63,669 bases of DNA, from contig CAYRCU010000003.1 of NCBI GenBank assembly GCA_964422865.1, forward strand, positions 1 through 63,669. Reading direction: 5' to 3'. A program made the position numbers and the translations under genes. The notes under the pieces were generated by a model. It worked only from the letters and a program-made list of their open reading frames with translations. It had not been told where the DNA came from and ran no database searches. The stretch is from an uncultured Gammaproteobacteria bacterium. Its GTDB lineage: Bacteria > Patescibacteriota > Microgenomatia > UBA8517. Shown piece by piece: positions 1 through 63,669 of the stretch. Numbering within the stretch: position 1 is the stretch's first letter; each line of letters begins with the position of its first letter.

Positions 1-25
1 AAGTTCGTGGGGCATATTATGTCCT

Positions 26-53
26 ATAATATCAAATATTTACCAAATGTCAA
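26..53 (-). promoter_or_regulatory. sigma70-type promoter pointing out of the left edge (TTGACA-N16-TATTAT with TGn extension)
   Basis: The minus strand reads TTGACA (53-48), 16 nt, then TATTAT (31-26) preceded by TGA. An ATG at 15-13 (MPHEL...) runs off the window. Confidence 0.55.
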
Positions 54-76
54 AACAAAAACCTCACCCCCACTCT

Positions 77-188
77 ATCATTCTTCCTTCCATGATATAA
101 GCAAAGCTTGCATCATGAACATCATTCTTCCTTCCATGATATAAGCAAAGCTTGCATCATGAACATCATTCTTCTTTCCATGATATAA
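77..188. repeat. 44-bp tandem repeat, about 2.5 copies, duplicating the 3' end and stop codon of the PilX-like gene
   Basis: ATCATTCTTCCTTCCATGATATAAGCAAAGCTTGCATCATGAAC is identical at 77-120 and 121-164. A partial copy at 165-188 has one mismatch and lies in the CDS end. Confidence 0.95.
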
Positions 189-1578
189 ACTCATATTCTC
201 CGGTTGTGGGAAAGTAGGGTGGGGGAGCATAAAGAAGATTCGCATCATAGTAGATGTCACGGGTTATAAATCCACTGGTGGGTGAACTGCCGTAATTCCA
301 ATAACTTTTGCTATACGAAATCAAAGCTCCATTTATAACCAGGCTGTCTCTCACAGCATTAGTAGTGCCGCCGCACCACCAAAAATATCCGTGCCTGATA
401 ATTCTCCCCTTTTGCGCCATCACCGCTCCGTCAACCCTAAAATCCGTAGGCACATCCCTTGCAATATAAATATCATTTTGGGCGATAAGCCCAAGAGTAT
501 TGCCGCTGTTATAATCTTCATAAGTAATATTCCCCGGAATCCATATATTTGCAGTTCCTGAAGTCACCGGAAACTCAGCGGCAACAACGGTAGTCCTTCC
601 GTCTACAATTCCTTCCACCCAAAGATTGTCTTCAGCAAAAATAATAGGAGTATCAGCCAGAGTATAAACTCCCATATACTCTTCATCTCTTATAATCTGG
701 TATCTTCTCCTGCAGCCCCCCTGCCCCTCCTGACCGAGTCCTTCACCGGGAACACTATATCCTTTGATCGAGCTGGTTCTTGTAATTCTGCTTACGGACA
801 CACTTCCATCGGCGTCAAAAACCAAGTGATACCCCGCACTTCCGGACGGACCCAAATAAAGCCCTTCCGTTTGGGCGGAATCCCGCATATTGGCAAAATC
901 AAAGTTCATTCCGTCAAAATCTACAGAAGTCACCGGAAACTCCCACAGGCTCTGGTCCCCGCCGCTTCCCCAAACTCCCGGTTTCCAAGTCGGAGGACTG
1001 CATCCGGTCTCACTGCCGCATCGATACTCTTCCTTTGCGCTTGTAACCCTCCCCGTATTTGTTCCATCCATCCTGATTCCATTATTCGAGTGAATATCTC
1101 CATGTACCGTAATATTTGTTCCGTACCAAGCACTGGCATTGTTTAAAAATGCAAACTTTGCCAAAGATGGTTTTCCGTACGCAACAGTGACAGTCCTCTT
1201 TATGGCAGGGTAGTCATCCGTTTTCCCCGTCGATTTTATTGTCACAATCGAGGATCCGCTGTTGGGAGGAGTTATTTCCAAACTAAACTCTCCCACCCTT
1301 GCTCCCTGAGGGTCAAAATATTCATGTACATATGTCCCGTCTTGTCCGGTTCCGTCCTGAAAATCCTCCGGATCATGTGCCAAATGCCATCTGTAATAAT
1401 TTACTCCGGCCTCAGCAATGCTCAGCGCCTCTTCACTTGCAACCTGTCTGTGTGAATAATTAAGCTGAATCGACAAAAGAAGAAGCAAGCCATAGATGGC
1501 AACAACAAACGTGCCCGTTATTACAATCAAGGCCGGCGTTATCTGCCCTTTTTGGTTTTTAATACTCCTGCGTCTCAT
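166..1578 (-). CDS. PilX/GspK-like minor pilin with large C-terminal beta-rich domain
   Basis: 470 aa. Basic leader, then KG|QITPALIVITGTFVVAIYGLLLL; PilX-like A..IAEAGVNY helix; operon with two prepilin genes. Confidence 0.75.
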   Translation of the reverse strand: MRRRSIKNQKGQITPALIVITGTFVVAIYGLLLLLSIQLNYSHRQVASEEALSIAEAGVNYYRWHLAHDPEDFQDGTGQDGTYVHEYFDPQGARVGEFSLEITPPNSGSSIVTIKSTGKTDDYPAIKRTVTVAYGKPSLAKFAFLNNASAWYGTNITVHGDIHSNNGIRMDGTNTGRVTSAKEEYRCGSETGCSPPTWKPGVWGSGGDQSLWEFPVTSVDFDGMNFDFANMRDSAQTEGLYLGPSGSAGYHLVFDADGSVSVSRITRTSSIKGYSVPGEGLGQEGQGGCRRRYQIIRDEEYMGVYTLADTPIIFAEDNLWVEGIVDGRTTVVAAEFPVTSGTANIWIPGNITYEDYNSGNTLGLIAQNDIYIARDVPTDFRVDGAVMAQKGRIIRHGYFWWCGGTTNAVRDSLVINGALISYSKSYWNYGSSPTSGFITRDIYYDANLLYAPPPYFPTTGEYEFISWKEE

Positions 1579-2183
1579 AAATTATCCTTTCTCGTCCTGA
1601 TTTGGGAAAAAGTGTTCAAAATATAATCTTTTTCAGGCTCTCCATCCCTTGTATTTAGTCTCAAAAATATCTGAACCACTCTGATTTCGCTCAAATCTGC
1701 CGGTGTCGGCAAAGGATTATTAATTGTATCCCCAGGCCAATCACTGTTGTAGTAATAAAAAACAGGTTCATCTCCGTTTCTTACATTCTGTGCAATGGTC
1801 TTCGTTTTGGCATTTTCCGGCGGATACGAAGCGGGAGTACCCATAGGCTCAATTACGGATTTTACTAAATCCGTCCCGCTTAGGTAATATCTCACTCTCT
1901 CACTCTGTCCGTCAACATCAATATCACTATAAAAAATAATCTCCTGGTTATCCGCAAGCTCCATCAAATACGTTCCGTTATCTCCGCTTCTTGCGGTTCT
2001 AATCTCCCGAGCAAAGCTCCCTACCGCAAAATTGCTCTCATTTACAATCAAAAACTGATCCATCGATGTAACCTGCCCCTTGCTCATCACATACTGAAGC
2101 CCAACTATTCCAACGCCAAGTGCAACCAGCAAAACCGCGCCCACCATCACCTCAACAATAGTAAATCCTTTTTTCATCATCAC
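1575..2183 (-). CDS. minor pilin with prepilin N-terminal cleavage/methylation motif
   Basis: KKG|FTIVEVMVGAVLLVALGVGIV with E5. GTGA/ATGA overlaps with both neighbours. Confidence 0.85.
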   Translation of the reverse strand: MMMKKGFTIVEVMVGAVLLVALGVGIVGLQYVMSKGQVTSMDQFLIVNESNFAVGSFAREIRTARSGDNGTYLMELADNQEIIFYSDIDVDGQSERVRYYLSGTDLVKSVIEPMGTPASYPPENAKTKTIAQNVRNGDEPVFYYYNSDWPGDTINNPLPTPADLSEIRVVQIFLRLNTRDGEPEKDYILNTFSQIRTRKDNL

Positions 2184-3514
2184 AAGCTGTTTAGTATTAT
2201 AAATTCGATCTTTTCAGCAGAAACCTCAATTTCACCCACAAAATCCTCGTAGCCGACAGCCGTTGTATTAAGCTGGTAAAGTCCCGCTTCAAGCGAATTA
2301 AAAAAGCTCTGTCCCCAGTCAGGATCAGTTTCAAGTCCGCTGACAACAGTTTCATTATAATCCGAAGGTCCGGTCAAGTCCGCTGTCACGTCCGGCACCG
2401 GGTCACCGCCGCTATTTGTGAATACAATTCTTAAACTGTTATCAGTCTTAGTATCCAAAGAAAGCATTAAATTCACATCTTCCCCCGGTAGGGCCGAGAT
2501 AGGTGAAAGGGGATTACTGCCGGAAATTACTTTTGTACTGTCCGAAGGCAGTTCCGCGTAATAATTATCCCATTCAAGGTTTTCGATCGTCAGCGTCCCC
2601 AAAGAATTTGTTACAACCTGTTCATCAAATTTATACACAGGCTCGTCAGTATCAGTCGTTCCGATTATTTTTTCCCCGCGGATCCTGACGATTTGATTTC
2701 CAAGAGGTAAAAATCCGCCGTCCCGCGGGCCAAAAGTCGAGACACTCATTGTGCCAACAACATCAATTGCAAAACTCACCTCGGTTAATTCTCCCTCAAT
2801 CACTGTCAAGTGAGGTTTTGAAGGGTTAGCAATCTCACTCGTTGAGTATGTCCTGTCTGTGCTAAATCCCTCGCGGCTCACAGTAATCTGGTAGCAGGAA
2901 TCACATATCGGAGCCCCCGGAAGAACAATAATGCCGTTTATATTTGTTTGCAGTGTCAAATCCACCTGAGGATCAACACTGTCGGCAACAATATGGGTAT
3001 CAGCTCCCGACACAGGCTGTCCCTGGGCATCAAAAACCATAATTTGTATCGTCCCCCCTCCAATTGTCGTCTCAATTCCTTTCGGAGCAATATCACTCAC
3101 CAAAGTAATAGTATTTGACCCCGATTTTGCAATCCCTCCCCAGCTTACGTCAACCCGCACTCTCTTGTAATCATTAGGAAGGGTATCTTCGGGTGCGAGC
3201 CCGTCAAAAGGGTCATCCATATAAACAACACTTGTCTTAACAAGGTAACTAAGCCCGTTTAATTCCACCTGCTCTTCTTGTTGCAAAATCCCGGGAGGAA
3301 TTCCCCCAACCGTTCCCACATCCGAAAAAGGCAAGTTGTGAATTATCTCCATCTGTTCACCCGCCAAATGCCTGGCATTAATTCTTGCACGGGTAAAACT
3401 AATAAGATTGTATGAAGAAAACACCAAAGCAATCACGGCTTGAGACAAAATTGCAAGTATCCCAATCGCAATAATAACCCCAATATATATCTCTCCCCTT
3501 CTGACTTCGGGCAT
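2180..3514 (-). CDS. large minor pilin with carboxypeptidase-regulatory-like (beta-sandwich) domains
   Basis: RRG|EIYIGVIIAIGILAILS hydrophobic N-terminus, a PilV-like segment (EQMEIIHNLPFSDV), then G.I.I.V.DAQGQPVSGA repeats typical of CarboxypepD_reg-like domains. Confidence 0.7.
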   Translation of the reverse strand: MPEVRRGEIYIGVIIAIGILAILSQAVIALVFSSYNLISFTRARINARHLAGEQMEIIHNLPFSDVGTVGGIPPGILQQEEQVELNGLSYLVKTSVVYMDDPFDGLAPEDTLPNDYKRVRVDVSWGGIAKSGSNTITLVSDIAPKGIETTIGGGTIQIMVFDAQGQPVSGADTHIVADSVDPQVDLTLQTNINGIIVLPGAPICDSCYQITVSREGFSTDRTYSTSEIANPSKPHLTVIEGELTEVSFAIDVVGTMSVSTFGPRDGGFLPLGNQIVRIRGEKIIGTTDTDEPVYKFDEQVVTNSLGTLTIENLEWDNYYAELPSDSTKVISGSNPLSPISALPGEDVNLMLSLDTKTDNSLRIVFTNSGGDPVPDVTADLTGPSDYNETVVSGLETDPDWGQSFFNSLEAGLYQLNTTAVGYEDFVGEIEVSAEKIEFIILNSL

Positions 3515-3521
3515 TAATTTT

Positions 3522-3530
3522 AGTATACCA
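3522..3530 (-). promoter_or_regulatory. extended -10 element (TGGTATACT) 7 nt upstream of ATG 3514, probable leaderless promoter
   Basis: Plus-strand AGTATACCA at 3522-3530; no Shine-Dalgarno before the start. Confidence 0.6.
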
Positions 3531-3596
3531 GAGCTTTAAAAAACTTTGGTCTAATGGAATTTCAAAGATGAAAACTGTAGAATTAAATCACCTGCC

Positions 3597-5006
3597 ATGT
3601 TTAAAAAGTCATTTGTATCACTTGTTTTTTCAAGCCAGAAAATTCAAATCCTTCAACTGGACTCCAGCAAAAAGAAAATTAAAAGTTTCGGCTCTTTTCC
3701 GCTCCCCAAAGGAACCATCATAAACCGTCAAATTAAAAATCTTCCTCTGCTTACTCAAACAATCTCCACAGCCTGGAAACAGCTTAAGTTAAAAGAAAAA
3801 TCAGTAGGGATCGTAATCCCTGAATTTTCCACATTCACAAAGTCAATTAAACTGCCAAAGCTCTCACCTTCCGAGCTGGACGAAGCCGTCCGTTGGCAGT
3901 CAAAAGACTTTCTTCTCGATTTAAGCCACGACATGGTCCTTGATTGGGAAGTTGTAAAAGAGGAGGATGGTGAGTTCCAAATTCTTGTTGTCGCCATGCA
4001 AAAAGATGCTTTGACACACTACGTTGACGCAACAAGTAGGGCAGGGCTCTATCCGTTGGTCGTGGAAACCCCTTCTCTTTCTCTCACAAGAATCTCGGAT
4101 GGTGATGACAAAGGCAGACTCATCATTTACGTAAATCAGGATGAAACAATCCTTGTCATTTCCCAAGGTGAAACCATTATTGCAAGCTCAGTAGCTACAA
4201 GCAGCTCTCAAAACGAGATAATTAAAACCGCAATTCGGATGCTCAACCATTACAAAAACATCCCCGTATATAGAATAGTGGTGGGGGGAATCGGCATTTC
4301 CCGGGAATTTTTAAAAAATGTCCAAACCTACACCCAACGTCCCACGGAAATGGCAAGTGTAAAGGTAGAAGGCTTAAACCCCGGGCAAATACAAGAATAT
4401 TTAATTCCCCTTTCCCTGCAGCTAAAAAATCCGGCTCAGCCTAAAGATGCGGCAACAATAAACCTTCTCCCAACCGCCTGGGCCAAGCATTACCAAAGTA
4501 AAAAAAACCTCCAAAATTATTGGAGTATCACTCTTTTTACCTCTTTTGCTACCTGGGGTATTTTTCTTGTTACATTTGCGGTTTTTCTAATCTTTGGCCA
4601 AAAAGTAAATAGTCTCAAAAAACAAATATCACAGGACTCGAGCCTTCTGGATAGCAAAGTAATCGAAAGAATTGATGAAGTAAACAGTTTGTCAAAAAGT
4701 GTTTTGACAATTAACGCAGTTACTCTTTCACCTCAGTCTGTTATAAACCAAATCGCCTCAAAAAAACCTTCGGGAATAAGCATAAATCTATATGACCTTA
4801 ATTTGGAAAAAGGGGAATTAATCATAAAGGGAAATTCATCAAACAGGTCATCCCTCCTTGCATTTAAAGATTCACTTCAAAAAATTGAAGGAATCATGGG
4901 CGTAGAGCTTCCGATTACAAATTTTATAAACGAAGAAAACATTGACTTTAATATAAAACTCATCACCAAAAAAGAAGAGAAAAAAACCCCAAAACTCAAA
5001 ATATAA
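3597..5006 (+). CDS. pilM: PilM-like actin-fold protein fused to a PilN-like membrane/periplasmic domain
   Basis: N-terminal PilM-like features (TKSIKLPKLSPSELDEAVRW, MVLDWEVV, AGLYPLVVETPSLSLTR), one TM near aa 310-335, then a PilN-like tail (LIIKGNSSNRSSLLAFKDSL). Confidence 0.7.
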   Translation: MFKKSFVSLVFSSQKIQILQLDSSKKKIKSFGSFPLPKGTIINRQIKNLPLLTQTISTAWKQLKLKEKSVGIVIPEFSTFTKSIKLPKLSPSELDEAVRWQSKDFLLDLSHDMVLDWEVVKEEDGEFQILVVAMQKDALTHYVDATSRAGLYPLVVETPSLSLTRISDGDDKGRLIIYVNQDETILVISQGETIIASSVATSSSQNEIIKTAIRMLNHYKNIPVYRIVVGGIGISREFLKNVQTYTQRPTEMASVKVEGLNPGQIQEYLIPLSLQLKNPAQPKDAATINLLPTAWAKHYQSKKNLQNYWSITLFTSFATWGIFLVTFAVFLIFGQKVNSLKKQISQDSSLLDSKVIERIDEVNSLSKSVLTINAVTLSPQSVINQIASKKPSGISINLYDLNLEKGELIIKGNSSNRSSLLAFKDSLQKIEGIMGVELPITNFINEENIDFNIKLITKKEEKKTPKLKI

Positions 5007-5008
5007 AC

Positions 5009-5578
5009 ATGGAAATCAAAAAACAAACACAAAAACAAAAGCCAAAAAGAAAAACTAACAAAGCCATTATCGGAATAATTTTTCTTAATGCAGTAAATGT
5101 TATTCTGATTATCCTTCTTATTCTTATTTTAAAAAAGCTTCCCGTCATCGCAAAGGAAGTTAAAGACCTTAAAAATAAGTACGTATTAGCTCACGAAAAA
5201 ATAGATCAAGCGGTTCTCAGATCGGACCTTTTAGTTTATAACGAGAAAATAAGCTCCATCGAATCACATTTTGCCGACGAAGAAAGTATCCTTAATTTTA
5301 TTATCGAAATAGACAAGCTCAAAAGCGCAGGTCTTGTTGCAGATTTTTCATTTGTTTCAGAGGAACCCGTCAAAGATAAAACCGGCTCGTTTGGCTTCCC
5401 GATATTGATAGTATCAGAAGGCTCAATCCAAAACGTAAATTCAGCACTCGCAAAGATAGATTCCCTGCCTTACCTTAAAAGGGCAGTGGATGTTAAGCTA
5501 ATTATAAACGAAGACAAAACAGTCAAACTTGAATACGGAGGGTTTATCTATGTCTCAAAAAATATCATTTCAGATTGA
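5009..5578 (+). CDS. PilO-like membrane protein
   Basis: 189 aa. N-terminal TM, coiled coil and ferredoxin-like C-terminus (EGSIQNVNSALAKIDSLPYL); follows the PilM/N gene. Confidence 0.6.
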   Translation: MEIKKQTQKQKPKRKTNKAIIGIIFLNAVNVILIILLILILKKLPVIAKEVKDLKNKYVLAHEKIDQAVLRSDLLVYNEKISSIESHFADEESILNFIIEIDKLKSAGLVADFSFVSEEPVKDKTGSFGFPILIVSEGSIQNVNSALAKIDSLPYLKRAVDVKLIINEDKTVKLEYGGFIYVSKNIISD

Positions 5579-5792
5579 TCGTTTTCTGGTAATTTTTGGA
5601 ACAGTTCTCTTGGCACTGTCCATAATTACAATTCTTTCACTAAAAACTATACTCAGCTCGGTAATAACTTCGCGCCAGGTTGACGATGAACTTCTGCAAA
5701 GCTCAATTCCTCGCCTGAATAAGGAAGATATAGACAAGGCATTTGAAATTACTACCAAAAAAGGCACAATGTCACTTGACTTGCATGAGTGA
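5550..5792 (+). CDS. small single-TM pilus-associated protein (PilP position)
   Basis: ORF track 5529-5792. I prefer ATG 5550, which follows a GGAGGG motif. One TM; lies between PilO-like and pilin genes. Confidence 0.5.
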   Translation: MSQKISFQIDRFLVIFGTVLLALSIITILSLKTILSSVITSRQVDDELLQSSIPRLNKEDIDKAFEITTKKGTMSLDLHE

Positions 5793-5822
5793 AACTGTGT
5801 ACAAATATAGTATGAACAAAAA

Positions 5823-5862
5823 GGGAGGGTATACCTCCCGGGGCTTTTGCGAAAGGGGGTGA
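5823..5862 (+). promoter_or_regulatory. pilin 5' leader: GGGAGG/CCTCCC hairpin followed by strong Shine-Dalgarno AAAGGGGGTGA
   Basis: 6-bp stem at 5823-5828/5834-5839 with a 5-nt loop; SD at 5852-5862, 5 nt before ATG 5868. Confidence 0.6.
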
Positions 5863-5867
5863 TAGAA

Positions 5868-6368
5868 ATGACATTTAAGAAAAAAGAGAAATTTACGCTT
5901 ATAAGCAAAGTTCGTGAGGGTTTCACTCTCATCGAGTTGTTGGTTGTTATAGGAATTATTGGTATTCTTGCGGCTATCGTATTGGTCGCTGTAAATCCGG
6001 GAAGACAGTTTGCTCAAGCCAGAGATACTCAACGTCGAAGCGATCTTCTGCAGATCACAAATGCAGTCTATCAATTCGCCGCCGAGCACAATGGTAATTT
6101 GCCGGATACCGATGGTGATGATACAACGAGCAATTTCCCAACGACGGCCACATGTATAGGAACAGATGCAGCATGTTTCAACCTGGCAGCAGCAAGCGAT
6201 GCCGCTGGAACGGAACCTGTTGTAGCAACCTACATTGCCGGAATGCCGATTGATCCATCGACGGGAACAAGCGCGGACACTGGTTACACTATTTATGTGA
6301 ACGCCAACGGTCGCGTAGTTGCATCTGCAGTTGGAGAATTAACAAATCCAATTACAGTGGAAAGGTAA
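5868..6368 (+). CDS. type IV major pilin
   Basis: REG|FTLIELLVVIGIIGILAAIVLVAVNPGRQFAQARDTQRRSD; Cys pair; strong SD and terminator. Start moved from the ORF-track TTG 5847 to ATG 5868. Confidence 0.9.
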   Translation: MTFKKKEKFTLISKVREGFTLIELLVVIGIIGILAAIVLVAVNPGRQFAQARDTQRRSDLLQITNAVYQFAAEHNGNLPDTDGDDTTSNFPTTATCIGTDAACFNLAAASDAAGTEPVVATYIAGMPIDPSTGTSADTGYTIYVNANGRVVASAVGELTNPITVER

Positions 6369-6369
6369 A

Positions 6370-6413
6370 AAAAAAGAGAAGCACCTGCCCCAGTGTAAGG
6401 ACTTCTCTTTTTT
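6370..6413. terminator. probable bidirectional intrinsic terminator between convergent genes
   Basis: 12-bp inverted repeat AAAAAAGAGAAG (6370-6381) / CTTCTCTTTTTT (6402-6413) right after the pilin stop, with U-tracts on both strands. Confidence 0.7.
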
Positions 6414-6507
6414 CGTGGTTTCAACTGTTTTTATACACTTTGTAAAACCAACTCCAAACCTCACAGAAGCTAATACGGAAGCTATTCGACATTCAATCAC
6501 AATAGAT

Positions 6508-6798
6508 TTAATCTTTGTGCCAAGGTAATCTTGCACCTGGTTTCCCAAAAAACATTGCGGCAACCAGAGAGAGTGCAAAACCCCCCGCTATAAATCCCCA
6601 AAGATCTGGATTGTTCACAGGATAATAACCTAAAAGCAAAACAGCAATAACAATATTTACAAACGACCAAACTACATTGATAACAGGAGAAGAAACTCTT
6701 TTGAATGGCGTCATATGTGTCTCCCCAGTTATTCCTTTTACAAGATGGGGAACGCCGTTAAACAGGAAAAATCCCGCTACAAAAGTTTTTATTATCAT
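6508..6798 (-). CDS. small conserved-type membrane protein (3 TM, NGVPHLVKG...TPF...SSPVINVVW motif)
   Basis: 96 aa hydrophobic protein; perfect SD AGGAGGTGA (6813-6805) 6 nt before ATG. Confidence 0.75.
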   Translation of the reverse strand: MIIKTFVAGFFLFNGVPHLVKGITGETHMTPFKRVSSPVINVVWSFVNIVIAVLLLGYYPVNNPDLWGFIAGGFALSLVAAMFFGKPGARLPWHKD

Positions 6799-6837
6799 AT
6801 TTTCTCACCTCCTCTGGTACAATTTATACTAACACTT

Positions 6838-7689
6838 ATGTTTACCAGAATTCCAGTTTTTAATAAAACAAAAGTTTACATTGGATCTTTGGGCAACGCC
6901 CGCGATGTCCAAAAAGCTGTAAAAATAATAAAAAATGGAGGCGTAGTGGCCGCTCAAATGAGAAACGTCTTTGGGATATGGATTAAGGGGAACGATGTTA
7001 AAGCTATCAATAAAGTTCACAGCATCAAAGAAAGCGACCCCAATAAACCTATAAGTTGGATGATGCTTAGTAAAGACTTTCTCAAATATATCGACAAAAA
7101 GCTTGTTCACAAAGACCTTGTAGACATAATAAAAGACTCAGAAAAGTTTTCACAGAGAATTGGAGCAATCTGCCATATCAGAGCTCCAATAAAATCTTCA
7201 ACAGTCGGAAACATCCCTTCCTCTCTTTTGAGCACAGAAGACGGTAAATACTACGCGCATAATCTGGATCCGTTTGGACATAAAGGAATAACAAACTTTA
7301 TTAGCAAACTTAACAAGGCAGGAGTTATTTTTGTCGGAGTTACAACTTTAAACAAAAGTGGATGTCCAGAAATCTGCAAAATAAAAGATGCTGTAAAATA
7401 TTGTCGCAAGAAACAGATATCTATGCTGCTTACCGACCCTCAAAACACAAAAAAGAGTGTTTTGGGTTCGTTCACAATTATAGACATTGAGAAAAAAAGT
7501 GTCTTACGTGAGGGCAACATCCCCGCTCAGGTGATTGAAAAAATACTTGGAGTAGATTTTAATAAATTAAACACTAAGTCTTCAAAATTTCCTTTATCTA
7601 ATTTCACACCAATCATTAAACTTGACCTATCTCCAGAAGAGTTAAGAATAGAAATTCTCAATTACATTTCGGAAGACAAAAATATCTAG
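6838..7689 (+). CDS. divergent YrdC/Sua5(TsaC)-like protein
   Basis: GGVVAAQMRNVFG, K...NKPI, TTLNKSG, FTIID and LREG correspond to YrdC-fold motifs, but PTET, KxR and TSAN are substituted. Start moved to ATG 6838, 7 nt after TATACT. Confidence 0.7.
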   Translation: MFTRIPVFNKTKVYIGSLGNARDVQKAVKIIKNGGVVAAQMRNVFGIWIKGNDVKAINKVHSIKESDPNKPISWMMLSKDFLKYIDKKLVHKDLVDIIKDSEKFSQRIGAICHIRAPIKSSTVGNIPSSLLSTEDGKYYAHNLDPFGHKGITNFISKLNKAGVIFVGVTTLNKSGCPEICKIKDAVKYCRKKQISMLLTDPQNTKKSVLGSFTIIDIEKKSVLREGNIPAQVIEKILGVDFNKLNTKSSKFPLSNFTPIIKLDLSPEELRIEILNYISEDKNI

Positions 7690-9485
7690 CAACTCAACCC
7701 CACGATTTGTTTGTACTCTTCTACTGTAGGAATTTTTCCAAGCAACGCGGTAACAGCAACCATAACAGGACTTCCCATGTAAACATCTCCACCCCCCATC
7801 CTGCCTTTATAATTTCGATTAGAAGCGGTGATTGCTGTCTTACCTTCTTCCAATGCAAACCTCCCCTGACCAATACACGGTCCACACACGCTCATATCTG
7901 ACACAATTGCACCCATGTTGCGAAATGTTTGCAGTATTCCTTCCGCTTCCGCCTGCTCGAAGATTTCTCTAGAACTTGGGATGATTACAAATTTAACACC
8001 TTTTGCAACTTTCTCTGCCCCCATCGTTTTTGCGGCACTTCTCAGATCCTCAAGTCCATTAGTGCAAGAAACCAGATAACAGACGTCAACTTGAGGGTGA
8101 TCTGTTAATTCTGACAAGAGAACAACATTTTTTGGGTTTCCAGGCAAAGCCACCACAGGGACCACGTGTTCAAGGTTAAATTCGAACACCTGTTCGTATT
8201 CTGTTTCTTTGTTTACAACACCAAACAGCTTTATTGCCTCATCTTCAGTCATGTTAAACCTGTCCACAAGATATCTAATTCCTGCATCATATGCCTCAGT
8301 TACGGCAATGGGGCAATTGAAAGTTTCGGGGACCATGTTGCAAAGCGCTGCAACCTGATCCAAGCTCATAGACCTAAACCCCTCACCTCCAAATTCAATC
8401 ACAGAACCAGGTTTTACTTCCATTTTCGCAAGCATCAGCTGGGCATCTCTTATAGATAGTCCTTCGGGAATTTGACCTTTGATCTCAATCCTTACGGTTG
8501 GGGGAATAGAAATAGGAATTCTACTTTCTTTCAATGCCGCTGCAAACAAAGTTGATCCAACGGGAATTGCCAAAACAGGTAAAGCACCAAGTGTTGAAGT
8601 ATGTGAGTCCGTAGCAGCAACAACGGGTGAAACGCAAGGATCTATCTCACTAAGCATTACTCTGTGGCAAATTCCTGCTCCCCTTGGGTGGTAGTCTTCA
8701 ACACCCAACTGTTGTGCAATTTGTCTTTGTTTCCTTTGTAGTACACCAACTCTATTGTCTTCTGGATCAAAATGATCCTCATGTAAAGCCAATATTCTTG
8801 AATCGATCTCCGGTGCTCCTTTAATCAAATCAAAAGCAGGTACAGATAAAACAGGATAGGAATAAATTTTGTTTACAGGAAGAGCACATAACATACCCGG
8901 TTCCACAGAAATCGCTTCTAAAGCCCTAGCCATCCTTTGTTCAAAAATTGTCATTTTCTTAGGATCCCTCTCACTGTTTACAATAGGCTCGTCACCGTAT
9001 CGTTCAAGGTATTCTATAAGCCCTCCTACACGAATTATTTGTTGACTCAAATCATCCATTCCTTCAATCAGCATCTCTAGGCTAACCGGGTTTCCAATAG
9101 TAATTTCATCAGCAAGCTTGGGATTGGTACACAACAACAAACCATTATTTACTGCATTTTGAAAAAAAGTTGAGCCAAAACTTGCTGCAATTACAATTTC
9201 AATACCTGCTTGTTGCAGAGCCCAGACTGCCTGTTCACGACTCGATCCAATTCCAAATTCTGCCCCAGCCACCAGAACTTTCACCTCTCTCTTTTTAAGT
9301 TCCCCAGGTTGAAAACCAAACCCAGTCATTGCATATTCACCAAGCTCGTCCGGTTTCAACAGTTCTTTGACCGGAATTATTCCATCTGTAGAAACATTGT
9401 CCAAAACTTGTCCTTCCTTATCTTTTAATACCAACACTTCCTCTGGTTTAAACTTTAATAGTTCGGGAGATCTTTCGGGAGACAT
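7686..9485 (-). CDS. fused small+large subunit 3-isopropylmalate-dehydratase/homoaconitase-type isomerase (LeuD-LeuC order)
   Basis: N-terminal swivel domain (STDGIIP, FGIGSSREQA, SFGSTFFQNAVNNG). C-terminal large subunit (EDH, GICH, TDSHT, SCTNG, CGPC, SNRNYKGRMG) with three [4Fe-4S] Cys. Confidence 0.9.
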   Translation of the reverse strand: MSPERSPELLKFKPEEVLVLKDKEGQVLDNVSTDGIIPVKELLKPDELGEYAMTGFGFQPGELKKREVKVLVAGAEFGIGSSREQAVWALQQAGIEIVIAASFGSTFFQNAVNNGLLLCTNPKLADEITIGNPVSLEMLIEGMDDLSQQIIRVGGLIEYLERYGDEPIVNSERDPKKMTIFEQRMARALEAISVEPGMLCALPVNKIYSYPVLSVPAFDLIKGAPEIDSRILALHEDHFDPEDNRVGVLQRKQRQIAQQLGVEDYHPRGAGICHRVMLSEIDPCVSPVVAATDSHTSTLGALPVLAIPVGSTLFAAALKESRIPISIPPTVRIEIKGQIPEGLSIRDAQLMLAKMEVKPGSVIEFGGEGFRSMSLDQVAALCNMVPETFNCPIAVTEAYDAGIRYLVDRFNMTEDEAIKLFGVVNKETEYEQVFEFNLEHVVPVVALPGNPKNVVLLSELTDHPQVDVCYLVSCTNGLEDLRSAAKTMGAEKVAKGVKFVIIPSSREIFEQAEAEGILQTFRNMGAIVSDMSVCGPCIGQGRFALEEGKTAITASNRNYKGRMGGGDVYMGSPVMVAVTALLGKIPTVEEYKQIVGLSC

Positions 9486-9487
9486 AT

Positions 9488-10849
9488 CTATCTTTCAATA
9501 GACAGTAGTTGAACAAATTCTTTTTCTGTAAGTCGCTCTCCTTTTTGTCTGGCATAGTGAATGATTGCATCTGCTTCCTTATCGGTTACAAGAGATGGAT
9601 CAAACCCAAGATTTGCAGCCAATAATCTTATGGTACTTCTTCCACTCCAATGATTTACATATACTTCATGATCCCGGCCAAACATTTGAGGGTCAGATGC
9701 AGAATATACTTTTCTCTGCATCTCCATCATTTCTCTTGCGATTTCTGTTTCTCCAAGTTCTAAAGCTCTTTGAGCGATATGTAAAGCTTTTGCCATGGCA
9801 TCAGTATGAATTCCAAGTGATGTCTTAAAGGCATTTGAACCAAAAGCGCCATGAGTAGGAATTGGCTCACTTGTAATCTGACTATAAATTACAAGTGTTT
9901 TCCATAAGTGTTTTAATTTCCAGGGAACATCTTCAACCTGACCGTTTTCAAGCATTATCTCAACGGCGTTTAACACAACTGTTTCAAGTGGGGTATTTCC
10001 GGCTCGTTCACCAATACCCCACGGAACCGTGTGAATTCTTGTCGCCCCATTTGCAATGGCAACCTTAGCATTTTCCGTAGCGTTCCCGAGATCCCTGTGT
10101 CCATGCCATTCAATAGGTATATTTTCTAGACCAAGTTCGTCCAATACATCTCTTGTGAACTTGACTATGGCCTCAACCCCGGGTGCCCTAGCAATCCCGA
10201 CAGTATCGGCAATACAAATCGCGCTCGCCCCATTCTCCACTTGTGTCTGAATAATCTCCCTCCAAAAATCTGGAGGTGTTTGGGTAGTATGTTCAGTTCC
10301 ACCAATTACTCCAATGCCTTTATTCACTACCTCCCTCACTGCCCAACCAAGTTGCCGCAATACCTGTTCTTTTTTCCAGCCTTGTACAAGAAGTCTTTGG
10401 GGAGAAGTACCCATAAAGACAATCGCATTCAAATTAGGATTTTTCTCTCTGCAATTTGCGACCCAACTGATCGATTCCTCACTTGCTAAACACAAGACAA
10501 TAGGTGTCACATTAGGATAATCCCCATTCATAACTTCAAGGAGCTTCTTGAGTCTCCTGTCAACCTCGTTACCATTTTCACCCGTATAAATTCCCACAGT
10601 CACCCTATCAACTCCAAATCTTTGCAGAGCGTCAATATATCTCAATTCCTCCTCAGTGGTAGGAAGATGCGAAATACCATGTTTTCCGTCTCTCAAGGCT
10701 TCACAAACAAGAACTAAATCTTGAATTTGCTCTGGTGAAGGTTCAACAATAACCGGTCTGCAAGGATCTTCACGTCTATTCCAATTGTAATTAACGGGAA
10801 TCTCCCCGTTCTTTAGTTGCCAAACGACCTCCGTGTGTTCAACTCCCAT
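9488..10849 (-). CDS. DRE-TIM metallolyase, isopropylmalate/homocitrate/citramalate synthase family, without C-terminal regulatory domain
   Basis: LRDG, CIADTVG, HGHRDLG.A.EN, GIGERAGN.PLE, G.NAF...GIH motifs. ATG 10849 preferred over the track TTG 10864. Confidence 0.88.
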   Translation of the reverse strand: MGVEHTEVVWQLKNGEIPVNYNWNRREDPCRPVIVEPSPEQIQDLVLVCEALRDGKHGISHLPTTEEELRYIDALQRFGVDRVTVGIYTGENGNEVDRRLKKLLEVMNGDYPNVTPIVLCLASEESISWVANCREKNPNLNAIVFMGTSPQRLLVQGWKKEQVLRQLGWAVREVVNKGIGVIGGTEHTTQTPPDFWREIIQTQVENGASAICIADTVGIARAPGVEAIVKFTRDVLDELGLENIPIEWHGHRDLGNATENAKVAIANGATRIHTVPWGIGERAGNTPLETVVLNAVEIMLENGQVEDVPWKLKHLWKTLVIYSQITSEPIPTHGAFGSNAFKTSLGIHTDAMAKALHIAQRALELGETEIAREMMEMQRKVYSASDPQMFGRDHEVYVNHWSGRSTIRLLAANLGFDPSLVTDKEADAIIHYARQKGERLTEKEFVQLLSIER

Positions 10850-10901
10850 AAATAAATAATTCAACGCGATGTGTTATCATTTTTTATATACTAATTTTTT
10901 G

Positions 10902-12290
10902 ATGCAGACCTATAATACCACACCCAAAAAAAGGGAAACAATAGAATCACTTTGGCGCTTGATGCATGTTGTTCTTGACACTCTTGACTTCGATCAGGTG
11001 GTCCAAAAAGTAGTAGATAGTGTACTAATGGAACTAGGTTACCTGGAGCTTGGCTACAGCATTGTTGTTCTTATACTTTATGATGAAAAGACAAACTCTC
11101 TAAAAAGAATTTCAATTTCAAGAACACAAAAAGCCAAAAAAGCTCTCGAAGTAACTCCGGTCCCTTTCGAAGACATTATTATTCCCTTGTCCGCTTATGA
11201 AAACTTGTGTACTCGCGCATTCCTGGATGGTAAATCTTATTCAACCCATGATTGGAGAGATATTCTCTTTCCAGCATACACAGTAGAAAATGCAAGAAAA
11301 GTTCAGAGTATTGTGGGAATAAAAACCAGTATGGTTTATCCGATTATCTATCAAGGAAAATCTCAAGGCGTAATTATCTTTAGTATGGTTAAGGATGAAA
11401 AGCAAGTAACAGAAGAAGAAAAAGATCTCATAAAAAGCTTTACAGATTTAGTTGGCTTGTCAGTTCAAAACGCCAAACTTTTTACTGCACTTGAACATTC
11501 ATCCAACTTACTCAAAAAAGCAAATGAACGATTAAAAGTCCTGGACGCCAGGAAAAACGAGTTTATATCCATTGCCGCTCACGAACTGCGCGCTCCTCTT
11601 ACGGCAGTCAAAGGGTATGTATCTATGATAATAGACGGAGATGTGGGGGTAATTACTCCTCAAGCTCAAGAATTCCTCGAGGACGTGCTGGTTTCCTCCA
11701 ATCGCATGATACGGTTGGTAAACAATCTCTTGGATGTTTCAAGAATCGAGGAAAATAAAATTCTATATGCCGAAGATTATTTCAAACTGTCAGATATTGT
11801 AAAGAGCGTTTATAGTGAGTTTAAATTAGAAGCAAGAAGAAAAAATCTTAATTTCAAAATTGAAATCCCGGAAAATATTGTTGATAGTGTTTATGTAGAT
11901 CAAGATAGGCTTCACGAAGTATTGGTTAATTTTATAAGTAACGCCCTCAAATACACAACAGATGGTGGAGTAACTCTTAAACTTTCAAACCCCAAAGTAG
12001 GAATAATCCGCGCGGAAGTTACAGATACGGGTCCCGGAATTTCAAAGGAAGAACAGGAAAAACTATTCGCCAAGTTCTATAGAGTCAAATCACATATTGG
12101 CAAAACAGTGGGAAGTGGTTTAGGATTATACATTAGCAAGCTTTTGATAACAAAGTTCGGTGGCCAGATTGGTCTCATCTCAGAGCCCGGTAAAGGTTCA
12201 ACATTCTGGTTCGAATTACCGATCAAAAATAAAAGGCAAGATGAGTCAAACACAGTCTCAGAATCAACCAATTCAACCCAGCCGGCCTAG
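10902..12290 (+). CDS. soluble GAF-domain sensor histidine kinase
   Basis: GAF-like N-terminus; H-box FISIAAHELRAPL; N-box NFISNALKYT; DTGPGI; GSGLGL; GSTFWF. No clear TM. ATG 10902 preferred. Confidence 0.92.
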   Translation: MQTYNTTPKKRETIESLWRLMHVVLDTLDFDQVVQKVVDSVLMELGYLELGYSIVVLILYDEKTNSLKRISISRTQKAKKALEVTPVPFEDIIIPLSAYENLCTRAFLDGKSYSTHDWRDILFPAYTVENARKVQSIVGIKTSMVYPIIYQGKSQGVIIFSMVKDEKQVTEEEKDLIKSFTDLVGLSVQNAKLFTALEHSSNLLKKANERLKVLDARKNEFISIAAHELRAPLTAVKGYVSMIIDGDVGVITPQAQEFLEDVLVSSNRMIRLVNNLLDVSRIEENKILYAEDYFKLSDIVKSVYSEFKLEARRKNLNFKIEIPENIVDSVYVDQDRLHEVLVNFISNALKYTTDGGVTLKLSNPKVGIIRAEVTDTGPGISKEEQEKLFAKFYRVKSHIGKTVGSGLGLYISKLLITKFGGQIGLISEPGKGSTFWFELPIKNKRQDESNTVSESTNSTQPA

Positions 12291-12681
12291 TGCCGTACCT
12301 GACACACAGAAAAAACCTTCGGTCCTTATCGTAGAAGATGATCCGTTGTTGGTAAAAATGTACGGAGCAAAACTAAGGTCAGACGGCTTTATTGTCTATT
12401 CAGCATTTGACGGAGAGCAAGGCTTGAAACTGGCATTAGAAAAGAAACCTTCAGCAATTTTACTTGACGTGATGATGCCGAAGATGTCCGGTGTTGATTT
12501 TCTGACCCGTATCAGACAGGATCCTTGGGGAAAATCTGTCGCGGTGCTGGTTCTTTCAAATCTTTCCCAAGATGAGGAAATAAAAAAAGCCCTTGCCTTG
12601 GGCGCTAAAGAATATCTTACAAAAGCGAATGTAACACCTGCTCAAGTTACGGAAAAAATCAAAAGCTATCTTAAAAAATGA
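12241..12681 (+). CDS. single-domain response regulator (receiver only)
   Basis: VLIVEDD, LLDVMMP (phospho-Asp), VLS, YLTKAN; no output domain. Start placed at ATG 12241. Confidence 0.9.
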   Translation: MSQTQSQNQPIQPSRPSAVPDTQKKPSVLIVEDDPLLVKMYGAKLRSDGFIVYSAFDGEQGLKLALEKKPSAILLDVMMPKMSGVDFLTRIRQDPWGKSVAVLVLSNLSQDEEIKKALALGAKEYLTKANVTPAQVTEKIKSYLKK

Positions 12682-13604
12682 GTCCCGCCCTGCTGCTAAT
12701 AGATAAAACAGTTCACGCTTTCTTGCCTCGCGAATCAAACGATCACAAAGCCCGTGCTCTTCAAGTGCCGGGACTGATTATTTTTCTCCTTGTGATTGTT
12801 CTTGTGCAAATGGTATTAAATTTTATTACAACCACGGACGTAAAAGTCTTAGGCTACGCGGCAAACATTTCTCCAAGAGAAGTAATAAGACTAACCAACG
12901 AAAAACGTCTTGAAAATAACGTTCACGCACTCGAATTAAGCCCAATTCTTACGGAAGCGGCACGCCTCAAAGGCAGTGACATGCTTGAGCGTGATTATTG
13001 GGCACACAATGCGCCTGACGGCACAGAGCCGTGGGTATTTTTTGTTAATGCCGGCTACAAATATCGCTATGCAGGTGAAAATTTGGCTCGGGATTTCTCA
13101 AATCCCAAAGATGCCGTCGAGGCATGGATGGCCTCTCCGAGCCACAGAGAAAATCTGCTCTCGGACAGGTATCGTGAGATCGGCATAGCTGTCGTGGAAG
13201 GGGATCTCAATGGCGTAGACACAACAATAATAGTTCAATTTTTTGGAACTCTTGCCGTGGACACGGTTCCGGTAGTTCCCGTTGCGGCAGCAAAAAGTAT
13301 TGAATCTACACCCGCACCCACTCCGTCTCCGCTTGCCAAACCGGCCACAGAAGTTTTTTCACAAACCCAGCAAATTGCTCAGCGCTCCTCCACACAAAGC
13401 CAAAAGTTAATCTCTCCGTTTCAGGTTACAAAATTCATCTCACTTGGCGTAATAGCAATTTTAAGCATAACCTTAGTCATTGATGGGCTTATAATCTATC
13501 AGAAAAAAATCACCCGGGTTTCCGGGAAAACTTTTGCACACTTTTCGTTTATTGGGATGATTTTTGCAATCATTCTCATCGCAAAAGCAGGACAAATTTT
13601 TTAA
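12678..13604 (+). CDS. membrane-anchored CAP (SCP/Tpx-1/PR-1) domain protein
   Basis: YWAHNAPDG, AGENLA, WMASPSHRENLL, EIGIAV; N-terminal TM, P/T/S-rich linker and two C-terminal TMs. Confidence 0.88.
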   Translation: MSPALLLIDKTVHAFLPRESNDHKARALQVPGLIIFLLVIVLVQMVLNFITTTDVKVLGYAANISPREVIRLTNEKRLENNVHALELSPILTEAARLKGSDMLERDYWAHNAPDGTEPWVFFVNAGYKYRYAGENLARDFSNPKDAVEAWMASPSHRENLLSDRYREIGIAVVEGDLNGVDTTIIVQFFGTLAVDTVPVVPVAAAKSIESTPAPTPSPLAKPATEVFSQTQQIAQRSSTQSQKLISPFQVTKFISLGVIAILSITLVIDGLIIYQKKITRVSGKTFAHFSFIGMIFAIILIAKAGQIF

Positions 13605-13637
13605 AAAAACCCTTAGTTTGAAAAAACCCTTAGTATG
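13604..13637. repeat. 17-bp direct duplication spanning the intergenic gap
   Basis: AAAAAACCCTTAGTTTG (13604-13620) and AAAAAACCCTTAGTATG (13621-13637), one mismatch; the second copy ends in the next ATG. Confidence 0.85.
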
Positions 13638-13901
13638 AACAATTTCCAAAAACCCAAAAACATAACACATTACCTGGCTCTTTTAGGAATCTTTCTTGTG
13701 GGATTCTTGGCATTCTGGATTTTTTCCTGGGACAGATTTTTTCAAATCGGAGTAAGTATTGCCGTTGCAGTTTCATACGTTGTCTGGGGAATTATCCATC
13801 ATTATTTTCAAAAGGATCTTTGTTTCGAGATTATTGTTGAATATATTTCAATCGCAGCTTTGGGTGTTGTAGTGCTTTTATCTCTCATCTTCACAAGCTA
13901 A
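13635..13901 (+). CDS. small 3-TM hypothetical membrane protein
   Basis: 88 aa, hydrophobic, WGIIHH motif; sits in the operon direction. Confidence 0.7.
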   Translation: MNNFQKPKNITHYLALLGIFLVGFLAFWIFSWDRFFQIGVSIAVAVSYVVWGIIHHYFQKDLCFEIIVEYISIAALGVVVLLSLIFTS

Positions 13902-13916
13902 GAATATAGGGCAAAC

Positions 13917-13925
13917 TGGTATAAT
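13917..13925 (+). promoter_or_regulatory. extended -10 element TGGTATAAT
   Basis: Perfect TGnTATAAT 17 nt upstream of ATG 13943. Confidence 0.6.
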
Positions 13926-13942
13926 GCGCACATAACAGTAAC

Positions 13943-14440
13943 ATGACAAGCTCAAACGGAAAGTTTATAAGCCCCACACGCGGCCCGATGTCCGTGTCGG
14001 GTATGATAAAAGAGATTTCAAATTTTGTGGAAGAAGAGCCTGACAATTTTTACAGACTTGTTATAGGCACAGATTCCCAGGCACACAGAACAAACGGCAA
14101 ATCTCAATGTGATTTTGTGACGGCAATTGTTATCCACAGGCAGGGCAAGGGTGCTCGTTATTTTTGGAAGAAGGAAAAACACAAACCCCTGCGGCTCAGG
14201 GACAAAATCTACACGGAAACACAAAAATCCCTGGACACCGCCCAAAAAATAGTGCCATCCTTAAGAAAAGCAGTCACGCCTGCAAAATATGATCTTGAAA
14301 TCCATATTGATGTAGGCTCTCTTGGGCCAACCAGAGAGATGATTAAGGAAGTTGTGGGAATGGTTAACGGAAATGGGTTTGTAGCAAAAACGAAGCCGGA
14401 GAGTTGGGGGGCATCTTCAGTCGCCGATAAGCATGCCTAA
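13943..14440 (+). CDS. ribonuclease H-like YkuK (DUF458) family protein
   Basis: LVIGTDSQ, FVTAIVIHR.GKGARYF, KIYTETQKSL, LEIHIDVG, KPESWGASSVADKH. Confidence 0.85.
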   Translation: MTSSNGKFISPTRGPMSVSGMIKEISNFVEEEPDNFYRLVIGTDSQAHRTNGKSQCDFVTAIVIHRQGKGARYFWKKEKHKPLRLRDKIYTETQKSLDTAQKIVPSLRKAVTPAKYDLEIHIDVGSLGPTREMIKEVVGMVNGNGFVAKTKPESWGASSVADKHA

Positions 14441-14460
14441 TATATAATAACCCATTGAGA

Positions 14461-15540
14461 ATGAAAGCAATAATACCGACTGGGGGAAGGGGGACAAGAA
14501 TGCAGCCTTTGACTTTCTCGACAAATAAGCATTTTATCCCGGTTGCAAACAAGCCCCTGATACATTACCCAATTGAGGCGGTGGCAGAAGCAGGAATAAA
14601 AGATGTTTTAATCACATACAACCCTGGATGGTTTGAATTTGTAAAAAAAGAGCTTGGGAGTGGAAAAAAATGGGGCTTAAGGTTTACCTATGTGCTTCAA
14701 GAGAAGCCAATGGGTTTGGCAAATATTTATCAGGTTTGTGAAGAAGCATTAAAGGGCGAAAGTTTTGTACTTCACTTGGGTGATAACATCTTTACTGAGG
14801 GGATAAGAGAGGCGGTTGATTACTTTACTAGGGAAAAACCCAACGGACTGGTGACAATGATCCATCATCCGGAAAATTCAAGGCTGGGGGTGCCGTATTT
14901 TGACAAAAAAGGAAGACTGAAAAAATATGTGGAAAAACCAAAGAACCCACCGCACGACTACGCGATACCGGGACTTTATTTCATGGATAGCAATGGATTT
15001 AAGGTTTTTCAGGGAAAGGACAGGCTCAAGCCGTCAGCTCGCGGTGAATACGAGATGCCGGATGCTTTTCAGTGGATGATTGATAGAGGATACCGGGTGG
15101 ATGTGGTTGAGTATAAAGGAAAATGGCTTGATCCGGGAAAATTTGGAGATTGGATAGAAGCAAATCAGTATTTACTTGACCGGTATTTGGAGGAGGAAAT
15201 CAAGTCTCGGGTGGACAAAAAAACAAGAGTAGAGGGGAGAGTGAAAATTGGGAAGAAGTGCAGGATAAAAAATTCCGAAATAAGAGGGCCGGTTGTAATT
15301 GGAGAAGGGGTTGAAGTAATTAATAGCTATATCGGCCCATACACATCTATAAGTGACGGATGCAAAGTAGAAAACAGTCATGTAGAAAATAGTGTTTTAA
15401 TGAAAAAAGTACAAGTGCGAAATATCAGCCAGCCCATAAATGAAAGTGTAATAGGAGCAGGAGCTCAAGTTATTGATGAGGACGGACCAACCGATTGGAT
15501 GAAGCTATTTATAGGGGAAAAGTCAAAGGTAAAGGTATAA
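14461..15540 (+). CDS. rmlA: glucose-1-phosphate thymidylyltransferase, long form with C-terminal beta-helix
   Basis: GGRGTRMQPLT...KHFIPVANKP, LGDN, VEKPK, SARGEYE, W.D.G and a left-handed beta-helix tail containing IGPYTSI. Confidence 0.8.
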   Translation: MKAIIPTGGRGTRMQPLTFSTNKHFIPVANKPLIHYPIEAVAEAGIKDVLITYNPGWFEFVKKELGSGKKWGLRFTYVLQEKPMGLANIYQVCEEALKGESFVLHLGDNIFTEGIREAVDYFTREKPNGLVTMIHHPENSRLGVPYFDKKGRLKKYVEKPKNPPHDYAIPGLYFMDSNGFKVFQGKDRLKPSARGEYEMPDAFQWMIDRGYRVDVVEYKGKWLDPGKFGDWIEANQYLLDRYLEEEIKSRVDKKTRVEGRVKIGKKCRIKNSEIRGPVVIGEGVEVINSYIGPYTSISDGCKVENSHVENSVLMKKVQVRNISQPINESVIGAGAQVIDEDGPTDWMKLFIGEKSKVKV

Positions 15541-15551
15541 TCGTTGTAGAT

Positions 15552-16208
15552 TTACTTGCGTTTTTTGGTTTTCTGAAGAGTTTGCTTTTCTCTCCATTTC
15601 TTGATTCTTTCGTGATGGCCGGAAAGAAGCACCTCCGGCACTTTCCAGCCTTTAAACTCTTCAGGTCTTGTATATTGGGGATATTCAATCATGCCGTCTT
15701 CAGAAAAGCTCTCGTACTTGACGGCATCTTCTTTTTTTAAAACACCCGGAATCAGTCTTGTCACGGCATCTACAACAACCATGGCAGGGATCTCCCCACC
15801 AGCTAAAACATAATCTCCAATAGAAATTTCCTCATCTACAAGATGTTCTCTTATTCGTGCATCAAAACCTTCATACCTGCCTGCAATAAGTATTAAGTGT
15901 TTTTCTTCTGACAACCCTCTTGCAATTTTTTGGTTGAAAGTTTTTCCCTGAGGTGTCATCAGTATTACTCTGGAGTGTTTTTTTCTTAAATCTTTCAGAG
16001 CGTTGTAAATAGGCTCAATCATCAAAAGCATTCCGACTCCACCTCCATAAGGTCGTCCGTCTACGGTTTTATGCTTATCTTTTGCCCAATCTCGAAGATT
16101 ATAAATATTTATCTCCACAAGCTTTTTTTCCTGTGCCTTTTTAATAATCGATTCATTAAAAGGCCCTCTAAACATTTCAGGAAAAAGTGTGATGATATCA
16201 ATTTTCAT
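15552..16208 (-). CDS. trmD: tRNA (guanine37-N1)-methyltransferase
   Basis: [62 protein letters not shown]. Confidence 0.97.
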
Positions 16209-16316
16209 ACCAACAACCTTAGTATACACTTTCCCTCCCACTCAACAGCAAAAAGTGCCAATAAGGTGGAAAAAATAATTTTAAACACCTATAATTACGA
16301 CAATTATTTTTTAAGT

Positions 16317-17062
16317 ATGATACGGTACATCGAATCTTTCGTAAGACCATTTATCAGAGAATCCCCACCGGAATTACTCCAAAGGTGCGATGATGATCTT
16401 GTCAACGAAAAAATCGATAGCGGGTTGGATATGGATTATTTGCTCGATCATGTTCGTCTGTTCAAAAACAGAGAAAAAACAACAAGAGAAGCCTCAAGGT
16501 CACTCGCCCGTTTAGTCATTGAACTGGAAGATCAAATACCACACTATGACACGATAATTAGTGACGACGTGAGCGGCAGATTAGTGTCACTTTTCTTAAG
16601 AGAGGTTATAAAACCTACTTTGTGGCAAGCGGCAGGCATCATGACCAAAGAATCCATGAAGCAATAGATGAATTCATAGCAAGAAAAAAGCCTTCCATGG
16701 GAAAAGTATTGCTGGTTACTGAATTCATAGAAACTGGTGCCAGCATTAATTCAATAGCTGAAAGGCTAGACAGGCAAGACATTGATTTTGACATTGCGTC
16801 GGCGTCAGTTTCCAGCCGTTTTTTCAACCACAAGACTAATAAAGGGTTAAGAAGTTTATTAGAAAGACTTAGATACGGAACAGTGGGTAAGGCGGGACTA
16901 GCTTTTTACTTTTCTCAATCTTCCACAGGTGTCATAAAAGATCTTCAATCCGGAAGCGCCCACCCGGCAAAAAGAGAAGGTGCCTGCCCGCGAACTCTAA
17001 GCGAAGCAAGACAAGACATGAAATTAATGGCCACAGAAATTTTAAAGCTAATTCAAGAATAA
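16317..17062 (+). pseudogene. phosphoribosyltransferase-like gene split by a frameshift near 16610
   Basis: Frame 1: MIRYIESF...DTIISDDVSGRLVSLFLREVI. Frame -1 continues KTYFVASGR...KVLLVTEFIETGAS (PRPP-loop-like). One extra A in the AAAA run at 16610-16613 would join them. Confidence 0.6.
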
Positions 17063-17197
17063 AGTTATTTTGGATACTTCAACATTGAAATGAAAACGCA
17101 AAGTGGTCTTTGAATCGCAGCTGTCACTTGGAAATTATGGATGTTCATTATCAAACAACATCTGTACTACTGCCAAGTTAAAGTTTAAAATCTATGT

Positions 17198-18085
17198 GTG
17201 AAAATCGATTTTATCGGTATAGGTGCAGAAAAATGTGCCACCAGATGGTTAGGAAAATGCCTCAGTGAGCATCCCGAGATCTGTTTAGGCAGGGAAAATG
17301 GTGGAAGTGAGCTGTTTTTCTTTAATGAATATGATCCCCATTTGTTAAAGATAAAAAACTCCAAGTATTATTGGGGCCTCAAGTGGTATTTAAAGCAATT
17401 TGACCACTGTCCGGCAAAGTCGGTCAAAGGAGAAATATCTCCAACATATTTATATAGCAAAGAAAGTGTAAAGCGAATAATAAAACATTTCCCGGAGGCC
17501 AAAATATTGGTTTGTTTGAGAGATCCAACCAAAAGAGCCCTTTCACAATACTTACATGACATAAAAATTGGAATTACGCTGCCGCTTGGTTTTGAAAGAG
17601 CCTTGAAAAAAAATAAAACTTACATAGAAAAAGGAAAATACTACAAATACTTAAAAGAATATTTGCATGCGTTTGGGAGTAAAAGAGTACATGTAATCCT
17701 GGTTGATGAAATTGAAAAAAACCCCAAAAAGGTTGTGAAAGAAGTATATAAATTTTTAAATCTAAAAAACACTGAATTTGAGCCTAAAAATTTACACAAA
17801 CGCACAAATGTGGCAAAAACGACCAAATTTCCTTTGTTAAATTACATCCTAATTCAAACAGAATATTTAATTAAAAGATACAATCTTTGGTGGCTACTGA
17901 AAATCTCAGACAATTTAGGTATCAGAAAGTGTGCCTTAAATGTTAGCCATAATATCAATACAAAACCATTCGAAAAATATCCCAAAATGAAAAGCAAGAC
18001 ACGAACATGGTTAAAGAGAAAGTATTTGAAGGATATAAATCAACTGGAAAAATTAATTAAAAAAGATTTAAGCACCTGGAAATAG
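17198..18085 (+). CDS. PAPS-dependent sulfotransferase domain protein
   Basis: DFIGIGAEKCATRWL (5'-PSB-like), KGEISPTY, LRDPTKRALSQY (3'-PB-like). GTG start. Confidence 0.9.
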   Translation: MKIDFIGIGAEKCATRWLGKCLSEHPEICLGRENGGSELFFFNEYDPHLLKIKNSKYYWGLKWYLKQFDHCPAKSVKGEISPTYLYSKESVKRIIKHFPEAKILVCLRDPTKRALSQYLHDIKIGITLPLGFERALKKNKTYIEKGKYYKYLKEYLHAFGSKRVHVILVDEIEKNPKKVVKEVYKFLNLKNTEFEPKNLHKRTNVAKTTKFPLLNYILIQTEYLIKRYNLWWLLKISDNLGIRKCALNVSHNINTKPFEKYPKMKSKTRTWLKRKYLKDINQLEKLIKKDLSTWK

Positions 18086-19731
18086 TGAAAAAAACATATT
18101 CGTATATATCCATATTGTTACCTGTTTTTTTAGTATTGCTATTGTTGCTTAGTTTTTTTAGAAATATAAAATATCCGCTTTTATGGAACGATGAGGCAAC
18201 AACAGCAGTATTTGCAAGAAGTGTATTAAGAAATGGTTACCCAAAGGCACACGACGAAAAAAATAATCTCAATCCCACAATTCCGGATGATAAAAGTCTT
18301 TGTATAAAAGAAGAAATAGATGCCTATCTGTGTATTGGCTGGGGACACTACTACCTGGCAGCACCCTTTGTCTATCTGGCCGACAAAACGAACGATCTAT
18401 ACACAAAAACAGCCCTTGTTAGATTCCCTTTCTCCTTACTGGCTTTTATGGCAATATTAATGTTTCCGTTAATTGCGTTAAAAGAAATTAAGTCCTTCTC
18501 GGGTAAAATACTTTTTTACAGTGGATTCTTGGTTTTTGAGCTGCTTTCGGTGTTTTTAGCACTTCACGCTTCTCAGGTGCGTTATTATTCTTTACTTTTG
18601 TTTTTGTCCGCTTTACTGATACTTATCTATTCTCGCTACAGAATTTTTGGAGGCAATAAACATCTTTATATTGTCTTAGTACCAATACTTTTAGTCTTAG
18701 TCTTTATAAGTTATTACCCTGCTTACGCGGTATTCATTATTACATTTATCTTGCAGGAGTTTTTGTTTTTTATGACAAAAAAGAACAAATTAAAAACTGG
18801 GCTTGCCCATGTGGGTCTAACACTGTCAAGTTTAATAATCACTCTTCCCTTAATGATATTCTTTGAAACTTTTAAAATCTCCAAAGAGTATTCAAATTAC
18901 TTAACAACAAATTTATATGGAGGAAAATATACACTCACCATGTATATAAAAAATCTCCTTTCGGTCTATGAATTTTTCTTCAAACAAGAATTCCTTTTTG
19001 TGCTTTTCATCCTAAAGATGCTATTGCTTTGGATCTTGTACAAAAAAGGAAAAGATAAAATAATAAAACTGCTTAGGGAAAACAAGTCCTTACAGATCTC
19101 AAATCTCCTAACCTTATTTTTTATAAACTACATTTTTATAGTGTCCCGAATTCCCTACCTCTTCACGCGTTATTTCTATATCGAGCAGCCCATTTTGTCC
19201 TTGATCATTTTAATAGACACAGTCTTAATAATAAATTTAACAAAACCCAAAAAAGACGCACTCAAAGCCTATGCAATTTATTTTGCTTCAATCCTAATTT
19301 TGTCAGGTGCATACAAAATACAAACTTTAAGATTATATTTCTATGAATTGACACACACATATAAAGGCCCACTGGATTATGCGATTGGTTATATACATAA
19401 AAACTATGAAGATCCAGAAAAATTAATTATTGCAACAAATTATGAAGAGCTTGCCTTTATTTTCTATCTAAACAGCAGGGTAATAATAGGCGCAGTTGGA
19501 AACGAACTGGAAAAGGACATGAAAATTGAACCGGACATTATTATCCCTCGAAAAGACTGGAAAAATATAGAATATTTAGAAGATTTGCTGGCCAAGGGGA
19601 CATATGAAAAAGTTTCTTTCCCAATTTATGATTACAAATTTAACAACATCTCCGAGCTTCAGTGGCACCTGTTTAAGACAAAGTATGCAACCAGCGATGA
19701 CGAAAAACTGACAATATACTTAAAGAAATGA
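18085..19731 (+). CDS. GT-C superfamily (ArnT/PMT-like) membrane glycosyltransferase
   Basis: TM1 then PLLWNDEA acidic loop, R.PF, QVRYYSL; many TMs and a soluble C-terminal domain. Confidence 0.7.
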   Translation: MKKTYSYISILLPVFLVLLLLLSFFRNIKYPLLWNDEATTAVFARSVLRNGYPKAHDEKNNLNPTIPDDKSLCIKEEIDAYLCIGWGHYYLAAPFVYLADKTNDLYTKTALVRFPFSLLAFMAILMFPLIALKEIKSFSGKILFYSGFLVFELLSVFLALHASQVRYYSLLLFLSALLILIYSRYRIFGGNKHLYIVLVPILLVLVFISYYPAYAVFIITFILQEFLFFMTKKNKLKTGLAHVGLTLSSLIITLPLMIFFETFKISKEYSNYLTTNLYGGKYTLTMYIKNLLSVYEFFFKQEFLFVLFILKMLLLWILYKKGKDKIIKLLRENKSLQISNLLTLFFINYIFIVSRIPYLFTRYFYIEQPILSLIILIDTVLIINLTKPKKDALKAYAIYFASILILSGAYKIQTLRLYFYELTHTYKGPLDYAIGYIHKNYEDPEKLIIATNYEELAFIFYLNSRVIIGAVGNELEKDMKIEPDIIIPRKDWKNIEYLEDLLAKGTYEKVSFPIYDYKFNNISELQWHLFKTKYATSDDEKLTIYLKK

Positions 19732-20504
19732 AAATCATAATTCTCATCCCTACTTACAATGAAAAAGAAAACATAGGAGATCTTCTGAAAGATATTATTA
19801 AAAAAATAAACAAAATAAAAAAACACAAATTCGAAGTGTTAATTGTTGACAGCAGATCCAAAGACGGAACAGTAGAAATAATAAAAAAATTCCAAAAGAA
19901 CCACAAAAACATACACTTAATTTTTGATAACAAAGAGGGATTGGGAAAAGCCATGATTCAGGGCTATTTACATGCAATAAAATCACTTAAAGCAGACGCC
20001 GTGATAACAAATGAAGCTGATTTTGCATTTGATTTCAAGCACCTTCCGTATATGATAAAAAGCCTTGAGGGGGGGAATGATGTAGTGGTTGGCTCCCGCC
20101 ATGTGGGCGTAGGAAAAACAGAAGGCTGGACTACAACAAGAATTATAAATCACTGGGTAGCAAACACTCTTTTTGCAACTTGGGTAGCGGGGGTACACGA
20201 AGTATACGACCACAACGGCGCTTTCCGCGCGATTAGAGTAAAAGGCATATTGGATAAAATCGACTTCAAAAATATCCCCGCAAAGGGCTTTGGTTTCTTT
20301 TTTTATTTTCTGTATGAACTTACAAAGCTAACGGATAAATTTGATGAATTTCCGGTAACCTACCGTTTTCGCAAAAAAGGGGAGTCCAAAGTATCTTTCA
20401 ATAAAAAATATATCAAAAGATATATACGCGACATTGCCGAATACATTTTTCTCGCTCTCTTGATAAGATTAAATAAGCTAACCTCATGGATCCAAAAAAA
20501 ATAA
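19728..20504 (+). CDS. GT2 polyprenol-phosphate-sugar synthase (DPM1-like)
   Basis: IPTYNEKEN, VDSRSKDGT, GLGKA, atypical NEADFAFD in place of DxD, VVVGSRH. Confidence 0.82.
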   Translation: MKIIILIPTYNEKENIGDLLKDIIKKINKIKKHKFEVLIVDSRSKDGTVEIIKKFQKNHKNIHLIFDNKEGLGKAMIQGYLHAIKSLKADAVITNEADFAFDFKHLPYMIKSLEGGNDVVVGSRHVGVGKTEGWTTTRIINHWVANTLFATWVAGVHEVYDHNGAFRAIRVKGILDKIDFKNIPAKGFGFFFYFLYELTKLTDKFDEFPVTYRFRKKGESKVSFNKKYIKRYIRDIAEYIFLALLIRLNKLTSWIQKK

Positions 20505-22036
20505 AATCCAAAGATTTAATTTATCTGGCGGCACTACTTATTCTCTTTGTAGCCTTAAGGTTCAATAGCTTCTCCGCTCCCTTCGAAAGAGACGAAGGAG
20601 AATACGCATATTCAGCATGGATCATGAGGAATGGAAGCATGCCCTATAAAAACGCCTTCCTTCAAAAGCCTCCCCTGATTATCTACACCTACATTTTCTC
20701 CCAGTTTCTTTCATCCACCGCTCTCTGGCCTCCGCGCCTCTTGGCCTCGATTTTCACACTTATTTCCACCTTTCTGGTGGCTCTCATTGCAAAATCTATC
20801 TTCGGAAAAAAGTACTTTTGGCCAACCGCATTGGTTTTTACTCCCATGATAATGCTTCCAACTCTCATGCCTTTTAGCGCCAACACGGAAATTTTCATGC
20901 TCACGCCTCTCCTGGGGTTTTTATATCTATACACAACTTCTCACCCAAATCCCAAAGCCTCTCGCCTTTTTCTTGCAGGAATTCTTTCCTCCCTTGCACT
21001 CCTATATAAACCGATTTGTCTGTATGTAATTGTTTTTATTTCTCTTCTTTGGGGCCGAAGCATCCTTAAATCTCAAAAAAGCCTACTTCATTCAGTTAAA
21101 CTACTCCTTTTTTTACTTTTAGGAGGAGCCGTGACTACACTCATAATTTTAGCTCCGTTTCTTCTTACCCAAACATTCAAAGACCTTTTTCAACAGGTAA
21201 TTGTTTTTAACGGATACTACGCCAAGTCCTGGGGTATTGGTCTTGGTGGAATCATCTTCCAGTTTTCAAGGATCCTAAAGTATTACTGGCCATTGGCTAT
21301 TGTTTCTCTTATCTTCTTCATAAACCCGCCCAAAAAATGGTGGCTCCCCTTGGGCCTTACATTCTCATCAATCCTTGCTATTTACCAAAGCTACATAGGT
21401 CACTATTATCTTCTTCTTATGCCTTTCTGGTCACTTATACTCTCCTACTCATTAGTCAAACTTTCAGGTTTCAAGGGACTGGCAAAAAGAAACGTTAAAC
21501 CCGAAGCATTAGTTGCCGTCGCTGTCATTACAATGCTTTTTCCCATCCGAGCCCAATTCACACATACCCCGGAAGAGCTAAATCTTTGGGTCTATGGTAC
21601 CGCAAACCCATTTTACGAAGCACCCCTTGTCGCCCGAAAACTTTCAGAAATCACAACCCCAACAGATCCGGTTTTTATTGCCGGATCCGAGCCCGAAATC
21701 CTTTTCTATGCAAAACGAATAAGTACGTCAAAATTTGTCATAACCTATCCCTTAATAATTGATACTCCAAAAAGGCTTGACTACCAAAAAGAAGCAATTC
21801 AGGAGCTAAAAAACAAGCCCCCTCAAGCAATAGTCCTTTCCCGACGTCAACACTCAGGCCTTTGGAATGAAGATAGCCCAAGAGAATTTATTGACTATCT
21901 TTTAAAAAGTATTAATAAAGATTACAATTTAATAGGATCATATGTTTGGATCAGAAACAAAGGGTATTGGCTTGAAGATCCGAAAGAAGAAGAATTAGCC
22001 GCAAGCAGTTTGATTTTATACAAAAAAAATGATTGA
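20486..22036 (+). CDS. GT-C (ArnT/PMT-like) glycosyltransferase
   Basis: PFERDEGEYAY, QKPPLI, ANTEIF, LYKP; polytopic with C-terminal soluble domain. Confidence 0.8.
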   Translation: MDPKKIKSKDLIYLAALLILFVALRFNSFSAPFERDEGEYAYSAWIMRNGSMPYKNAFLQKPPLIIYTYIFSQFLSSTALWPPRLLASIFTLISTFLVALIAKSIFGKKYFWPTALVFTPMIMLPTLMPFSANTEIFMLTPLLGFLYLYTTSHPNPKASRLFLAGILSSLALLYKPICLYVIVFISLLWGRSILKSQKSLLHSVKLLLFLLLGGAVTTLIILAPFLLTQTFKDLFQQVIVFNGYYAKSWGIGLGGIIFQFSRILKYYWPLAIVSLIFFINPPKKWWLPLGLTFSSILAIYQSYIGHYYLLLMPFWSLILSYSLVKLSGFKGLAKRNVKPEALVAVAVITMLFPIRAQFTHTPEELNLWVYGTANPFYEAPLVARKLSEITTPTDPVFIAGSEPEILFYAKRISTSKFVITYPLIIDTPKRLDYQKEAIQELKNKPPQAIVLSRRQHSGLWNEDSPREFIDYLLKSINKDYNLIGSYVWIRNKGYWLEDPKEEELAASSLILYKKND

Positions 22037-23642
22037 AAAACTTACAAAAGGCAAAAATCCTTACCTGGTTATTGCGTCTCTAATATTCTTGGTTTACTTC
22101 AGAAGCTTGTTTTTTAATTTTACATATCTTGACGACAACGTTTTGATCTTAGACAACATATTTTTCTTAAAGAACATCAACAACATCTCTAAAGCATTTC
22201 AGCTGGAAGTCTTTCATGTCCTTCATTCCTCAGCTGCATACTACCGCCCAATGCTTACGGTTTCTTTTATTTTTGATGCTCAACTTTCGGGAACCAACCC
22301 TTTTATGTATCATCTGACAAATATATTGATCCACATGGCAGTCTCATGTCTGCTTTTTCTTTTTTTAATTAAACTGGATTTGAGAAAAGATTTATCTCTC
22401 CTCTTTTCAGCCCTTTTTGCAGTTCACCCAACACTAACCCAGGCAGTAAGCTGGATACCCGGGAGAAACGACTCTCTCCTCGCGCTTTATCTTCTTTCTT
22501 CCTTTCTTTCCCTGCATTACTATCTTGAAACAAAAAAGAATAAATGGTTGGCCATGCACTCAATATTCTTCGCCCTGTCGGTTTTTACAAAAGAATCCGC
22601 CGTCATTTTTCCCGTATTCCTTGCCTATTATTTATTGGTCATAAAAAGAAAGCAGATGTTTTCAGGCAAACTTACCAATCTTTATGTCATTTGGCCATCC
22701 ATTGCTTTTGTCTGGTTTCTTATGCGCTCCTCTGCCCTCGTAAATCCGGTTGGGTATACCCCAATGAGTATAATTCAGACAATTACAAAAAACTCACCGG
22801 CCGTATTTCTTTTTTTAGGTAAAGTGTTTTTTCCGATAAATCTATCAGTGCTCCCCATATTGCAAGATTCAACGCTGGTTTATGGATTTGTCGCCAGCTT
22901 AATCATTTTTGTTCTGGCAATAATTTCCCGCAAGAATTACAAAACATCACTCTTTGGCTTAGCTTGGTTTTTTCTATTCCTTATTCCTTCATTCGTAAGA
23001 CCGTCTGACACATACACGGCGGATTTTATTGAACACAGAATCTATGTTCCCCTAATCGGCCTAATCATTTTTTTTCTAGTTAACCCCTTGGTGCAAAAAA
23101 TAAATCTTTCAAATAAAATTTACATAACATTTTTTTCCTTCCTAATTGTCATTTTCTCAGTCTTAACAATTATTCACTCGACCAATTTCTCAAATCCGAT
23201 CAATTTTTGGCAGAACGCAGTTAACACTTCTCCTCATCATCCGCTTGCCCAAAAAAACCTTGGCGCAATGTATTATCTTGACGGGGATCTTGACAAAGCG
23301 GAAAAATATTATCGCCAGGCACTTGAGCTTAATCCCGCTGAAACAATGGTTCACAACAATCTTGCGGTAATATACCTTGACAAAAAAGACTTTCAAAACG
23401 CGCTCAAAGAACTTGATGAGGAAATAAAAATAAATCCTCTTTACGATAAGGCCCACTATAACTACGGCCTTGTTTACTGGACGCTGGGCGAGAAAGAAAA
23501 AGCGGAAAAATCTTGGTTAAAAACTTTGGAAATTAATCCTAATCACACAACAGCTCTCTACAACCTTGCTGTCTATTACAAAGAAATTGGAGAAATAGAA
23601 AAGTCAAACTACATCCTTGCTATTTTAAAACAGAAAACATAG
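22029..23642 (+). CDS. TMTC-like GT-C protein O-glycosyltransferase with C-terminal TPRs
   Basis: FTYLDD, YYRPM, HPTLTQAVSWIPGRND, KESA, EHRIYVP, then about four TPR repeats. Confidence 0.82.
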   Translation: MIEKLTKGKNPYLVIASLIFLVYFRSLFFNFTYLDDNVLILDNIFFLKNINNISKAFQLEVFHVLHSSAAYYRPMLTVSFIFDAQLSGTNPFMYHLTNILIHMAVSCLLFLFLIKLDLRKDLSLLFSALFAVHPTLTQAVSWIPGRNDSLLALYLLSSFLSLHYYLETKKNKWLAMHSIFFALSVFTKESAVIFPVFLAYYLLVIKRKQMFSGKLTNLYVIWPSIAFVWFLMRSSALVNPVGYTPMSIIQTITKNSPAVFLFLGKVFFPINLSVLPILQDSTLVYGFVASLIIFVLAIISRKNYKTSLFGLAWFFLFLIPSFVRPSDTYTADFIEHRIYVPLIGLIIFFLVNPLVQKINLSNKIYITFFSFLIVIFSVLTIIHSTNFSNPINFWQNAVNTSPHHPLAQKNLGAMYYLDGDLDKAEKYYRQALELNPAETMVHNNLAVIYLDKKDFQNALKELDEEIKINPLYDKAHYNYGLVYWTLGEKEKAEKSWLKTLEINPNHTTALYNLAVYYKEIGEIEKSNYILAILKQKT

Positions 23643-23651
23643 TATTAAACC

Positions 23652-24809
23652 ATGGCTGATTTGCCCAAAATTGTGATCATAATGCCCACCTACAATGAGG
23701 CAAAAAATATTGGTCCCATGATAGAGGAGCTTGTGGGAAAGGTATTTCCCAAAATAAAAGGTGCTGACATGCACCTTCTTATTGTTGACGATAATTCTCC
23801 GGATGGCACGGGAAGCATTGTCAATAAATATATGGAAAAATTCAAAAATCTACACCTTCTTTCAGGTCAAAAACAAAAAGAAGGGCTCGGTAAGGCATAT
23901 GCCAGAGGCATGAAGCATGCTATGCATAAGCTCAGGGCAGATGCAGTCATGGAAATGGACAGCGATTTTCAACACAATCCCGAGGAAGTCCCCGCAATGG
24001 TTAAGGCTTATCTCGATGGGGCAGACTACGTAATAGGAGCACGTTACATAAAAGGCGGCTCAATCCCCAAGGCCTGGCCGCTTTCAAGAAAGATGATGAG
24101 TTTTTTCGGGAACCTCTTTATTAGAATTGTTCTTATTAAACCCAAATTGCACGATCTTACAACAGGTTTCCGTTTAACAAAAGTAAAGGGTGTTTTAGAT
24201 CAAATCGACCTGGACAACTTGATGGAGATTAAGCGCTTTGCCTACAAAGTTGATCTTCTCAATCAAACAGTAGCTCTCTCAAAAAAAGTTACAGAAGTGC
24301 CCATTCACTTTGGTGAGCGGAAGATGGAAACAAGCAAATTCAATCTCAAGGAACTTGTTGCAACCTTTAAAGTAGCAATTGTTATTAGATTAAAGGAGTC
24401 TCAAAGATTTATTAAATTCGGCACAGTCGGGTTCATAGGATATCTTGTAAACGCAATAAGCCTCCACTACATAGCAAGAACAGGTGTCCCGGAAGCCGTC
24501 GCCTGGGCAGGCTCCACCGAATTGGCAATCATCTCAAATTTCACCCTGAATAATATCTGGACATTCAAAAGTGAAAAAATATCGGGAATAGGGAAACTTG
24601 TAAATAAATTCATTCAATTTAACGGCACTTCTCTGGGCGCTCTTGTTATCCAAACCGTTGCGGGGTCCATCGGCGTATCAATGCTGGGGCAAGAATACAG
24701 GCAAATCCTCCTTCCGTTTATAGTTGTCTTCTTGGTTCTTCCCTATAACTATCTTGCCTACAACCTTGTTATTTGGCGCACGTGGCGTCTTCCGGGAAAA
24801 CGCAAGTAA
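23652..24809 (+). CDS. GT2 polyprenol-phosphate-sugar synthase fused to a C-terminal GtrA-like flippase domain
   Basis: MPTYNEA, VDDNSPDGT, GLGKAY, MDSDFQHNP, then RFIKFGTVG...SNFTLNNIWTF...KFIQF 4-TM GtrA signature. Confidence 0.88.
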   Translation: MADLPKIVIIMPTYNEAKNIGPMIEELVGKVFPKIKGADMHLLIVDDNSPDGTGSIVNKYMEKFKNLHLLSGQKQKEGLGKAYARGMKHAMHKLRADAVMEMDSDFQHNPEEVPAMVKAYLDGADYVIGARYIKGGSIPKAWPLSRKMMSFFGNLFIRIVLIKPKLHDLTTGFRLTKVKGVLDQIDLDNLMEIKRFAYKVDLLNQTVALSKKVTEVPIHFGERKMETSKFNLKELVATFKVAIVIRLKESQRFIKFGTVGFIGYLVNAISLHYIARTGVPEAVAWAGSTELAIISNFTLNNIWTFKSEKISGIGKLVNKFIQFNGTSLGALVIQTVAGSIGVSMLGQEYRQILLPFIVVFLVLPYNYLAYNLVIWRTWRLPGKRK

Positions 24810-24878
24810 GATTTTATACGGCTCTTGCCCACAAAACGGGACTGTTTGAGAGACATTAGTATTGTATAATATGGGTTC

Positions 24879-25745
24879 ATGTATCCTGACAATCTGTCCC
24901 CGCGTGAAAAAGAAGAAGAGTTTAATAAAAAAATAATCAGAGATTATCTTAAGTATGGTTCAGTCGATGAGGTTTTCAGGCGAAACCGCTACACCCTCCC
25001 AACATCGCACGCCAGCTTTCATCGTCTGCTGGACAAGTGGGGGATAGTAAAAGCCGCAGGTCCAAACACAAGAATCTCGGAAGTAGTTGCCTTCATGGAG
25101 CATCTTGCCCTAGAGAAAATTCCACTTGAAACTCTCTACAGAAAACTTCCCCCGAGCTTTAAAACCTCAAAAGTAACCCTCCACAGGGTCTTAAGTTATG
25201 TTAAAAAAGGAGTTACCCGCCGCGGTGCCACAGCACTTGTTATCACGCCGGAGGATGACGCGTTTTCAGTTTTAACAGGAAACGATGTTTCTACTCCGCG
25301 TCTTGAATTTGGGAAACCATTTGGCTCCGTCTCGCTCCCCATGGGTTTTTCCAAAAAAACCGAATCCTCTCAAACCTCCATAAAACGCCTTCTCCAAAGA
25401 GAAGTATTTACAGATCTTACGATAAAAAAACAATTTCCAGAAGAAATACTGTCAACCGTACACACCCCGTTTATGCATTTTCATATAGCCGATATTAAAG
25501 TTTCGGTTTTTCACCTCACTCTTCCGGAAAAACTTTGCGCCCAAACCACAAGCCAAATTCTAAAAGACCTAAGATTTTCTCCCTTAGAGGAAGTATTAAA
25601 AAAAACCAATCTTCGTGCAGGAATCACCGAAATTGTAAACTGCTACGCAAAAGTTTTAGAAGAAAACAACCCCGCAAGTCTTCCGGTTACAGAAACCTCT
25701 CCTATTAATCTCGCTCTGGCCCTCGACCCCTGGATCCGTACTTAG
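24879..25745 (+). CDS. hypothetical protein: tandem HTH-like repeats plus degenerate Nudix-like domain
   Basis: Two helical repeats ending TSHASFHRLL and TSKVTLHRVL. LPMGFSKKTESSQTSIKRLLQREV fits G-x5-E-x7-R of the Nudix box. Own TATAAT 8 nt before ATG. Confidence 0.55.
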   Translation: MYPDNLSPREKEEEFNKKIIRDYLKYGSVDEVFRRNRYTLPTSHASFHRLLDKWGIVKAAGPNTRISEVVAFMEHLALEKIPLETLYRKLPPSFKTSKVTLHRVLSYVKKGVTRRGATALVITPEDDAFSVLTGNDVSTPRLEFGKPFGSVSLPMGFSKKTESSQTSIKRLLQREVFTDLTIKKQFPEEILSTVHTPFMHFHIADIKVSVFHLTLPEKLCAQTTSQILKDLRFSPLEEVLKKTNLRAGITEIVNCYAKVLEENNPASLPVTETSPINLALALDPWIRT

Positions 25746-25968
25746 TTTCACCATCAAAGTACGGAAAGGTAAAACTTCCATCCTTTTGCAATTCATATAT
25801 CCTCTTATCTGAATTTTGTACACCTCCCGTCGGAAGCACAGTTCTCTTCTCGCTAGACACACCGGGATTTGCAGTAATTATTCGAGCATTTACCTCAGTG
25901 GCAAACAACCTCGCCCTAGCAAGTTTCAATCTCCAGATATCCGCTCTTCCACCAGCTCTTTCACCCAT
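25705..25968 (-). CDS. possible short hypothetical protein or gene remnant
   Basis: 87-aa ORF filling the gap downstream of the minus-strand GT-C gene. No recognisable motif, and it overlaps the neighbour's 3' end. Confidence 0.25.
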   Translation of the reverse strand: MGERAGGRADIWRLKLARARLFATEVNARIITANPGVSSEKRTVLPTGGVQNSDKRIYELQKDGSFTFPYFDGETKYGSRGRGPERD

Positions 25969-26018
25969 ACCGGGAAATATACACCAACTACGCTCTCAAG
26001 CTCTCTCAACCTTCAAAA

Positions 26019-27176
26019 CTACAAAAACACACTCCAATCGCTAATAGGCATTACATTCCTGCTTATAAATGCCAAAGAAAAAAGATAAATCGGAACCACG
26101 ATAACCGCAAATGCTATTTTAAACTCGCGCTTTACCAGAAAATCACTGAAAGCAACATACAAAAAAGGAATAATAGGTAGGCTGTATCGCATTAAATCTC
26201 TATGGCTGACAAATAGGGTAGAGAAGTAAAACACTCCCACAAACCAGGCAAAATTGTAATATTTTTTTTCTATAAGCTTTACAAGTCCCAAAGCACCGAT
26301 CAAATAAATAAAGATTATTTCCTCCAGCCAGTGTGTATCTACCCATGCAGACGAATAATTAAAAATCTGAAATGGAGGGAAGAAAATGTGAATATTGTCC
26401 CCACTATTAAAATATGCCCAGAAGCTCCCAAACGCCTGTCCATAAAAAATAAATACTCCCAAAAGAGCCAGCGGAATCAACAAAATCGGATAGCTTGCAA
26501 ATTTAATTTCTTTTAACCATTTCTTACTGCTCTTCTCCGCAATACGTTTAAGCTCAGGAACCCAAAATGAAAGTGCAAGTGCCGCAAAAAGAAGTATTCC
26601 CGGAGATTTTGTTAGCTGTGCCAGGGCTCCCCAAAAGCCTGCCTTCCAGTACTTTTTATCATTAAAGTAATAGACACTGGCTATCACACTTCCCACAAAA
26701 AGAGGCTCGGGTGATCCGACAGATCTAACAATAAGCCACCTGGCAGGAAAAATCGAGAACATCAAGACAAGCCATAAAACCTCATCCTTTTTGACGTATT
26801 TGGAAATTAACCTGTAAAAGAAATAAATTGCGAATAGAGAAGTTAGAAGAGAAAGTATTAGTATCGCATAGGCTGAGTTAGTTGCGATATTTAAAACTCG
26901 AATTAAAAGCGGATAAAGAGGAAAATGTGCCGCATAATATTCAACAGGCAGATCAAACGAGAAATTTGCCTTTATCAGGGTCGTGTTATAAAGAGTCTTT
27001 GCAACAACAACATACAAAGGCCCGTCATAATTAGACACAATGGTTGCCATTCCATTGCCCGGTAGGGGAATCTTCCAAAACTCAGGAAGTCTCAAAAAAA
27101 AAGGAAGCCAAATCAAAACTACAGGAACTACGGCCAAGATTACCAGAGCAAGAAAAATTTTGGGGCCTTTCTCCAT
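26019..27176 (-). CDS. GT-C mannosyltransferase-like (PIG-V/Gpi18-type motifs)
   Basis: NYDGPLY, AHFPLYPLLIR, SPEPLF, LTKSPG, DLMRY. ATG 27176 preferred, with TATAAT 10 nt upstream. Confidence 0.75.
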   Translation of the reverse strand: MEKGPKIFLALVILAVVPVVLIWLPFFLRLPEFWKIPLPGNGMATIVSNYDGPLYVVVAKTLYNTTLIKANFSFDLPVEYYAAHFPLYPLLIRVLNIATNSAYAILILSLLTSLFAIYFFYRLISKYVKKDEVLWLVLMFSIFPARWLIVRSVGSPEPLFVGSVIASVYYFNDKKYWKAGFWGALAQLTKSPGILLFAALALSFWVPELKRIAEKSSKKWLKEIKFASYPILLIPLALLGVFIFYGQAFGSFWAYFNSGDNIHIFFPPFQIFNYSSAWVDTHWLEEIIFIYLIGALGLVKLIEKKYYNFAWFVGVFYFSTLFVSHRDLMRYSLPIIPFLYVAFSDFLVKREFKIAFAVIVVPIYLFSLAFISRNVMPISDWSVFL

Positions 27177-27231
27177 ATGAATCCATATTATATCTTTAGA
27201 AGATAAATACTCAAGTCTTGTGGTGAACATA

Positions 27232-27240
27232 TGTTAAACT
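27232..27240 (+). promoter_or_regulatory. extended -10 element TGTTAAACT, 6 nt before ATG 27247
   Basis: TGnTAnnnT directly before an SD-less start. Confidence 0.5.
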
Positions 27241-27246
27241 TTCTCT

Positions 27247-27963
27247 ATGCCAAAGCTAATCTCTGAGCTTTCGGTTTTCTTTCCTTCCTACAACGAAGAA
27301 GAAAACATAGAAACCACGGTAAATAAGGCAAAAGATGTCCTCGAAAAGGTTGCAGACAAGTGGGAAATAATAATTGTTAACGACGGCTCCAAAGACAGAA
27401 CAGCAAAGATAGCAAACCATCTGTCAAAAGCAGATAAAAGGATAAAAGTAATCCACCACAAGCTTAATAGAGGTTACGGTGGGGCATTTAAAAGCGGCCT
27501 CTTTGGGGCTAAATATGCTTGGATCGCATTCACCGATGCGGATGGACAGTTCGATTTCTCGGAAATCACAAATTTTATTGAAGAACAAAAAAAGACCGAC
27601 GCAGACCTTGTGATCGGATACTACAAAAAGCGGAGAGTTTCAAATTCAATAATAATAACCTCTAAAATATGGGAAGCTTTGATATTTATACTTTTCGGAC
27701 TAAAGGTACGCGATATTGACTGTGGCTTCAAGCTTATAAGAAAAGAAGTTCCCGACAAATTAAAAAAGCTCGAAAGCGAGCGCGGAGCATTTATTAATAG
27801 CGAATTTTTAATCAAGGCTAAAAAAAGCGGCTTTAAAATAGTTGAAATTCCGGTTACACATTATCCCAGAGCGGGCGGCACCCCCACAGGAAGAAACCTG
27901 AATGTTATTGTACAAAGTTTCAAAGACCTCTTTTCTCTATATCAAAATCTAAAAGTATCTTAA
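27247..27963 (+). CDS. GT2 polyprenol-phosphate-sugar synthase (DPM1-like)
   Basis: FPSYNEEEN, VNDGSKDRT, NRGYGGA, FTDADGQFD, DIDCGFKL. Confidence 0.88.
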   Translation: MPKLISELSVFFPSYNEEENIETTVNKAKDVLEKVADKWEIIIVNDGSKDRTAKIANHLSKADKRIKVIHHKLNRGYGGAFKSGLFGAKYAWIAFTDADGQFDFSEITNFIEEQKKTDADLVIGYYKKRRVSNSIIITSKIWEALIFILFGLKVRDIDCGFKLIRKEVPDKLKKLESERGAFINSEFLIKAKKSGFKIVEIPVTHYPRAGGTPTGRNLNVIVQSFKDLFSLYQNLKVS

Positions 27964-27998
27964 AGCAATATTTTGATGTGTCATTCTGATTAAATGCC

Positions 27999-29534
27999 AT
28001 GGCAAAAGTTAAAGAAATAAAGACTTGGGTTCAAAAAAACAAAAAGGAAGTTTTCTTTCTTCTATTTGTTCTTCTTGTAGGTTCCTTTTTTCGCCTTTAT
28101 CGTATAGGCGAATACATGACTTTTTTAGGAGACGAAGGACGCGACGCAATCATTGTCAGACGTCTCCTTGTGGACTTTGACCCCATCCTGATAGGTCCGG
28201 GCACTTCCATCGGAAATATGTATTTAGGCCCGCTCTATTACTATCTAATAGCGCCATTTCTTTTGCTTTTCAATTTTTCCCCCGTCGGCCCCTCAATTAT
28301 GGTGGCGCTGATTGGGGTACTCACAATTGGGCTTGTGTGGTGGATGGCAAGAGAGTGGTTTGGTAAAGAATCCGCAATCCTCGTTAGTTTTTTGTATGCA
28401 ATTGCCCCCACAATCATTATCTTCTCTCGATCTTCATGGAATCCCAATATAATGCCCTTCTTTGCACTTCTTGCAATATATTCTCTTTGGAATGTTTGGC
28501 AGAAGCAAAAGTTCATGTGGCTCCTGCTCTTGGCTGTTTCATTTGCTTTTGTTTTAAACTCTCATTATCTCGGGCTGCTGCTTGGCTTGCCCATGGCCTT
28601 CTTCTGGTTTTTAACAGCGCTTTCCCGCTTCAAAAGCAAAAAGCCCTTAAAGAGTTTTTATTATCATTCGATTTTGGCCTTAGCAGTTTTTATTTTTCTT
28701 ATGTCACCCCTTCTTATTTTTGATATCAGACATAATTGGATCAACTTTTTAGCTATAGAAAAGTTTTTTACCGAGCGCCAAACTACAATTTCCGCTCGCC
28801 CATGGAACGCGCTTCCGGAAGCCCTTCCTCTGTGGCAGCTTTTTACAACAAGAATTCTAGCCGGTAGAAACGAAACTCTAGGTAATTGGACAGCACTCGC
28901 TCTCCTCTCAAGCTTATTTATCTATTTCAAGTTTCCCCGAAAACAGCAAAAGGCAACTTCACTTATCTTCGTGTGGCTCGGGTCTGCAATTATCGGACTG
29001 GGAGTTTACAAACAACACATCTATGACCACTATTTTGGCTTCTTTTTTCCGGCAATGTTTCTTCTTCTGGCAGCTATCTTCCAATATCTTTTGGATAACT
29101 ATAATATTCGCGGCAAATGGCTTGTCACTTTCTCCATGCTTTTTTTGAGTTTCTATAATCTCCGTGAATCTCCTCTCAATAGCCCTCCCGCCCGCCAAAT
29201 GCAGCGTGCTGTTGCAGTAGCTCAAAAAATAAAAGCCGAAGCGGGGGATGATAAATTTAATCTTGCCGTGATTGCAGATAGAAACTACGAAGACGGTTAT
29301 CAATACTTCTTGGAAAAATGGAACACAAACGTAGTGGATATCGATCCTCTAAATTATGAAAAGACACTGGCAGAAAATCTTTTTGTGGTTTGCGAAAAAC
29401 TTCCCGAGGATTGTGATCCAACGCACTCCGCCAAGGCTGAAGTTGCAAACTTCGGCTGGAGCAAAGTGGAGGAAAAATGGAACGTTCAAGGTACAACAAT
29501 TTTCAAACTGGTTCACACGAAAAAAGATGAGTGA
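27999..29534 (+). CDS. GT-C glycosyltransferase (D[EQ]xRD paralog subfamily)
   Basis: FLGDEGRDA, LIGPGTSIGNMYLGPLYYYL, SRSSWNPN; polytopic. Confidence 0.82.
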   Translation: MAKVKEIKTWVQKNKKEVFFLLFVLLVGSFFRLYRIGEYMTFLGDEGRDAIIVRRLLVDFDPILIGPGTSIGNMYLGPLYYYLIAPFLLLFNFSPVGPSIMVALIGVLTIGLVWWMAREWFGKESAILVSFLYAIAPTIIIFSRSSWNPNIMPFFALLAIYSLWNVWQKQKFMWLLLLAVSFAFVLNSHYLGLLLGLPMAFFWFLTALSRFKSKKPLKSFYYHSILALAVFIFLMSPLLIFDIRHNWINFLAIEKFFTERQTTISARPWNALPEALPLWQLFTTRILAGRNETLGNWTALALLSSLFIYFKFPRKQQKATSLIFVWLGSAIIGLGVYKQHIYDHYFGFFFPAMFLLLAAIFQYLLDNYNIRGKWLVTFSMLFLSFYNLRESPLNSPPARQMQRAVAVAQKIKAEAGDDKFNLAVIADRNYEDGYQYFLEKWNTNVVDIDPLNYEKTLAENLFVVCEKLPEDCDPTHSAKAEVANFGWSKVEEKWNVQGTTIFKLVHTKKDE

Positions 29535-30543
29535 TAAATACCAAACTCTTCATGCTCACACGACAACTTCCAACGGAAAACTTTCTCATTTTGAGGTTCT
29601 AGACATCTGTGCAAAATACAATATCGGAGTCGTGGCATTTACGGATCACGATTCTCTTCCAACCAAAAAGACAATCGATAGTTTAAAAAAAACACAACAC
29701 GAAACAAACTGGATTATCGGTATTGAAATCTCATCCGAGTGGCCCACCGACATCGGAAGTGGAGCCACAAGCGGCCTACATATTGTTGGCCTATTTGTAG
29801 ATCCCTTCAATAAATCTCTATTAAAACACTGCAAGTTGGCCCAAGAAGCAAGAGTTGTAAGAATGCAAAGGATAGTCAAAAACCTCCAGAGCATCGGATT
29901 TGATATTTCAGAAAATGATTGCCTTAAAGCCTCAGGAGGTGAAGCAGTCGGAAGACCACATATTGTAGAGGCCTTAAAATCCAAGCAAAGTAATCTGCAA
30001 GTCATAGAAAACCTCAGGCTAAAAATGAAAAATGATTCTGAAAACAACTTAAAAATTAAACAAAAATATGAAGAAATGATGAGGGACGGAGAGTATCAAT
30101 ATCCCTATACACTATTTTTGAGTGAAAACTCTTACATTCCGGAAATTTATGTTAATTATCAATATCACTCCGATATGGACAAAAGCGTCTCTCTAATCAG
30201 AAACGCAGGTGGAGTAGCTGTGCTTGCTCATTGGTTTACATGCATAAAAAAACTAAACGAGGAAATTCTTGACAAAGTGTTACTCGAAAATAGGTTAGAT
30301 GGAGTGGAAACGGTCTATGGATTAGGGGTCAAAGAACTTGATATTAAAAGCCAACAGAAAATATTAAAAAAACTTGTCAAGAAGCACGGCAAAATTGAAA
30401 GTGGCGGCGCAGACGCACATTCTCAAGAAGACTTTGAGTTGTTTTCAAAAGAAGGTTGGTACTCTAAGCGAACGATTGGTATGGTTGAGAAAATAATGGA
30501 AAAAACAAAAGTAGACACTACTTGGAGCTCATTTGCTAACTGA
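29527..30543 (+). CDS. PHP-domain metal-dependent phosphoesterase (TrpH/YciV-like)
   Basis: LHAHTTTSNG, FTDHD, GIEIS, HIVGL, GRPHI, LAHW, GGADAH. Start at ATG 29527. Confidence 0.85.
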   Translation: MSDKYQTLHAHTTTSNGKLSHFEVLDICAKYNIGVVAFTDHDSLPTKKTIDSLKKTQHETNWIIGIEISSEWPTDIGSGATSGLHIVGLFVDPFNKSLLKHCKLAQEARVVRMQRIVKNLQSIGFDISENDCLKASGGEAVGRPHIVEALKSKQSNLQVIENLRLKMKNDSENNLKIKQKYEEMMRDGEYQYPYTLFLSENSYIPEIYVNYQYHSDMDKSVSLIRNAGGVAVLAHWFTCIKKLNEEILDKVLLENRLDGVETVYGLGVKELDIKSQQKILKKLVKKHGKIESGGADAHSQEDFELFSKEGWYSKRTIGMVEKIMEKTKVDTTWSSFAN

Positions 30544-32075
30544 TGAAAAAAATACTTGAAAAGCACAAAAAAGATTTCAAAAAAGAAATCCTCACACACA
30601 AATTCATATACACACTTCTTTTTTTAATTCTCTCCCTCAGCTTTTTTGTCCGTATTTATCGCGTTGGCACGATTCTTGGTTTTTACTTTGATCAAGGAAG
30701 GGACGCCCTTGTTATCTGGGACCTTTGGCACAAAGGTAAGTTGTTTTTGGTAGGCCCAACAACAGGAATTGCCGGGATCTTCAGAGGACCATTCTACTAC
30801 TATTTAATTGCCCCCTTCTACCTCCTTGGTGGAGGAAACCCAATTTACCCCTCCATCTTTCTTGCCTTCACCTCGGTTATGGCCATTGCCCTCCTTTATT
30901 ATCTGGGGCTAAAAATCCAAGACCATGAAACAGGAATTCTCGCGGCAATCATCGCAGGAGGATCTTTTTATATAATCATGGCAAGCCGCTGGCTCTCAAA
31001 TCCCACCCCAATGCTTCTCTTGAGTATGTTGCTTCTTTGGATGATGATACTGGTCACAGAAGGCAAGCGCTGGGCATGGGTGCTCGTAGCATTCATTTCA
31101 GGTTTATCTCTCTTTCATTTTGGGTCCTCCGGGGAATTTTTCTATTTTCCTGCAATTGCTGTTTTCATGCTCTGGCAAAAGAGTCACTTCCCCACAAAAA
31201 AACTTCTTTTGCTTTCAATTTTAGCCTTCCTTTTTTCAGCCTCCCCTCTGATTCTTTTTGACATGCGTCACAACGGGATCCTAACGGGGAACATAAAAAA
31301 ATTTCTTTTTGAAGAGGAAAGTTTCAAGGTATCCTTTTGGGAGGTCGTAAAGCTAAGAATTAACTTCTACTATGATGTCTTCACAAATAAAATTTTCCAT
31401 GGGCGCTACCTTCGCGAGCAAAGAATTCTCGCCGCAGTTGCCGTTTCCTTCCTATTCTTCCTGCCCAAATTTCTCAAAGACACTAAAACAAAAATCGTGC
31501 TCCTTCTGCTTCTTTCACCCATGATTGGCCTTCTCTTTTTCCAAGGGAACTATGGAAACATATATGACTACTACATGACCGGCTACTACCTGATTTTTAT
31601 TCTTATGTTTTCACTTGTTTTAGGTAAACTTTGGAAATTCCTCCCGGGAAAACTGTTTGTCTTATACTTTCTTTACGTTTTCATTGCAGTAAACTTTGAT
31701 GTCGTCAGATACAAAACCATGGATAATGTTGATGGCCCGAACTCCATTGCCTTAAGAAACGAACTTCAGGCGGTCAATTGGGTATTCAAAGATGCCGCCG
31801 GAACCCCTTTTAGCGTTGATGTATACGTCCCCCCGGTTATTCCCTATGCCTATGATTACCTTTTTACCTGGCTGGGAAATACAAAGTACAAAAATCCCCC
31901 AAGCACGGATCCCATTGACCCCCTCTACACCATTTATGAGCAAGATCCGCCGCACCCGGAGCGCCTTGAAGCCTGGCTCAAACGCCAAGAGGGGATAGGA
32001 ACAGTGGAAAAAGAAACCCGTTTTGGAGGAATAACTGTTCAGAAAAGGCAAAGAATACAAAATGAAAAGAATTAA
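30543..32075 (+). CDS. GT-C glycosyltransferase (D[EQ]xRD paralog subfamily)
   Basis: FYFDQGRDA, LVGPTTGIAGIFRGPFYYYL, SRWLSNPT. Confidence 0.82.
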   Translation: MKKILEKHKKDFKKEILTHKFIYTLLFLILSLSFFVRIYRVGTILGFYFDQGRDALVIWDLWHKGKLFLVGPTTGIAGIFRGPFYYYLIAPFYLLGGGNPIYPSIFLAFTSVMAIALLYYLGLKIQDHETGILAAIIAGGSFYIIMASRWLSNPTPMLLLSMLLLWMMILVTEGKRWAWVLVAFISGLSLFHFGSSGEFFYFPAIAVFMLWQKSHFPTKKLLLLSILAFLFSASPLILFDMRHNGILTGNIKKFLFEEESFKVSFWEVVKLRINFYYDVFTNKIFHGRYLREQRILAAVAVSFLFFLPKFLKDTKTKIVLLLLLSPMIGLLFFQGNYGNIYDYYMTGYYLIFILMFSLVLGKLWKFLPGKLFVLYFLYVFIAVNFDVVRYKTMDNVDGPNSIALRNELQAVNWVFKDAAGTPFSVDVYVPPVIPYAYDYLFTWLGNTKYKNPPSTDPIDPLYTIYEQDPPHPERLEAWLKRQEGIGTVEKETRFGGITVQKRQRIQNEKN

Positions 32076-33543
32076 TGTCAAAGCTCTTTTAAAGAAAAAT
32101 TGGCAGCTGATCTTAATAATACTTTTGAGCCTTTTGATGCGTTCCTACAAACACACGGAACTTTTTATGTACTCTCACGATCAGGATCTGTCGGCCTGGT
32201 TTGTTCAGGACATCTTAAGCAACAGAGACTTTCGCCTCATTGGCCAGGAAACTTCCTCGCCGGGTGTTTTCATCGGCCCACTCTATTACTATCTTTTAAT
32301 TCCTTTCTATCTTCTTTTCAGTCTAAATCCGATTGGCGGACTTTATCTCTCCATGGCTCTCGGTGTCACAGCGACACTAAGCTTCTACTTAGTTTTCACA
32401 AAAATCTTTAACAAAAACATTGGCTTAATCGCTTCAACAATCCATGCCTCATCTTTCATCATTTTCATGACCGAGCGGGAAGTAGTTCCAACTGTACCGG
32501 CCTTTCTTTGGACCGCCTGGTTTCTTTACGCCATTTTTCAAATTCTAAAAGGAAAACAAAAGACAGGATTCGTTCTCTCTGGGCTCCTCATCGGCCTTAT
32601 CTGGAATATAAATCTTGCATTTTTTATTCTCACACCTCTTGTTCTCATTTCATTCGTTCTTTCAAAAAAGAGTCTAAAACTAAAGCCAGCCATCGCAGGA
32701 ATACTAAGTACCATTATTTCCGCCTCACCACTAATTCTTTTTGAGCTTCGAAACAATTTATCTCAAACCAGAGCAATCTTTTCCTCACTCTCAAAATCCG
32801 AAGATCTCGCCGCAAGCAAACTTGCAAAGCTGGATCGGGTCATGCAGCTGGTTTTCAAAAACGTAGACAATCTCCTCTGGGGTAATACCATTCCGGTACC
32901 AAACAAATGGGCGCTGTATCTTCTCGTAATTATCCTTCTTATTCTAATTTTCAAAAAAATTCTCACAAGAAATCAAACAATTATCGTTACTTATTGGCTG
33001 TTGATCTACATAATCTTTTTTACACTAAACTCTATAAACCCCTCCGAATATTACTTCAACGGCATGACAATTATTTGGATTCTTGTTCTCAGTCTAGGAC
33101 TTTTCCACCTCTCGAAATTTCAAAAAAAACTCTCGATCACTCTTTTGGCATTATTTGTTGTAATCAATATCCACAGGCTCCTCACTCTCCCCATAAATGA
33201 AAGCGGATACCTTCAAAGAAACCAACTTGTGGCTCACATCAAAAAAGACTCACAAGATCATGGTTATCCCTGCATTTCAGTCTCATACATAACAAAACCG
33301 GGATTTGATATGGGTTATAGATATCTTTTCAAGCTCCAAAATATGCACGTAAATAAGCCCAGAAGCGGCAGCCCCGTTTACACCATCGTTTTCCCTCACT
33401 CCATGGTGGATCGTTTGGATAAAACATTCGGAGCACTTGGGCTCATCTACCCGGATTACGACAGATACACCCCGGAAGAAATCAAAACAAGTTGTTCAGG
33501 GGAAAACTCAAATCTTACGGATCCGCTTTTCGGTTACAATTGA
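32062..33543 (+). CDS. GT-C glycosyltransferase (same subfamily, DQDL variant)
   Basis: YSHDQDLSA, LIGQETSSPGVFIGPLYYYL; polytopic. Confidence 0.78.
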   Translation: MKRINVKALLKKNWQLILIILLSLLMRSYKHTELFMYSHDQDLSAWFVQDILSNRDFRLIGQETSSPGVFIGPLYYYLLIPFYLLFSLNPIGGLYLSMALGVTATLSFYLVFTKIFNKNIGLIASTIHASSFIIFMTEREVVPTVPAFLWTAWFLYAIFQILKGKQKTGFVLSGLLIGLIWNINLAFFILTPLVLISFVLSKKSLKLKPAIAGILSTIISASPLILFELRNNLSQTRAIFSSLSKSEDLAASKLAKLDRVMQLVFKNVDNLLWGNTIPVPNKWALYLLVIILLILIFKKILTRNQTIIVTYWLLIYIIFFTLNSINPSEYYFNGMTIIWILVLSLGLFHLSKFQKKLSITLLALFVVINIHRLLTLPINESGYLQRNQLVAHIKKDSQDHGYPCISVSYITKPGFDMGYRYLFKLQNMHVNKPRSGSPVYTIVFPHSMVDRLDKTFGALGLIYPDYDRYTPEEIKTSCSGENSNLTDPLFGYN

Positions 33544-33605
33544 AAATTGCAGCGAATAGCACAATTGAAAATTGCAGCGAATAGCACAATTGAAAATTGC
33601 AGCGA
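33536..33605. repeat. 25-bp tandem repeat, about 2.8 copies, beginning in the upstream stop codon
   Basis: ACAATTGAAAATTGCAGCGAATAGC at 33536-33560 and 33561-33585, partial at 33586-33605. Each unit has a CAATT-GAA-AATTG hairpin. Confidence 0.95.
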
Positions 33606-33641
33606 TCGGCTATACTAAATAGTAGTAGAATTATCTTTCCA

Positions 33642-34388
33642 ATGAAAAATCCCGACATTTCAATAGTAATTCCCGCCTACAACGAAGAAAAGTCCATCAA
33701 AAAAGGCTCCTTAAAAAGAGTCCACAATTTCCTAAAAAAGCAAACATTCACCTGGGAAGTATTAATCACAAACGATGGCTCAACCGATAAAACCCTTGAG
33801 CTTTCTCGTGCTTTTTCAAAAACCCACAAGAATTTTAAGGTTCTTGATGAGCCCCATAGAGGAAAAGGGGGGACAGTGATCGCAGGTGCCCTGGCAGCAA
33901 AAGGAAATTATGTATTTTTTTCCGACATGGATCAATCAACACCCATAAACCACGTCTTGGATTTTCTTCCGGAATTTAAGAAAGGTGCAGATATAGTAAT
34001 TGGTACACGCACCGGTCGCAAAGGGGCGCCCATAATTAGAAAACTAATGGCTTTTGGATTCGTCCTACTGCGCACAATGTTTCTACGTCTACCATACAAG
34101 GACACCCAGTGCGGCTTTAAAGCTTTCACCAGAGAAGCCGCCCAAAAGGTCTTTAAAAAGATGGGATACTTCGCAAAACAAAAAAATGTCAAAGGAGCGG
34201 CAGTAAACGCCGGTTTTGATATTGAGTTTCTCTACATCGCAAGAAAAATGGGCTTCAAAACAGTTGGAGTCCCGGTTACATGGAACTTTGAAGACACAAG
34301 AAGGGTTAGTCCCATAAAGTCCTCACTTGAAGCTGTAAAAGACATCCTAAGAATCCGCCTAAACGCCCTTCTGGGAAAATATAAATGA
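33642..34388 (+). CDS. GT2 polyprenol-phosphate glucose synthase (ALG5/DPG-synthase-like)
   Basis: IPAYNEE, HRGKGG, FSDMDQSTP, DTQCGFKAF, GFDIEFL. Start at ATG 33642. Confidence 0.85.
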   Translation: MKNPDISIVIPAYNEEKSIKKGSLKRVHNFLKKQTFTWEVLITNDGSTDKTLELSRAFSKTHKNFKVLDEPHRGKGGTVIAGALAAKGNYVFFSDMDQSTPINHVLDFLPEFKKGADIVIGTRTGRKGAPIIRKLMAFGFVLLRTMFLRLPYKDTQCGFKAFTREAAQKVFKKMGYFAKQKNVKGAAVNAGFDIEFLYIARKMGFKTVGVPVTWNFEDTRRVSPIKSSLEAVKDILRIRLNALLGKYK

Positions 34389-35944
34389 AAAAATATTTTT
34401 TAGAGTGGAAGAATGCTACGATCATTCTTCTTTTGATATCACTTCTGGCTCTTTTGTTGAGGTTAATCAATCTCACTATCCTTCCGGTTTTTGCAGATGA
34501 AGCCATTTATATCCGCTGGAGCCAAATTATGGCCAATGAGCCGACTCTTCGATTTCTCCCGCTCTCAGACGGCAAGCAGCCTCTGTTCATGTGGATTTTA
34601 ATGTTTGTGGTTCACCGCTTCTCAGACCCGCTTTTTATAGGAAGACTCCTTTCAATTGCAACAGGCATGGGAACTTTGCTCGGAATTTTTGCTCTTTCTC
34701 TCATTCTTTTTAAATCCAAAAAAGCCGCCCTCGTAAGTGCGCTGATCTATGCTGTTTCTCCGTTCACTTTCTTTTTTGACCGCATGGCACTTGTCGATTC
34801 AATGCTTGCGATGTTTACAATATGGACCATTGTCCTGGGGATTCTTACCGCAAAAACAAAGTACCCAAGTTTCGCAATGCTTACAGGCTTTACTCTGGGA
34901 GGCGCGTTGCTTACCAAATCTCCCGCAATTTTTACCGCAATCTTACTGCCAACAACATGGGTTTTATCCGATTTTCCTCGAAAAAAGGAAAAACTTGCGT
35001 TACATATACTGCAAGCTGTCTTTTTACTGTCAATTTCCTTTTTAATAGCCCTCACCCTCTACAACATCCAACGCCTTGGGCCAAATTTTCATATGCTTGC
35101 CCTACGGACCAAAGATTACGTGTATCCGATATCCCACCTTTGGGAAAATCCAAAAGACCCTTTCAAGCCTTACTTTCACAGAGGATTAAAGTGGATATGG
35201 ATAATGGGTCCAAGCTTTCTTTATTCACTGGCTGCAATAAGCCTTCTTGTGCGCCCGAAAAAGTTTGTCAGAGAAAAATTACTTCTCTTGTTGTGGTTTA
35301 TTTTTCCCCTGTCCATCCAGGCAATGTTTGCAAAAACATTCACGGCTCGCTATATCCTTTTTGCCCTTCCTCCGCTTTTTGTACTCTCCGGCATTTCCTC
35401 TTCTTACAATAATAAAAAGGTACTGCACTTTGCATATCTTTTTCTTTTGATCTTTATTCTCCAATCTTCAATTTTTAATTTAAACCTTCTCACAGATCCT
35501 CAAAAAGCCAATCTCCCCAGAAGTGAACGTTCCGGGTATCTGGAAGAGTGGACCGCAGGAACAGGTATAAAAGAAGTCGCGGATTACCTAAAAAAGGAAG
35601 CGAAAAAAAATCCGGATACCCAAATTATTGTAGGCACGGAAGGATATTTTGGCACTCTTCCGGATGGTCTCCAAATGTATCTTGAGAATATTTCCAATAT
35701 TACAGTTATCGGGATAGGGCTAAACATAAAAGAGCCGCACAAAAGCCTCCTTGAATCAAAAACGGCAGGAAACAAAACATATCTCTTGGCAAACTCTTCA
35801 CGCCTGAAGTTTGAAGAGGATCCTCAAAATCTCGGCCTAAAGCTAATTATGGAAATTAAAAAAGCCAATAGACCCGAGTGGATCAGAGAGCGCGTCCAAT
35901 TTGGCTCTCACGACTTTCTCCGGCTATATGAACTAAGTCCTTAA
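34385..35944 (+). CDS. GT-C (ArnT/PMT-like) glycosyltransferase
   Basis: PVFADEAIY, DGKQPLF, RMALVDSM, LTK, RY. Confidence 0.8.
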   Translation: MKKYFLEWKNATIILLLISLLALLLRLINLTILPVFADEAIYIRWSQIMANEPTLRFLPLSDGKQPLFMWILMFVVHRFSDPLFIGRLLSIATGMGTLLGIFALSLILFKSKKAALVSALIYAVSPFTFFFDRMALVDSMLAMFTIWTIVLGILTAKTKYPSFAMLTGFTLGGALLTKSPAIFTAILLPTTWVLSDFPRKKEKLALHILQAVFLLSISFLIALTLYNIQRLGPNFHMLALRTKDYVYPISHLWENPKDPFKPYFHRGLKWIWIMGPSFLYSLAAISLLVRPKKFVREKLLLLLWFIFPLSIQAMFAKTFTARYILFALPPLFVLSGISSSYNNKKVLHFAYLFLLIFILQSSIFNLNLLTDPQKANLPRSERSGYLEEWTAGTGIKEVADYLKKEAKKNPDTQIIVGTEGYFGTLPDGLQMYLENISNITVIGIGLNIKEPHKSLLESKTAGNKTYLLANSSRLKFEEDPQNLGLKLIMEIKKANRPEWIRERVQFGSHDFLRLYELSP

Positions 35945-35960
35945 TTAATTTTCCTTCTTC

Positions 35961-35969
35961 TGGTAGTAT
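35961..35969 (+). promoter_or_regulatory. extended -10 element TGGTAGTAT, 8 nt before ATG 35978
   Basis: TGnTAnnnT in a 33-bp intergenic gap, no SD. Confidence 0.5.
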
Positions 35970-35977
35970 TTCTATAC

Positions 35978-37717
35978 ATGCAATTTGTTAAAAATTTACA
36001 GACCTCCTGGAAAATTATAAAAAAACCCAATTTTTTTCCCCTCGCCATTGTAATTTTCTTTGGGATTTTGGCAGGGAAGGGGCTAATAGGTAGCGGCTAC
36101 TTTAACATGCACGATGATCTTCAAATAATGCGTCAGTTTGAGCTCGAGAAGTGCTTTCTGGACGGTCAAATTCCTTGTCGCTGGGTTCCTGATATGGGTT
36201 ATGGGTTTGGCTTTCCTTTATTTAATTTCTACCCGCCTCTCCCCTATTTGATAGGGCAGGGGATAAGGGTTTTGGGCTACAGTTTTATAACGACCATAAA
36301 GCTTCTTTTTATCATTTCATTTGTAGTAAGCGGTGTTTCAATGTATTTTTTAAGTCGCGAATTTTTCGGCAGATTCGGTGGAATTGTTTCAAGCATTTTT
36401 TATATTTGGGCCCCGTATCATGCGGTAGATGTATATGTAAGAGGAGCCATGAATGAATCCTGGGCTTTTATGTGGTTTCCTCTGATTTTGTGGACAAGCT
36501 ACAAGCTTATTATTAAAAAAGAAAACCAATGGGCCTGGATCATGGGTTTGGCTCTTTCCTGGTTTGCTCTTTTTACATCACACAATTTAATGGTTTTAAT
36601 TTTTACTCCCTTTTTTGCTGTCTGGTGCGGCATTTGGTTAATAAGCTCAAAAAATTACAAACACATTCCTCAACTGATAATTTCAGGCCTCTGGGCCCTT
36701 GGTTTAAGTGCTTTTTTTACTCTTCCGGTTCTTTTGGAGAAAGGAATTGTGGCTACGGACACACTTGTTGTCGGCTATTATGAATATACCGCCCACTTTG
36801 CAAATCTGTCCCAACTTCTTTTTAGCCGTTTCTGGGGATATGGTCCATCCGTCTGGTTAACGGAAGGCGACAGAATGTCGTTTCAGATTGGTTGGATTCA
36901 TTGGGGCCTGTCACTCTTTATTGCCATACTTCTTGCAGCAAGATATCTAAAAACCAAAAAAATCGATCAACTGTTTCTTGTCACGGCATTTGTATTAGCA
37001 ACTGGCTGGTTTACAGCCTTTATGGCACATTCCCGCTCGACTCCAATCTGGCAGCTTTTTCACCCTCAACTGAAATTTGTACAATTCCCCTGGCGCTTTG
37101 TAGCAATTGTAATTTTCAGCTTCTCATTTGCGGCAGGTTCCCTGGTTAAATTATTACCCAAAATAATCGCTCATATATTGTCATCAATACTTCTTTTGGC
37201 GGTCTTGATTTACAGCTGGAACTATTTTCTTCCGGAACACGGCCGCTTAGGTCCCCTTACGGATGAAGAAAAGCTTTCCGGAGTAGCCTGGGATATGCAG
37301 CAGACCGCGGGGATTTATGATTACCTTCCGGCGGCTGCACGTACTGCACCCAAAGAACCAAGAAAAACGGTTATTGACATAGTGGAAGGAAAAGGTGAAA
37401 TTCCAAGCAGTTTTCTGGGAACAAATTGGGCAAAAGCAGTTGTGTACATGGAAAGCTCCGGCACGGTTCGATTAAATATTATAGATTTTCCCAATTGGAA
37501 AATCAGTGTCAACGGAATTGAAACAACTCATTTTGTGCCCGAAGAAGAAGAGTGGGGAAGAATGTATATAAAACTTCCGGCAGGGAGAAGTGAGATTGAA
37601 GCACGCCTGCACGACACCTGGCCGCGCACGGCGGGGAACATGATTTCTCTCTTCTCTTGGATCTTTCTCGCCGCCTTTGCCGTCCATAAGGAACGGAAAG
37701 CATGTTCAAAAAAATAA
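35978..37717 (+). CDS. GT-C membrane protein (so-called PTPS-related/YfhO-like family)
   Basis: HDD, RWVPDMGYGFGFPLFNFYPPL, YHAVDVYVRGAMNE, QFPWRF, C-terminal FPNW domain. Confidence 0.75.
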   Translation: MQFVKNLQTSWKIIKKPNFFPLAIVIFFGILAGKGLIGSGYFNMHDDLQIMRQFELEKCFLDGQIPCRWVPDMGYGFGFPLFNFYPPLPYLIGQGIRVLGYSFITTIKLLFIISFVVSGVSMYFLSREFFGRFGGIVSSIFYIWAPYHAVDVYVRGAMNESWAFMWFPLILWTSYKLIIKKENQWAWIMGLALSWFALFTSHNLMVLIFTPFFAVWCGIWLISSKNYKHIPQLIISGLWALGLSAFFTLPVLLEKGIVATDTLVVGYYEYTAHFANLSQLLFSRFWGYGPSVWLTEGDRMSFQIGWIHWGLSLFIAILLAARYLKTKKIDQLFLVTAFVLATGWFTAFMAHSRSTPIWQLFHPQLKFVQFPWRFVAIVIFSFSFAAGSLVKLLPKIIAHILSSILLLAVLIYSWNYFLPEHGRLGPLTDEEKLSGVAWDMQQTAGIYDYLPAAARTAPKEPRKTVIDIVEGKGEIPSSFLGTNWAKAVVYMESSGTVRLNIIDFPNWKISVNGIETTHFVPEEEEWGRMYIKLPAGRSEIEARLHDTWPRTAGNMISLFSWIFLAAFAVHKERKACSKK

Positions 37718-39141
37718 TCTTCACATATTCTCTTGCCCTTTTTCTCTTTTTTCCTGTCTTTAATACTTTCTTTGCCCAGGATGACTTTTTTCACTTTAAA
37801 GTTGCCCTGACGGACGGATCACTCGGTGCATTCATTCGCTTTTTTGGTTTTTACCCATTCAGCGTCCGCGGCATTGCCTTTTATCGCCCCATCTTTCGGG
37901 AAGTTGTATACAATATCTTCTATTCACTCTTCGGTCTCAACGCTTTTCCCTTTAGAATCCTTCAATTTATCATCCACTTTATAAATATCTATCTTGTCTA
38001 CATTCTCACTCAAAAACTTTTCAAGAATTCCCAAATATCTTTTTTCACCTCGCTCTTTTTTGGCATAACTGCCGCAAACGTAGGAATTCTTTACTATCTT
38101 GCAGGCGGGATCCAAGCATCGGGAGCCACAATGTTTATCCTTGCGTCTCTTCTCGCCTTTTTTAATAACCGTCGCACTTTAAGTTTTTTATTCTTCATTC
38201 TCGCACTCGCTTCACACGAGCTTTCTGTTATTCTTCCAATTCTTCTGGCTGGATTAATATTCATTAACTCCAAAAGCACAAAATCATTTTTACTAAAGTC
38301 TCTCACCACTCTCTGGCCTTACATTCTAACTTTATTTACCTACTTAACTCTAAATTTAAAAGTAATTGGCTTTTCACACTCGGAAGTGCAATATCAGCCG
38401 GTTTTCGACGCTGCAAAAACTATAAACACACTCTCTTGGTACGGTTTCTGGAGTTTGGGTTTGCCCGAAATGACGGTTGATTTCGTTCGCCCGGGCCTAA
38501 AGCTTGATCCTCGTCTAATGCGCTTCTGGAGCAGTTATTTCAAGCTTATTTTCCCGGCATTTTTCTTCTCACTGGCGGCAATATTTCTCGCCGCCGTCCG
38601 TCTTTTGACTACAAATCACAAAAAAATATTTAACAAAAAACTACTGTTTCTATTAGCTTGGTTTTTCTTGAGCCTTTTCCCGGTTATCTTCCTGCCGCTC
38701 CACAAGAAAACTTATTATCTGGCACCCGCTCTCCCGGCATTTTGGATGGCAGTGGTATATATAGTTTATTCATCTAAAGCACATCTTTTTTATCTTCTTG
38801 CAATATCTCTCTTGGTATTAAACATAACTTCCATAAAACTTGGGGAAAAAACATATCCTGCAATACAAAGGGGTAAAATCTCAAAAAAACTAATTGAAGA
38901 CATTAAATCCACATATCCAACTCTGCCAAAGGAAGCTGTTTTTTACATCAAGAATGATCCTGGCTACAAAGTTTTCTCAAACGAATGGGGAAGTACAAGC
39001 AAACAAGCCTTCTATGCACTCTCGGGTTCAGACGCTCTTGAGCTTCTCTACAACAACTCAACTTTAAAAGTGTATTATGAAGACCTAAAAACCCCTCCTC
39101 CGGATTCTAAAATAATTGAATTTGTCGCAGTTGCAGACTAA
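37702..39141 (+). CDS. GT-C-like membrane protein (DD...YRP type, no TPR)
   Basis: FAQDDFFH, FYRP, ASHE, YYL; polytopic. Confidence 0.7.
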   Translation: MFKKIIFTYSLALFLFFPVFNTFFAQDDFFHFKVALTDGSLGAFIRFFGFYPFSVRGIAFYRPIFREVVYNIFYSLFGLNAFPFRILQFIIHFINIYLVYILTQKLFKNSQISFFTSLFFGITAANVGILYYLAGGIQASGATMFILASLLAFFNNRRTLSFLFFILALASHELSVILPILLAGLIFINSKSTKSFLLKSLTTLWPYILTLFTYLTLNLKVIGFSHSEVQYQPVFDAAKTINTLSWYGFWSLGLPEMTVDFVRPGLKLDPRLMRFWSSYFKLIFPAFFFSLAAIFLAAVRLLTTNHKKIFNKKLLFLLAWFFLSLFPVIFLPLHKKTYYLAPALPAFWMAVVYIVYSSKAHLFYLLAISLLVLNITSIKLGEKTYPAIQRGKISKKLIEDIKSTYPTLPKEAVFYIKNDPGYKVFSNEWGSTSKQAFYALSGSDALELLYNNSTLKVYYEDLKTPPPDSKIIEFVAVAD

Positions 39142-40775
39142 TCTGAACATTTCTTGTGAGGATCAGTTCTCCATCCCACAAAGACAATGTAATCAACAGG
39201 ATCCCTAATCTCAAAAATCTTTTCAAGACCATGTTCCTCCGCCTGGCCTGAGGAAATTGCAAATTCGTCTCCGACAAGTATCTGTTCAATACAGGGGTCA
39301 CTTTCCCAGGAAATACTTCCGGTTCTGATATTTGAAAAACTGTAGTCTTCATTAAATATCGGACGGTTGTAATAATCATCTCTAATCTCGGGGTCAACCA
39401 TCTTTTGAAACTTCTCAGGCGGATATTTTAGAAAAAATGCAAGTTCTATATAAGCAGGCTTCAAGCGCGATTGGTCAATCAAAAACATTTCTTTAGGCCT
39501 GTTTTGTGTTTCCCGGGCAAGCTCCTTAAATCCCCAGTTCCAAGCTCCGGCTCTTTCACCGGGGAGAAGCACAAAGTACGATCTCCACAGTAGTACCAAG
39601 GATAAGAAGATTAGAAAGCCTCCCACAGGAACCCACACGATCTTCAAAGTTCTGGAAACAATTTCGTCAACCCCAATAGAAATAACAATGGAAAGCGGCA
39701 ATAAAAGAGGCAGAGCCCTTTGCGTTGAAAAAGGTGTTCCCGTTAGTGCAATTGGCACAGGAAGCACAAAAAGAAGCATTATTAAAAATTTAAAAAATAG
39801 TTTCCTTCGTCTGTTGTATAAAACCCAAATTCCCACAAAATAGAGCAGTATCATCCAAGGATAAAACACGGACAATTCCGGCACGGATCGTTGCGGGTCC
39901 GAATCCGGAAGAAAGAATAAATTTCTTGGAGAATAGTAAGACACGTATTGAGAAAAAAACTCTCTAAAAAAAGACAAAGGCCAGGCAATCAATCTCGGCA
40001 TAAAAAGAATCTTATCTGCCTCCCGGGCTACTGCATCTTTGTAAAACAAAGTATTCTTGGAAAAAAGTGCCCCGGTTCTCAGAAGAATAAGATGGGGTAT
40101 TTGAATAAAGAGTCCTATTCCCATTCCCCATAAAAGGCATTTTTTGCTTTTTTTTCTAAACAGCTCTTTTCTAAAGACTAAAAAGTAAGCCAGTCCAAAA
40201 ATTGGCACAACAAACCTCTCTGTGTGTGCCCCGTATGTTGAAAAAGACAACAAAGGCAGAGCAAGCATTAGGTATTTTGGTTTCTTAAAAGAAATCCAGG
40301 AAAATAAAACTCCCAACGAAAAAACAAAAAAGCCAAAATATGTCTCATAACCGGCTCGCGCAAAAAATACATTCCACGGGCTTATCACAAAAAGAAAAGT
40401 TCCCAGCGCCACGGAAGATTTTTTCTTTAACACTCCGCTTGTCTGCAAAAAAAACGCAAAAATCAAAGCACTCATCACACCACTCAAGGCTGAAACAAAC
40501 CTCACTGAAAAAATACTCAATCCAAACACTCCGATAGAAAGACTGGTTAAATACGTATAGATAGGAGGGGAGTATGATCCGAAAAATCTAAACAATACAG
40601 GAAAGCTCTTTCCATACTCATCTTTACCGGTTTTTAATATAGAATACGCATTATATCCCGTAGTCGCTTCATCCACGTAAAGCCCGTTTGGAACCTCACC
40701 CAGTTTGTAAAAATACAAAAAAGTCCCGATCAAAGTAACCGCTATTATCATTAAAGAGACTCTAGTTTTTCGCAT
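39138..40775 (-). CDS. GT-C glycosyltransferase (DE..GYNAYSI.KTG paralog family)
   Basis: LYVDEATTGYNAYSILKTGKDEYG, SPWNVFFARAGYE. Confidence 0.82.
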   Translation of the reverse strand: MRKTRVSLMIIAVTLIGTFLYFYKLGEVPNGLYVDEATTGYNAYSILKTGKDEYGKSFPVLFRFFGSYSPPIYTYLTSLSIGVFGLSIFSVRFVSALSGVMSALIFAFFLQTSGVLKKKSSVALGTFLFVISPWNVFFARAGYETYFGFFVFSLGVLFSWISFKKPKYLMLALPLLSFSTYGAHTERFVVPIFGLAYFLVFRKELFRKKSKKCLLWGMGIGLFIQIPHLILLRTGALFSKNTLFYKDAVAREADKILFMPRLIAWPLSFFREFFSQYVSYYSPRNLFFLPDSDPQRSVPELSVFYPWMILLYFVGIWVLYNRRRKLFFKFLIMLLFVLPVPIALTGTPFSTQRALPLLLPLSIVISIGVDEIVSRTLKIVWVPVGGFLIFLSLVLLWRSYFVLLPGERAGAWNWGFKELARETQNRPKEMFLIDQSRLKPAYIELAFFLKYPPEKFQKMVDPEIRDDYYNRPIFNEDYSFSNIRTGSISWESDPCIEQILVGDEFAISSGQAEEHGLEKIFEIRDPVDYIVFVGWRTDPHKKCSD

Positions 40776-41421
40776 ATGAAATCATCTGAATAAATACAAG
40801 TACCACTAAAACAACAAAAAGCTTTTTAATTAGTCCGTTTGGAATTTTCTTAAACCCCTCGGCTACCCCAACAACAATAAATGGCATCAGACTAAACGGC
40901 CCAATAGAACTTCTACTGCCAATTAAAGAAAGCAAAACCACGGGAGCCATAAAACTCATTGCAAAATATCTATTCCACCTCACCTCAAGAAGTCCCCAAA
41001 GAAAAATCGGCAGAAAAACATAGGGAAATTTCTCAAATTCTCGAACTCCCACTCTTTCTCTCGGATGGTTTGCAAAAAAATATACATTTGGCCCCACCAC
41101 CTCGGAGAAATTGTTCGCAATCCTGGTCCAAGCAATGCTTTCCTTTCTTCCTTCGAGCCAATATCCAATTCTTAAGTATTTCGGCGGGTATTCACCAAGC
41201 CTCATGACCTGAATTCTTCGCTCATCGTTGCTTAGAGCTGTCAGAGAAACCTTTTGAGTAGTCTTCCATTGAAATATCAAAAGAAGCACAAGAAACAAGA
41301 AAAAACTGTTATGTTTTTTGTAAAGAGCCAAACTTCCAAGAATCACCAAAAATCCGGCAAACAAGTTTACGGCGAGTATTTTATACACCCAAAGATTGGC
41401 TAGTAATGGAAACCAAATCAC
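40762..41421 (-). CDS. small membrane protein resembling the C-terminal half of the neighbouring GT-C paralogs
   Basis: 219 aa. NFSEVVGPNVYFFANHPRERVG...FPYVFLPIFLWG parallels YYSPRNLFFLPDSDPQRSVPELSVFYPW of 39138-40775. No DE loop. Confidence 0.6.
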   Translation of the reverse strand: MIWFPLLANLWVYKILAVNLFAGFLVILGSLALYKKHNSFFLFLVLLLIFQWKTTQKVSLTALSNDERRIQVMRLGEYPPKYLRIGYWLEGRKESIAWTRIANNFSEVVGPNVYFFANHPRERVGVREFEKFPYVFLPIFLWGLLEVRWNRYFAMSFMAPVVLLSLIGSRSSIGPFSLMPFIVVGVAEGFKKIPNGLIKKLFVVLVVLVFIQMISYAKN

Positions 41422-41428
41422 TTAAAAT

Positions 41429-41450
41429 ATTGTAGCACCAATGCTACAAT
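41429..41450. promoter_or_regulatory. palindromic back-to-back extended -10 pair (bidirectional promoter or operator)
   Basis: ATTGTAGCA-CCAA-TGCTACAAT. Each TGCTACAAT is exactly 7 nt from a GTG start (41421 minus, 41458 plus). Confidence 0.75.
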
Positions 41451-41457
41451 TACAATT

Positions 41458-42945
41458 GTGCGTAAGCCAGGAGAACACATTGACCCCACAACGGAAATAT
41501 CCCTAGAAACAGTTAAAAATCGCACTGTGAAAGGAGTCTTCGTTCTAACAGGCCGCACCTTTGTATTAAATGTCATAGCATTTATCGCCCAGGGCTTCCT
41601 ATGGGCATACCTCAGCCCGAACGAATTTGGAGTATTCTGGATAGTATCCGCAATTGTAAACTTCTTAGCCTATTTTAGTGATATTGGTCTTGCCGCGGCA
41701 TTAATTCAAAAAAAAGAAAAACCAACAAGGCTGGATCTTGAAACAACTTTTACGGTTCAGCAAATTCTTGTAATAACACTTCTAGTGGCACTTTTCTTTA
41801 TAGCACCCTCTCTGGAAAGAATTCAATCTCTCTCCGGGGAAGGAAGAATGCTGATGTATGCTCTCGGGATATCATTCTTTCTTTCTTCCTTGAAAAGCAT
41901 TCCGTCAGTTCTTCTGGAACGCAAACTGGAGTTTAATAAATTTATTATCCCGCAAGTCATCGAAAACTTGGTCTACAATATTATCGTTGTGGTTCTCGCC
42001 ATAAATGGCTTTGGAATTTCAAGTTTTACCTATGCCGTGCTTGCCAGGGGGGTTGTGGGGCTTGTAGCAATCTATATCCTAGAGCCATGGACGCCGGGAA
42101 TAGCGTTATCAAGAAAATCTTTAAAAAACCTAATGTCATTTGGCCTGCCATATCAGGCAAACACTCTTCTTGCGGTTATCAAGGATGATGGCATGACAAT
42201 AATGCTGGGCAGTATTTTAGGTCCGTCCGGAGTAGGAATACTGGGGACCGCACAACGCCTTGCCCAATACCCTTTAAGATTTTTCATGGACAATGTCACA
42301 AAAGTTACCTTCCCGGCTTTTTCCAGGATGCAGGATGACAAAGATCACTTAAAGCGATCGGTAACACGCTCAATCTTTTTTATCACTTTTCTTGTTTTCC
42401 CGAGCATAATTGGTCTTGCAGTTATTGCCCCTGCTGTAATAAAAGTAATTCCTCGCTATGGAAAATGGGAACCGGCGCTTATCCCTCTCGCACTCCTTAC
42501 AATTAACGTCATGTTTGCAAGTATCACAACTCAGCTCACAAACCTTCTAAATGCAATCGGAAAAATAAAGACCACCTTCAAGCTTATGGTCATGTGGACA
42601 GTGCTCACGCTCACTCTTATTCCCTACCTCTCCCTGAAGCTGGGTGTAAATGGCGCGGCCCTCGGCTACGCATTAATCGGAACGAGCTCAATTATCGCAA
42701 TTTTTGTAGCCAAGCGTTATGTGAATTTCTCGCTCATTGATTCAACCTTAAAACCTCTTCTGGCCTCTCTGGTTATGGGAGTTGTTGTTTTCTTTCTAAG
42801 GAATGCTCTTCCGGTAAGCGCCACTTCTCTTCTGGTTCTCGTGGCAACAGGTGCGGTCACCTACATCTCAGTTATTTTTGCTTTGATAGGAGCCACACTC
42901 ATTGAAGATGCAAAAAAAGGTTTCAAGAATATTTTTTCAAAATAA
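41458..42945 (+). CDS. Wzx/PST-family oligosaccharide flippase
   Basis: LSPNEFG, DIGLAAALIQKK, LERKLEF, LGPSGVG; more than 12 TMs. Confidence 0.88.
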   Translation: MRKPGEHIDPTTEISLETVKNRTVKGVFVLTGRTFVLNVIAFIAQGFLWAYLSPNEFGVFWIVSAIVNFLAYFSDIGLAAALIQKKEKPTRLDLETTFTVQQILVITLLVALFFIAPSLERIQSLSGEGRMLMYALGISFFLSSLKSIPSVLLERKLEFNKFIIPQVIENLVYNIIVVVLAINGFGISSFTYAVLARGVVGLVAIYILEPWTPGIALSRKSLKNLMSFGLPYQANTLLAVIKDDGMTIMLGSILGPSGVGILGTAQRLAQYPLRFFMDNVTKVTFPAFSRMQDDKDHLKRSVTRSIFFITFLVFPSIIGLAVIAPAVIKVIPRYGKWEPALIPLALLTINVMFASITTQLTNLLNAIGKIKTTFKLMVMWTVLTLTLIPYLSLKLGVNGAALGYALIGTSSIIAIFVAKRYVNFSLIDSTLKPLLASLVMGVVVFFLRNALPVSATSLLVLVATGAVTYISVIFALIGATLIEDAKKGFKNIFSK

Positions 42946-44596
42946 ATATATATTACTCTTAATAGTTCTTGGGAGTTTGTCTTGGTCTTTGGTTATGATT
43001 CGAAGCGGACTAAGATATGACTACGGTCTTGGGTTCTGGGGACCAAACGGACACGATGGAATTTGGCATATAGCGCTAATCAACTCATTAACCCGTTTTC
43101 CTTGGCAAATGCCCACCTACGCCGGAGTGCCTCTAAAAAACTATCACATAGGTTTTGATCTTTTAATTGCTGCTGTTCACAAGTTAACTGCTGTCCCCGT
43201 GCACAATTTATACTTTCAAGTCATTCCTCCGATTCTCGCCATCCTCATGGGGTTATTAACATACAAATTTGTAAGTCTGTGGAAAAAATCCCAAAAATCC
43301 GCATTCTGGGGTACCTTTTTTGTATACTTCGGTGGAAGTTTTGGTTGGATCATAACACTCTTTTACCGCAAAACACTTGGCGGCGAATCAATGTTTTGGT
43401 CTCAGCAAGCTATCTCCACTCTTATAAATCCTCCCTTTGCTCTTTCTCTGGTAGTACTCCTCACGGGGTTAATTTTTCTTCAAAAAAAGCACGCACCGTT
43501 TGCAATACTTGCCTTTGGAGTTCTAATTCAAATAAAGTCATACGCAGGTGCATTAGCCCTCGGCAGCCTCCTTGTAGCAGGTGTCTATCAAATGCTTTTT
43601 CAAAAAAAAGCAGAGACACTAAAAATATTCACAGGTTCTCTTGTTCTTTCTCTAATCCTCTATCTTCCTCTAAACGCAAACTCTTCCTCGCTTTTAGTCT
43701 TCAAACCTTTTTGGTTTCTGGAGACAATGATGCAGTTAACGGATCGCGTAGGCTGGATTAAGTTTGGTGAGGCTATGGTTAACTACAAATACGCAAATAA
43801 TTTTTTTAAAGCAATTCCGGCATACGCCGTAGCCTTTGCAATTTTTATTATTGGCAATCTCGGAACAAGAATAATTAGTCTCAAATATTTTTTCAAAAAA
43901 TTGGACATGGACATTTTAAATGTCTACATTTTTTCGCTCATTGCGGCGGGTATCATTATCCCCACCTTTTTTGTCCAGAAAGGAACACCTTGGAACACAA
44001 TTCAGTTTTTCTATTATTCCTTGTTTTTTTTGAGTATTTTGGCCGGAGTAACCCTGGCATCAATTTTACAAAACACCCACACTATATTGATACATATCAT
44101 TATAGTGATAACGGTGGTTTTGACAACGATTCCAACAACCATTGGAACCCTAAAAGACATTTATTTGCCCACAGCCCCTCCAAGTTATTTATCAACTGCC
44201 GAACTTGAAGCGCTAAACTTTTTGTCTCAAGAACCACAAGGTGTGGTTCTTACATATCCGTTTGACGAAAAAGCCTCAAAAAGTGCCAAAGCACCAAAAC
44301 CTCTTTATTTGTATGTTTCTACAAGTTACGTCTCAGCTTTCTCTAAAAAACCTGTATTTTTAGAAGATGAAATGAACGCAGATATTACGGGCTTAAATTG
44401 GAGGAAACGCAGGGAAGAAATCGAAAAGTTCTATTCAAGTCTTGATCACAAGTTTGTTTACAATTTCCTCAGGGACAAAAATATTTCCTACATCTATTGG
44501 GTAAAGCCCCAACGCGCCCCTCTTGGAGAAACTCAGCTCGGAATAGACAGGATATTTGAAAACGAGGAGGTAGATATTTATAAAGTTGCCAATTAA
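42908..44596 (+). CDS. GT-C-like polytopic membrane protein
   Basis: NGHDGIWH acidic first loop, YHIGFD, IKSY; soluble C-terminal domain (FENEEVDIYKV). Confidence 0.65.
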   Translation: MQKKVSRIFFQNKYILLLIVLGSLSWSLVMIRSGLRYDYGLGFWGPNGHDGIWHIALINSLTRFPWQMPTYAGVPLKNYHIGFDLLIAAVHKLTAVPVHNLYFQVIPPILAILMGLLTYKFVSLWKKSQKSAFWGTFFVYFGGSFGWIITLFYRKTLGGESMFWSQQAISTLINPPFALSLVVLLTGLIFLQKKHAPFAILAFGVLIQIKSYAGALALGSLLVAGVYQMLFQKKAETLKIFTGSLVLSLILYLPLNANSSSLLVFKPFWFLETMMQLTDRVGWIKFGEAMVNYKYANNFFKAIPAYAVAFAIFIIGNLGTRIISLKYFFKKLDMDILNVYIFSLIAAGIIIPTFFVQKGTPWNTIQFFYYSLFFLSILAGVTLASILQNTHTILIHIIIVITVVLTTIPTTIGTLKDIYLPTAPPSYLSTAELEALNFLSQEPQGVVLTYPFDEKASKSAKAPKPLYLYVSTSYVSAFSKKPVFLEDEMNADITGLNWRKRREEIEKFYSSLDHKFVYNFLRDKNISYIYWVKPQRAPLGETQLGIDRIFENEEVDIYKVAN

Positions 44597-44638
44597 AACG
44601 AAAAAAAGCACTTTTCTGCATGGATACTGACTCACTCA

Positions 44639-44647
44639 TGATAAAAT
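44639..44647 (+). promoter_or_regulatory. extended -10 element TGATAAAAT, 7 nt before ATG 44655
   Basis: TGnTAnnnT; no SD. Confidence 0.55.
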
Positions 44648-44654
44648 TGTTTAA

Positions 44655-45554
44655 ATGCGAAAAATTTCCGTTGTTATAAACACTTTAAACGAAGAAAAAA
44701 ATCTTCCAAGATGTCTCGCATCAGTTAAAAATCTAGCGGATGAAGTCGTGGTTGTTGATATGAATTCCAGTGATAATACTCCCGTAATAGCAAGAAAAGC
44801 GGGTGCCAAAGTTTATACCCACAGAAGGATGGGCTACGTTGAACCTGCAAGAAACTATGCCATCAGTAAAGCTACAAACAAATGGATCTTGATCCTTGAT
44901 GCGGACGAAGAGATCCCCAAAAGCCTGGCCGCAGAAATAAAAAAAATTATCAAATCCCCAAAGGCCGATTACTATCGCCTTCCCAGGAAAAATATAATTT
45001 TCGGCAAGTGGATCAGGTATTCTCGCTGGTGGCCGGATTACAACATCAGGCTTTTTAAAAAAGGGGCAGTTATTTGGAGCGAAATCATTCACTCAATCCC
45101 GGAAACCCGCGGGAAAGGATCAGACCTTGAGCCGTCAGAAAAATTTGCCATAACACACCACAATTATCAATCCGTAGAGCAGTTTTTAAATCGTCTTAAT
45201 CGCTACACTTCTTATCAAGCAGAAAGCCTGATAAATGACGGGTACAAATTTGTTTGGTCGGATGTTTTAACAAAACCCTCAAAAGAATTTGCCGGCAGAT
45301 TTTTCGCATCCGAAGGCTACAAAGACAATCTTCATGGCTTAGCTCTGGCTCTCCTTCAAGCTTTCTCGGAACTGGTCTTGTATCTTAAGGTTTGGCAATA
45401 CGAAGGCTTCACGCAAAAAAAACTTGAAGTGAAAGAAGTAACAGTAAAAATCAAAGACACTCAAAAAGATCTTAATTATTGGACTGCGGACACTCTTTTG
45501 AAACACGGTGGAGGAGTAGTTCAGAGAATAAAAAGAAGATTTAAACTTCCGTAA
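44655..45554 (+). CDS. GT2 glycosyltransferase (WaaE/beta-1,4-glucosyltransferase-like)
   Basis: INTLNEEKNL, VDMNSSDNT, ILDADEE, WWPDYNIRLF, IHS. Confidence 0.88.
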   Translation: MRKISVVINTLNEEKNLPRCLASVKNLADEVVVVDMNSSDNTPVIARKAGAKVYTHRRMGYVEPARNYAISKATNKWILILDADEEIPKSLAAEIKKIIKSPKADYYRLPRKNIIFGKWIRYSRWWPDYNIRLFKKGAVIWSEIIHSIPETRGKGSDLEPSEKFAITHHNYQSVEQFLNRLNRYTSYQAESLINDGYKFVWSDVLTKPSKEFAGRFFASEGYKDNLHGLALALLQAFSELVLYLKVWQYEGFTQKKLEVKEVTVKIKDTQKDLNYWTADTLLKHGGGVVQRIKRRFKLP

Positions 45555-45567
45555 GACAAAGCGCGCA

Positions 45568-46491
45568 ATGAAAAAATCTAAAGTTTCCATAATAATTCTC
45601 AATTGGAACGGAAAAAAAAACACGCTTGAATGCTTAAAATCCATCAACACTCTTCGCACGGAACTGTCCAAGATCAAAATCATTGTCGTAGACAACGCCT
45701 CTCGGGACGACTCAGTTAAAGCAATCAAAAAAGCCTCGTTAAAATATCCATTAATAGTGTTAAGAAACAAAAAAAATCTTGGCTTTGCAGAAGGAAACAA
45801 TGTAGGCATAAGTTACGCACTTAAAAAAGGAGCAGATTTTATAATGATTTTAAACAATGACACAAAGGTAGATAAAAATCTTGTTGATAATCTCCTAAAA
45901 GCCGCCGAACGCCATCCCGAAGCAGGAATCTTAAGTCCAAAAATTTATTTTGCCAAAGGCTTTGAATTTCACAAAAAAAGATATAAAGAGAAAGATTTTG
46001 GGAAGGTTATTTGGTATGCGGGTGGTGAGTTTGATTGGAAAAATGTTTATGGAAAAAATCGGGGGGTAGATAAAATAGACAAAGGTCAATTTAACAAAGA
46101 AGAGAGCATAGACTTCGCAACAGGTGCCTGCCTTTTTGTCCGCGCACAAGCTTTGAAGGAAACTGGAATGTTCAACAAAAACTATTATCTATATCTTGAA
46201 GATGCTGACTTGTCTCTAAGGATGAAAAAAAGGGGTTGGGAGATTGTTTTTGTCCCGACAGCATTTATTTGGCACAAGGTTTCTCAAAGCTCAAAAATCG
46301 GAGGAGATTTGAACGATTATTTTCTCACAAGGAACAGAATTTATTTTGCACTTACCCACGCTCCTCTTCGTTCCAAAATAGCGGTAATCCGCGAAAGTTT
46401 TAAACTCCTTTTGTTGGGAAGAAAATGGCAGCGTCTCGGGGTTCGCGATTTTTATTTAGGAAAATTAGGCAAAGGAACATGGAAAAACTAA
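45568..46491 (+). CDS. GT2 glycosyltransferase (WbbL/rhamnosyltransferase-like)
   Basis: LNWNG, VDNASRDDS, NLGFAEGNN, LNNDT, YLEDADL. Confidence 0.88.
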   Translation: MKKSKVSIIILNWNGKKNTLECLKSINTLRTELSKIKIIVVDNASRDDSVKAIKKASLKYPLIVLRNKKNLGFAEGNNVGISYALKKGADFIMILNNDTKVDKNLVDNLLKAAERHPEAGILSPKIYFAKGFEFHKKRYKEKDFGKVIWYAGGEFDWKNVYGKNRGVDKIDKGQFNKEESIDFATGACLFVRAQALKETGMFNKNYYLYLEDADLSLRMKKRGWEIVFVPTAFIWHKVSQSSKIGGDLNDYFLTRNRIYFALTHAPLRSKIAVIRESFKLLLLGRKWQRLGVRDFYLGKLGKGTWKN

Positions 46492-47252
46492 CAATAATAA
46501 TTATTGCAAGAGATGAAGAGAAAATGCTCTCAGGTTGCCTGGAATCCGCTTCTTGGGCAGATGAAGTAATAGTTGTAGATCACGGTTCGATTGATAAAAC
46601 AATAAATATCGCCAAAGCGCAAAAAGCAAAAGTAATCAATCTTCCCAGAGAGGATAAACCTGACTACTCACATCCAAGAAACGTCGGCTTAAAAGCTGCA
46701 AAGGAAAATTGGGTTTTTTATCTTGATGCGGACGAACGCATCACACCCAAACTCAAAAAAGAACTCCGAGAATTATTAAAAAAGGGCAGTTACAAATATT
46801 CCTTTTATGCTGTCCCTCGATTAAATATAATACTGGGCAAACCCTTAAAACACGGTGGATGGTATCCGGATTATGTTAAGAGACTGTTTAATAAATCTGC
46901 CCTCAAGGGGTGGAAAGGAGCTCTTCATGAGGAACCGGTAATCAAAGGCAAAATCGGTCATCTCCAAAACAGTCTCTTGCATATAAAACATGAAACAATC
47001 TCGGAAATGATTGAAAAAACAAACAATTGGTCAAAGATAGAGGCAAAATTAATGTTTGAGGCCAATCACCCCAAAATGAATATTCCCAGATTTTTTACAG
47101 CCATGTGGAGAGAATTTTTCTTCCGCATGATAAAAAAGAAAGCTTTTCTTGACGGGTCTGAGGGAGTAATCGTGGCACTTTATCAAGTTTGGAGCCGTTT
47201 CACTTCTTACGCAAAACTCTACGAAATGCAAATAAAAAATGAAAAGGGCTAG
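46479..47252 (+). CDS. GT2 glycosyltransferase (WaaE-like)
   Basis: IARDEE, VDHGSIDKT, LDADER, WYPDY, LHE. Start at ATG 46479. Confidence 0.88.
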   Translation: MEKLTIIIIARDEEKMLSGCLESASWADEVIVVDHGSIDKTINIAKAQKAKVINLPREDKPDYSHPRNVGLKAAKENWVFYLDADERITPKLKKELRELLKKGSYKYSFYAVPRLNIILGKPLKHGGWYPDYVKRLFNKSALKGWKGALHEEPVIKGKIGHLQNSLLHIKHETISEMIEKTNNWSKIEAKLMFEANHPKMNIPRFFTAMWREFFFRMIKKKAFLDGSEGVIVALYQVWSRFTSYAKLYEMQIKNEKG

Positions 47253-48273
47253 TATTTTCAATCCGTATTTAGATACTCTGGGTGGAGGGGAGCGCTACAC
47301 GATGGCGGTAGCCGCAAGCCTGGCTAAAGCAGGATACGACATCGATGTAGAATGGAACAATCCGGACACAAAACAACGCCTCGAGAATCGCTTCGGAATT
47401 AATTTGAAATACATTAATTTTGTCCCTGATATAAAAAGGGGAGACGGGTACGATATTTGCTTTTGGGTTTCAGACGGCTCCATCCCTACGCTTCGTGCAC
47501 AAACAAACTTGCTTCATTTTCAGGTTCCCTTTACAAAGGTTCGGGGCAAAACGCTTTTAAACAAAATGAAGCTTATAAGAATTAAAAAAGTTATTTGCAA
47601 TTCAAATTTTACGAAAAATATTGTAGACCAAGAATACGGCTTTTCTGAAAAAAGTATCGTTCTTTATCCGCCAGTTGACGTAAAAAAGTTCCGTCCGAAA
47701 AAGAAAAAAGAAAAAATAATCCTTTACATTGGTCGTTTCTCGCGATTAACTCAATCCAAAAGACAGGATGTTTTAGTAGAAGTTTTTAAAAAATTCTCAA
47801 TGAAGTACAGAGATTGGAAATTAGTGCTTGCAGGCGGCACGGAAGTTGGCACAGATGAACACTTCAAAAGATTAAAGGATGGCTCGGAAGGCTTCCCCAT
47901 AGAAATTCTCGAAAGCCCGGGGTTTGATGTTGTCAAAGATATTTTGGGAAAAGCAAAAATCTTTTGGTCAGCCAGCGGGTACGGCGTTGATGAAAAGAAG
48001 GAGCCTCAAATGGTCGAGCACTTTGGCATTGCACCAGTTGAAGCTATGTCAGCAGGCTGTGTTCCACTGATCTATTCTGCCGGCGGCCACAAAGAAATCA
48101 TAAAAAACAATTCAAATGGTTTTCTCTGGAAAAAGAAAAGTGAACTTCTACAAAAAACAGCCTATTTAATCGAAAATCAGAAAATTCTCAACAAACTGAG
48201 CAAACAAGCAAAAAAAGACAGTTTGCTATATAGTTATGAAAATTTTGAAAAAAATTTCTTATCACTTCTTTAA
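47239..48273 (+). CDS. GT4 (GT-B) glycosyltransferase
   Basis: GGGERY, IGRF, EHFGIAPVEAMSAG (EX7E). Confidence 0.9.
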   Translation: MKRASIFNPYLDTLGGGERYTMAVAASLAKAGYDIDVEWNNPDTKQRLENRFGINLKYINFVPDIKRGDGYDICFWVSDGSIPTLRAQTNLLHFQVPFTKVRGKTLLNKMKLIRIKKVICNSNFTKNIVDQEYGFSEKSIVLYPPVDVKKFRPKKKKEKIILYIGRFSRLTQSKRQDVLVEVFKKFSMKYRDWKLVLAGGTEVGTDEHFKRLKDGSEGFPIEILESPGFDVVKDILGKAKIFWSASGYGVDEKKEPQMVEHFGIAPVEAMSAGCVPLIYSAGGHKEIIKNNSNGFLWKKKSELLQKTAYLIENQKILNKLSKQAKKDSLLYSYENFEKNFLSLL

Positions 48274-50599
48274 AAACTACTGGCCACTCATCCTGTTAGT
48301 AGGTTTAGTCTGCAGCTTCTTCTGGAAATTTTTTCTCAGAGGTCAAATCCCATTTCCGGGCGACTTCGTTGTGGGAGTCTATTATCCCTGGCTTGACTAT
48401 AAGTGGGGCTACGCCGTGGGAGTTCCTGTCAAAAACCCTATCATGGCAGATGTCCCCTCGTTTATTTTTCCAATGCAAACCCTTGCAATCAATCTCATAA
48501 AAAGTGCAAAAGCTCCGCTTTGGAACCCCGCTATCCTGGCAGGCACTCCACTTCTTGCAAACTTTCAATCAGCTCCTTTTTCCCCCGTCAATTTTCTGTA
48601 CTTTATTTTTGACACACTCACCGCCTGGAGTTTTCAAATTATTTTCCAACATATTCTTTGTGCATTTTTCACTTATATTCTTCTCAGACACTGGAAAGTC
48701 TCTCGCTTTGGCTCTTTTGTAGGTGGCCTCATCTTCGCATTTTCAGGCTTTAATCTCATTTGGTCACAATGGAATGGCCATGCTCTGACAGCTGCTCTGA
48801 TTCCACTGTTTGTTCTTTTTCAGGATAAATTTTTCAAAAAAGGTAAGGTTGTCTACGGAGCAGCTATCGCTCTCACACTAAGTTTTCAAATTTTCTCGGG
48901 ATATCCACAAGTGGTTATTTATACCGCCCTTGCGTCAATAATCCTTTGGACAGTAAGACTAAAAAAAGATAAAGATTGGTTACGCAAAACCCTGTTTTTT
49001 GGATTTTTTTGTACACTCGGACTCGGTCTGTCCGCAATACAGCTCTTACCCGGAGCAGAGCTTTTAAGGCTCTCCCAATGGACGGCTGAAACAAACACAA
49101 AGGCTTGGGCGTTTTTGCCTTGGATAAAAACAATCACGTTCCTGGCTCCCGATTACTTTGGAAATCATGTAACAAGAAATTACTGGGGGCCGCAGGATTA
49201 CACTTCAAATACAGGCTTTTCGGGAGTGGTAGCATTTATTCTTGCTGGCCTTTCTTTGGGTCTCATCAAGAAAAAAAAAGAGATTCTTTTTTCACTTCTT
49301 CTTTTGATAGCAACTCTAGCCATCTCATACCCAACTCCCGTTTCAATATTTTTCTGGAAATATAATCTTTTTGGAATGCGCACTTCCTCTTCTCACAGGG
49401 CTCTGGTACTGCTGAATCTGAGCATTGCTCTTCTGGCGGGTTTCGGAATTGATGCCCTGCAAAAAAGTAAAGCCAACCTAAAAGAAGCGCTTACTTTTCC
49501 CTACTTGATAATTGGCGCAACTTGGATAGCCACTCTTTATTTTTGGTTTACGACAAAAGGGATACCCAAGTACTCCGTGGGTGTCAGAAATTTAATTTTC
49601 CCCACTGCAATTTTATTTTCCTCGACAGCTCTTATTTGGATAATTTTGAGATTCAAGGCTCTCAAAAAACCGGCCAACTTTCTGCTCCTCGCTCTTCTAG
49701 TCTTCGAACTTTTTAGATTTGGCTGGAAATTCACTCCCTTCTCACCGCGCGCCCTGGTGTTTCCCAAAACTCCGGTATTGGAATTTCTTACCTCTCAAGA
49801 AAAACCATTCAGAACCACAAATTCAAGAGTAATTCCCGTAAATCTGCATATGTTCTATAATCTGGAGTCTTTGGAGGGCTACGAAACAATGCGTCCATAC
49901 ATTTCCTCAAAGTTTATCGCAGCACTCAATCAGGGCACGCCCACTGCAAGTCCGACAGGTAGATACGGAATAATAGATAATGACACATCTCATCTTTTAG
50001 ATCTGGCAAATACCAAGTATTATCTCGCTCTAAAAAAAGACAAAAATGGTAGAGAAAGCCCGACAGGCATCATAAATAAAAAATATGACCCCAAAAGATT
50101 CACAATTGCCTTTGAAGATAAGTCGGTAGTCGTTCTTGAAAGTAATTCCGTTCTTCCAAGAGCATTCATGGTATATGACTGGGAGGTTGAGGAAAACGAA
50201 GAAAGCATTCTTAAAGCTCTTCTTGACTCTTCGTTCCCAATCTCAAAAAAGATTATTCTTCAAAAAAATCCATCAATAAAAAAGCCTGTCAACGACAATT
50301 TTCAAAACGAGGTTAAATACTTAAAATATGACAAGCAAAAAAGCATCATAGAAGTTGCAACAAATTCCCCCGGACTCCTGTTTATCTCCGACACTTTTTT
50401 TCCGGGGTGGAAAGCATTTGTTGACAATAAAGAGACCGAAATCTTAAACGCCAATTTCACTTTCAGGGCAATGGAAATTCCGGAAGGCAAACACATTGTG
50501 AGCATAGCCTACGAACCCAAAAGCTTCTCTCTTGGGATAATAGTTTCCTTTATTTCATTGATACTGCTCACAACAACAGTAATATTGAAACAAAAATGA
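48236..50599 (+). CDS. YfhO-family GT-C membrane glycosyltransferase
   Basis: 787 aa. PLWNP.ILAGTPL.AN.QSAPF, QLLPGAEL, LPRAF, LFISDTFFPGWKAFVD, N..FRAM.IP.GKH.V tail. Confidence 0.85.
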   Translation: MKILKKISYHFFKNYWPLILLVGLVCSFFWKFFLRGQIPFPGDFVVGVYYPWLDYKWGYAVGVPVKNPIMADVPSFIFPMQTLAINLIKSAKAPLWNPAILAGTPLLANFQSAPFSPVNFLYFIFDTLTAWSFQIIFQHILCAFFTYILLRHWKVSRFGSFVGGLIFAFSGFNLIWSQWNGHALTAALIPLFVLFQDKFFKKGKVVYGAAIALTLSFQIFSGYPQVVIYTALASIILWTVRLKKDKDWLRKTLFFGFFCTLGLGLSAIQLLPGAELLRLSQWTAETNTKAWAFLPWIKTITFLAPDYFGNHVTRNYWGPQDYTSNTGFSGVVAFILAGLSLGLIKKKKEILFSLLLLIATLAISYPTPVSIFFWKYNLFGMRTSSSHRALVLLNLSIALLAGFGIDALQKSKANLKEALTFPYLIIGATWIATLYFWFTTKGIPKYSVGVRNLIFPTAILFSSTALIWIILRFKALKKPANFLLLALLVFELFRFGWKFTPFSPRALVFPKTPVLEFLTSQEKPFRTTNSRVIPVNLHMFYNLESLEGYETMRPYISSKFIAALNQGTPTASPTGRYGIIDNDTSHLLDLANTKYYLALKKDKNGRESPTGIINKKYDPKRFTIAFEDKSVVVLESNSVLPRAFMVYDWEVEENEESILKALLDSSFPISKKIILQKNPSIKKPVNDNFQNEVKYLKYDKQKSIIEVATNSPGLLFISDTFFPGWKAFVDNKETEILNANFTFRAMEIPEGKHIVSIAYEPKSFSLGIIVSFISLILLTTTVILKQK

Positions 50600-52119
50600 C
50601 TAAAAAAGATCTCAAAGTATTGTTTTCAATTTTTATCCTGGCACTTCTTGTGAGATTTATATTTTTTCCCTCAAATATCTATTTTGGTTTTGATCAAGCA
50701 AGAGATGCCTATGAATCTCAAAGTATATACCTGAAAGGGAATATTAAAATAATCGGCCCTTCCACGGCAGCGGAAAACCTTTTTCATGGCCCGCTGTACT
50801 GGTATTTAATTGGTCCCTTTTACCTTTTGGGTAGTGGGAATCCCGTTTTCCCTGCAGCCTTTCTTATTGTTTTAAACGCGCTCAATATTTTTGTGCTTTA
50901 CTATTTTGGAAAACTTTTGGTAAACAAGAAATTCGCACTAATCGCAAGCCTTCTCTATGCCGTTTCTTTTGAGCAAACTCAATATGCTCTCTACTTCGGA
51001 AACCCGGCACCTGCGGTTCTCACAATCACTCTTTTTTATTTGGCTCTCTCAGCCTTTCTTTTTAAAAAGAAATGGTGGGGACTTCCCTTGAGCCTTTTCT
51101 TTCTGGGACTTTCAATTCAATTTGAATTTTTTTTAATTTATCTCGGAATCATTCTTGTTCTGCTTCTGACAATTTTTATAAAAACTGTAAAACTGGATCT
51201 CAAGACAATCCTTGCTTCGGGAACAATGTTTCTACTAAGCACATCAACCTTCATTCTTTCAGAGTTGAAATTCCAATTTCGAACAACAAAGACCTTGTTT
51301 GCTATCTTTACAAAAACCGCTCCAAGCTCTCCATACCAAAAGGTGTTCTTTGAATACTTTCGGAGACTGGTTCTTCAAATACACGATAATATCTTCGGAT
51401 TAACAAACACAAAAATTGAAGGCGCCATCCTTGTCGCAATTCTTCTTATGTCCGTTTATTGGATTGCAAAAAGAAAAAAGCAATCTAAGTTATTGGTAGT
51501 TTTTCTCGTCTGGTTTCTCTCAACCATAATTCTCACTAAATTCGGAAATCCCACTCTTTACTATACAAATATCGGTGTCTCTGTAGGCCTAATCATGCTC
51601 ACCACCTTCTTTCTATGTAAACTTCCTCGCAAAGTCGTTCTCCTCATTCTTGCAGTAATTATCGCGGGGAACCTTTCAAGAGTGTACAAAGAAAACAAAA
51701 ACGGAATAACAAATGACATATATGTTCAAGAAGGAATGCTTTTGGGAAAAGAACTCAAAGTCATAGATTATATATACCTAAACTCCAACCAAAAGTTTAT
51801 AGTTGTATCAGCTCTCACAATGCCCCTAAACATTAACACCACCTGGGCATACCTGTTTAATTGGTATGGAAAGGCTACGTATCAAAAAGTTCCCTTTTGG
51901 TCAGGCGATGTGGCAGAAGGCTACCCGGGTTCCCTTCCGGCCTGGGTCAATCAATCAGAAGACTTTAATTATTTCTCAATCATCGAACCAACAAGAGGAA
52001 TAAGACAAGCATTTGTCAACAATTTTACAGCCTCCCAAGAATCCATCGGACCAGCCGTTAACTCATTTACTCAGGGAAACGCCTGGTATAATCAAATTAT
52101 TGTACAAAAAAGAAAATGA
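50596..52119 (+). CDS. GT-C glycosyltransferase (D[EQ]xRD paralog subfamily)
   Basis: FGFDQARDA, IIGPSTAAENLFHGPLYWYL, YFGNPA. Confidence 0.8.
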   Translation: MTKKDLKVLFSIFILALLVRFIFFPSNIYFGFDQARDAYESQSIYLKGNIKIIGPSTAAENLFHGPLYWYLIGPFYLLGSGNPVFPAAFLIVLNALNIFVLYYFGKLLVNKKFALIASLLYAVSFEQTQYALYFGNPAPAVLTITLFYLALSAFLFKKKWWGLPLSLFFLGLSIQFEFFLIYLGIILVLLLTIFIKTVKLDLKTILASGTMFLLSTSTFILSELKFQFRTTKTLFAIFTKTAPSSPYQKVFFEYFRRLVLQIHDNIFGLTNTKIEGAILVAILLMSVYWIAKRKKQSKLLVVFLVWFLSTIILTKFGNPTLYYTNIGVSVGLIMLTTFFLCKLPRKVVLLILAVIIAGNLSRVYKENKNGITNDIYVQEGMLLGKELKVIDYIYLNSNQKFIVVSALTMPLNINTTWAYLFNWYGKATYQKVPFWSGDVAEGYPGSLPAWVNQSEDFNYFSIIEPTRGIRQAFVNNFTASQESIGPAVNSFTQGNAWYNQIIVQKRK

Positions 52120-52778
52120 TAAGATCAGAATCACTTAAAAAAGCGGCCAAACTCCACGAAAATGTCCCTCCTGATTGGTATTATCGCTCAATCAAGATTA
52201 ACTTCGGTCAGCGTTTTTGGCACAAAACCAGATTCAAAGAAGTGGGAAAGCTCATAGAAAAAACCGGCGGGAGCATTCTTGACATTGGAAGTGCAGACGG
52301 AGTCTTTTCAAATATAATTTTAAAAAAAAGCGGGGCAAATAAAGTAATTGGAATTGACGTATTAAGCTCCTCCGTTAACTGGGCCAACTCTCATTGGAAA
52401 AAGCAAAAAAAGCTGCAATTCCGCCTCGGCGATGCCCATAACTTGAATTTCAAGGCAAACACGTTTGACGCTGTATTTGCGCTGGAGGTTCTTGAGCATG
52501 TTGAAGATTCTCAAAAGGTTTTAAAAGAAGTAAAAAGAGTCCTTAAAAAAGGAGGATATGCGGTGTTATTGGTACCCACAGATAGTAATCTTTTTAAAAC
52601 AATATGGTTTTTCTGGACAAAGTTCTTACGCGGCCGGATTTGGAACGATTGTCACATTAATTCCTTCAACAACAAAAATTCATTGGTCTACAACTTGGAA
52701 AAGGTCGGGTTCAAAATTGAATCGGATAAAAAATTTCTGCTGGGAATGCTGAATGTGGTAAAGGCAAGAAAAGTATAA
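52116..52778 (+). CDS. class I SAM-dependent methyltransferase
   Basis: ILDIGSADG (motif I), GDAHNL.F, FDAVFALEVLEHV. Confidence 0.9.
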   Translation: MIRSESLKKAAKLHENVPPDWYYRSIKINFGQRFWHKTRFKEVGKLIEKTGGSILDIGSADGVFSNIILKKSGANKVIGIDVLSSSVNWANSHWKKQKKLQFRLGDAHNLNFKANTFDAVFALEVLEHVEDSQKVLKEVKRVLKKGGYAVLLVPTDSNLFKTIWFFWTKFLRGRIWNDCHINSFNNKNSLVYNLEKVGFKIESDKKFLLGMLNVVKARKV

Positions 52779-52785
52779 AAAGGTT

Positions 52786-53682
52786 ATGAAAGTATCAATA
52801 ATAATACCAAGTTGGAACGGACAATTCCTTCTTGAAAAGCACCTTCCAAAAGTACTAAAAGCAAAGGCCAACAAAGAAAACAACATACTTGAAATTGTCA
52901 TAGTTGACGACCACTCCACAGATGAGACAGTTAAATATCTAAAAAAACACTTCAAAGACAAAGTAAGGCTTATCAAACATTCCAAAAACAGAGGTTTCTC
53001 AAGTACTGTCAATACGGGGGTGCGCATGGCAAAAGGAGATTTAGTCTGCCTTCTCAATCAGGATGTCTCCCCAAGTGAAAATTTTCTGGCGAAAGCACTT
53101 TCCCATTTCAAAGATGATCTGGTTTTTGCGGTAACGCTTCATGAAAAAGGATGCGGCCCGGCAGTAGGAGTGTTTGAAAACGGCTACATTGAACACAAAA
53201 ATGCAAAGGAAGCAAACTCCGCGCAAGATAGTTTCTGGGCAAGTGGAGGGAGCGCAGTCTTTAGGCGAAGCATCTGGATGAAACTGAAAGGTTTTAATGA
53301 AACACTTTTTAGCCCATTTTACTGGGAAGATGTAGACTTGGCTTATCGGGCGCAAAAAAGAGGCTTCAAAATTCTCTGGGAGCCCGATTCATTAGTCTCG
53401 CATCAGCATGAATCAACAATAAATCCGTCAAACTTTCAAGCCCGATACTTAAATATAATAAAGGAAAGAAACCAGCTGCTGTTAATCTGGAAAAACATAA
53501 CAAGCCCTCGCCTGACAAGAAAACATGTTGCCTCGATGCTTAAAAGAGCTCTTCACAATCCCGGCTACTTCATCGTCATTTTTGCCGCACTTCGAAAATT
53601 GTTCGTTGTGCGAAAATTGAGACTTATCGAAAAAAAAGAATCCAAAGTCTCGGATGAAGCAATTTTTGCAAAATTTTCATGA
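52786..53682 (+). CDS. GT2 glycosyltransferase
   Basis: IPSWNG, VDDHSTDET, NRGFSSTVN, LNQD, YWEDVDL. Confidence 0.88.
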   Translation: MKVSIIIPSWNGQFLLEKHLPKVLKAKANKENNILEIVIVDDHSTDETVKYLKKHFKDKVRLIKHSKNRGFSSTVNTGVRMAKGDLVCLLNQDVSPSENFLAKALSHFKDDLVFAVTLHEKGCGPAVGVFENGYIEHKNAKEANSAQDSFWASGGSAVFRRSIWMKLKGFNETLFSPFYWEDVDLAYRAQKRGFKILWEPDSLVSHQHESTINPSNFQARYLNIIKERNQLLLIWKNITSPRLTRKHVASMLKRALHNPGYFIVIFAALRKLFVVRKLRLIEKKESKVSDEAIFAKFS

Positions 53683-54497
53683 AGCCGACACTTTCAATAA
53701 TCATAGTAAGCTACAACACGAAACGCCTCACTCTTCAATGCATTAAATCAATTTTTTCCTCAAAACCTAAAGTAAATTTTGAAGTAATAGTTGTAGATAA
53801 CGCTTCCCAAGATGGGTCAGCTGAAGCTCTCTCAAAAATCAAAAATATAAAGTTAATAAGAAATTTCACAAATACGGGATTTGCCAGAGCCAACAACAAG
53901 GGCATCAAAAAAGCGAAAGGGCAATATATTCTTCTTCTGAATTCCGACACGGAGACGGCAAAAGGATCACTTGACAAGCTTGTTGACTTTGCTCGAAAAA
54001 ATCCTGATGCGGGTGTGGTTAGCCCGAGATTGTTAAACTCCGATAAAACCATTCAAGCTTCGGTCTACAATTTTCCGACAATAAGAAATGCAATTTTGGA
54101 ATACTGGTTTGGCAAAAAGGGAGCCTACGAAAAACATTTCCCAAAAAGCTCAAAACCTGTCAAAGTAGAAGCTCTCGTCGCAGCCGCGTTTTTAATTACT
54201 CCCAAAGCAAGGAAAAAAGTTGGATTGCTGGATACCAGGTATTTTATGTTTTTTGAGGATTTGGACTATTGCAGAAGGGTAAGAAAGTCGGGTCTTAAAA
54301 TTTACTATTTGCCAACTGTTAATATTATCCATCATCACGGAGCGAGCGGGAAAAAAATTGCAAAAAGCGATGATCAATGGCGGCGCCTTGTCTCATCGTC
54401 AAAAATCTATCACGGCGCAATAAAACACTACATTCTCTGGTTCATTCTCTACTCGGCTCAAAAATTTACCCAACTGAAAGTAGCTGTTAGACTTTAA
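53679..54497 (+). CDS. GT2 glycosyltransferase (WbbL-like)
   Basis: IVSYNT, VDNASQDGS, GFARANN, LLNSD, FFEDLDYC. Confidence 0.88.
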   Translation: MKPTLSIIIVSYNTKRLTLQCIKSIFSSKPKVNFEVIVVDNASQDGSAEALSKIKNIKLIRNFTNTGFARANNKGIKKAKGQYILLLNSDTETAKGSLDKLVDFARKNPDAGVVSPRLLNSDKTIQASVYNFPTIRNAILEYWFGKKGAYEKHFPKSSKPVKVEALVAAAFLITPKARKKVGLLDTRYFMFFEDLDYCRRVRKSGLKIYYLPTVNIIHHHGASGKKIAKSDDQWRRLVSSSKIYHGAIKHYILWFILYSAQKFTQLKVAVRL

Positions 54498-54500
54498 AAA

Positions 54501-56183
54501 GTGAAAAGCAAAAGAACTGTTCTTGTTATTATTCTTCTACTATCCTCGCTTCTTCGTCTTTGGAAACTATCAAGCGTTCCTGTCTCACTTTTTGGGGACG
54601 AACTGGATGTTGGGTATCATGCTTATTCGGTGCTAAAGACAGGCAAAGACTACTACGGAAACTTCATGCCTCTTCACTTTCATTCCCTTGCCGAATACAG
54701 AACCCCGCTTTATCTTTATACCGCTGTACCAACCGTCGCACTTTTTGGAATCTCTCCGCTTGGGGTTCGCCTCCCTGCGGCAATCTTTGGAATTTTGGGA
54801 GTTTGGGTGTTGTATCTAATGGTCAAAGAGCTTTTCAAAAACGAAAATTTGGCTCTTATTTCTTCATTTGTTTTAGCCATTTCTCCTTGGCACATTCAGT
54901 ATTCTCGAGCGGCGTTTGAAGTAACTCAACTTTTGTTCTTTCTTCTCTTGGGGATCCTTTTATTCTTCAAATCTTTCAAAAAAAGCAACCTACTTTGGCT
55001 TTCTGTCTCAAGTTTTCTTCTTATGCCCTGGGTATATAGCTCCGCCAAGCTTTTTACACCCTTCTTGTTAGCCTCTCTCTTTATTTTTTATTTCAAAAAG
55101 ATTACAGCTTTTCCCAAAAAACATCTAATCCACGCCGCTATTGCAGGCATTGTCATTGGAGGACCTCTTATAATAAACATTCTTTTCGGCGGAGGAGCAC
55201 AGCGCTTTGGCTACATAGGGGTCTTTACCAACCCGTCTACAGAACATGAAGTAGGGGTAGCAAGATTAAATGATGCAAAAATGCGGGGAGAATCGGGCAC
55301 GGGAATCAGTCCGAGGATAGATGATAGATTTCTTCACAATAAATACGTATTTTGGGCAGAAAACATAATCTCAAATTATCTTCAGGCATTTTCAACAGAT
55401 TTTCTTTTCATAAAAGGTGATCCGAATCCGCGCCACTCAATTATAGGTATGGGACAGTTATACAGAGTAGAAATATTAGCCTTGGCACTGGGAATTATCT
55501 ACTTCTTCTCATCAAGGGAAAACAGAAAATTAAAGCTATTAATAGCCTTCTGGATACTTGCCGGAGTAATCCCCTCATCCATAACCCGGGATGGAGGAAA
55601 TCATGCCACACGCCTGATTCTCATCCTTCCGCCACTGATATTTCTAGTTTCATACGGAATCTACAAAATGAATAAACTTTTACTGGTAATCTACTTTCTT
55701 CTTCTCCTTATTAACTTCCTTTTCTATCAGCATAAATTTTGGATCCACAATCCCTGGCAAAGTGAAAGATGGTGGCACTCAGGCTATAAAGAAGCAATAA
55801 CCTACATTAAAGAAAACCAGCAAAATTACGACAACATTGTAATTTCGACCGCAGGAGAACCTCCCTGGATTTTCTTTGCCGCACATTACCAATATCCGCC
55901 TCAAAAATGGCACAGTGAGTTTCCGATAGGCAACGATGTGACCCTAGAAGGATTCGGGAAAATAAGCCACACAGGCAAATTCTACTTTGGCTCTCCGCAA
56001 GTAGATGGATTATATTCCTGGGGACAAGTTATTGATAACAAAACATTGTATCTGGCAACAGAAAAGGAAGTAAACGTGAATTTAATACTGGAGCCCAATA
56101 GAACCCCGTCCGACCTCGTTCTTCTTAAAAGCATCCCCTTCCCATCGGGAGAACCCGCCCTATACATATTTACAGGAAAGTGA
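54501..56183 (+). CDS. GT-C glycosyltransferase (DE..GY.AYS.LKTG family)
   Basis: LFGDELDVGYHAYSVLKTGKDYYG, SPWHIQYSRAAFE. Confidence 0.85.
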   Translation: MKSKRTVLVIILLLSSLLRLWKLSSVPVSLFGDELDVGYHAYSVLKTGKDYYGNFMPLHFHSLAEYRTPLYLYTAVPTVALFGISPLGVRLPAAIFGILGVWVLYLMVKELFKNENLALISSFVLAISPWHIQYSRAAFEVTQLLFFLLLGILLFFKSFKKSNLLWLSVSSFLLMPWVYSSAKLFTPFLLASLFIFYFKKITAFPKKHLIHAAIAGIVIGGPLIINILFGGGAQRFGYIGVFTNPSTEHEVGVARLNDAKMRGESGTGISPRIDDRFLHNKYVFWAENIISNYLQAFSTDFLFIKGDPNPRHSIIGMGQLYRVEILALALGIIYFFSSRENRKLKLLIAFWILAGVIPSSITRDGGNHATRLILILPPLIFLVSYGIYKMNKLLLVIYFLLLLINFLFYQHKFWIHNPWQSERWWHSGYKEAITYIKENQQNYDNIVISTAGEPPWIFFAAHYQYPPQKWHSEFPIGNDVTLEGFGKISHTGKFYFGSPQVDGLYSWGQVIDNKTLYLATEKEVNVNLILEPNRTPSDLVLLKSIPFPSGEPALYIFTGK

Positions 56184-57439
56184 AAACCTTAATAAAAATT
56201 TTTGTCATAGCCTTATTGTTAAGAATTTTTTTGTCTTTTACTGCCATTCATACGGATACAAGAGTTAACATGGATTGGGGAACAAGATTTTTTGAATACG
56301 GCCCATCGGGTTTTTACGGTCCCCAGGCAAATGTGTGGAACTATACTTGGCCCAATCAGCCGCCGGGAACAATTTATATCTTCGCGGCAGTAAGAAAGCT
56401 TTACGAAATTACCTTTTCCATTCTTTGGTGGATAAATACAAACATTCCGGCTTTTCCGTCTAAACTAATGTTTTTTGTAGAAAATCATTTATATCAATCA
56501 ATGATCAAGCTCCCGGGGATCATTGCAGATATTGGTATTGCCTGGCTTATTTATATACTTGTAAAAAACAAAAGCTCTCAAAAAACTGCTCTTTTGGGTG
56601 CAATATTTTTTTTATTTAATCCCGTCATTTGGTACAATTCCGCAGTTTGGGGCCAAACGGATGCAACTGTCAATTTCTTCGGGCTCCTGGCCTTTTATTT
56701 TCTTACAAAAAAACATCTCTCTTGGGCAATTTTAGCAATGGCGATTTCTTTGTATATCAAAATTTCTCTTCTGATTTTTGCCCCAATTTTTGCGCTCTTA
56801 GTACTAAAACAAAAACACTCCGCCAAAAAAATAGCTCTTTCAATCCTGCCCGCTCTCTTCTTAGTCGGCTCTTTAACTCTTCCTTTTTCAAACGGTGAGC
56901 CGTTTTCTTGGCTCTACTGGCTTTACAGCAAAAAAGTGCTTTCCCAACAGCTTCAGGTAACTGTCGCCAACGCCTTTAATTTCTGGGCGGCCCTCAAGGG
57001 TCTGGAGCAAGAACCTCACACAAACACGTTTATTCTTTTTTCATACCAAACCTGGGGATTTTTGCTTTTTACTGCGGCATTCATCCCCACGCTTTTTTTA
57101 ACCTGGAAAAGAAAATCAAAAAATGCACTTTGGTGGGGGCTCGCTCTCACAGCTCTTGCAAGCTTCACGTTTTTAACAAACATGCACGAACGGTATCTAT
57201 ATCCGTTTTTCCCCTTTTTTACAATCCTTGCAGTCAAAAACAAAAAACTTATCCCAATTTTTGTCATGATTTCTTTAATAAATCTCATAAATCTATATAA
57301 TTTTTGGTGGACACCAAGAGTAGAAAGCTTTATCGCGCTCCTCACGTTGGGTAACAAACTCTTGCCGCGCCTGCTTAGCCTGGTAAACCTGTTTCTGTTT
57401 GTTCTAACCTACAAACTCTACCTCACAAAGAAATCTTGA
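56180..57439 (+). CDS. GT-C glycosyltransferase (ALG6/PIG-M/GT87-like motifs)
   Basis: HTD, PNQPPG, IKLPGIIAD, NPVIWYNSAVWGQTD, NAFNFW, MHERY. Confidence 0.78.
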   Translation: MKTLIKIFVIALLLRIFLSFTAIHTDTRVNMDWGTRFFEYGPSGFYGPQANVWNYTWPNQPPGTIYIFAAVRKLYEITFSILWWINTNIPAFPSKLMFFVENHLYQSMIKLPGIIADIGIAWLIYILVKNKSSQKTALLGAIFFLFNPVIWYNSAVWGQTDATVNFFGLLAFYFLTKKHLSWAILAMAISLYIKISLLIFAPIFALLVLKQKHSAKKIALSILPALFLVGSLTLPFSNGEPFSWLYWLYSKKVLSQQLQVTVANAFNFWAALKGLEQEPHTNTFILFSYQTWGFLLFTAAFIPTLFLTWKRKSKNALWWGLALTALASFTFLTNMHERYLYPFFPFFTILAVKNKKLIPIFVMISLINLINLYNFWWTPRVESFIALLTLGNKLLPRLLSLVNLFLFVLTYKLYLTKKS

Positions 57440-57442
57440 AGT

Positions 57443-57451
57443 TGATATAAT
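57443..57451 (+). promoter_or_regulatory. extended -10 element TGATATAAT, 5 nt before ATG 57457
   Basis: Perfect TGnTATAAT in a 17-bp gap. Confidence 0.6.
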
Positions 57452-57456
57452 AATTC

Positions 57457-59097
57457 ATGCACAAAAAACTTCTCTTTGGAGTATTACTTCTTGCACTGCT
57501 TATTCGATTAATCGGCCTATCAAACCATCCCTCGGGCTTCACTCCGGATGAAGCATCCTTTGGTTACGATGCATATTCAATCATAAAAACCGGCAGGGAT
57601 CAGTGGGGCAACACCCTTCCTCTCTCCTTCAAATCATTTGGTGACGGGAAGCTCCCTTTGTACACGTATTTGGCAATTCCTTCCGTGGCCGCATTCGGCC
57701 TGAACGAATTTGCCGTCCGCTTCCCAAATGCAATTCTTGGCTCTTTTGCAGTTCTTGTTGTGTATTTTCTTGTTCTGGAAAGCCTGAAAGACAAAAAAAC
57801 AGCTCTTCTATCTGCTTTTCTTCTTGCTATTTCCCCCTGGCACATTCCCATGTCCCGCGGCGCCTTTGAAGCAAATCTAACAACTTTTCTTCTACCACTG
57901 GCAATCCTTACTTTTATTAAAGGCACCAAGAATTCAAAATATTTTATACTCTCAGCTATCTTTTTCGGATTTAATCTTTTTACATATCACTCCGCTCGCT
58001 TAATAACTCCCCTTATTTTCTTGTTTTTATTTTTCTCATCTAGAAAAAAAATAAAGTTTAATCTTCACACTAAAACAGCAATAATCCTGCTGAGTATTTT
58101 TGTCCTTTTAACAGCCTATACATATTTAGGTGGAGCAGGCTCTCGCTTAAGTTCAGTTAGTATTTTAAGCCTATCATCTCAGGCGGGCCCGGATCGCTAT
58201 AACGCCGTCATGGTTGGCCTGCCCGATATTTTTGCAAGGCTTTTTAACAACAAAGCAACAAAGCTTTTTTCCATTTTTACATCAAACTATCTTTCATACT
58301 TCTCTCCGCAATTTCTTTTCACCCAGGGTCCTGCGGAAGGAACATACGGAATGCTTCCGGGAAGGGGAGTGCTATATCTTACTGAAGCGCTTTTTATACT
58401 GGGATTTTTCTGGATGCTGGTACTAAAAAGGTTCAAAATCCCCTCATGGCTCATTTTTTGGCTGCTGGTGTCTCCAATTCCCGCGGCACTTTCAATCGGC
58501 CCGGGTTATGCCGCAAATAGAGCCACCATCATGATGCCGGCAATCCAAATTATCGCGTCTCTGGGCCTGATTTTTTTGCTCACAAAATTCACCAGATACA
58601 AAAAATTTCTCATCCTCACCTTTTCCTTTCTTTTAATTTTTGAATTTGTGTTTTTTGGGGAGGATTATTTTATTCAACAGCCTGCTCAAAGATCAAAGGA
58701 TATGATCTACGGAGCACTTGAAGTTGCAAATTTTTTGGAATCCGTTGAAGATCAATACGATCACATAATTATTTCAAAAAGTATCTCCGAAGCACATATT
58801 TTTATAGCCTTCACCAAAAAGATGGACCCCACTCTTTATCAAAAAGAGGCTAAAAATTGGGATTTTGATAAACAGGGCCTAAAATGGGTCGACCAAATGC
58901 CGATCTACTCGCTCGGAAAATATACCTTTAAATCCCTGGACTGGAAAAACGATTCCAGAATTCCCGGCATTCTTGCTGTAGGCCGACCTGAAGAGTTTCC
59001 CGAGAACACAGTTTCGGAGAAGAAAATCTATTATCCAAATAGCAAAGAAGCCTTTTGGATCGTCTCAAACTTAACTAAAGTTTTTGCGCAAAAATGA
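57457..59097 (+). CDS. GT-C glycosyltransferase (same paralog family)
   Basis: FTPDEASFGYDAYSIIKTGRDQWG, SPWHIPMSRGAFEAN. Confidence 0.85.
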   Translation: MHKKLLFGVLLLALLIRLIGLSNHPSGFTPDEASFGYDAYSIIKTGRDQWGNTLPLSFKSFGDGKLPLYTYLAIPSVAAFGLNEFAVRFPNAILGSFAVLVVYFLVLESLKDKKTALLSAFLLAISPWHIPMSRGAFEANLTTFLLPLAILTFIKGTKNSKYFILSAIFFGFNLFTYHSARLITPLIFLFLFFSSRKKIKFNLHTKTAIILLSIFVLLTAYTYLGGAGSRLSSVSILSLSSQAGPDRYNAVMVGLPDIFARLFNNKATKLFSIFTSNYLSYFSPQFLFTQGPAEGTYGMLPGRGVLYLTEALFILGFFWMLVLKRFKIPSWLIFWLLVSPIPAALSIGPGYAANRATIMMPAIQIIASLGLIFLLTKFTRYKKFLILTFSFLLIFEFVFFGEDYFIQQPAQRSKDMIYGALEVANFLESVEDQYDHIIISKSISEAHIFIAFTKKMDPTLYQKEAKNWDFDKQGLKWVDQMPIYSLGKYTFKSLDWKNDSRIPGILAVGRPEEFPENTVSEKKIYYPNSKEAFWIVSNLTKVFAQK

Positions 59098-60767
59098 AAA
59101 CAAACTTAGCCTTACTTTTGATAGTTCTTTTTGCGTTTTTTTTAAGAATTTATCAAATTTCGTCAAATCCCACCTCTCTTAATTGGGATGAGGTAAGTCA
59201 TGGCTACAATGCATATTCAATCATAAAAACCGGCAAAGACGAATGGGGGGAACATCTTCCGACAATCTTTAAAGCATACGGAGATTACAAACTCCCCGTG
59301 TATATTTATGTGACAGCAGCCTCAACAATAATTTTTGGTGTCAATGAGTTCTCAGTCCGTTTTCCTTCGGTTTTGGCGGGCACTTTTAGTGTGCTTTTTA
59401 CTTTTTTTCTCGCAGAAAAACTCCTAAATAGCAAAAAAACAGCTCTAATTGCCGGTTTTCTTGTAGCAATTGAACCCTGGTCACTCTTTTTATCTCGCGG
59501 TGCCTTTGAAGCAAATTTAGCACTCTTTCTCTTTATTTCCGGATTCTACTTATTTCTTGAAGGGCTTACTCGGAAAAATTGGAGAATACTGGTAGGAATT
59601 GTTCTTTTGGGTCTTACAGTTTGGACATATAATTCTTATCGCATCTTTACTCCGCTCTTGATAATTGCCGCTGCCACTATCTACAAAGATGAACTTCTCG
59701 AAATGCTGAAAGCCAAAAAAATCTTGAGTAGTGGATCTGTCATATTGCTGATGATTTTTATTCTCCCCATGTTTTTTCAACTATTAAGTCCTGCAGGACA
59801 GGCACGTTTTAGTTGGGTTTCAATTATAGATCAGGGAGCCATTGAAAAAATAATCAGTCTCAGAAGAAGCTCCAACTTTAGCCCATTGTTGACAAGATTT
59901 ATTTATAACCGCCCTATTTACTTTTTTGTAAACTTTATTAAAAACTATACCTCTCACTTTTCCCCGTCTTTCTTATTTCTCAAGGGCGGAAGTCACCATC
60001 AGTTTAACATTCCCGATTTCGGATTGTTATATCTTATCAATCTCCCGCTTATAATCCTCGGGCTTTACTCTCTAATGACAAAGAAGACAAAAAATTCAAA
60101 GTTAATCTTACTTTGGATCCTTCTGTCTCCAATACCTTCAAGCCTAACTCGCCAAGCCCCGCACACACTTAGAAACATCACCACGCTTCCCATCCCCATG
60201 ATTTTAGCTGCGCTGGGACTTAAATATTCTCTCAACAAGCACAAACCATCAAGGTTAAGAATTTCACCTATCCCAATTTATATACTTATTCTTCTTGGAT
60301 TTTTAACAAGCTACCTTAGTGTTTACTTTGTTTCTTACAAGCATAAATACTCTCAAGCTTGGCAGTTTGGTTACAAAGAAGTGGCCAAAATAATCGAAGA
60401 AAAATATGATAATTACGACAAAATATTAATAACAAAAAAATATGGTGAGCCGCACGAGTTCATTCTCTTTTACAACGCTGCCTCAAGTTCTGCTCAATGG
60501 GCACAACCGGAAAAATTCCAAAATGACCCCAATCTTATTCGTTTTCGGCAAACAAACTGGTTTTGGGTAGATCGTTTCGATAAGTTCTACTTTCTAAATG
60601 ATTGGGACATAAAAGATCTCAAGCTTGAAAGTGGGGGAGAAGTAGATTGTCATAAACTCAAATGTCTCCTTATTTCAACGCCCAACAATCATCCAAATTC
60701 CTGGGAACTAACAGATTCAATTGAATTTCTCGATAAAAAAACAGCTTTTGAAATATATGAAAATTAA
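59094..60767 (+). CDS. GT-C glycosyltransferase (same paralog family)
   Basis: LNWDEVSHGYNAYSIIKTGKDEWG, EPWSLFLSRGAFEAN. Confidence 0.85.
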   Translation: MKTNLALLLIVLFAFFLRIYQISSNPTSLNWDEVSHGYNAYSIIKTGKDEWGEHLPTIFKAYGDYKLPVYIYVTAASTIIFGVNEFSVRFPSVLAGTFSVLFTFFLAEKLLNSKKTALIAGFLVAIEPWSLFLSRGAFEANLALFLFISGFYLFLEGLTRKNWRILVGIVLLGLTVWTYNSYRIFTPLLIIAAATIYKDELLEMLKAKKILSSGSVILLMIFILPMFFQLLSPAGQARFSWVSIIDQGAIEKIISLRRSSNFSPLLTRFIYNRPIYFFVNFIKNYTSHFSPSFLFLKGGSHHQFNIPDFGLLYLINLPLIILGLYSLMTKKTKNSKLILLWILLSPIPSSLTRQAPHTLRNITTLPIPMILAALGLKYSLNKHKPSRLRISPIPIYILILLGFLTSYLSVYFVSYKHKYSQAWQFGYKEVAKIIEEKYDNYDKILITKKYGEPHEFILFYNAASSSAQWAQPEKFQNDPNLIRFRQTNWFWVDRFDKFYFLNDWDIKDLKLESGGEVDCHKLKCLLISTPNNHPNSWELTDSIEFLDKKTAFEIYEN

Positions 60768-62379
60768 CAATAAGGCAGTAAAACTACTTATCCTATCTAT
60801 AATTTTTGCAATAGCAGCAATATTGCGTATTTATAAACTTAGTAGTATACCTCCGCACTTAACTCCAGATGAAGCATCTATTGGTTACAACGCGTATTCA
60901 ATCTTAAAAACCGGACGAGATGAATACGGAACCCTGTTCCCATTAATTTTTAAATCCTTCGGCGATCATAAACCGGGCCTCTATATTTACGCAACTATTC
61001 CATCGGTTGCTGTTTTTGGTCTTAATGAATTTGCCGTCCGTTTTCCTTCAATGCTGGCAGGATTATCCGCAATTTATTTATTGTATTTAGTAGTCAACGA
61101 ACTTTTTGCAAATAAAAAATTAGGGACAATCTCTGCAATCGTACTTGCATTTTCCCCTTGGCATATATATTTCTCAAGAGGAGCTTGGGAGGCAAACCTG
61201 GCCCTCACCTTAACACTTGCCGGAATATATTTCTTTTTAAAATCTTTAAAACAAGAAAAACATCTCATCTTTTCAGCAATTTTTTTTGCGCTAACACTAA
61301 TTGCATATCAAGGGGCAAAAATGTCATCACTCATTGTGTTGGTTATCTTGTTTTTATTACATTTGAAAGAACTTGCAAAACTTAATCGATCAATTTTTTT
61401 TACATCTCTGGCAATTGGTTTAGTTATCTCATCTTCGGCCATTATGGCCTTCTTTCAGGAAAAAACTGGACGCTTAGAAGTTTTTAACATATTCTTCTAC
61501 CCCAGATCTAAAGAATACCTGGAAACTTTTTTGAAAGAAGGAAACGAAAAGGTCGGAACACTTACTTATTATTTATATCATTCGGAACCCCTCAACTTTA
61601 TACGAGGAATTCTTGGTCGCTGGTTTAATCATTTTTCGGGGAGATTCTTGTTTTTTGAAGGCGACTACTCAAATCTTCGTCACTCTTCTCCTTACCAAGG
61701 CGTTATGCTCTACACCGATGTAATCTTTTTAATTCTGGGTTTAGCTTCAGTTTTTAGGGAGAAAATATCAAAGCCTGTTGCCTTCGTCTTACTTTGGCTT
61801 GTTTTTTCCCCTCTGCCGTCAGCTCTGTCTCGCGACCAAGTGCACGCAATAAGATCCTTAAACATGGTGGTTCCTCTGGTTATCCTGGTTTCCCTGGGAG
61901 TCTATAAAGTAGTAAACTCAAAAAAACTATACAGCAAACTATTGCTTCCTATTGGTGTTATTAGTTTTATATATTTTGCCGAATCATATTTTATGCAGCT
62001 TCCGCATCTTAGATCACAGTATTGGTATTATGGACACAAACAAGTTGTCCGGAAAATTGCGCAAAATCAAAGCACCTACAACCAAATTATCTTTCAACAG
62101 TCCTTTGATCAACCATATATCTTTTTTCTGTTTTTTCAAAAATACGATCCGCGCAGATATCAAAAAAACTCACGCCTGATTCAAAATTCAGCGGATGTCG
62201 GAGTTGTAGAAAAATTAGATAACATCCACTTCACTGAGATAAACTGGAGTAACGACAAGGAAAAATCAAACACCCTAATTATCGGCCCACCGACAAAAAT
62301 TCCACAAGATGTTGATGCAGAAGAAGTGAAATATTTAAACGGCATAATCACTGCCTTTAGAATCTATAGTACGAAATGA
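60757..62379 (+). CDS. GT-C glycosyltransferase (same paralog family)
   Basis: LTPDEASIGYNAYSILKTGRDEYG, SPWHIYFSRGAWEAN. ATG 60757 preferred. Confidence 0.85.
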   Translation: MKINNKAVKLLILSIIFAIAAILRIYKLSSIPPHLTPDEASIGYNAYSILKTGRDEYGTLFPLIFKSFGDHKPGLYIYATIPSVAVFGLNEFAVRFPSMLAGLSAIYLLYLVVNELFANKKLGTISAIVLAFSPWHIYFSRGAWEANLALTLTLAGIYFFLKSLKQEKHLIFSAIFFALTLIAYQGAKMSSLIVLVILFLLHLKELAKLNRSIFFTSLAIGLVISSSAIMAFFQEKTGRLEVFNIFFYPRSKEYLETFLKEGNEKVGTLTYYLYHSEPLNFIRGILGRWFNHFSGRFLFFEGDYSNLRHSSPYQGVMLYTDVIFLILGLASVFREKISKPVAFVLLWLVFSPLPSALSRDQVHAIRSLNMVVPLVILVSLGVYKVVNSKKLYSKLLLPIGVISFIYFAESYFMQLPHLRSQYWYYGHKQVVRKIAQNQSTYNQIIFQQSFDQPYIFFLFFQKYDPRRYQKNSRLIQNSADVGVVEKLDNIHFTEINWSNDKEKSNTLIIGPPTKIPQDVDAEEVKYLNGIITAFRIYSTK

Positions 62380-63669
62380 AAAATAAAATCTTACTTATCG
62401 CAATAATTGTTCTTGGTTTTACACTTCGTGTTTATAAAATAAATTCACTTCCGGCTTTAAATGCAGACGAAGCATCAATAGCTTACAACGCCTATTCACT
62501 GCTAAAAACCGGTCGTGATGAACACGGAAACTTCTTGCCAATTCATTTTCAGTCCTTTAACGATTACAAGCCCGGCGGATATTTTTATCTGGTATTGCCG
62601 TTTGTTAAATTGTTTGGCCTAAGTGTTTACTCTGTCCGTCTCCCCGGCATTATTTTAAGCACACTTACAATTTTTGCAATCTATCTTTTAACAACAGAGC
62701 TTTTTACAAAAAAACTGGGACTGACAGCAGCTCTGTTTTTGGCAATTTCCCCATGGCACATTCACTTTTCTCGGGGTGCCTGGGAGGTGAGTGCAGCAAC
62801 CTTTTTTATGACAACAGGTCTCTGGGCTTTTCTCAAAGCTCAAAAATCTCCAAGAAGATACTACTTACTTTCCGCCGTTTTCTTTGTGTTTTCTTTGTAC
62901 ACCTATCACGCGGCTCGTGTTGTAGTTCCTCTCTTGGGCGCAAGCCTTTTTGTTATCTACCGAAAAGCTTTAATCAAATCCACAAGATACGTCGTCGTTG
63001 CAGGTTTGGTGGGCTTTATCATCTTGCTTCCTTTAGCGGGAGATTTACTCGGGGCGGCAGGAATTTCCCGTGCGGCAGGCGTCGGGCTTTTTGCCGATCC
63101 CGGCACGGTTAATCGCATAAATGAACAAAGGGGAACATACAAAAATTTTCAAGGGATAGTGCCCAAACTTTTTCACAATAAAGTTTCAAACTATACCTTC
63201 GCTTTTCTTGAAAACTGGGCGGAGCATTTTCATGGGGAATTTCTTTTCCTTTCGGGTGACAAGATCCAAAGAAACAAGGTGCCGGAAACCGGGCAGTTGT
63301 ACCTTTTTGAGATAATAACTCTTCTTGTTGGCCTCGCAGCCATTGCAAAAAAACCAAAAAACTGGTCTCCAATATTGCTCTGGTTGATATTCGCCCCTAT
63401 TCCTGCGGCTCTTACTTTTCAGTCCCCCCATGCACTCCGCGCCCAAAACATGGTTATTCCCATTACCATTATCTCCGCCTTTGGAGCAGTTGCAATAATC
63501 ACATATATTCAAAAAAACATTAAAAAACAAAGCCTTCGGGCAACTCTTTATATGTTTTTAATTTTTGTTTTTTCTGTGAATATCGCAAGATACTTTCATA
63601 TGTACTATGTTCATATGGCCAAAGAATACCCCTATTCTTCACAATATGGCTTAAAAGAAGTAGTTACAT
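62376..63669 (+). CDS. GT-C glycosyltransferase (same paralog family), truncated by the window end; absent from the ORF track
   Basis: ATGA overlap at 62376-62379. My translation: MKNKILLIAIIVLGFTLRVYKINSLPALNADEASIAYNAYSLLKTGRDEHG... The same frame reads ...MAKEYPYSSQYGLKEVVT at the edge. Confidence 0.88.
   Translation, partial: MKNKILLIAIIVLGFTLRVYKINSLPALNADEASIAYNAYSLLKTGRDEHGNFLPIHFQSFNDYKPGGYFYLVLPFVKLFGLSVYSVRLPGIILSTLTIFAIYLLTTELFTKKLGLTAALFLAISPWHIHFSRGAWEVSAATFFMTTGLWAFLKAQKSPRRYYLLSAVFFVFSLYTYHAARVVVPLLGASLFVIYRKALIKSTRYVVVAGLVGFIILLPLAGDLLGAAGISRAAGVGLFADPGTVNRINEQRGTYKNFQGIVPKLFHNKVSNYTFAFLENWAEHFHGEFLFLSGDKIQRNKVPETGQLYLFEIITLLVGLAAIAKKPKNWSPILLWLIFAPIPAALTFQSPHALRAQNMVIPITIISAFGAVAIITYIQKNIKKQSLRATLYMFLIFVFSVNIARYFHMYYVHMAKEYPYSSQYGLKEVVT

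Follow-up and report, generated by a model that had tools for sequence, protein, structure and literature searches.

The Claisen-condensing enzymes of the LeuA type, among them LeuA, CimA, NifV/LysS and methylthioalkylmalate synthase, combine an HMGL-like TIM barrel with post-barrel subdomains, and share an Arg/Asp/His-x-His site for metal and oxoacid, a catalytic Glu, a GIH His and a Tyr. LeuCD and the methanogen HacAB carry a full set of [4Fe-4S] ligands and catalytic residues on two subunits, whereas fungal Leu1 is fused in the order large-then-small and AcnB has the domain order 4-1-2-3. The leu genes usually cluster, and LeuA-like synthases also serve side pathways, as in the HphA/HphCD/HphB-type homologation cassettes and in NRPS clusters of Micromonospora and Streptomyces. 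Leucine-pathway intermediates and branched-chain amino acids can moreover be read by regulators: alpha-isopropylmalate is a co-inducer of yeast Leu3, and the GAF domain of CodY, a small-molecule sensor, binds branched-chain amino acids. To our knowledge, amino-acid biosynthesis is generally held to be absent from the tiny-genome CPR bacteria. The locus described here encodes a synthase and an isomerase that share the core features of these enzymes. An earlier note had read the pair as an orphan module acting on a non-standard oxoacid, an interpretation that is partly supported by the results below.

A synthase–isomerase gene pair on a 63.7-kb contig

The pair lies on a 63.7-kb contig (the window, that is, the whole stretch of DNA analysed). 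Homologues were found in Roizman-, Gottesman- and Falkowbacteria, consistent with a CPR origin of the window. The features of the locus are as follows:

6838..7689, plus strand: YrdC/Sua5-fold paralogue, convergent; 283 aa as called, ORF from 6715; weak PF01300 and TIGR00057 matches
7686..9485, minus strand: isomerase, 599 aa
7728..8954, minus strand: LeuC-like large domains of the isomerase, C-terminal (aa 178-586), with three cluster cysteines
8991..9428, minus strand: LeuD-like swivel domain of the isomerase, N-terminal (~aa 20-165), carrying GSSREQA
9488..10849, minus strand: divergent LeuA/HCS-type Claisen-condensing DRE-TIM synthase, 453 aa; Pfam HMGL-like at aa 56-302 (E 3e-35)
9488..10864, minus strand: mechanical synthase ORF from TTG; ATG 10849 is the start of the 453-aa product given by the gene caller
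10676..10696, minus strand: LRDGKHG motif, where barrel strand 1 ends, with the Arg that binds substrate and the Asp that binds metal
10869..12290, plus strand: soluble GAF-HisKA-HATPase histidine kinase, divergent from the synthase; Pfam GAF_2, GAF, HisKA and HATPase_c; true start possibly ATG 10902
12241..12681, plus strand: receiver-only (CheY-like) response regulator, 3' of the kinase; ORF from 12160, likely start ATG 12241; Response_reg is its sole Pfam domain

The ORFs and the junction, which reads TAG-AT-ATG, confirmed that synthase and isomerase genes both lie on the minus strand 2 bp apart, as previously described, and the stop codons of the isomerase and the convergent YrdC-like gene overlap in CTAG. 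The reported lack of a nearby dehydrogenase or aminotransferase also held: Pfam scans of all ORFs of at least 120 aa on the 63.7-kb contig detected neither an Iso_dh-type dehydrogenase nor an aminotransferase, and a bona fide LeuB query (tblastn and phmmer) found no LeuB there. The same held more widely, with no IDH/LeuB-family gene on the contig or in any of ~24 distinct related CPR loci. Elsewhere, the contig carries a large glycosylation island.

Two divergent enzymes with intact catalytic residues

The synthase matched HCS_D2 only weakly in Pfam and showed no match to the allosteric domain LeuA_dimer; ~50 residues precede its barrel, with a DFNWN motif kept in relatives. The earlier note had thus correctly described both the missing C-terminal allosteric domain and the N-terminal extension, which together set the protein apart from LeuA-type enzymes. 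Its best NCBIfam scores reached ~115 bits against cutoffs of 413-748 (every LeuA, CimA and NifV model). The family comprises ~95 members at 36-49% identity to the window protein, followed by a sharp E-value gap, and the phylogenetic comparison that had been proposed placed it in a clade of its own (bootstrap 100/100) outside the LeuA, CimA, NifV/HCS and AksA groups; actinomycete members (41-43% identity) nest inside the CPR clade.

All Claisen catalytic residues are retained in the synthase. R53, D54, E186, H249, H251, H348 and Y382 are invariant in the family: R53, D54 and H249/H251 serve metal and 2-oxoacid binding, H348 is the GIH His, and Tyr382 lies in a post-barrel subdomain confined to Claisen-type members. 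The AF2 model (pLDDT 92) gave MAM synthase, HCS and IPMS as top Foldseek matches, so that LeuA-type enzymes are the best matches in sequence and structure alike, and probably share an aliphatic substrate class with the synthase. The synthase family differs from them in a ~20-residue insertion after the GIH motif and in LRDGLH, APSR, TEHTTQTPPDF and WHGHRD, against LRDGEQ, SPIH, ED..R and HxHND; the last three of its motifs are unlike those of all characterised enzymes, and the Arg of HGHRD varies among family members.

The motif LRDGKHG, which had been singled out as replacing LRDGEQ, translates as read, and its R-D-G is invariant in the family alignment. Its Lys, however, is specific to the window: among 24 aligned members, this position (position 4) is Leu in all others. 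At position 5, most CPR members have His, two have Gln or Gly, and actinomycetes have Gln, the family form being LRDGLHG in CPR and LRDGLQG in actinomycetes.

The isomerase is predicted to be a single-chain, circularly permuted [4Fe-4S] hydro-lyase of the IPM-isomerase/homoaconitase type. The earlier note had recognised the fusion but left unremarked the permuted, small-then-large order, which is that of AcnB and the reverse of fungal Leu1. Pfam placed Aconitase_C (aa 64-117) ahead of Aconitase (aa 239-583). The small domain resembles archaeal-type LeuD (TIGR02087 LEUD_arch at aa 29-160, E 1.5e-28), and the PDB small subunits 2pkp, 3vba and 1v7l aligned to aa 19-165; NF001614 covered aa 178-586, in agreement with alignments to 4kp2 and 4nqy, and PRK00402 scored 247 bits, under its cutoff of 385. 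M. jannaschii HacA (4kp2) was the nearest solved relative by sequence (E 2e-51, 29% identity) and the closest solved structure (TMt 0.90). The AF2 model (pLDDT 90, pTM 0.90) aligned over its whole length with only one solved aconitase-family structure, E. coli AcnB (Foldseek TMq 0.78). Unlike AcnB, however, the isomerase lacks a HEAT-like domain at its N terminus; the two share only 20% identity, and the scores with NCBIfam acnB were 103-132 bits against cutoffs of 782-1287, its sequence affinity being to IPMI/homoaconitase.

DSHT, SCTNG, CxxC, NRN..GR and GSSRE are invariant in the isomerase family, which thus retains every cluster ligand and catalytic residue of LeuCD and HacAB. In place of their YLRT/YLVM-type specificity loop it has a variable L-L-T-D-D-like loop, and the family alignment showed no additional basic residue, conserved in the small domain or this loop, that could bind a distal carboxylate. 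CPR isomerases are 39-49% identical to the window protein, which is shorter at both ends than its family. Outside CPR, the isomerase is closest to permuted proteins from Clostridia, encoded beside a 2-hydroxycarboxylate transporter, an oxaloacetate decarboxylase subunit, PFOR, PTA and acetate kinase.

A conserved CPR module and its partner genes

The synthase–isomerase pair is part of a larger module conserved in CPR, together with the cytoplasmic GAF kinase, the REC-only regulator, the YrdC-like protein and, in most cases, an HbpS-like protein. The strictly conserved neighbouring kinase had escaped the earlier note. Its orthologues (42-57% identity) adjoin the synthase in 19/19 informative loci, an adjacency that survives rearranged gene orders and holds even in a sister clade (L092); of five other loci, four have a divergent gap of 42-47 bp and the fifth (L005) has one of 99 bp. 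No convincing TM segment was found in the kinase. The regulator is present in 16 related loci, and Pfam found no DNA-binding output domain in it. YrdC-like orthologues occur in at least 16 loci; against the PDB, the profile matched the YrdC domains of TsaC, Sua5 and HypF. In the window and in several lineages, the two-component system is bordered by genes for the PilB-type ATPase or other pilus components. As in HbpS-SenS-SenR, where HbpS is the accessory of a redox-sensing system in Streptomyces, the HbpS-like protein is encoded with a kinase–regulator pair; the CPR module differs from such sensing precedents in that this protein is missing from the window and has no signal peptide in relatives, that the regulator has no DNA-binding domain and that a ligand-sensing role is putative.

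In relatives, the synthase is accompanied by enzymes of branched-chain metabolism. A bona fide IlvE (365 bits, cutoff 279) adjoins it in three CPR lineages (L094/L108, L096 and L112/L117), and the L087 locus encodes bona fide AvtA (537, cutoff 467), LeuC (612, cutoff 560) and LeuD (181, cutoff 116), so that IlvE or AvtA lies beside the synthase in four CPR lineages. Five lineages have no isomerase adjoining the synthase. In two lineages, L087 and L106, canonical LeuCD stands in place of the fused isomerase, in the latter as split LeuCD immediately 3' of the synthase. In actinomycetes (Micromonospora and Streptomyces), family members are encoded in NRPS clusters that also contain an aminotransferase and bona fide LeuB, LeuC and LeuD, whereas the CPR loci have a two-component system and no LeuB or NRPS. 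No conserved gene to make or use an unusual oxoacid was found at related loci, and the partner genes suggest a branched-chain or aliphatic 2-oxoacid as substrate, not an exotic one.

We assigned pocket positions by motif correspondence to IPMS, CMS and HCS, a correspondence that we assume from the structural literature on these enzymes. In the synthase family the His of HCS is replaced by Leu, and the Arg/Ser(Thr) pair that precedes the catalytic Glu in HCS is replaced by I/G; by this assignment the pocket looks aliphatic. The claim that the altered motif signals a non-standard oxoacid was not borne out, given the window-specific Lys, the aliphatic-looking pocket and the leucine/branched-chain partner genes, and the suggested survey of homologue neighbourhoods likewise favoured leucine-type chemistry (IlvE, AvtA, LeuC and LeuD in CPR; LeuB/C/D in actinomycetes). 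The chemistry of the pair is fairly clear and, because these points coincide with the lack of an added basic residue in the isomerase, most likely leucine-type. Since the synthase scores far under all cutoffs and several of its barrel motifs are unlike those of characterised enzymes, we infer the substrate from context, not from sequence identity.

Possible functions of the pair

The best reading is an isopropylmalate-type synthase and isomerase pair whose product would go on to leucine through an unlinked enzyme or serve as an alkylmalate signal. That both proteins are catalytically active and carry out the opening two steps of a leucine-type 2-oxoacid chain extension, within the conserved module, we consider an even call. 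The metal-dependent synthase would condense acetyl-CoA with an aliphatic 2-oxoacid, most likely a branched-chain one (2-ketoisovalerate is the best guess) supplied by transamination of scavenged amino acids, to a 2-alkylmalate, which the isomerase would dehydrate and rehydrate to the 3-alkylmalate. As the synthase lacks a leucine-binding allosteric domain, its control may come from the GAF kinase two-component system. A full conversion of the valine-to-leucine type would further need an oxidative decarboxylation; the locus encodes no enzyme for this step, which would have to fall to an unlinked or non-homologous enzyme, if it occurs at all. The folds, the catalytic residues, the distinct family, the gene neighbourhoods and the lack of LeuB at the loci are direct results; the substrate class, the direction of flux, the regulatory link and the end product are inferences. 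Counting against this reading are the absence of LeuB/IDH from the ~24 CPR loci and the contig, the lack of an aminotransferase in the window, the isomerase-less lineages, the sub-cutoff synthase scores, the divergent motifs, the motif-based nature of the pocket assignment and the general view that CPR lack amino-acid biosynthesis.

Three other explanations differ in substrate or in activity. The reading of the earlier note, in which a non-standard, polar or charged 2-oxoacid is condensed with acetyl-CoA to yield a specialised hydroxy-acid (a chelator or envelope component, for example), would suit the added or moved basic and polar residues (Arg in APSR, His/Gln in TEHTTQ, often Arg in HGHRD, Lys/His in the window's LRDGKHG), the failure of every curated model to reach its cutoff and the glycosylation island on the same contig; we find it improbable, as the Lys is window-specific and the HGHRD Arg variable, HCS-type carboxylate-binding residues are absent, the recruited partner genes are all of leucine or branched-chain type, and genes for unusual oxoacids are not conserved at the loci. 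Re-citrate synthases, which are homologous to HCS/IPMS, are similar in size to this synthase and also have no regulatory domain. This likeness, the AcnB domain order and the neighbours of the Clostridia relatives might suggest a Re-citrate synthase paired with an aconitase, an oxidative TCA stub from oxaloacetate through isocitrate towards 2-oxoglutarate and glutamate. This is very improbable in our view: no isocitrate dehydrogenase was found on the contig or in the CPR loci, neither enzyme has a conserved basic residue for the extra carboxylate, the isomerase sequence is IPMI/homoaconitase-like rather than aconitase-like, canonical LeuCD substitutes for it in two lineages, and the recurrent neighbours are branched-chain aminotransferases. 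The obligate association with the kinase and HbpS-like protein, and the trimming of the window isomerase at both ends, could even hint at proteins that are no longer enzymes and act as accessory or sensor subunits, for instance an Fe-S redox or iron sensor like apo-aconitase. Yet every catalytic and ligand residue is invariant at 36-49% (synthase) and 39-49% (CPR isomerase) identity, which argues for selection on catalysis and makes this hardly credible.

Finally, with the same enzymes, the pathway might end at the 2-/3-alkylmalate or an unsaturated intermediate, a candidate intracellular signal for the adjacent GAF kinase, whose targets, reached through the CheY-like regulator, would be type IV pili or else the synthase. 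We regard this as unlikely, and keep the idea alive only because the kinase is so strictly conserved beside the synthase, across short divergent gaps (42-99 bp) and rearrangements. Consistent with it are the soluble, GAF-bearing kinase, the regulator without a DNA-binding output, the absence of LeuB from all loci, a synthase with no feedback domain and the pilus genes beside the two-component system. On the other hand, the IlvE and AvtA neighbours would equally suit a biosynthetic or salvage route, the kinase could merely regulate pili as a syntenic neighbour, and the isomerase is missing from some loci, which leaves the supposed signal undefined. If the signal reading is true, the module would be a metabolic sensor for the supply of acetyl-CoA and branched-chain amino acids, comparable to yeast Leu3 with alpha-isopropylmalate.

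Synthase and isomerase of the module

The module consists of two adjoining genes on the minus strand:

7686..9485, minus strand: fused aconitase-family isomerase, 599 aa
9488..10864, minus strand: synthase open reading frame with a TTG start; the 453-aa gene-caller product (P0001) starts at the ATG at 10849
10676..10696, minus strand: LRDGKHG motif of the synthase, from the translation

The earlier note, which ended the module at the same ATG (10849), had described a gene pair with a 2-bp gap and a synthase with an LRDGKHG motif, an N-terminal extension and no allosteric domain, and all of these features were found. The junction reads TAG-AT-ATG, the extension carries a conserved DFNWN sequence, and the synthase, unlike LeuA, stops after subdomain II, with no Pfam match to the leucine-binding regulatory domain LeuA_dimer (PF08502). 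Pfam placed an HMGL-like barrel (PF00682) at aa 56-302 (E 3e-35), with a weak HCS_D2 match. In a 24-member alignment R53, D54, H249 and H251, the strand-1 R-D pair and the H-x-H metal ligands, were invariant, as were E186, H348 (within a GIH motif) and Y382, which aligned to the corresponding positions of isopropylmalate synthase (IPMS) and homocitrate synthase (HCS). In these enzymes the R/D/H-x-H residues form the oxoacid and metal site, and the barrel Glu with the post-barrel His and Tyr marks the Claisen-condensing branch of the DRE-TIM metallolyases, this His and Tyr being absent from the aldolase and lyase members. By its barrel, its R-D and H-x-H residues, its catalytic Glu and its GIH His and Tyr, the synthase thus belongs with the Claisen-condensing enzymes. 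Its AF2 model was confident (pLDDT 92, pTM 0.91), and Foldseek ranked MAM synthase, HCS, IPMS and LeuA above aldolases and lyases.

The synthase did not reach the cutoff of any specific family: matches to the NCBIfam models for IPMS, NifV, archaeal LEU1, LysS and CimA scored 40-115 bits against cutoffs of 413-950. The scores were 115.5 versus 517 (NF002085) and 110 versus 599 (TIGR00973) for LeuA, 115 versus 463 (TIGR02660) for homocitrate synthase, and 52.5 versus 450 (TIGR00977) and 39 versus 950 (NF042433) for CimA. Judged by these profiles, the synthase is outside the LeuA, CimA and NifV equivalog families.

A search of 5.8 billion proteins returned ~95 family members with 36-49% identity to the synthase (E down to 1e-83), mostly from CPR (Roizman-, Gottesman- and Falkowbacteria), with a few unannotated proteins of Micromonospora and Streptomyces. 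After a sharp gap came three CPR proteins labelled 'LeuA family' at 29-32% identity, together with a 751-aa protein that carries a methyltransferase fusion (E 1e-39 to 1e-31), and ordinary NifV and LeuA were first reached at E 1e-20 or weaker. The family shares the motifs APSR, TEHTTQTPPDF and WHGH(R)D. A genome-contig profile search with the family alignment was dominated by a generic GERAGN pattern and retrieved ordinary LeuA/NifV loci, the sole true member being a Streptomyces locus (L006). In a neighbour-joining tree with a small reference set, the family was monophyletic (100/100) and, together with the three CPR sister proteins, split from NifV, a Methanopyrus HCS-like protein and LeuA (100/100), in keeping with the earlier note's view of the synthase as non-canonical. 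The actinomycete members branched from within the CPR group, and 0/100 replicates recovered a clade of CPR alone; this nesting suggests that the gene was transferred horizontally into actinomycetes from a CPR type, putatively to make a building block for nonribosomal peptide synthetases (NRPS).

The isomerase was confirmed as a fusion, and its domain order adds a detail to the earlier note: Aconitase_C (aa 64-117) precedes Aconitase (aa 239-583), so that it is neither a two-subunit LeuC plus LeuD nor a large-then-small fusion. Its closest solved relatives by sequence were Methanocaldococcus jannaschii HacA (4kp2, E 2e-51) and the isopropylmalate isomerase (IPMI) large subunit (E 5e-41), with the small subunits 2pkp, 3vba and 1v7l matching aa 19-165. 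DSHT, SCTNG, CxxC, NRN..GR and GSSRE were invariant in an 18-sequence family alignment (aligned to 4kp2 and 4nqy), and the window protein retains the three [4Fe-4S] Cys ligands and the swivel-domain catalytic Ser of GSSRE, the residues of the IPMI/homoaconitase branch. In the same alignment the small-domain specificity loop was variable, with no conserved basic residue. The isomerase stayed under the NCBIfam cutoffs (PRK00402, 247 bits versus 385; LEUD_arch, 99.6 versus 109); the pair would work like LeuA with LeuCD, yet by score it lies outside the LeuA and LeuC/LeuD equivalog families.

The AF2 model of the isomerase was confident and formed one compact body (pLDDT 90, pTM 0.90), and the sole solved structure matching its whole length in Foldseek was E. 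coli aconitase B (1l5j, TMq 0.78 over 681 columns). A swivel domain in front is known from AcnB, and the window isomerase, by its Pfam order and the Foldseek match of its predicted model, likewise has this domain ahead of domains 1-3. This order is the only defining feature the two share: the isomerase lacks the HEAT-like N-terminal domain of AcnB, having only ~20 residues before the swivel domain, and scored 103 bits against a cutoff of 1287 for TIGR00117.

About 35 CPR proteins make up the isomerase family (39-49% identity, mostly 636-693 aa). The window copy is trimmed, without a ~55-residue N-terminal extension, an internal Gly-rich loop before GICH and a ~30-residue C-terminal tail that are present in most aligned CPR orthologues, and it keeps every invariant residue. 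An unfused relative (P0152) stands alone without a synthase. The next relatives, ~600-aa Clostridia proteins, showed 28-30% identity over 93% of the length and the identical domain order. One such small-then-large protein from gut Clostridia, in Clostridium sp. AN503 (L089, 8001..9794), adjoins a 373-aa Aconitase-only gene, PFOR, PTA, acetate kinase, a 2-hydroxycarboxylate transporter and an oxaloacetate decarboxylase alpha subunit, a cluster suggestive of an uncharacterised pathway that breaks down a hydroxy- or tricarboxylate.

Conserved neighbourhood and two-component system

Six long CPR loci were obtained by exact-protein look-up and another 27, of which 25 have the synthase, by scanning metagenomes with a back-translated TEHTTQTPP pattern; the total was 32 synthase-bearing loci (~24 distinct). 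Partners were identified by HMM scans and unbiased clustering of all neighbouring ORFs.

Partner genes of the synthase at related loci
GAF-HisKA-HATPase kinase: 19/19 distinct loci reaching past the synthase start; 42-57% identical between loci
Fused aconitase-family isomerase: 14 distinct loci
Split LeuC/LeuD instead of the fused isomerase: L087, L106
No adjoining isomerase: 5 lineages
YrdC-like protein: 16 loci, plus divergent copies
Receiver-only regulator: 16 loci
HbpS-like PF03928 protein: 16 loci

This comparison, which the earlier note had proposed, revealed an invariant pairing of the synthase with the kinase. The kinase gene is usually divergent from the synthase, with a gap of 42-47 bp in four of the five other loci and of 99 bp in the remaining one (L005), and it adjoins the synthase even after rearrangement (L096, L097, L107) and in the sister clade (L092). 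No convincing membrane segment was predicted in the kinase. Scanning for promoters and terminators turned up no convincing candidate in the short divergent gap, no motif was obviously common to the intergenic regions of six loci, and a sequencing-run search found the window sequence in DNA runs only. Given a synthase that has no feedback domain and that strictly accompanies a soluble GAF kinase with a CheY-like regulator, we infer that the two-component system senses or controls the synthase-isomerase pathway.

The surroundings of the module in the window include:

3597..5006: PilM-like fusion, a type IV pilus gene
5847..6368: pilin, a type IV pilus gene
6838..7689, plus strand: YrdC/Sua5-fold paralogue, convergent with the isomerase
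12678..13604, plus strand, directly after the regulator: CAP/SCP-domain protein with a C-terminal membrane segment
13943..14440, plus strand: RNase H-like PF04308 protein

Pilus genes thus flank the module here, and in other lineages a PilB-type ATPase (L005, L087, L094) and PilC come straight after the receiver-only regulator; this adjacency suggests that the two-component system may act on pili. The CAP/SCP and PF04308 genes showed no link to the module at other loci. Farther along, at ~17200..62400, lies a very large envelope-glycosylation island with at least 12 paralogous PMT_2/PMT (GT-C) membrane glycosyltransferases (~500-560 aa), ~10 GT2, one GT4, a Wzx/MurJ-like flippase, a YfhO protein, a sulfotransferase (17198..18085) and a methyltransferase.

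The stop codons of the YrdC-like gene and the isomerase overlap in a palindromic CTAG (7686..7689), and at 16 or more CPR loci a YrdC-like orthologue is found along with the synthase. These proteins carry an ~80-residue insertion with conserved CHxRxPI and DPxGH; a role as housekeeping TsaC was rejected, the KxR motif being lost (IKESD) and a canonical Sua5/YrdC gene also being present in one of the loci (L086). The HbpS-like protein, small, cytoplasmic and with no predicted signal peptide, is 50-76% identical between loci (L003, 13980..14384; L005, 12422..12829; L086, 14593..15048; L087, 13626..14027; L088, 12359..12766), and no such gene was found anywhere in the 63.7-kb window. It is encoded with a kinase and a regulator at 16 related loci, an arrangement that may be comparable to HbpS-SenS-SenR and that the window itself lacks. 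HbpS-SenS-SenR, yeast Leu3 with alpha-isopropylmalate and the GAF domain of CodY are possible analogies for the regulatory side.

Substrate clues and missing steps

The earlier note had reported no dehydrogenase or aminotransferase nearby, and this proved correct. Pfam scans of all window ORFs of at least 120 aa, the window being the entire contig of its assembly, detected neither an Iso_dh-type dehydrogenase nor an aminotransferase, and tblastn and phmmer with a bona fide LeuB query found no LeuB homologue in the window. Moreover, none of the ~24 distinct related CPR loci carries an IDH/IPMDH homologue, which sets them apart from a complete LeuA-LeuCD-LeuB-aminotransferase pathway, and no dehydrogenase was found among the extra neighbours in L096, L094, L088 and L087. 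In L087 (16450..17772, minus strand) a gene for a quinone-dependent dihydroorotate dehydrogenase with an N-terminal VKOR (vitamin K epoxide reductase-like) membrane domain shares an operon with LeuC and LeuD; this fusion was considered as a substitute dehydrogenase and rejected, being a bona fide dihydroorotate dehydrogenase.

The window contains no branched-chain aminotransferase, and IlvE or AvtA is adjacent to the module in four related CPR lineages. Unbiased clustering found a class IV aminotransferase beside the synthase in L094/L108, L112/L117 and L096, preceding the fused isomerase in the last, and this is a bona fide IlvE (NF005146, 365 bits versus 279; TIGR01122, 315 versus 246). The module of L087 adjoins a bona fide valine-pyruvate transaminase AvtA (537 versus 467), and its isomerase genes are bona fide LeuC (612 versus 560) and LeuD (181 versus 116). 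In Micromonospora mirobrigensis (L001, FMCX01000001.1) and Streptomyces sp. NPDC059919 (L006) the synthase lies between an aminotransferase and LeuC/LeuD, in clusters that resemble HphA-D-type amino-acid homologation cassettes and include an NRPS, an MbtH protein, an enterochelin-esterase homologue, an MMPL exporter and, unlike the CPR loci, a beta-decarboxylating dehydrogenase, a bona fide LeuB (421 versus 353) adjacent to the synthase. IlvE, AvtA, canonical LeuCD and, in actinomycetes, LeuB have so been recruited independently to the synthase family. Stachelhaus-type codes of the adjacent NRPS adenylation domains, read by hand (one Ser-like, two unassignable hydrophobic), were too ambiguous to name an amino acid.

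The active-site motifs were also compared. In HCS the distal carboxylate is bound by a strand-3 His and by two residues ahead of the catalytic Glu, an Arg at -4 and a Ser/Thr at -2. The synthase family has Leu119 at the His position, lacks the Arg and Ser/Thr, reading VIGATE where Sulfolobus acidocaldarius HCS has VRFTAE, and carries small or hydrophobic residues at the alkyl-pocket positions of IPMS and citramalate synthase. The mapping was made at the motif level, by correspondence of pocket positions among the synthase and published structures of IPMS, citramalate synthase and HCS; read in this way, it agrees with the neighbouring genes in pointing to branched-chain chemistry.

Proposed pathway, alternatives and significance

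In the pathway we propose, IlvE or AvtA would make an aliphatic 2-oxoacid from a scavenged amino acid, most likely a branched-chain one, our best guess being 2-ketoisovalerate; the synthase would condense it with acetyl-CoA to a 2-alkylmalate, and the permuted Fe-S isomerase would turn this into the 3-alkylmalate. The locus has no gene for the step after that, and to carry valine through to leucine the cell would have to supply an unlinked LeuB, a different oxidative decarboxylase (e.g., malic-enzyme-like) or non-homologous chemistry. We put the chances that this leucine-type enzymatic reading, with its open end, is correct at about even.

It is also conceivable, if unlikely, that the same leucine-type enzymes serve not an amino-acid pathway but a dedicated metabolic signalling circuit in which the alkylmalate itself is the signal. 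Alone or together with the isomerase, the feedback-insensitive synthase would make alkylmalate when acetyl-CoA and a branched-chain oxoacid derived from scavenged amino acids are both available; the cytoplasmic GAF kinase would read this compound and pass the signal to the CheY-like regulator, acting on type IV pili or on the enzymes themselves. The constancy of the kinase fits such a circuit, and the IlvE and AvtA neighbours fit biosynthesis or salvage just as well. In a variant, the conserved YrdC-like and HbpS-like proteins may stand in for LeuB via non-homologous chemistry. An unusual polar oxoacid as the substrate appears distinctly improbable: the earlier note had taken the altered motif as a sign of a non-standard substrate, and this argument did not survive, since the Lys is confined to the window, most CPR members having LRDGLHG and actinomycetes LRDGLQG. 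The context favours branched-chain chemistry, and what stands of that interpretation is a non-canonical synthase, orphan at the level of the locus. A pair of Re-citrate synthase and aconitase, to which the AcnB-like domain order might point, is more doubtful again, the isomerase being IPMI/homoaconitase-like by sequence, and that both proteins are non-catalytic sensors, as their bond with the kinase could hint, is barely credible alongside their invariant catalytic residues.

To summarize, the main points of interest are a kinase that invariably accompanies the synthase, the consistent lack of LeuB at the loci of many CPR lineages and the AcnB-like permutation of an IPMI-type enzyme; we found no description of this module in CPR in the literature. 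CPR (Patescibacteria) are regarded as almost without amino-acid biosynthesis, and here a leucine-type synthase and isomerase are conserved in many of their lineages, wired to one soluble sensor kinase and never accompanied by the third pathway enzyme. The capture of the synthase family by actinomycete NRPS clusters offers a cultivable route to its biochemistry. If valine-to-leucine conversion is completed, the host-dependence of these episymbionts would have to be revised and a missing, probably non-canonical dehydrogenase would be implied; if the pathway stops at alkylmalate, bacteria would offer an example of a pathway intermediate produced solely for signalling. Either way, the isomerase is an uncharacterised enzyme of the IPM-isomerase/homoaconitase type in which the domains are circularly permuted as in AcnB.

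Follow-up and report, generated by a model that had tools for sequence, protein, structure and literature searches.

The window, i.e. the whole stretch of 63,669 nucleotides that was analysed, carries from position 17198 to 63669 one block of 36 almost gap-free genes, which upon gene-by-gene inspection encode 20 GT-C-type polytopic glycosyltransferases and four GT2s resembling polyprenyl-phosphate-sugar synthases, with a Wzx flippase, five soluble GT2s, a GT4, a methyltransferase, a sulfotransferase and a phosphoesterase among the remaining products (Table 1). This combination of few synthase-like GT2s and many GT-Cs supports a locus dedicated to glycosylation outside the cytoplasmic membrane. 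Positions 23652-63669, together with several kb beyond the window, probably represent the core of a conserved Microgenomates envelope-glycan super-operon, the GT-Cs of which would build one glycoconjugate, while positions 16242-23651 would be an add-on. The host is a CPR bacterium, Woesebacteria-like.

Layout of the locus

As the initial annotation had stated, most genes are coupled, with 22 of the 35 junctions overlapping and the remaining gaps, with one exception, not exceeding 69 bp; the flippase, the soluble GT2s, the GT4, the sulfotransferase and the methyltransferase that it listed are all recovered with Pfam, and the island indeed runs past the window end, as g36 has no stop codon (orthologues are about 550 aa long). 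The clustering of GT-Cs is not due to chance, as none is encoded in the 17 kb that precede the block, where pilus and surface-protein genes are found. The window sequence was absent from the RNA runs searched.

Table 1. Features of the glycosylation locus and its left border (positions in the window)
Feature	Position	Strand	Evidence and remarks
Sugar-1-phosphate nucleotidyltransferase	14455..15540	+	Pfam NTP_transferase E 2.4e-41; NTP_transferase plus LbH domain; just outside island
TrmD	15552..16241	-	Pfam tRNA_m1G_MT E 4e-64; conserved left border of island
Variable insertion, TrmD-to-DPMS gap	16242..23651	+	Two small ORFs plus g01-g05
g01 cytoplasmic PAPS-type sulfotransferase	17198..18085	+	Pfam Sulfotransfer_1 E 3e-17; no TM segment
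g02 GT-C, no Pfam model	18085..19731	+	AF2 pLDDT 94.7, pTM 0.93; fold nearest ALG12/ALG9
g03 DPM1-like GT2, catalytic domain only	19728..20504	+	Glycos_transf_2 E 2e-24; no TM segment
g04 GT-C (PMT_2-like)	20486..22036	+	PMT_2 25.5 bits (cut-off 26.1); hhalign to family A 64%; DE motif at residue 36
g05 GT-C with C-terminal TPR repeats	22029..23642	+	PMT_2 25.5 bits; TPR_1/TPR_2 E about 1e-20; DD motif
g06 DPMS-type polyprenyl-phosphate hexose synthase	23652..24809	+	Pfam GT2 plus GtrA_DPMS_TM
g07 soluble protein, 288 aa	24879..25745	+	No Pfam or NCBIfam match
g08 highly conserved GT-C-like protein	26019..27230	-	Homologue-based
g09 DPM1/GtrB/ArnC-like GT2	27247..27963	+	Top PDB: DPMS 5mlz, GtrB 5ekp, ArnC, E about 1e-13; no TM anchor
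g10 GT-C, family B	27999..29534	+	PMT_2 57 bits
g11 PHP-family phosphoesterase	29356..30543	+	NCBIfam RNase RNM / 3',5'-nucleoside bisphosphate phosphatase, E about 1e-22, under cut-offs
g12 GT-C, family B	30543..32075	+	PMT_2 38.4 bits
g13 GT-C, family B	32062..33543	+	PMT_2 32.9 bits
g14 DPM1/GtrB-like GT2	33597..34388	+	Top PDB: GtrB 5ekp E 5e-14, DPMS E 7e-13; no TM anchor
g15 GT-C (PMT/PMT_2)	34385..35944	+	PMT_2 44.2 bits; PMT 34.4 bits
g16 GT-C (PTPS_related, akin to YfhO)	35978..37717	+	PF10131 44.9 bits; hhalign to g26 98%
g17 GT-C-like polytopic protein	37702..39141	+	hhalign to family A 95%; BLAST to g36 E 1e-8
g18 GT-C, family A	39138..40775	-	PMT_2 26.1 bits; 26-29% identity to g31-g36
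g19 small membrane protein, 219 aa	40762..41421	-	No family match; co-conserved with g18
g20 Wzx/MOP-family lipid-linked glycan flippase	41458..42945	+	Polysacc_synt_3 E 6e-58
g21 very conserved GT-C, no Pfam model	42902..44596	+	AF2 pLDDT 84.8, pTM 0.88; C-terminal globular domain
g22, g23, g24 soluble GT2 glycosyltransferases	44655..47252	+	Pfam Glycos_transf_2; no TM segment
g25 GT4 glycosyltransferase	47239..48273	+	Glycos_transf_1 E 2e-25
g26 YfhO-family GT-C	48236..50599	+	PF09586 103 bits
g27 GT-C, family B	50596..52119	+	PMT_2 30.1 bits
g28 SAM-dependent methyltransferase	52116..52778	+	Methyltransf_11 E 8e-23; position matched in L082
g29, g30 soluble GT2 glycosyltransferases	52786..54497	+	Pfam GT2
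g31 GT-C, family A	54501..56183	+	PMT 37.7 bits; PMT_2 37.9 bits
g32 short GT-C, 419 aa	56180..57439	+	PMT_2 20.4 bits; hhalign to g35 93-94%
g33, g34, g35 GT-Cs, family A, conserved order	57457..62379	+	PMT_2 44-48 bits; PMT 31-45 bits
g36 GT-C, family A, cut by window end	62376..63669	+	Open frame from ATG at 62376; PMT_2 48.5 bits

Donor synthases

The four GT2s g03, g06, g09 and g14 cluster together in sequence comparison within the window, and no GT2 attains the cut-off of an NCBIfam equivalog. Four DPM1/ALG5-like enzymes had been annotated, in agreement with the solved structures that g06, g09 and g14 match best, namely DPMS, GtrB and ArnC, while g03 is assigned as a donor synthase on the basis of its 35% identity with g06 across 260 aa. 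The opening gene of the conserved core, g06, encodes a homologue of archaeal DPMS that matches the Pyrococcus enzyme 5mlz over its full length (E 1.7e-40). Its GtrA_DPMS_TM domain, fused to the GT2, is the sole GtrA/DPMS domain of the block, so that the single GtrA domain previously noted does exist, but is built into a synthase and is not a stand-alone flippase.

A membrane anchor is absent in three of the four synthase-like GT2s, as is also the case for some mycobacterial synthases (Ppm1 catalytic domain), and each time the anchor-less enzyme is immediately followed by a GT-C (g03-g04, g09-g10, g14-g15). Such adjacency is equally compatible with separate donor/transferase pairs and with one assembly line. 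Alternatively, the island might be a row of decoration modules with two or three components each (a synthase with one or few GT-Cs), which act independently on different acceptors such as different surface proteins, peptidoglycan, teichoic-acid-like polymers or membrane lipids without a common product. Single decorating enzymes of the YfhO and PMT_2 type occur in Firmicutes and Proteobacteria. While these enzymes, the Gtr paradigm (PMC11127046) and the self-contained insertion of g01-g05 (sulfotransferase, GT-C, synthase, two more GT-Cs) argue for independent modules, the 20 GT-Cs facing four synthases, the six consecutive family-A paralogues with no synthase interposed and the gene order strictly kept along the entire block in Microgenomates lineages, which accessory modules acting independently would not usually show, make them unlikely.

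GT-C proteins

The approximately 20 polytopic proteins with an acidic first loop initially recognized correspond to g02, g04, g05, g08, g10, g12, g13, g15-g18, g21, g26, g27 and g31-g36, of which 17 possess after TM1 a two-residue motif with Asp as the second or only acidic residue (DE, DD, DQ, HD) and three a single Asp. Thirteen of them reach a Pfam gathering score, namely for PMT_2 and/or PMT (g10, g12, g13, g15, g18, g27, g31, g33, g34, g35, g36), PTPS_related (g16) and YfhO (g26). The g04 and g05 proteins fall 0.6 bit short of the PMT_2 cut-off, and profile-profile comparison ties g17 and g32 to family A (93-95%); g17 also shows a weak EpsG match under the cut-off. With respect to more specific labels, YfhO-like is confirmed and PIG-V-like is backed only indirectly, by relatives, but Pfam Alg6_Alg8 and GT87 have no match among the proteins checked, and the TMTC-like label is likewise without a family match, although the GT-C plus TPR architecture of g05 resembles TMTC.

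The g02 and g21 proteins are without family match and their AlphaFold models resemble GT-C structures only, so that both Pfam-less members that were modelled are predicted to take the GT-C fold. In Foldseek, g02, with the invariant residues W34, D36 and E37, is most similar to ALG12 (9s6t_A, E 3e-6), followed by STT3A, ALG9, ArnT, Pmt4 and PglB, whereas g21 retrieves STT3 (E about 1e-8) and then DPY19, PglB, AglB and AftA. The predicted g21 fold is thus closest to STT3/PglB/AglB, and a scan of g21 for the oligosaccharyltransferase motif WWDYG (WWD) found it absent. At least 1578 homologues of g21 exist (54-66% identity among the matches listed). For g08, with at least 2232 homologues (59-67% identity among the matches listed), Pfam gives no match and the NCBIfam glycopolymer family AZOBR_p60025 stays under the cut-off (E 1.6e-12); as 10 of 35 close homologues match PMT_2 and JGI labels relatives 'Gpi18-like mannosyltransferase', g08 is likely a GT-C.

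Family A, family B and the other PMT/PMT_2 types could also be protein O-glycosyltransferases that together serve many secreted or surface proteins such as pilins, S-layer proteins or adhesins, with paralogues differing in protein substrate and not in glycan linkage. Here the scores of g15, g31, g33, g34 and g35 above the Pfam PMT gathering score (N-terminal protein O-mannosyltransferase domain), the likeness of g05 to eukaryotic TMTC O-mannosyltransferases and the upstream pilus and surface-protein genes contrast with the absence of Pfam MIR and PMT_4TMC domains from the PMT/PMT_2-type enzymes, with the lipid A transferase ArnT as the nearest solved structure by sequence profile (E 4e-4), with the many non-protein acceptors among PMT_2 proteins and with the missing link from the island to particular target proteins, which renders this explanation distinctly improbable.

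Conservation in relatives

The gene order is kept in metagenome-assembled genomes of Woesebacteria and other Microgenomates, where 21-kb loci hold a median of eight GT-Cs. The relatives show the order g31-g32-g33-(g16)-g34-g35-g36-GT2-...-synthase, with g34-g35-g36 retained in 68 of 80 loci; L082 reproduces the window order from g14 through g31, and L083, L084 and L085 reproduce TrmD / DPMS - g08 - GT2 - PMT_2 - phosphoesterase - PMT_2 - GT2 - PMT. Beyond g36, relatives encode a GT2, a GT4, a PIG-V-like GT-C (Pfam PIG-V match downstream in L004), a second flippase and another synthase. The Wzx gene precedes g21 homologues, with one gene between in L082, and one database protein is a fusion of Wzx with a g21-like domain.

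Paralogues within the window are only 25-35% identical as opposed to 34-55% for positional orthologues in other Microgenomates; together with the kept order, this shows that the duplications are old and the copies maintained separately. We propose that the GT-Cs other than g21 belong to eight or more old subfamilies, every one of which has its own fixed place in the operon. A truncated paralogue, as previously suggested, was not found: g32 is not truncated, since its orthologues have the same length (404-428 aa), and g19, without detectable GT-C similarity, is the conserved partner of g18, with g19-g18 pairs in several loci. Of the remaining genes, g07 is missing at its position in L083-L085, where the g11 slot is taken by a DHH/DHHA1 protein; the true start of g11 is probably near 29535, and the gene called at its place in L001 encodes 338 aa.

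On the left side, the TrmD / DPMS border is common to L083, L084 and L085, which lack positions 16242-23651 there. This segment has a GC content of 0.364 versus about 0.40 elsewhere and contains g02, the family of which is spread across unrelated phyla; it alone looks like an inserted, variable and strain-specific add-on module. NTP_transferase/Rml genes lie on the same TrmD side in relatives, and the adjacent nucleotidyltransferase probably supplies NDP-sugars.

The initial annotation had suggested that the island could provide a dense, variable glycocalyx; read in this way, it would be a generator of diversity between strains, e.g. for host attachment or phage evasion. Differing inserts at the TrmD-DPMS junction (g01-g05 here, a single Yip1 gene in L084, direct abutment in L083 and L085) and extra GT-C copies, mostly g16-, g32- and family-A-like, that were gained or lost between loci point in this direction. 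Yet the core order and one-to-one positional orthology retained in 68 of 80 loci, the age of the paralogues and the high identity of g08 and g21 to their listed homologues leave very little probability for it. As the array is routine and strongly collinear in relatives, the core looks like a fixed, ancient pathway and not a generator of variable glycocalyx. A search of the literature for a functional description of such GT-C arrays found none; the sole mention, a single line in PMC7143001, concerns '29 genes of glycosyl transferases' of a Microgenomates genome.

Comparison with known systems

The closest analogues are the ALG steps in the ER lumen and the assembly of mycobacterial and corynebacterial LM/LAM, PIM and arabinogalactan by the PPM- and DPA-dependent GT-Cs PimE, MptA/B/C, EmbA/B/C, AftA-D and Pmt. 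In mycobacteria, most of these genes are scattered over a 4-Mb genome, with no more than about four GT-Cs side by side, whereas the island contains 20 or more collinear GT-Cs in a single block, and its genome is probably <1 Mb. Few donors and many GT-Cs are shared, and the structures retrieved for g21 and g02 include AftA, AftD and ALG12, but the families differ (here PMT_2, YfhO, PTPS_related and three that lack a model), and no window protein matches Pfam Arabinose_trans or GT87. Mycobacteria make one or two polyprenyl-P-sugar donors on the cytoplasmic face, from which many GT-Cs extend and branch a conserved envelope glycoconjugate outside, PPM and DPA each serving several enzymes (PMC13223929), so that the ratio of roughly one synthase and one flippase per GT-C, taken earlier as a rule, does not hold generally.

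In the ER, DPM1 and ALG5 feed ALG3/9/12, ALG6/8/10, PIG-V/M/B, PMTs and STT3 for N-glycan, GPI and O-mannose synthesis. The island similarly combines the DPMS-type g06 with many GT-Cs, including the ALG12/ALG9-like g02, the STT3-like g21 and the Gpi18/PIG-V-like relatives of g08; however, this resemblance is at the fold level only (9-14% identity), without ALG, PIG or STT3 family membership or a WWDYG motif in g21, and the genes form an operon in a bacterial host. The ER-like assembly line that was initially envisaged is an inference. Three-component systems (GtrA/GtrB/GtrC; CsbB-GtcA-YfhO; GacI/J/L; the pentofuranose systems of PMC11127046) share the logic of synthase, flippase and GT-C as well as YfhO-family (g26) and GtrB-like proteins, but the island has about 20 GT-Cs to four synthases, no stand-alone GtrA, and belongs to the conserved core genome in contrast to accessory or phage-borne serotype converters. 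In Wzx/Wzy loci, too, Wzx precedes a large polytopic protein as well as a series of soluble GT2/GT4 and tailoring enzymes; unlike in those, the window search found no initiating phosphoglycosyltransferase, no Wzy polymerase or Wzy_C/O-antigen-ligase family protein and no chain-length regulator (Wzz), and the polytopic partner g21 has a predicted GT-C and not a Wzy fold.

Proposed assembly of the glycan

In the favoured one-glycoconjugate pathway, g03, g06, g09 and g14 would load polyprenyl phosphate with single sugars on the cytoplasmic face, while the soluble GT2s and the GT4 (g22-g25, g29, g30) would assemble an oligosaccharide on a lipid carrier, to be tailored by the methyltransferase g28 and the sulfotransferase g01. 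The lipid-linked species would cross the membrane via the Wzx/MOP protein g20 and possibly via the GtrA-like domain of g06; by analogy, MOP/Wzx-type proteins are an equally plausible export route for lipid-P-sugars, with precedent in three-component systems that use a MOP-type flippase (PMC11127046). On the outer face, g21, encoded next to the flippase on its downstream side, strongly conserved and STT3-like in its predicted fold, is the candidate for taking the flipped glycan. The about 19 other GT-Cs would add or branch single sugars from few lipid-P-sugar donors, as precedented by the mycobacterial enzymes, to yield one conserved envelope glycoconjugate, which could consist of surface-protein glycans or of a polysaccharide anchored in the wall or membrane. 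Cumulatively, the island points to a complex, so far undescribed surface glycan that is built outside the cytoplasmic membrane.

Organization of the glycosyltransferase block

According to ORF listing and family scans, the glycosylation island holds 36 genes (g01 to g36, numbered from left to right), which cover 46,347 of its 46,472 bases. Adjacent genes overlap at 22 of the 35 junctions, the other gaps are with one exception at most 69 bp long, and 33 of the 36 genes are located on the plus strand. The block is a compact and conserved operon that combines lipid-P-sugar-synthase-like GT2 proteins, a flippase, cytoplasmic glycosyltransferases and tailoring enzymes with 20 GT-C genes. The initial annotation had let the island pass the window edge, and this was borne out, as the frame of g36, which encodes a PMT_2 protein, runs without a stop from its ATG to the window end, so that the block really continues beyond the window. 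A reading of the last 1.3 kb (62380-63669) as non-coding was overruled by the same start codon and open frame.

Rfam and tRNA scans of the whole window gave no matches. Look-up of the exact g06 protein retrieved a single match, a 10-kb Logan contig, and a search of sequencing runs for the window sequence returned three DNA runs and zero RNA runs. Of the 31 two-kb bins of the window, 28 show a negative GC skew, with nearly all island genes on the plus strand; the title of a report on a complete Microgenomates genome cites an unusual compositional disparity between strands (PMC7143001).

Coordinates and assignments of features in the window and in homologous loci of relatives (L numbers)
Feature	Sequence	Position	Assignment
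Region left of the island	window	1-13604	type IV pilus genes (PilM, pseudopilins with N_methyl motif); surface protein with CarboxypepD_reg/SpaA-like domains; CAP-domain protein; fused aconitase-family protein, HMGL-like synthase, GAF histidine kinase with response regulator
TrmD	window	15552-16241 (-)
Two small ORFs	window	16071-17062	no family match
Island (g01-g36)	window	17198-63669
Insert (two small ORFs, g01-g05)	window	16242-23651
Core (g06-g36)	window	23652-63669
g01	window		sulfotransferase
g07	window	24879-25745	soluble 288-aa ORF, no Pfam or NCBIfam match
g11	window	29356-30543	PHP phosphoesterase with low similarity to pAp phosphatase and RNase RNM
g11 slot	L083	6693-7685	DHH/DHHA1 phosphoesterase
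g11 slot	L084	6781-7767	DHH/DHHA1 phosphoesterase
g11 slot	L085	6733-7728	DHH/DHHA1 phosphoesterase
g19	window	40762-41421	membrane protein of 219 aa, both ends hydrophobic, middle part soluble, no family match
g20	window		Wzx/MOP flippase (Polysacc_synt_3, 196.8 bits)
g22-g24, g29, g30	window		soluble GT2s
g25	window		GT4
g28	window		methyltransferase
g36	window	from 62376	PMT_2 protein
PIG-V-like GT-C adjoining second Wzx-type flippase and DPM1-like GT2	L004	15161-17574
PIG-V-like GT-C adjoining second Wzx-type flippase and DPM1-like GT2	L006	16192-18584

Twenty GT-C-type glycosyltransferases

Twenty genes of the island (g02, g04, g05, g08, g10, g12, g13, g15-g18, g21, g26, g27 and g31-g36) encode GT-C-type membrane glycosyltransferases, with putative use of polyprenyl-(pyro)phosphate-linked sugar donors. 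Members of the GT-C superfamily are expected to have about 8-13 transmembrane helices, conserved acidic positions in extracytoplasmic loop 1 and similarity to established GT-C families by sequence, profile or fold. A crude hydropathy scan identified 5-10 strong transmembrane segments per protein, all 20 thus being polytopic. The first loop displays a DE, DD, DQ or HD motif after the first helix in 17 proteins and a lone aspartate in g08, g26 and g32, and D50/E51 in family A (g18, g31, g33-g36), D52 in g21, D36/E37 in g02 and D69 in g08 are invariant in family alignments. The Pfam gathering score was reached by 13 of the 20 proteins (PMT, PMT_2, YfhO, PTPS_related): g10, g12, g13, g15, g18, g27, g31 and g33-g36 match PMT_2 and/or PMT, g16 matches PTPS_related and g26 belongs to YfhO (103.2 bits versus a cut-off of 28.5). 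The PMT_2 score of g04 and g05 lies 0.6 bit under the cut-off.

All-against-all BLAST within the window distinguished two paralogue families, family A with 26-35% and family B (g10, g12, g13, g27) with 25-29% mutual identity, the other GT-Cs being singletons. In profile-profile comparisons by hhalign, with profiles built with orthologues from related loci, family A matched family B at 94-98%, g16 matched YfhO at 98-99% and g15, g17 and g32 matched family A at 93-95%, while the Wzx control remained at or below 1% versus everything. An EpsG match of g17 is below threshold. The nearest solved structure to the family A profile is ArnT, a weak match, and g35 and g21, used as single sequences, matched no solved structure. 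A PMT_2-like GT-C followed by C-terminal TPR repeats gives g05 a TMTC-like architecture, but as no TMTC-specific Pfam model is matched, the likeness is one of architecture only.

Family A and g15 share the PMT N-terminal domain with GT39 protein O-mannosyltransferases (g15 34.4, g31 37.7, g33 38.7, g34 44.6 and g35 31.2 bits; cut-off 22.7), but not the MIR and PMT_4TMC domains, for which no Pfam match at E<0.01 was found in either. Protein O-glycosylation by these PMT-like paralogues is, for the core of the block, an improbable explanation and less likely than the assembly of a glycan proposed below.

A truncated paralogue, listed in the initial annotation, was not identified. The orthologues of g32 are equally short, and g19, considered as a candidate, has no similarity to GT-Cs by BLAST, hhalign or shuffled Smith-Waterman alignment. 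In several relatives g19 is conserved immediately ahead of g18-like GT-Cs, which makes it a possible dedicated subunit of these enzymes.

GT-C members without a family model

Three members, g02, g08 and g21, have no family match of their own. For g02, which has 196 homologues (those listed 33-47% identical, plus one near-identical copy), the AF2 model (pLDDT 94.7) displays a helical bundle with a C-terminal globular domain, and the significant Foldseek matches are exclusively GT-Cs, led by ALG12, STT3A, ALG9 and ArnT. The same architecture is modelled for g21 (pLDDT 84.8), the homologues of which number at least 1578 (those listed 54-66% identical, all named ones 'hypothetical'). Foldseek ranks STT3 chains first for g21 (E ~1e-8, TM-score 0.55), ahead of DPY19, PglB and AglB, with AftA, AftD and ALG12 also matched, and the C-terminal domain of AglB is matched separately, a fold like that of oligosaccharyltransferases. 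Despite this STT3-like fold g21 was not filed as an oligosaccharyltransferase, because the WWD motif of the sequon-binding WWDYG signature is absent from g21 and from 40 of 40 aligned homologues, and no Pfam family, STT3 included, is matched. The GT-C status of g08, predicted via its homologues, is the weakest of the 20: it has at least 2232 homologues (those listed 59-67% identical), many of which are called 'Gpi18-like mannosyltransferase' by JGI, and 10 of 35 close homologues match PMT_2, while its profile found no matches among solved structures.

In other lineages a g21-like GT-C constitutes the C-terminal half of 1000-1160-aa proteins (P0362, P0366, P0381, P0383, P0401 and others), with an N-terminal half that consists of a conserved domain without Pfam model and starts with a hydrophobic, signal-peptide-like N-terminus. 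This fusion partner has no homologue in the window and is therefore uninformative for this locus.

Putative donor synthases, flippase and cytoplasmic enzymes

Four proteins, g03, g06, g09 and g14, form one GT2 group by BLAST within the window. Judged by homology, g06 is a DPMS-type polyprenyl-phosphate hexose synthase, with a Pfam GT2 domain and the GtrA_DPMS_TM four-helix membrane domain of GtrA and DPMS proteins; an alignment to the dolichol-phosphate mannose synthase of Pyrococcus (5mlz_A, E 1.7e-40) pairs residues 6-368 of g06 with residues 24-365 of that enzyme. The 'one GtrA domain' of the island is thus present in g06, but as the match to 5MLZ is full-length, it is a DPMS-type membrane domain and not a separate flippase. 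Among PDB entries, g09 and g14 match DPMS, GtrB and ArnC best (E ~1e-13), and g03 is 35% identical to g06. These three proteins have no membrane anchor, the C-terminal transmembrane helices of GtrB and ArnC being missing. Their NCBIfam scores are all far under the equivalog cut-offs, and no GT2, GT4 or GT-C of the island received an equivalog-level NCBIfam name.

Each of the anchor-less putative synthases directly precedes a GT-C, as would be expected if the block consisted of independent synthase/GT-C pairs that decorate different acceptors. With a GT-C to synthase ratio of 20:4 and a run of six family A genes uninterrupted by any synthase, this main rival to a common assembly line is considered possible, but rather unlikely.

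The flippase g20 is accompanied by soluble glycosyltransferases and tailoring enzymes. No phosphoglycosyltransferase, Wzy or Wzz was found in the window, and Bac_transf, Glycos_transf_4, Wzy_C and O-antigen-ligase models matched none of the scanned window ORFs. The slot of g11 between two PMT_2 genes is occupied by a PHP-family protein in the window versus a DHH/DHHA1 phosphoesterase in three relatives, a difference suggestive of non-orthologous displacement. pAp phosphatases and nanoRNases are known from both families, and pAp is the by-product of PAPS-dependent sulfotransferases of the g01 type. In relatives, the position of g07 between the DPMS gene and g08 is empty or holds just a 59-aa ORF.

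Conservation in relatives and a variable insert

Scanning GTDB representative genomes with the family A alignment retrieved at least 587 relatives, of which the best 80 loci, almost all from Microgenomates-group CPR MAGs, were analysed by searching their ORFs with the window proteins. The closest among these are Candidatus Woesebacteria (51-55% identical to g35); Shapiro-, Collier- and Amesbacteria come next. Many records with CPR-type arrays (L003-L007 and others) are small-genome MAGs titled 'uncultured Gammaproteobacteria', almost certainly a default mislabel; two of the records so titled are complete chromosomes, of 0.6 and 0.8 Mb, and the nearest relatives with complete chromosomes fall in this size range.

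The 44 loci with a full 21-kb span contain a median of 8 and a maximum of 11 GT-C genes. The order g31-g32-g33-(g16)-g34-g35-g36-GT2 recurs, and g34-g35-g36 are collinear in 68 of the 80 loci. In a locus found via g21 (L082), the genes from g14 to g31 follow one another as in the window, and in three loci found via g08 (L083-L085) the left end consists of RNaseH-like/Rml genes, TrmD, DPMS and g08 on the opposite strand, followed by GT2, PMT_2, phosphoesterase, PMT_2, GT2, PMT and PTPS_related genes. In Woesebacteria DeMMO6_57 the block extends on one contig from about 326 kb to at least 375 kb, as sampled in two pieces 15 kb apart. The neighbourhood of CAP, RNaseH-like, sugar-nucleotide and TrmD genes is syntenic with relatives as well. 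As the collinear loci recur in relatives, the array is, on the evidence of gene order, commonplace and ancient in this lineage. Identity is 25-35% between paralogues within the window, lower than the 34-55% between positional orthologues across candidate phyla. That the core acts as a diversity generator is highly improbable.

Downstream of g36, relatives encode a GT2, a GT4 and a PIG-V-like GT-C (Mannosyl_trans2, E 1.5e-8), plus a second flippase of Wzx type, a further DPM1-like GT2 and genes for GT4s or epimerases. This region is a second flippase-plus-GT-C module, cut off here by the window end.

At the left end, the window has 7.4 kb extra between TrmD and the DPMS gene compared with L083-L085, comprising two small ORFs and g01-g05 (the sulfotransferase, three GT-Cs and a synthase). 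As this is an insertion relative to the relatives, its GC content is low (0.364, with g01 and g02 at 0.33, versus about 0.40 elsewhere) and members of the g02 family are dispersed among unrelated phyla (Paceibacteria, Margulisbacteria, Syntrophales, Bacteroidetes), the evidence suggests a horizontally acquired add-on module.

Known systems and a proposed assembly line

The block was rejected as a GtrA/GtrB/GtrC system: the three-component Gtr system has a stand-alone GtrA and about one GT-C per synthase, whereas the island, with almost no free intergenic space, contains no separate GtrA gene and has a ratio of 20:4. A classical Wzx/Wzy locus shares Wzx with the island, but was likewise rejected as neither a phosphoglycosyltransferase nor Wzy was found in the window. 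The closest working bacterial analogue is the synthesis of PIM, LM, LAM and arabinogalactan in mycobacteria, where many GT-Cs draw on PPM and DPA (PMC13223929), a case overlooked by the initial rule of one synthase and one flippase per GT-C. The ER-lumenal ALG, PIG, PMT and STT3 enzymes are analogues of the island GT-Cs at the fold level only.

We consider it fairly probable that the block encodes a hybrid assembly line. The four synthases would load single sugars onto polyprenyl phosphate, while the soluble glycosyltransferases would build a lipid-linked oligosaccharide. Lipid-linked species would be exported via the Wzx protein g20, perhaps with participation of the GtrA-like domain of g06; export of a lipid-P-sugar by a flippase of MOP type has a published precedent (PMC11127046). 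The flipped glycan may then be acted on by g21, as its gene follows the flippase gene and one 1639-aa database protein unites Wzx, the N-terminal fusion domain and a domain like g21 in one polypeptide. The remaining GT-Cs, each an old and separate paralogue with a fixed place, would attach sugars or create branches on the outer face.

A more far-reaching reading, which we regard as unlikely to hold, sees in the block the bacterial counterpart of a whole ER-type pathway. GT2 and GT4 enzymes would build the lipid-linked oligosaccharide in the cytoplasm, Wzx would flip it, a fixed series of GT-Cs fed by DPMS-type lipid-P-sugars would extend it outside, and g21, representing a new CPR-wide GT-C family with an STT3-like fold, would finally transfer the glycan en bloc to protein or wall acceptors. 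If this holds, ultra-small bacteria would possess an operon-encoded analogue of eukaryotic and archaeal N-glycosylation that is organised independently.

Implications

While the logic of lipid-P-sugars and GT-Cs is already known, the scale, the collinearity and the phyletic conservation of the array are new, and g02, g08 and g21 represent families for which no model exists. No description of multi-GT-C arrays was found in the CPR literature, although many subscription papers were beyond the reach of the search and absence is not proof; the Patescibacteria papers examined do not mention glycosyltransferases or glycosylation, and just a putative EPS biosynthesis machinery is noted in one of them. 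The use of many GT-Cs with few donors, as in mycobacteria and the ER, is present in a third, very different lineage, with donor use here putative. For glycobiologists, the fixed collinear layout is a naturally compact 'parts list': old GT-C subfamilies and likely donor synthases that would lend themselves to expression and assay, each in turn.

The whole GT-C inventory of yeast or Mycobacterium tuberculosis approximately equals the GT-Cs of the island in number, and the island occupies about 6-8% of the genome, if this is sized like the complete chromosomes of the relatives. Such organisms are presumed to be attached to other cells and to have lost the bulk of their biosynthetic capacity. The size of the investment and the same order across Microgenomates mark the product as central to the Microgenomates envelope and probably important for contact with the host.

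Follow-up and report, generated by a model that had tools for sequence, protein, structure and literature searches.

The window, a 63,669 nt stretch of DNA, belongs to a genome of 766 kb (28 contigs, ~41% GC) and contains two divergently oriented gene sets whose start codons are separated by a gap of only 36 bp (Table 1). The plus-strand set opens with wzx and the minus-strand set with the gene for a 219-residue membrane protein, P0001. No significant Pfam match was obtained for the 219-residue protein or for the 564-residue ORF that overlaps the end of wzx, even at E = 1. A separate leaderless-type box precedes the next plus-strand gene, at 44655. The 219-residue protein is one of a family whose members have 220–260 residues, share the motif NLW(I/V)W(K/R) near the N-terminus, and lack a Pfam match; orthologues occur in 22 of 61 relatives, and members are often found near wzx or GT-C genes. 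An earlier reading, made from the sequence alone, named the two sides a Wzx arm and a GT-C arm. The Wzx flippase does head the plus arm, whereas the minus arm begins with the 219-residue membrane protein and the GT-C (PMT_2) gene comes second.

Table 1. Features of the divergent gap and of the genes on either side.
Feature	Position	Strand	Basis
Whole gap between the divergent start codons, with both predicted promoters inside	41422–41457		sequence, ORF list, repeat search
Inverted repeat, 9 nt arms, 100% complementary, 4 nt apart	41429–41437 / 41442–41450		repeat search
Predicted extended -10 box of the wzx promoter, TGCTACAAT	41442–41450	+	hexamer TACAAT at 41445–41450, 7 nt before GTG 41458
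Predicted extended -10 box for the 219-residue gene and the GT-C gene, TGCTACAAT in minus-strand reading	41429–41437	-	7 nt before GTG 41421
TTAAAA, weak -35-like hexamer of the predicted wzx promoter with a 17 bp spacer; also the discriminator of the opposite promoter	41422–41427	+	promoter scan (TTAAAA-17-TACAAT with TG)
Tandem repeat of TACAAT, immediately following the wzx -10 box; discriminator	41451–41456	+	sequence read
wzx-type polysaccharide flippase, 495 residues, GTG start	41458–42945	+	Polysacc_synt_3, E 6e-58; orthologue in 58 of 61 relatives
Second ORF of the plus unit, up to 564 residues, overlapping the end of wzx	42902–44596	+	ORF list; no Pfam match
P0001, polytopic membrane protein, 219 residues, GTG start	40762–41421	-	ORF list; family comparison; no Pfam match
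GT-C-type (PMT_2-like) glycosyltransferase, 545 residues, second gene of the minus unit, 14 nt overlap with P0001	39138–40775	-	ORF list, Pfam

In the ORF list the gap is bounded by GTG codons at 41421 (minus strand) and 41458 (plus strand), and homology fixes both as the true start codons. First, the conserved block EHxDPTxEIxLETVK of wzx opens five codons past its GTG, with no other canonical in-frame start between the two. Second, P0001 shares with its orthologues the motif NLW-V/I-W/Y-K/R (here NLWVYK) from residue 9. Third, an in-frame TAA (41422–41424, minus strand) immediately precedes the P0001 GTG, so this ORF has no possible start further upstream. With both starts fixed, any promoter has to lie within the 36 bp or inside the neighboring gene.

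The gap reads TTAAAAT-ATTGTAGCA-CCAA-TGCTACAAT-TACAATT, or 7+9+4+9+7 nt. Complementarity is confined to the two 9 bp arms; neither the CCAA center nor the 7 nt flanks, TTAAAAT and TACAATT, are reverse complements. The sequence-only reading had proposed this layout, with a GTG at each end, and called it perfectly symmetric. The sequence, the ORF list, and the repeat search bear out the layout, and the conserved N-termini and the stop codon before the minus-strand GTG bear out the two starts; the symmetry extends to the layout and the arms but not to the center or the flanks. On the coding strand upstream of each gene the arm has the form TGnTAnnnT, TGCTACAAT being present on both strands, and the spacer between box and GTG is 7 nt on either side, which places both boxes at -13. 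The hexamers (41429–41434 and 41445–41450) are 10 bp apart and the 9-mers 4 bp apart. Within the arm, a C at box position 3 and a C at hexamer position 3 deviate from the consensus, and TGNTANNNT is the form of the box that stays valid when both non-consensus positions are altered. No recognizable -35 hexamer accompanies the predicted minus promoter; extended -10 promoters in general can do without one. No Shine-Dalgarno-like sequence (a GGAG-like word) is present on either strand of the 36 bp. The tandem TACAAT, and the 8 bp palindrome ACAATTGT (41453–41460) that takes in part of it and overlaps the wzx GTG, are probably incidental. Relatives have TTTAAG-like discriminators where the window has the second TACAAT.

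Leaderless genes with sigma-70-type, often extended, -10 promoters are known from Mycobacterium, Streptomyces, and Deinococcus, with TANNNT ~12 nt ahead of the start codon. Mycobacteria are documented to translate leaderless messages efficiently from GUG; to our knowledge, this is not documented in CPR bacteria. A search of the accessible literature found no description of leaderless transcription in CPR/Patescibacteria, the matches mentioning the word only in passing. The regions upstream of the first start codon were examined for 554 long, non-overlapping ORFs of the present genome, with ORFs and starts called simply rather than by a trained gene finder. TANNNT begins at -12 in 64 of the 554; the counts at -13 and -14 are 35 and 32, compared with ~15 at other upstream offsets, where the background is ~3% at any position. 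About half of the matches at -13 are expected background. Internal in-frame start codons, used as a control, show TANNNT at 1–2% per offset, and Shine-Dalgarno-like words upstream of the 554 starts rise weakly, from ~7 to ~15. A box at -11 to -14 precedes 139 ORFs; TG occupies the extended -10 position in 32 of these (23%, versus ~6% expected for a random dinucleotide, a rough estimate), and 26 of the 139 start with GTG. The box is more frequent at genes heading a transcription unit: 26–28% have it where the upstream neighbor is divergent or distant, versus 16% of closely following genes. Over background, ~14% of long ORFs look leaderless. By these counts the genome shows the sequence pattern that is classical for leaderless transcription. 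The two boxes in the gap fall inside the -12 to -14 peak, one base off the mode, which is a 6 nt spacer in the genome and among the orthologues.

Extended -10 boxes 5–8 nt before the start are also seen at other genes of the glycosylation island in the window (44641–44654, 35963–35976, 54487–54500, 27233–27246, and 57443–57456). With such boxes before several of its genes, the island seems to be divided among many short transcription units that are leaderless.

The wzx promoter was compared across 29 oriented wzx loci of other genomes, nearly all from different genera, with 50–68% protein identity. TANNNT stands 5–8 nt before the wzx start in 26 of the 29 orthologues and is TGN-extended in 24 of these 26. 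All but one of the 24 extended boxes follow TGNTA[C/A]AAT, seven of them being exactly TGCTACAAT; the remaining box is TGTTAAACT. Most spacers measure 6 nt (18 loci) or 7 nt (7 loci), and 23 of the 29 orthologues start with GTG. In most relatives the gene upstream of wzx is a co-directional membrane protein of ~414–494 residues that ends 0–70 nt before it; of these co-directional genes, one is of GT-C type (PMT_2-like) in Pfam and a second that was tested gave no match. The box is kept with divergent and co-directional upstream neighbors alike, and the plus arm is thus a putative old promoter-plus-start cassette that travels with wzx. The cassette, from TGNTA[C/A]AAT to the GTG, is kept at the nucleotide level within the family and in neighboring families, and so throughout an entire order, weak start codon included. 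Between box and GTG, a discriminator TTTA(A/G)G (TTTAAG or TTTAGG) recurs in about half of the wzx loci.

On the minus side, a -10 or extended -10 box lies 5–7 nt before the start in ~9 of the 13 P0001-orthologue loci examined. Examples are TGTTAAAAT-7-ATG in G014, TGCTAAAAT-6-GTG in G047 and G049, TGTACAAT-6-GTG in G016 and G044, TGTTAGAAT-5-ATG in G043, TGCTATACT-7-ATG in G054, and TGTTAATAT-6-ATG in G004. Given these boxes, the minus arm is likewise a predicted conserved leaderless promoter. The sequence-only reading had taken each arm for an outward-facing extended -10 element, and each is indeed found at the expected leaderless position and is conserved with its own gene in relatives. The same conservation makes it extremely improbable that the likeness to promoters arose by chance in AT-rich intergenic sequence and that the repeat has no function. 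TANNNT does occur at ~3% of any upstream offsets, and a promoter scan of the 2 kb region returned 3 promoter-like sites versus 4.3 in shuffled sequence; however, the extended box recurs before wzx in 24 of 29 genomes, boxes recur before the P0001 orthologues, and both genes need a promoter, with only 36 bp to hold one.

It is likely, from these comparisons, that two separate conserved sigma-70-type extended -10 leaderless promoters abut back to back in the gap, and that the palindrome is a by-product of their shared consensus. Two TGCTACAAT promoters, 4 bp apart and facing outward, would each lie 7 nt upstream of a GTG. The plus promoter would serve wzx and the following ORF, and the minus promoter the 219-residue membrane protein and the GT-C glycosyltransferase. 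On both strands the predicted transcription start falls 7–8 nt past the hexamer: T41457 or G41458 for the plus promoter, and the complement of 41422 or 41421 for the minus promoter. Any leader would be at most 1 nt long (0 or 1 nt), with translation from a 5'-terminal GUG and no Shine-Dalgarno leader; since the spacer is 7 nt rather than the modal 6 nt, the messages may carry that 1 nt. Each promoter would be an old attribute of its own gene, and in this genome the two would have come to lie 4 bp apart; the same TGNTA[C/A]AAT variant on both sides would then give the 9 bp inverted repeat. The earlier suggestion that one palindrome drives both sides is more aptly phrased as a chance abutment of two separate promoters.

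The predicted transcription start sites, 41421/41422 and 41457/41458, are 35–37 bp apart, and the -35 zone of each promoter would be the discriminator and start of the other. A bacterial open complex spans roughly -55 to +20. With start sites ~37 bp apart, the footprints of two polymerases would overlap, as the sequence-only reading had proposed, and it is plausible that both promoters could not be occupied at once.

A different role for the repeat would follow if transcription started elsewhere, for example within the neighboring coding regions, in which case the palindrome could form a 5'-UTR hairpin that modulates translation or stability. The predicted fold of 41422–41470 is stable for its size (-11.9 kcal/mol, z = -2.95 versus shuffles), and a pattern scan reports a terminator-like pattern on the minus strand. 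Yet the hairpin is missing from the orthologous regions while the -10 boxes stay 5–7 nt from the start, neither GTG is separated from the hairpin by a Shine-Dalgarno sequence, the window as a whole has no Rfam match, and no convergent gene here needs a terminator. Taken with this evidence, a hairpin function is very unlikely. An intrinsic terminator was considered and rejected: the stem has only 3 GC pairs, the tail is ATTTTAAG, and no gene ends here, both neighbors starting instead.

The palindrome may alternatively serve, in addition to its promoter function, as an operator through which a dimeric regulator silences or coordinates the two arms. The perfect 9 bp arms are unusual by one measure, as an inverted repeat of at least 9 bp occurs in 20 of 20,000 random 36-mers of intergenic composition (0.1%), and the repeat is among the four longest in the 189 intergenic gaps of the genome. 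Conservation of the palindrome speaks differently. wzx and P0001 are divergent neighbors in five genomes, the window genome (G000) included, and the back-to-back leaderless arrangement is present in all five. However, the gap is 35 bp in G016 (AAGTTT ATTGTACA TAAATT TGTTAAAAT TAGTTT), 30 bp in G044 (ATTAAAG ATTGTA TCGTG TACAAT GTTTTT), 61 bp in G014 with boxes 30 nt apart, and 65 bp in G049 with boxes 33 nt apart. Identical 9-mers occur solely in the window genome, and box spacing and arm identity vary among the five. On this comparison, such variation is the opposite of what would be expected of a conserved operator.

Identity of the two arms also has a simpler candidate source. When the 30 other extended -10 leaderless boxes in this genome are compared pairwise, 3.2% of the pairs match exactly, and among 25 wzx-orthologue boxes the figure is 15% (the 25 are a hand list; the script counts 24 extended boxes, the difference being a distal box in L030). 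Because the lineage consensus has only two variable positions, arm identity would be a modest coincidence. No regulon is marked by TGCTACAAT: 10 copies are found in the genome versus ~9 expected by chance, on a rough composition estimate, and the eight other copies lie within coding sequence or away from starts, none at a promoter. A genome-wide search for a second copy of the inverted repeat found none with fewer than 2 mismatches, the best other candidate having 2 mismatches and a different spacer.

One argument for an operator comes from public sequences. In species genomes totaling 596 Gb, ATTGTAGCA-N4-TGCTACAAT was found 23 times, and 52 metagenome stretches also contain it; the matches are spread over unrelated phyla, and their number is near the chance level estimated for 18 specified bases. 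A subset of these matches lies 5–7 nt before an 84-residue gene (…ITQRELRNESG…) on contigs of 58–64% GC, including Dormiibacterota and Eremiobacterota MAGs (L055, L062, L077, L092, L101, L102, and L105; also L084). The gene is read, from its sequence, as a putative Phd/YefM-type antitoxin, and the palindrome at these loci probably acts as an autoregulatory operator that overlaps a leaderless promoter. The same palindrome thus precedes leaderless antitoxin genes of unrelated high-GC bacteria, where one sequence can serve as both promoter and operator. However, no homologue of the 84-residue antitoxin was found in the window genome, so these loci do not bear on the gap, and none of the eight genes around the gap encodes a regulator or DNA-binding protein. 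Together with the absence of arm identity and spacing from the other four genomes in which the pair is divergent, the chance identity of 3–15%, and the lack of further repeat copies, this leaves an operator role very unlikely.

The sequence-only reading had argued that two -10 boxes would not in themselves require exactly identical arms, and had hinted on this basis at a dimeric regulator. Neither point is sustained by the identity frequencies, by the four other genomes, where identity together with the 4 nt spacing is absent, or by the search for a regulon. Of the checks it named, conservation of the palindrome in relatives fails, as the gaps there measure 30, 35, 61, and 65 bp and the arms differ from each other, and the genome-wide search for further repeats finds neither TGCTACAAT nor the inverted repeat above chance. 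It is conceivable, if distinctly improbable, that selection has made the boxes identical in this one lineage, the 22 bp palindrome being a putative site for a dimeric protein that switches the flippase and GT-C arms together; in a weaker variant, the 4 bp abutment would act as an either/or toggle that sets the ratio of flippase to glycosyltransferase.

Abutting promoters of the kind favored here, two leaderless promoters placed back to back, are not confined to this gap. Among the 57 divergent pairs of this genome, 10 have a -10-like box 5–8 nt from both starts, with gaps of 23–234 bp and no preferred spacing seen among the 10. A search of the 61 relatives with ATTNTANCA-N4-TGNTANAAT matched five genomes, and a reversed control pattern matched none; in G016 and G017 the match lies between unrelated divergent genes, whose starts are 6–9 nt from each box. 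With the layout recurring in 10 of 57 pairs and at unrelated gene pairs, it is, as far as these patterns indicate, a routine outcome of packing leaderless promoters in small genomes, and the gap is a neat but ordinary case of a known type. Elsewhere in the genome, a 104 bp gap between divergent ORFs (contig C6, 37692–37795) consists of two tandem ~51 bp units (GCTTTTGCTTACTACAACTGATCTTTAACTGATCTTTTCAGTTGGAGCCAA…), each with an internal AACTGATCTTT direct repeat. Runs of N inside intergenic stretches (contig C17 at ~8777, contig C14 at ~5240, and L037) are either assembly gaps or withheld sequence.

Little hangs on the palindrome itself. The heavy use of leaderless extended -10 promoters in this genome and its relatives suggests that gene starts in CPR genomes of this type can be fixed from the -10 box. 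For compact palindromes between divergent genes, the default reading would be two abutting promoters rather than operators. The conserved wzx cassette may also provide a clean natural set of promoter variants for in vitro work on CPR transcription.

Divergent promoters have reportedly been classified by Beck and Warren, with a back-to-back type among the classes. Classical back-to-back promoters have leaders, usually span >100 bp, and commonly have a regulator site between them. The gap resembles these in having two separate core promoters on opposite strands with overlapping upstream regions; it differs in spanning 36 bp in all, in its predicted lack of leaders, and in giving no sign of a regulator site.

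The bidirectional promoters described by Warman, Forrest, Wade, and Grainger have overlapping -10 elements and transcription start sites 7–25 bp apart, with a mode of 18 (bioRxiv 10.1101/2020.01.31.928960), and separate divergent promoters are explicitly not classed as bidirectional by these authors (PMC12825309 is the follow-up). In E. coli, polymerases at such promoters interfere with each other negligibly while activity is basal, and steric competition emerges only under strong activation of one direction (PMC12825309). The gap is similar in its compact, pseudo-symmetric divergent sequence, in that one polymerase would exclude the other, and in that competition is a possible regulatory lever. 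Unlike those promoters, its boxes are separate, 4 bp apart, and its predicted start sites are 35–37 bp apart. Assignment to the symmetric bidirectional class in the sense of Warman was therefore considered and rejected, as the -10 elements do not overlap or base-pair and the start sites fall outside 7–25 bp.

Type II antitoxin promoter-operators of the Phd/YefM-like kind share with the gap an identical palindrome in which one arm is the -10 box, 6 nt before a leaderless start. They differ in belonging to other organisms (58–64% GC) and other genes, and in that the palindrome is conserved among the homologous loci.

The closest likeness in the features compared is to leaderless genes, for which mycobacterial and Streptomyces transcription start maps are cited in PMC12641261. 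As in the Mycobacterium, Streptomyces, and Deinococcus cases, the -10 element lies 6–7 nt before the start, there is no Shine-Dalgarno sequence, both ATG and GTG serve as starts, and TANNNT shows a genome-wide peak. Unlike those cases, the host is a CPR bacterium and leaderless expression is here predicted from sequence. On all sequence features tested, the gap fits the class of leaderless extended -10 promoters.
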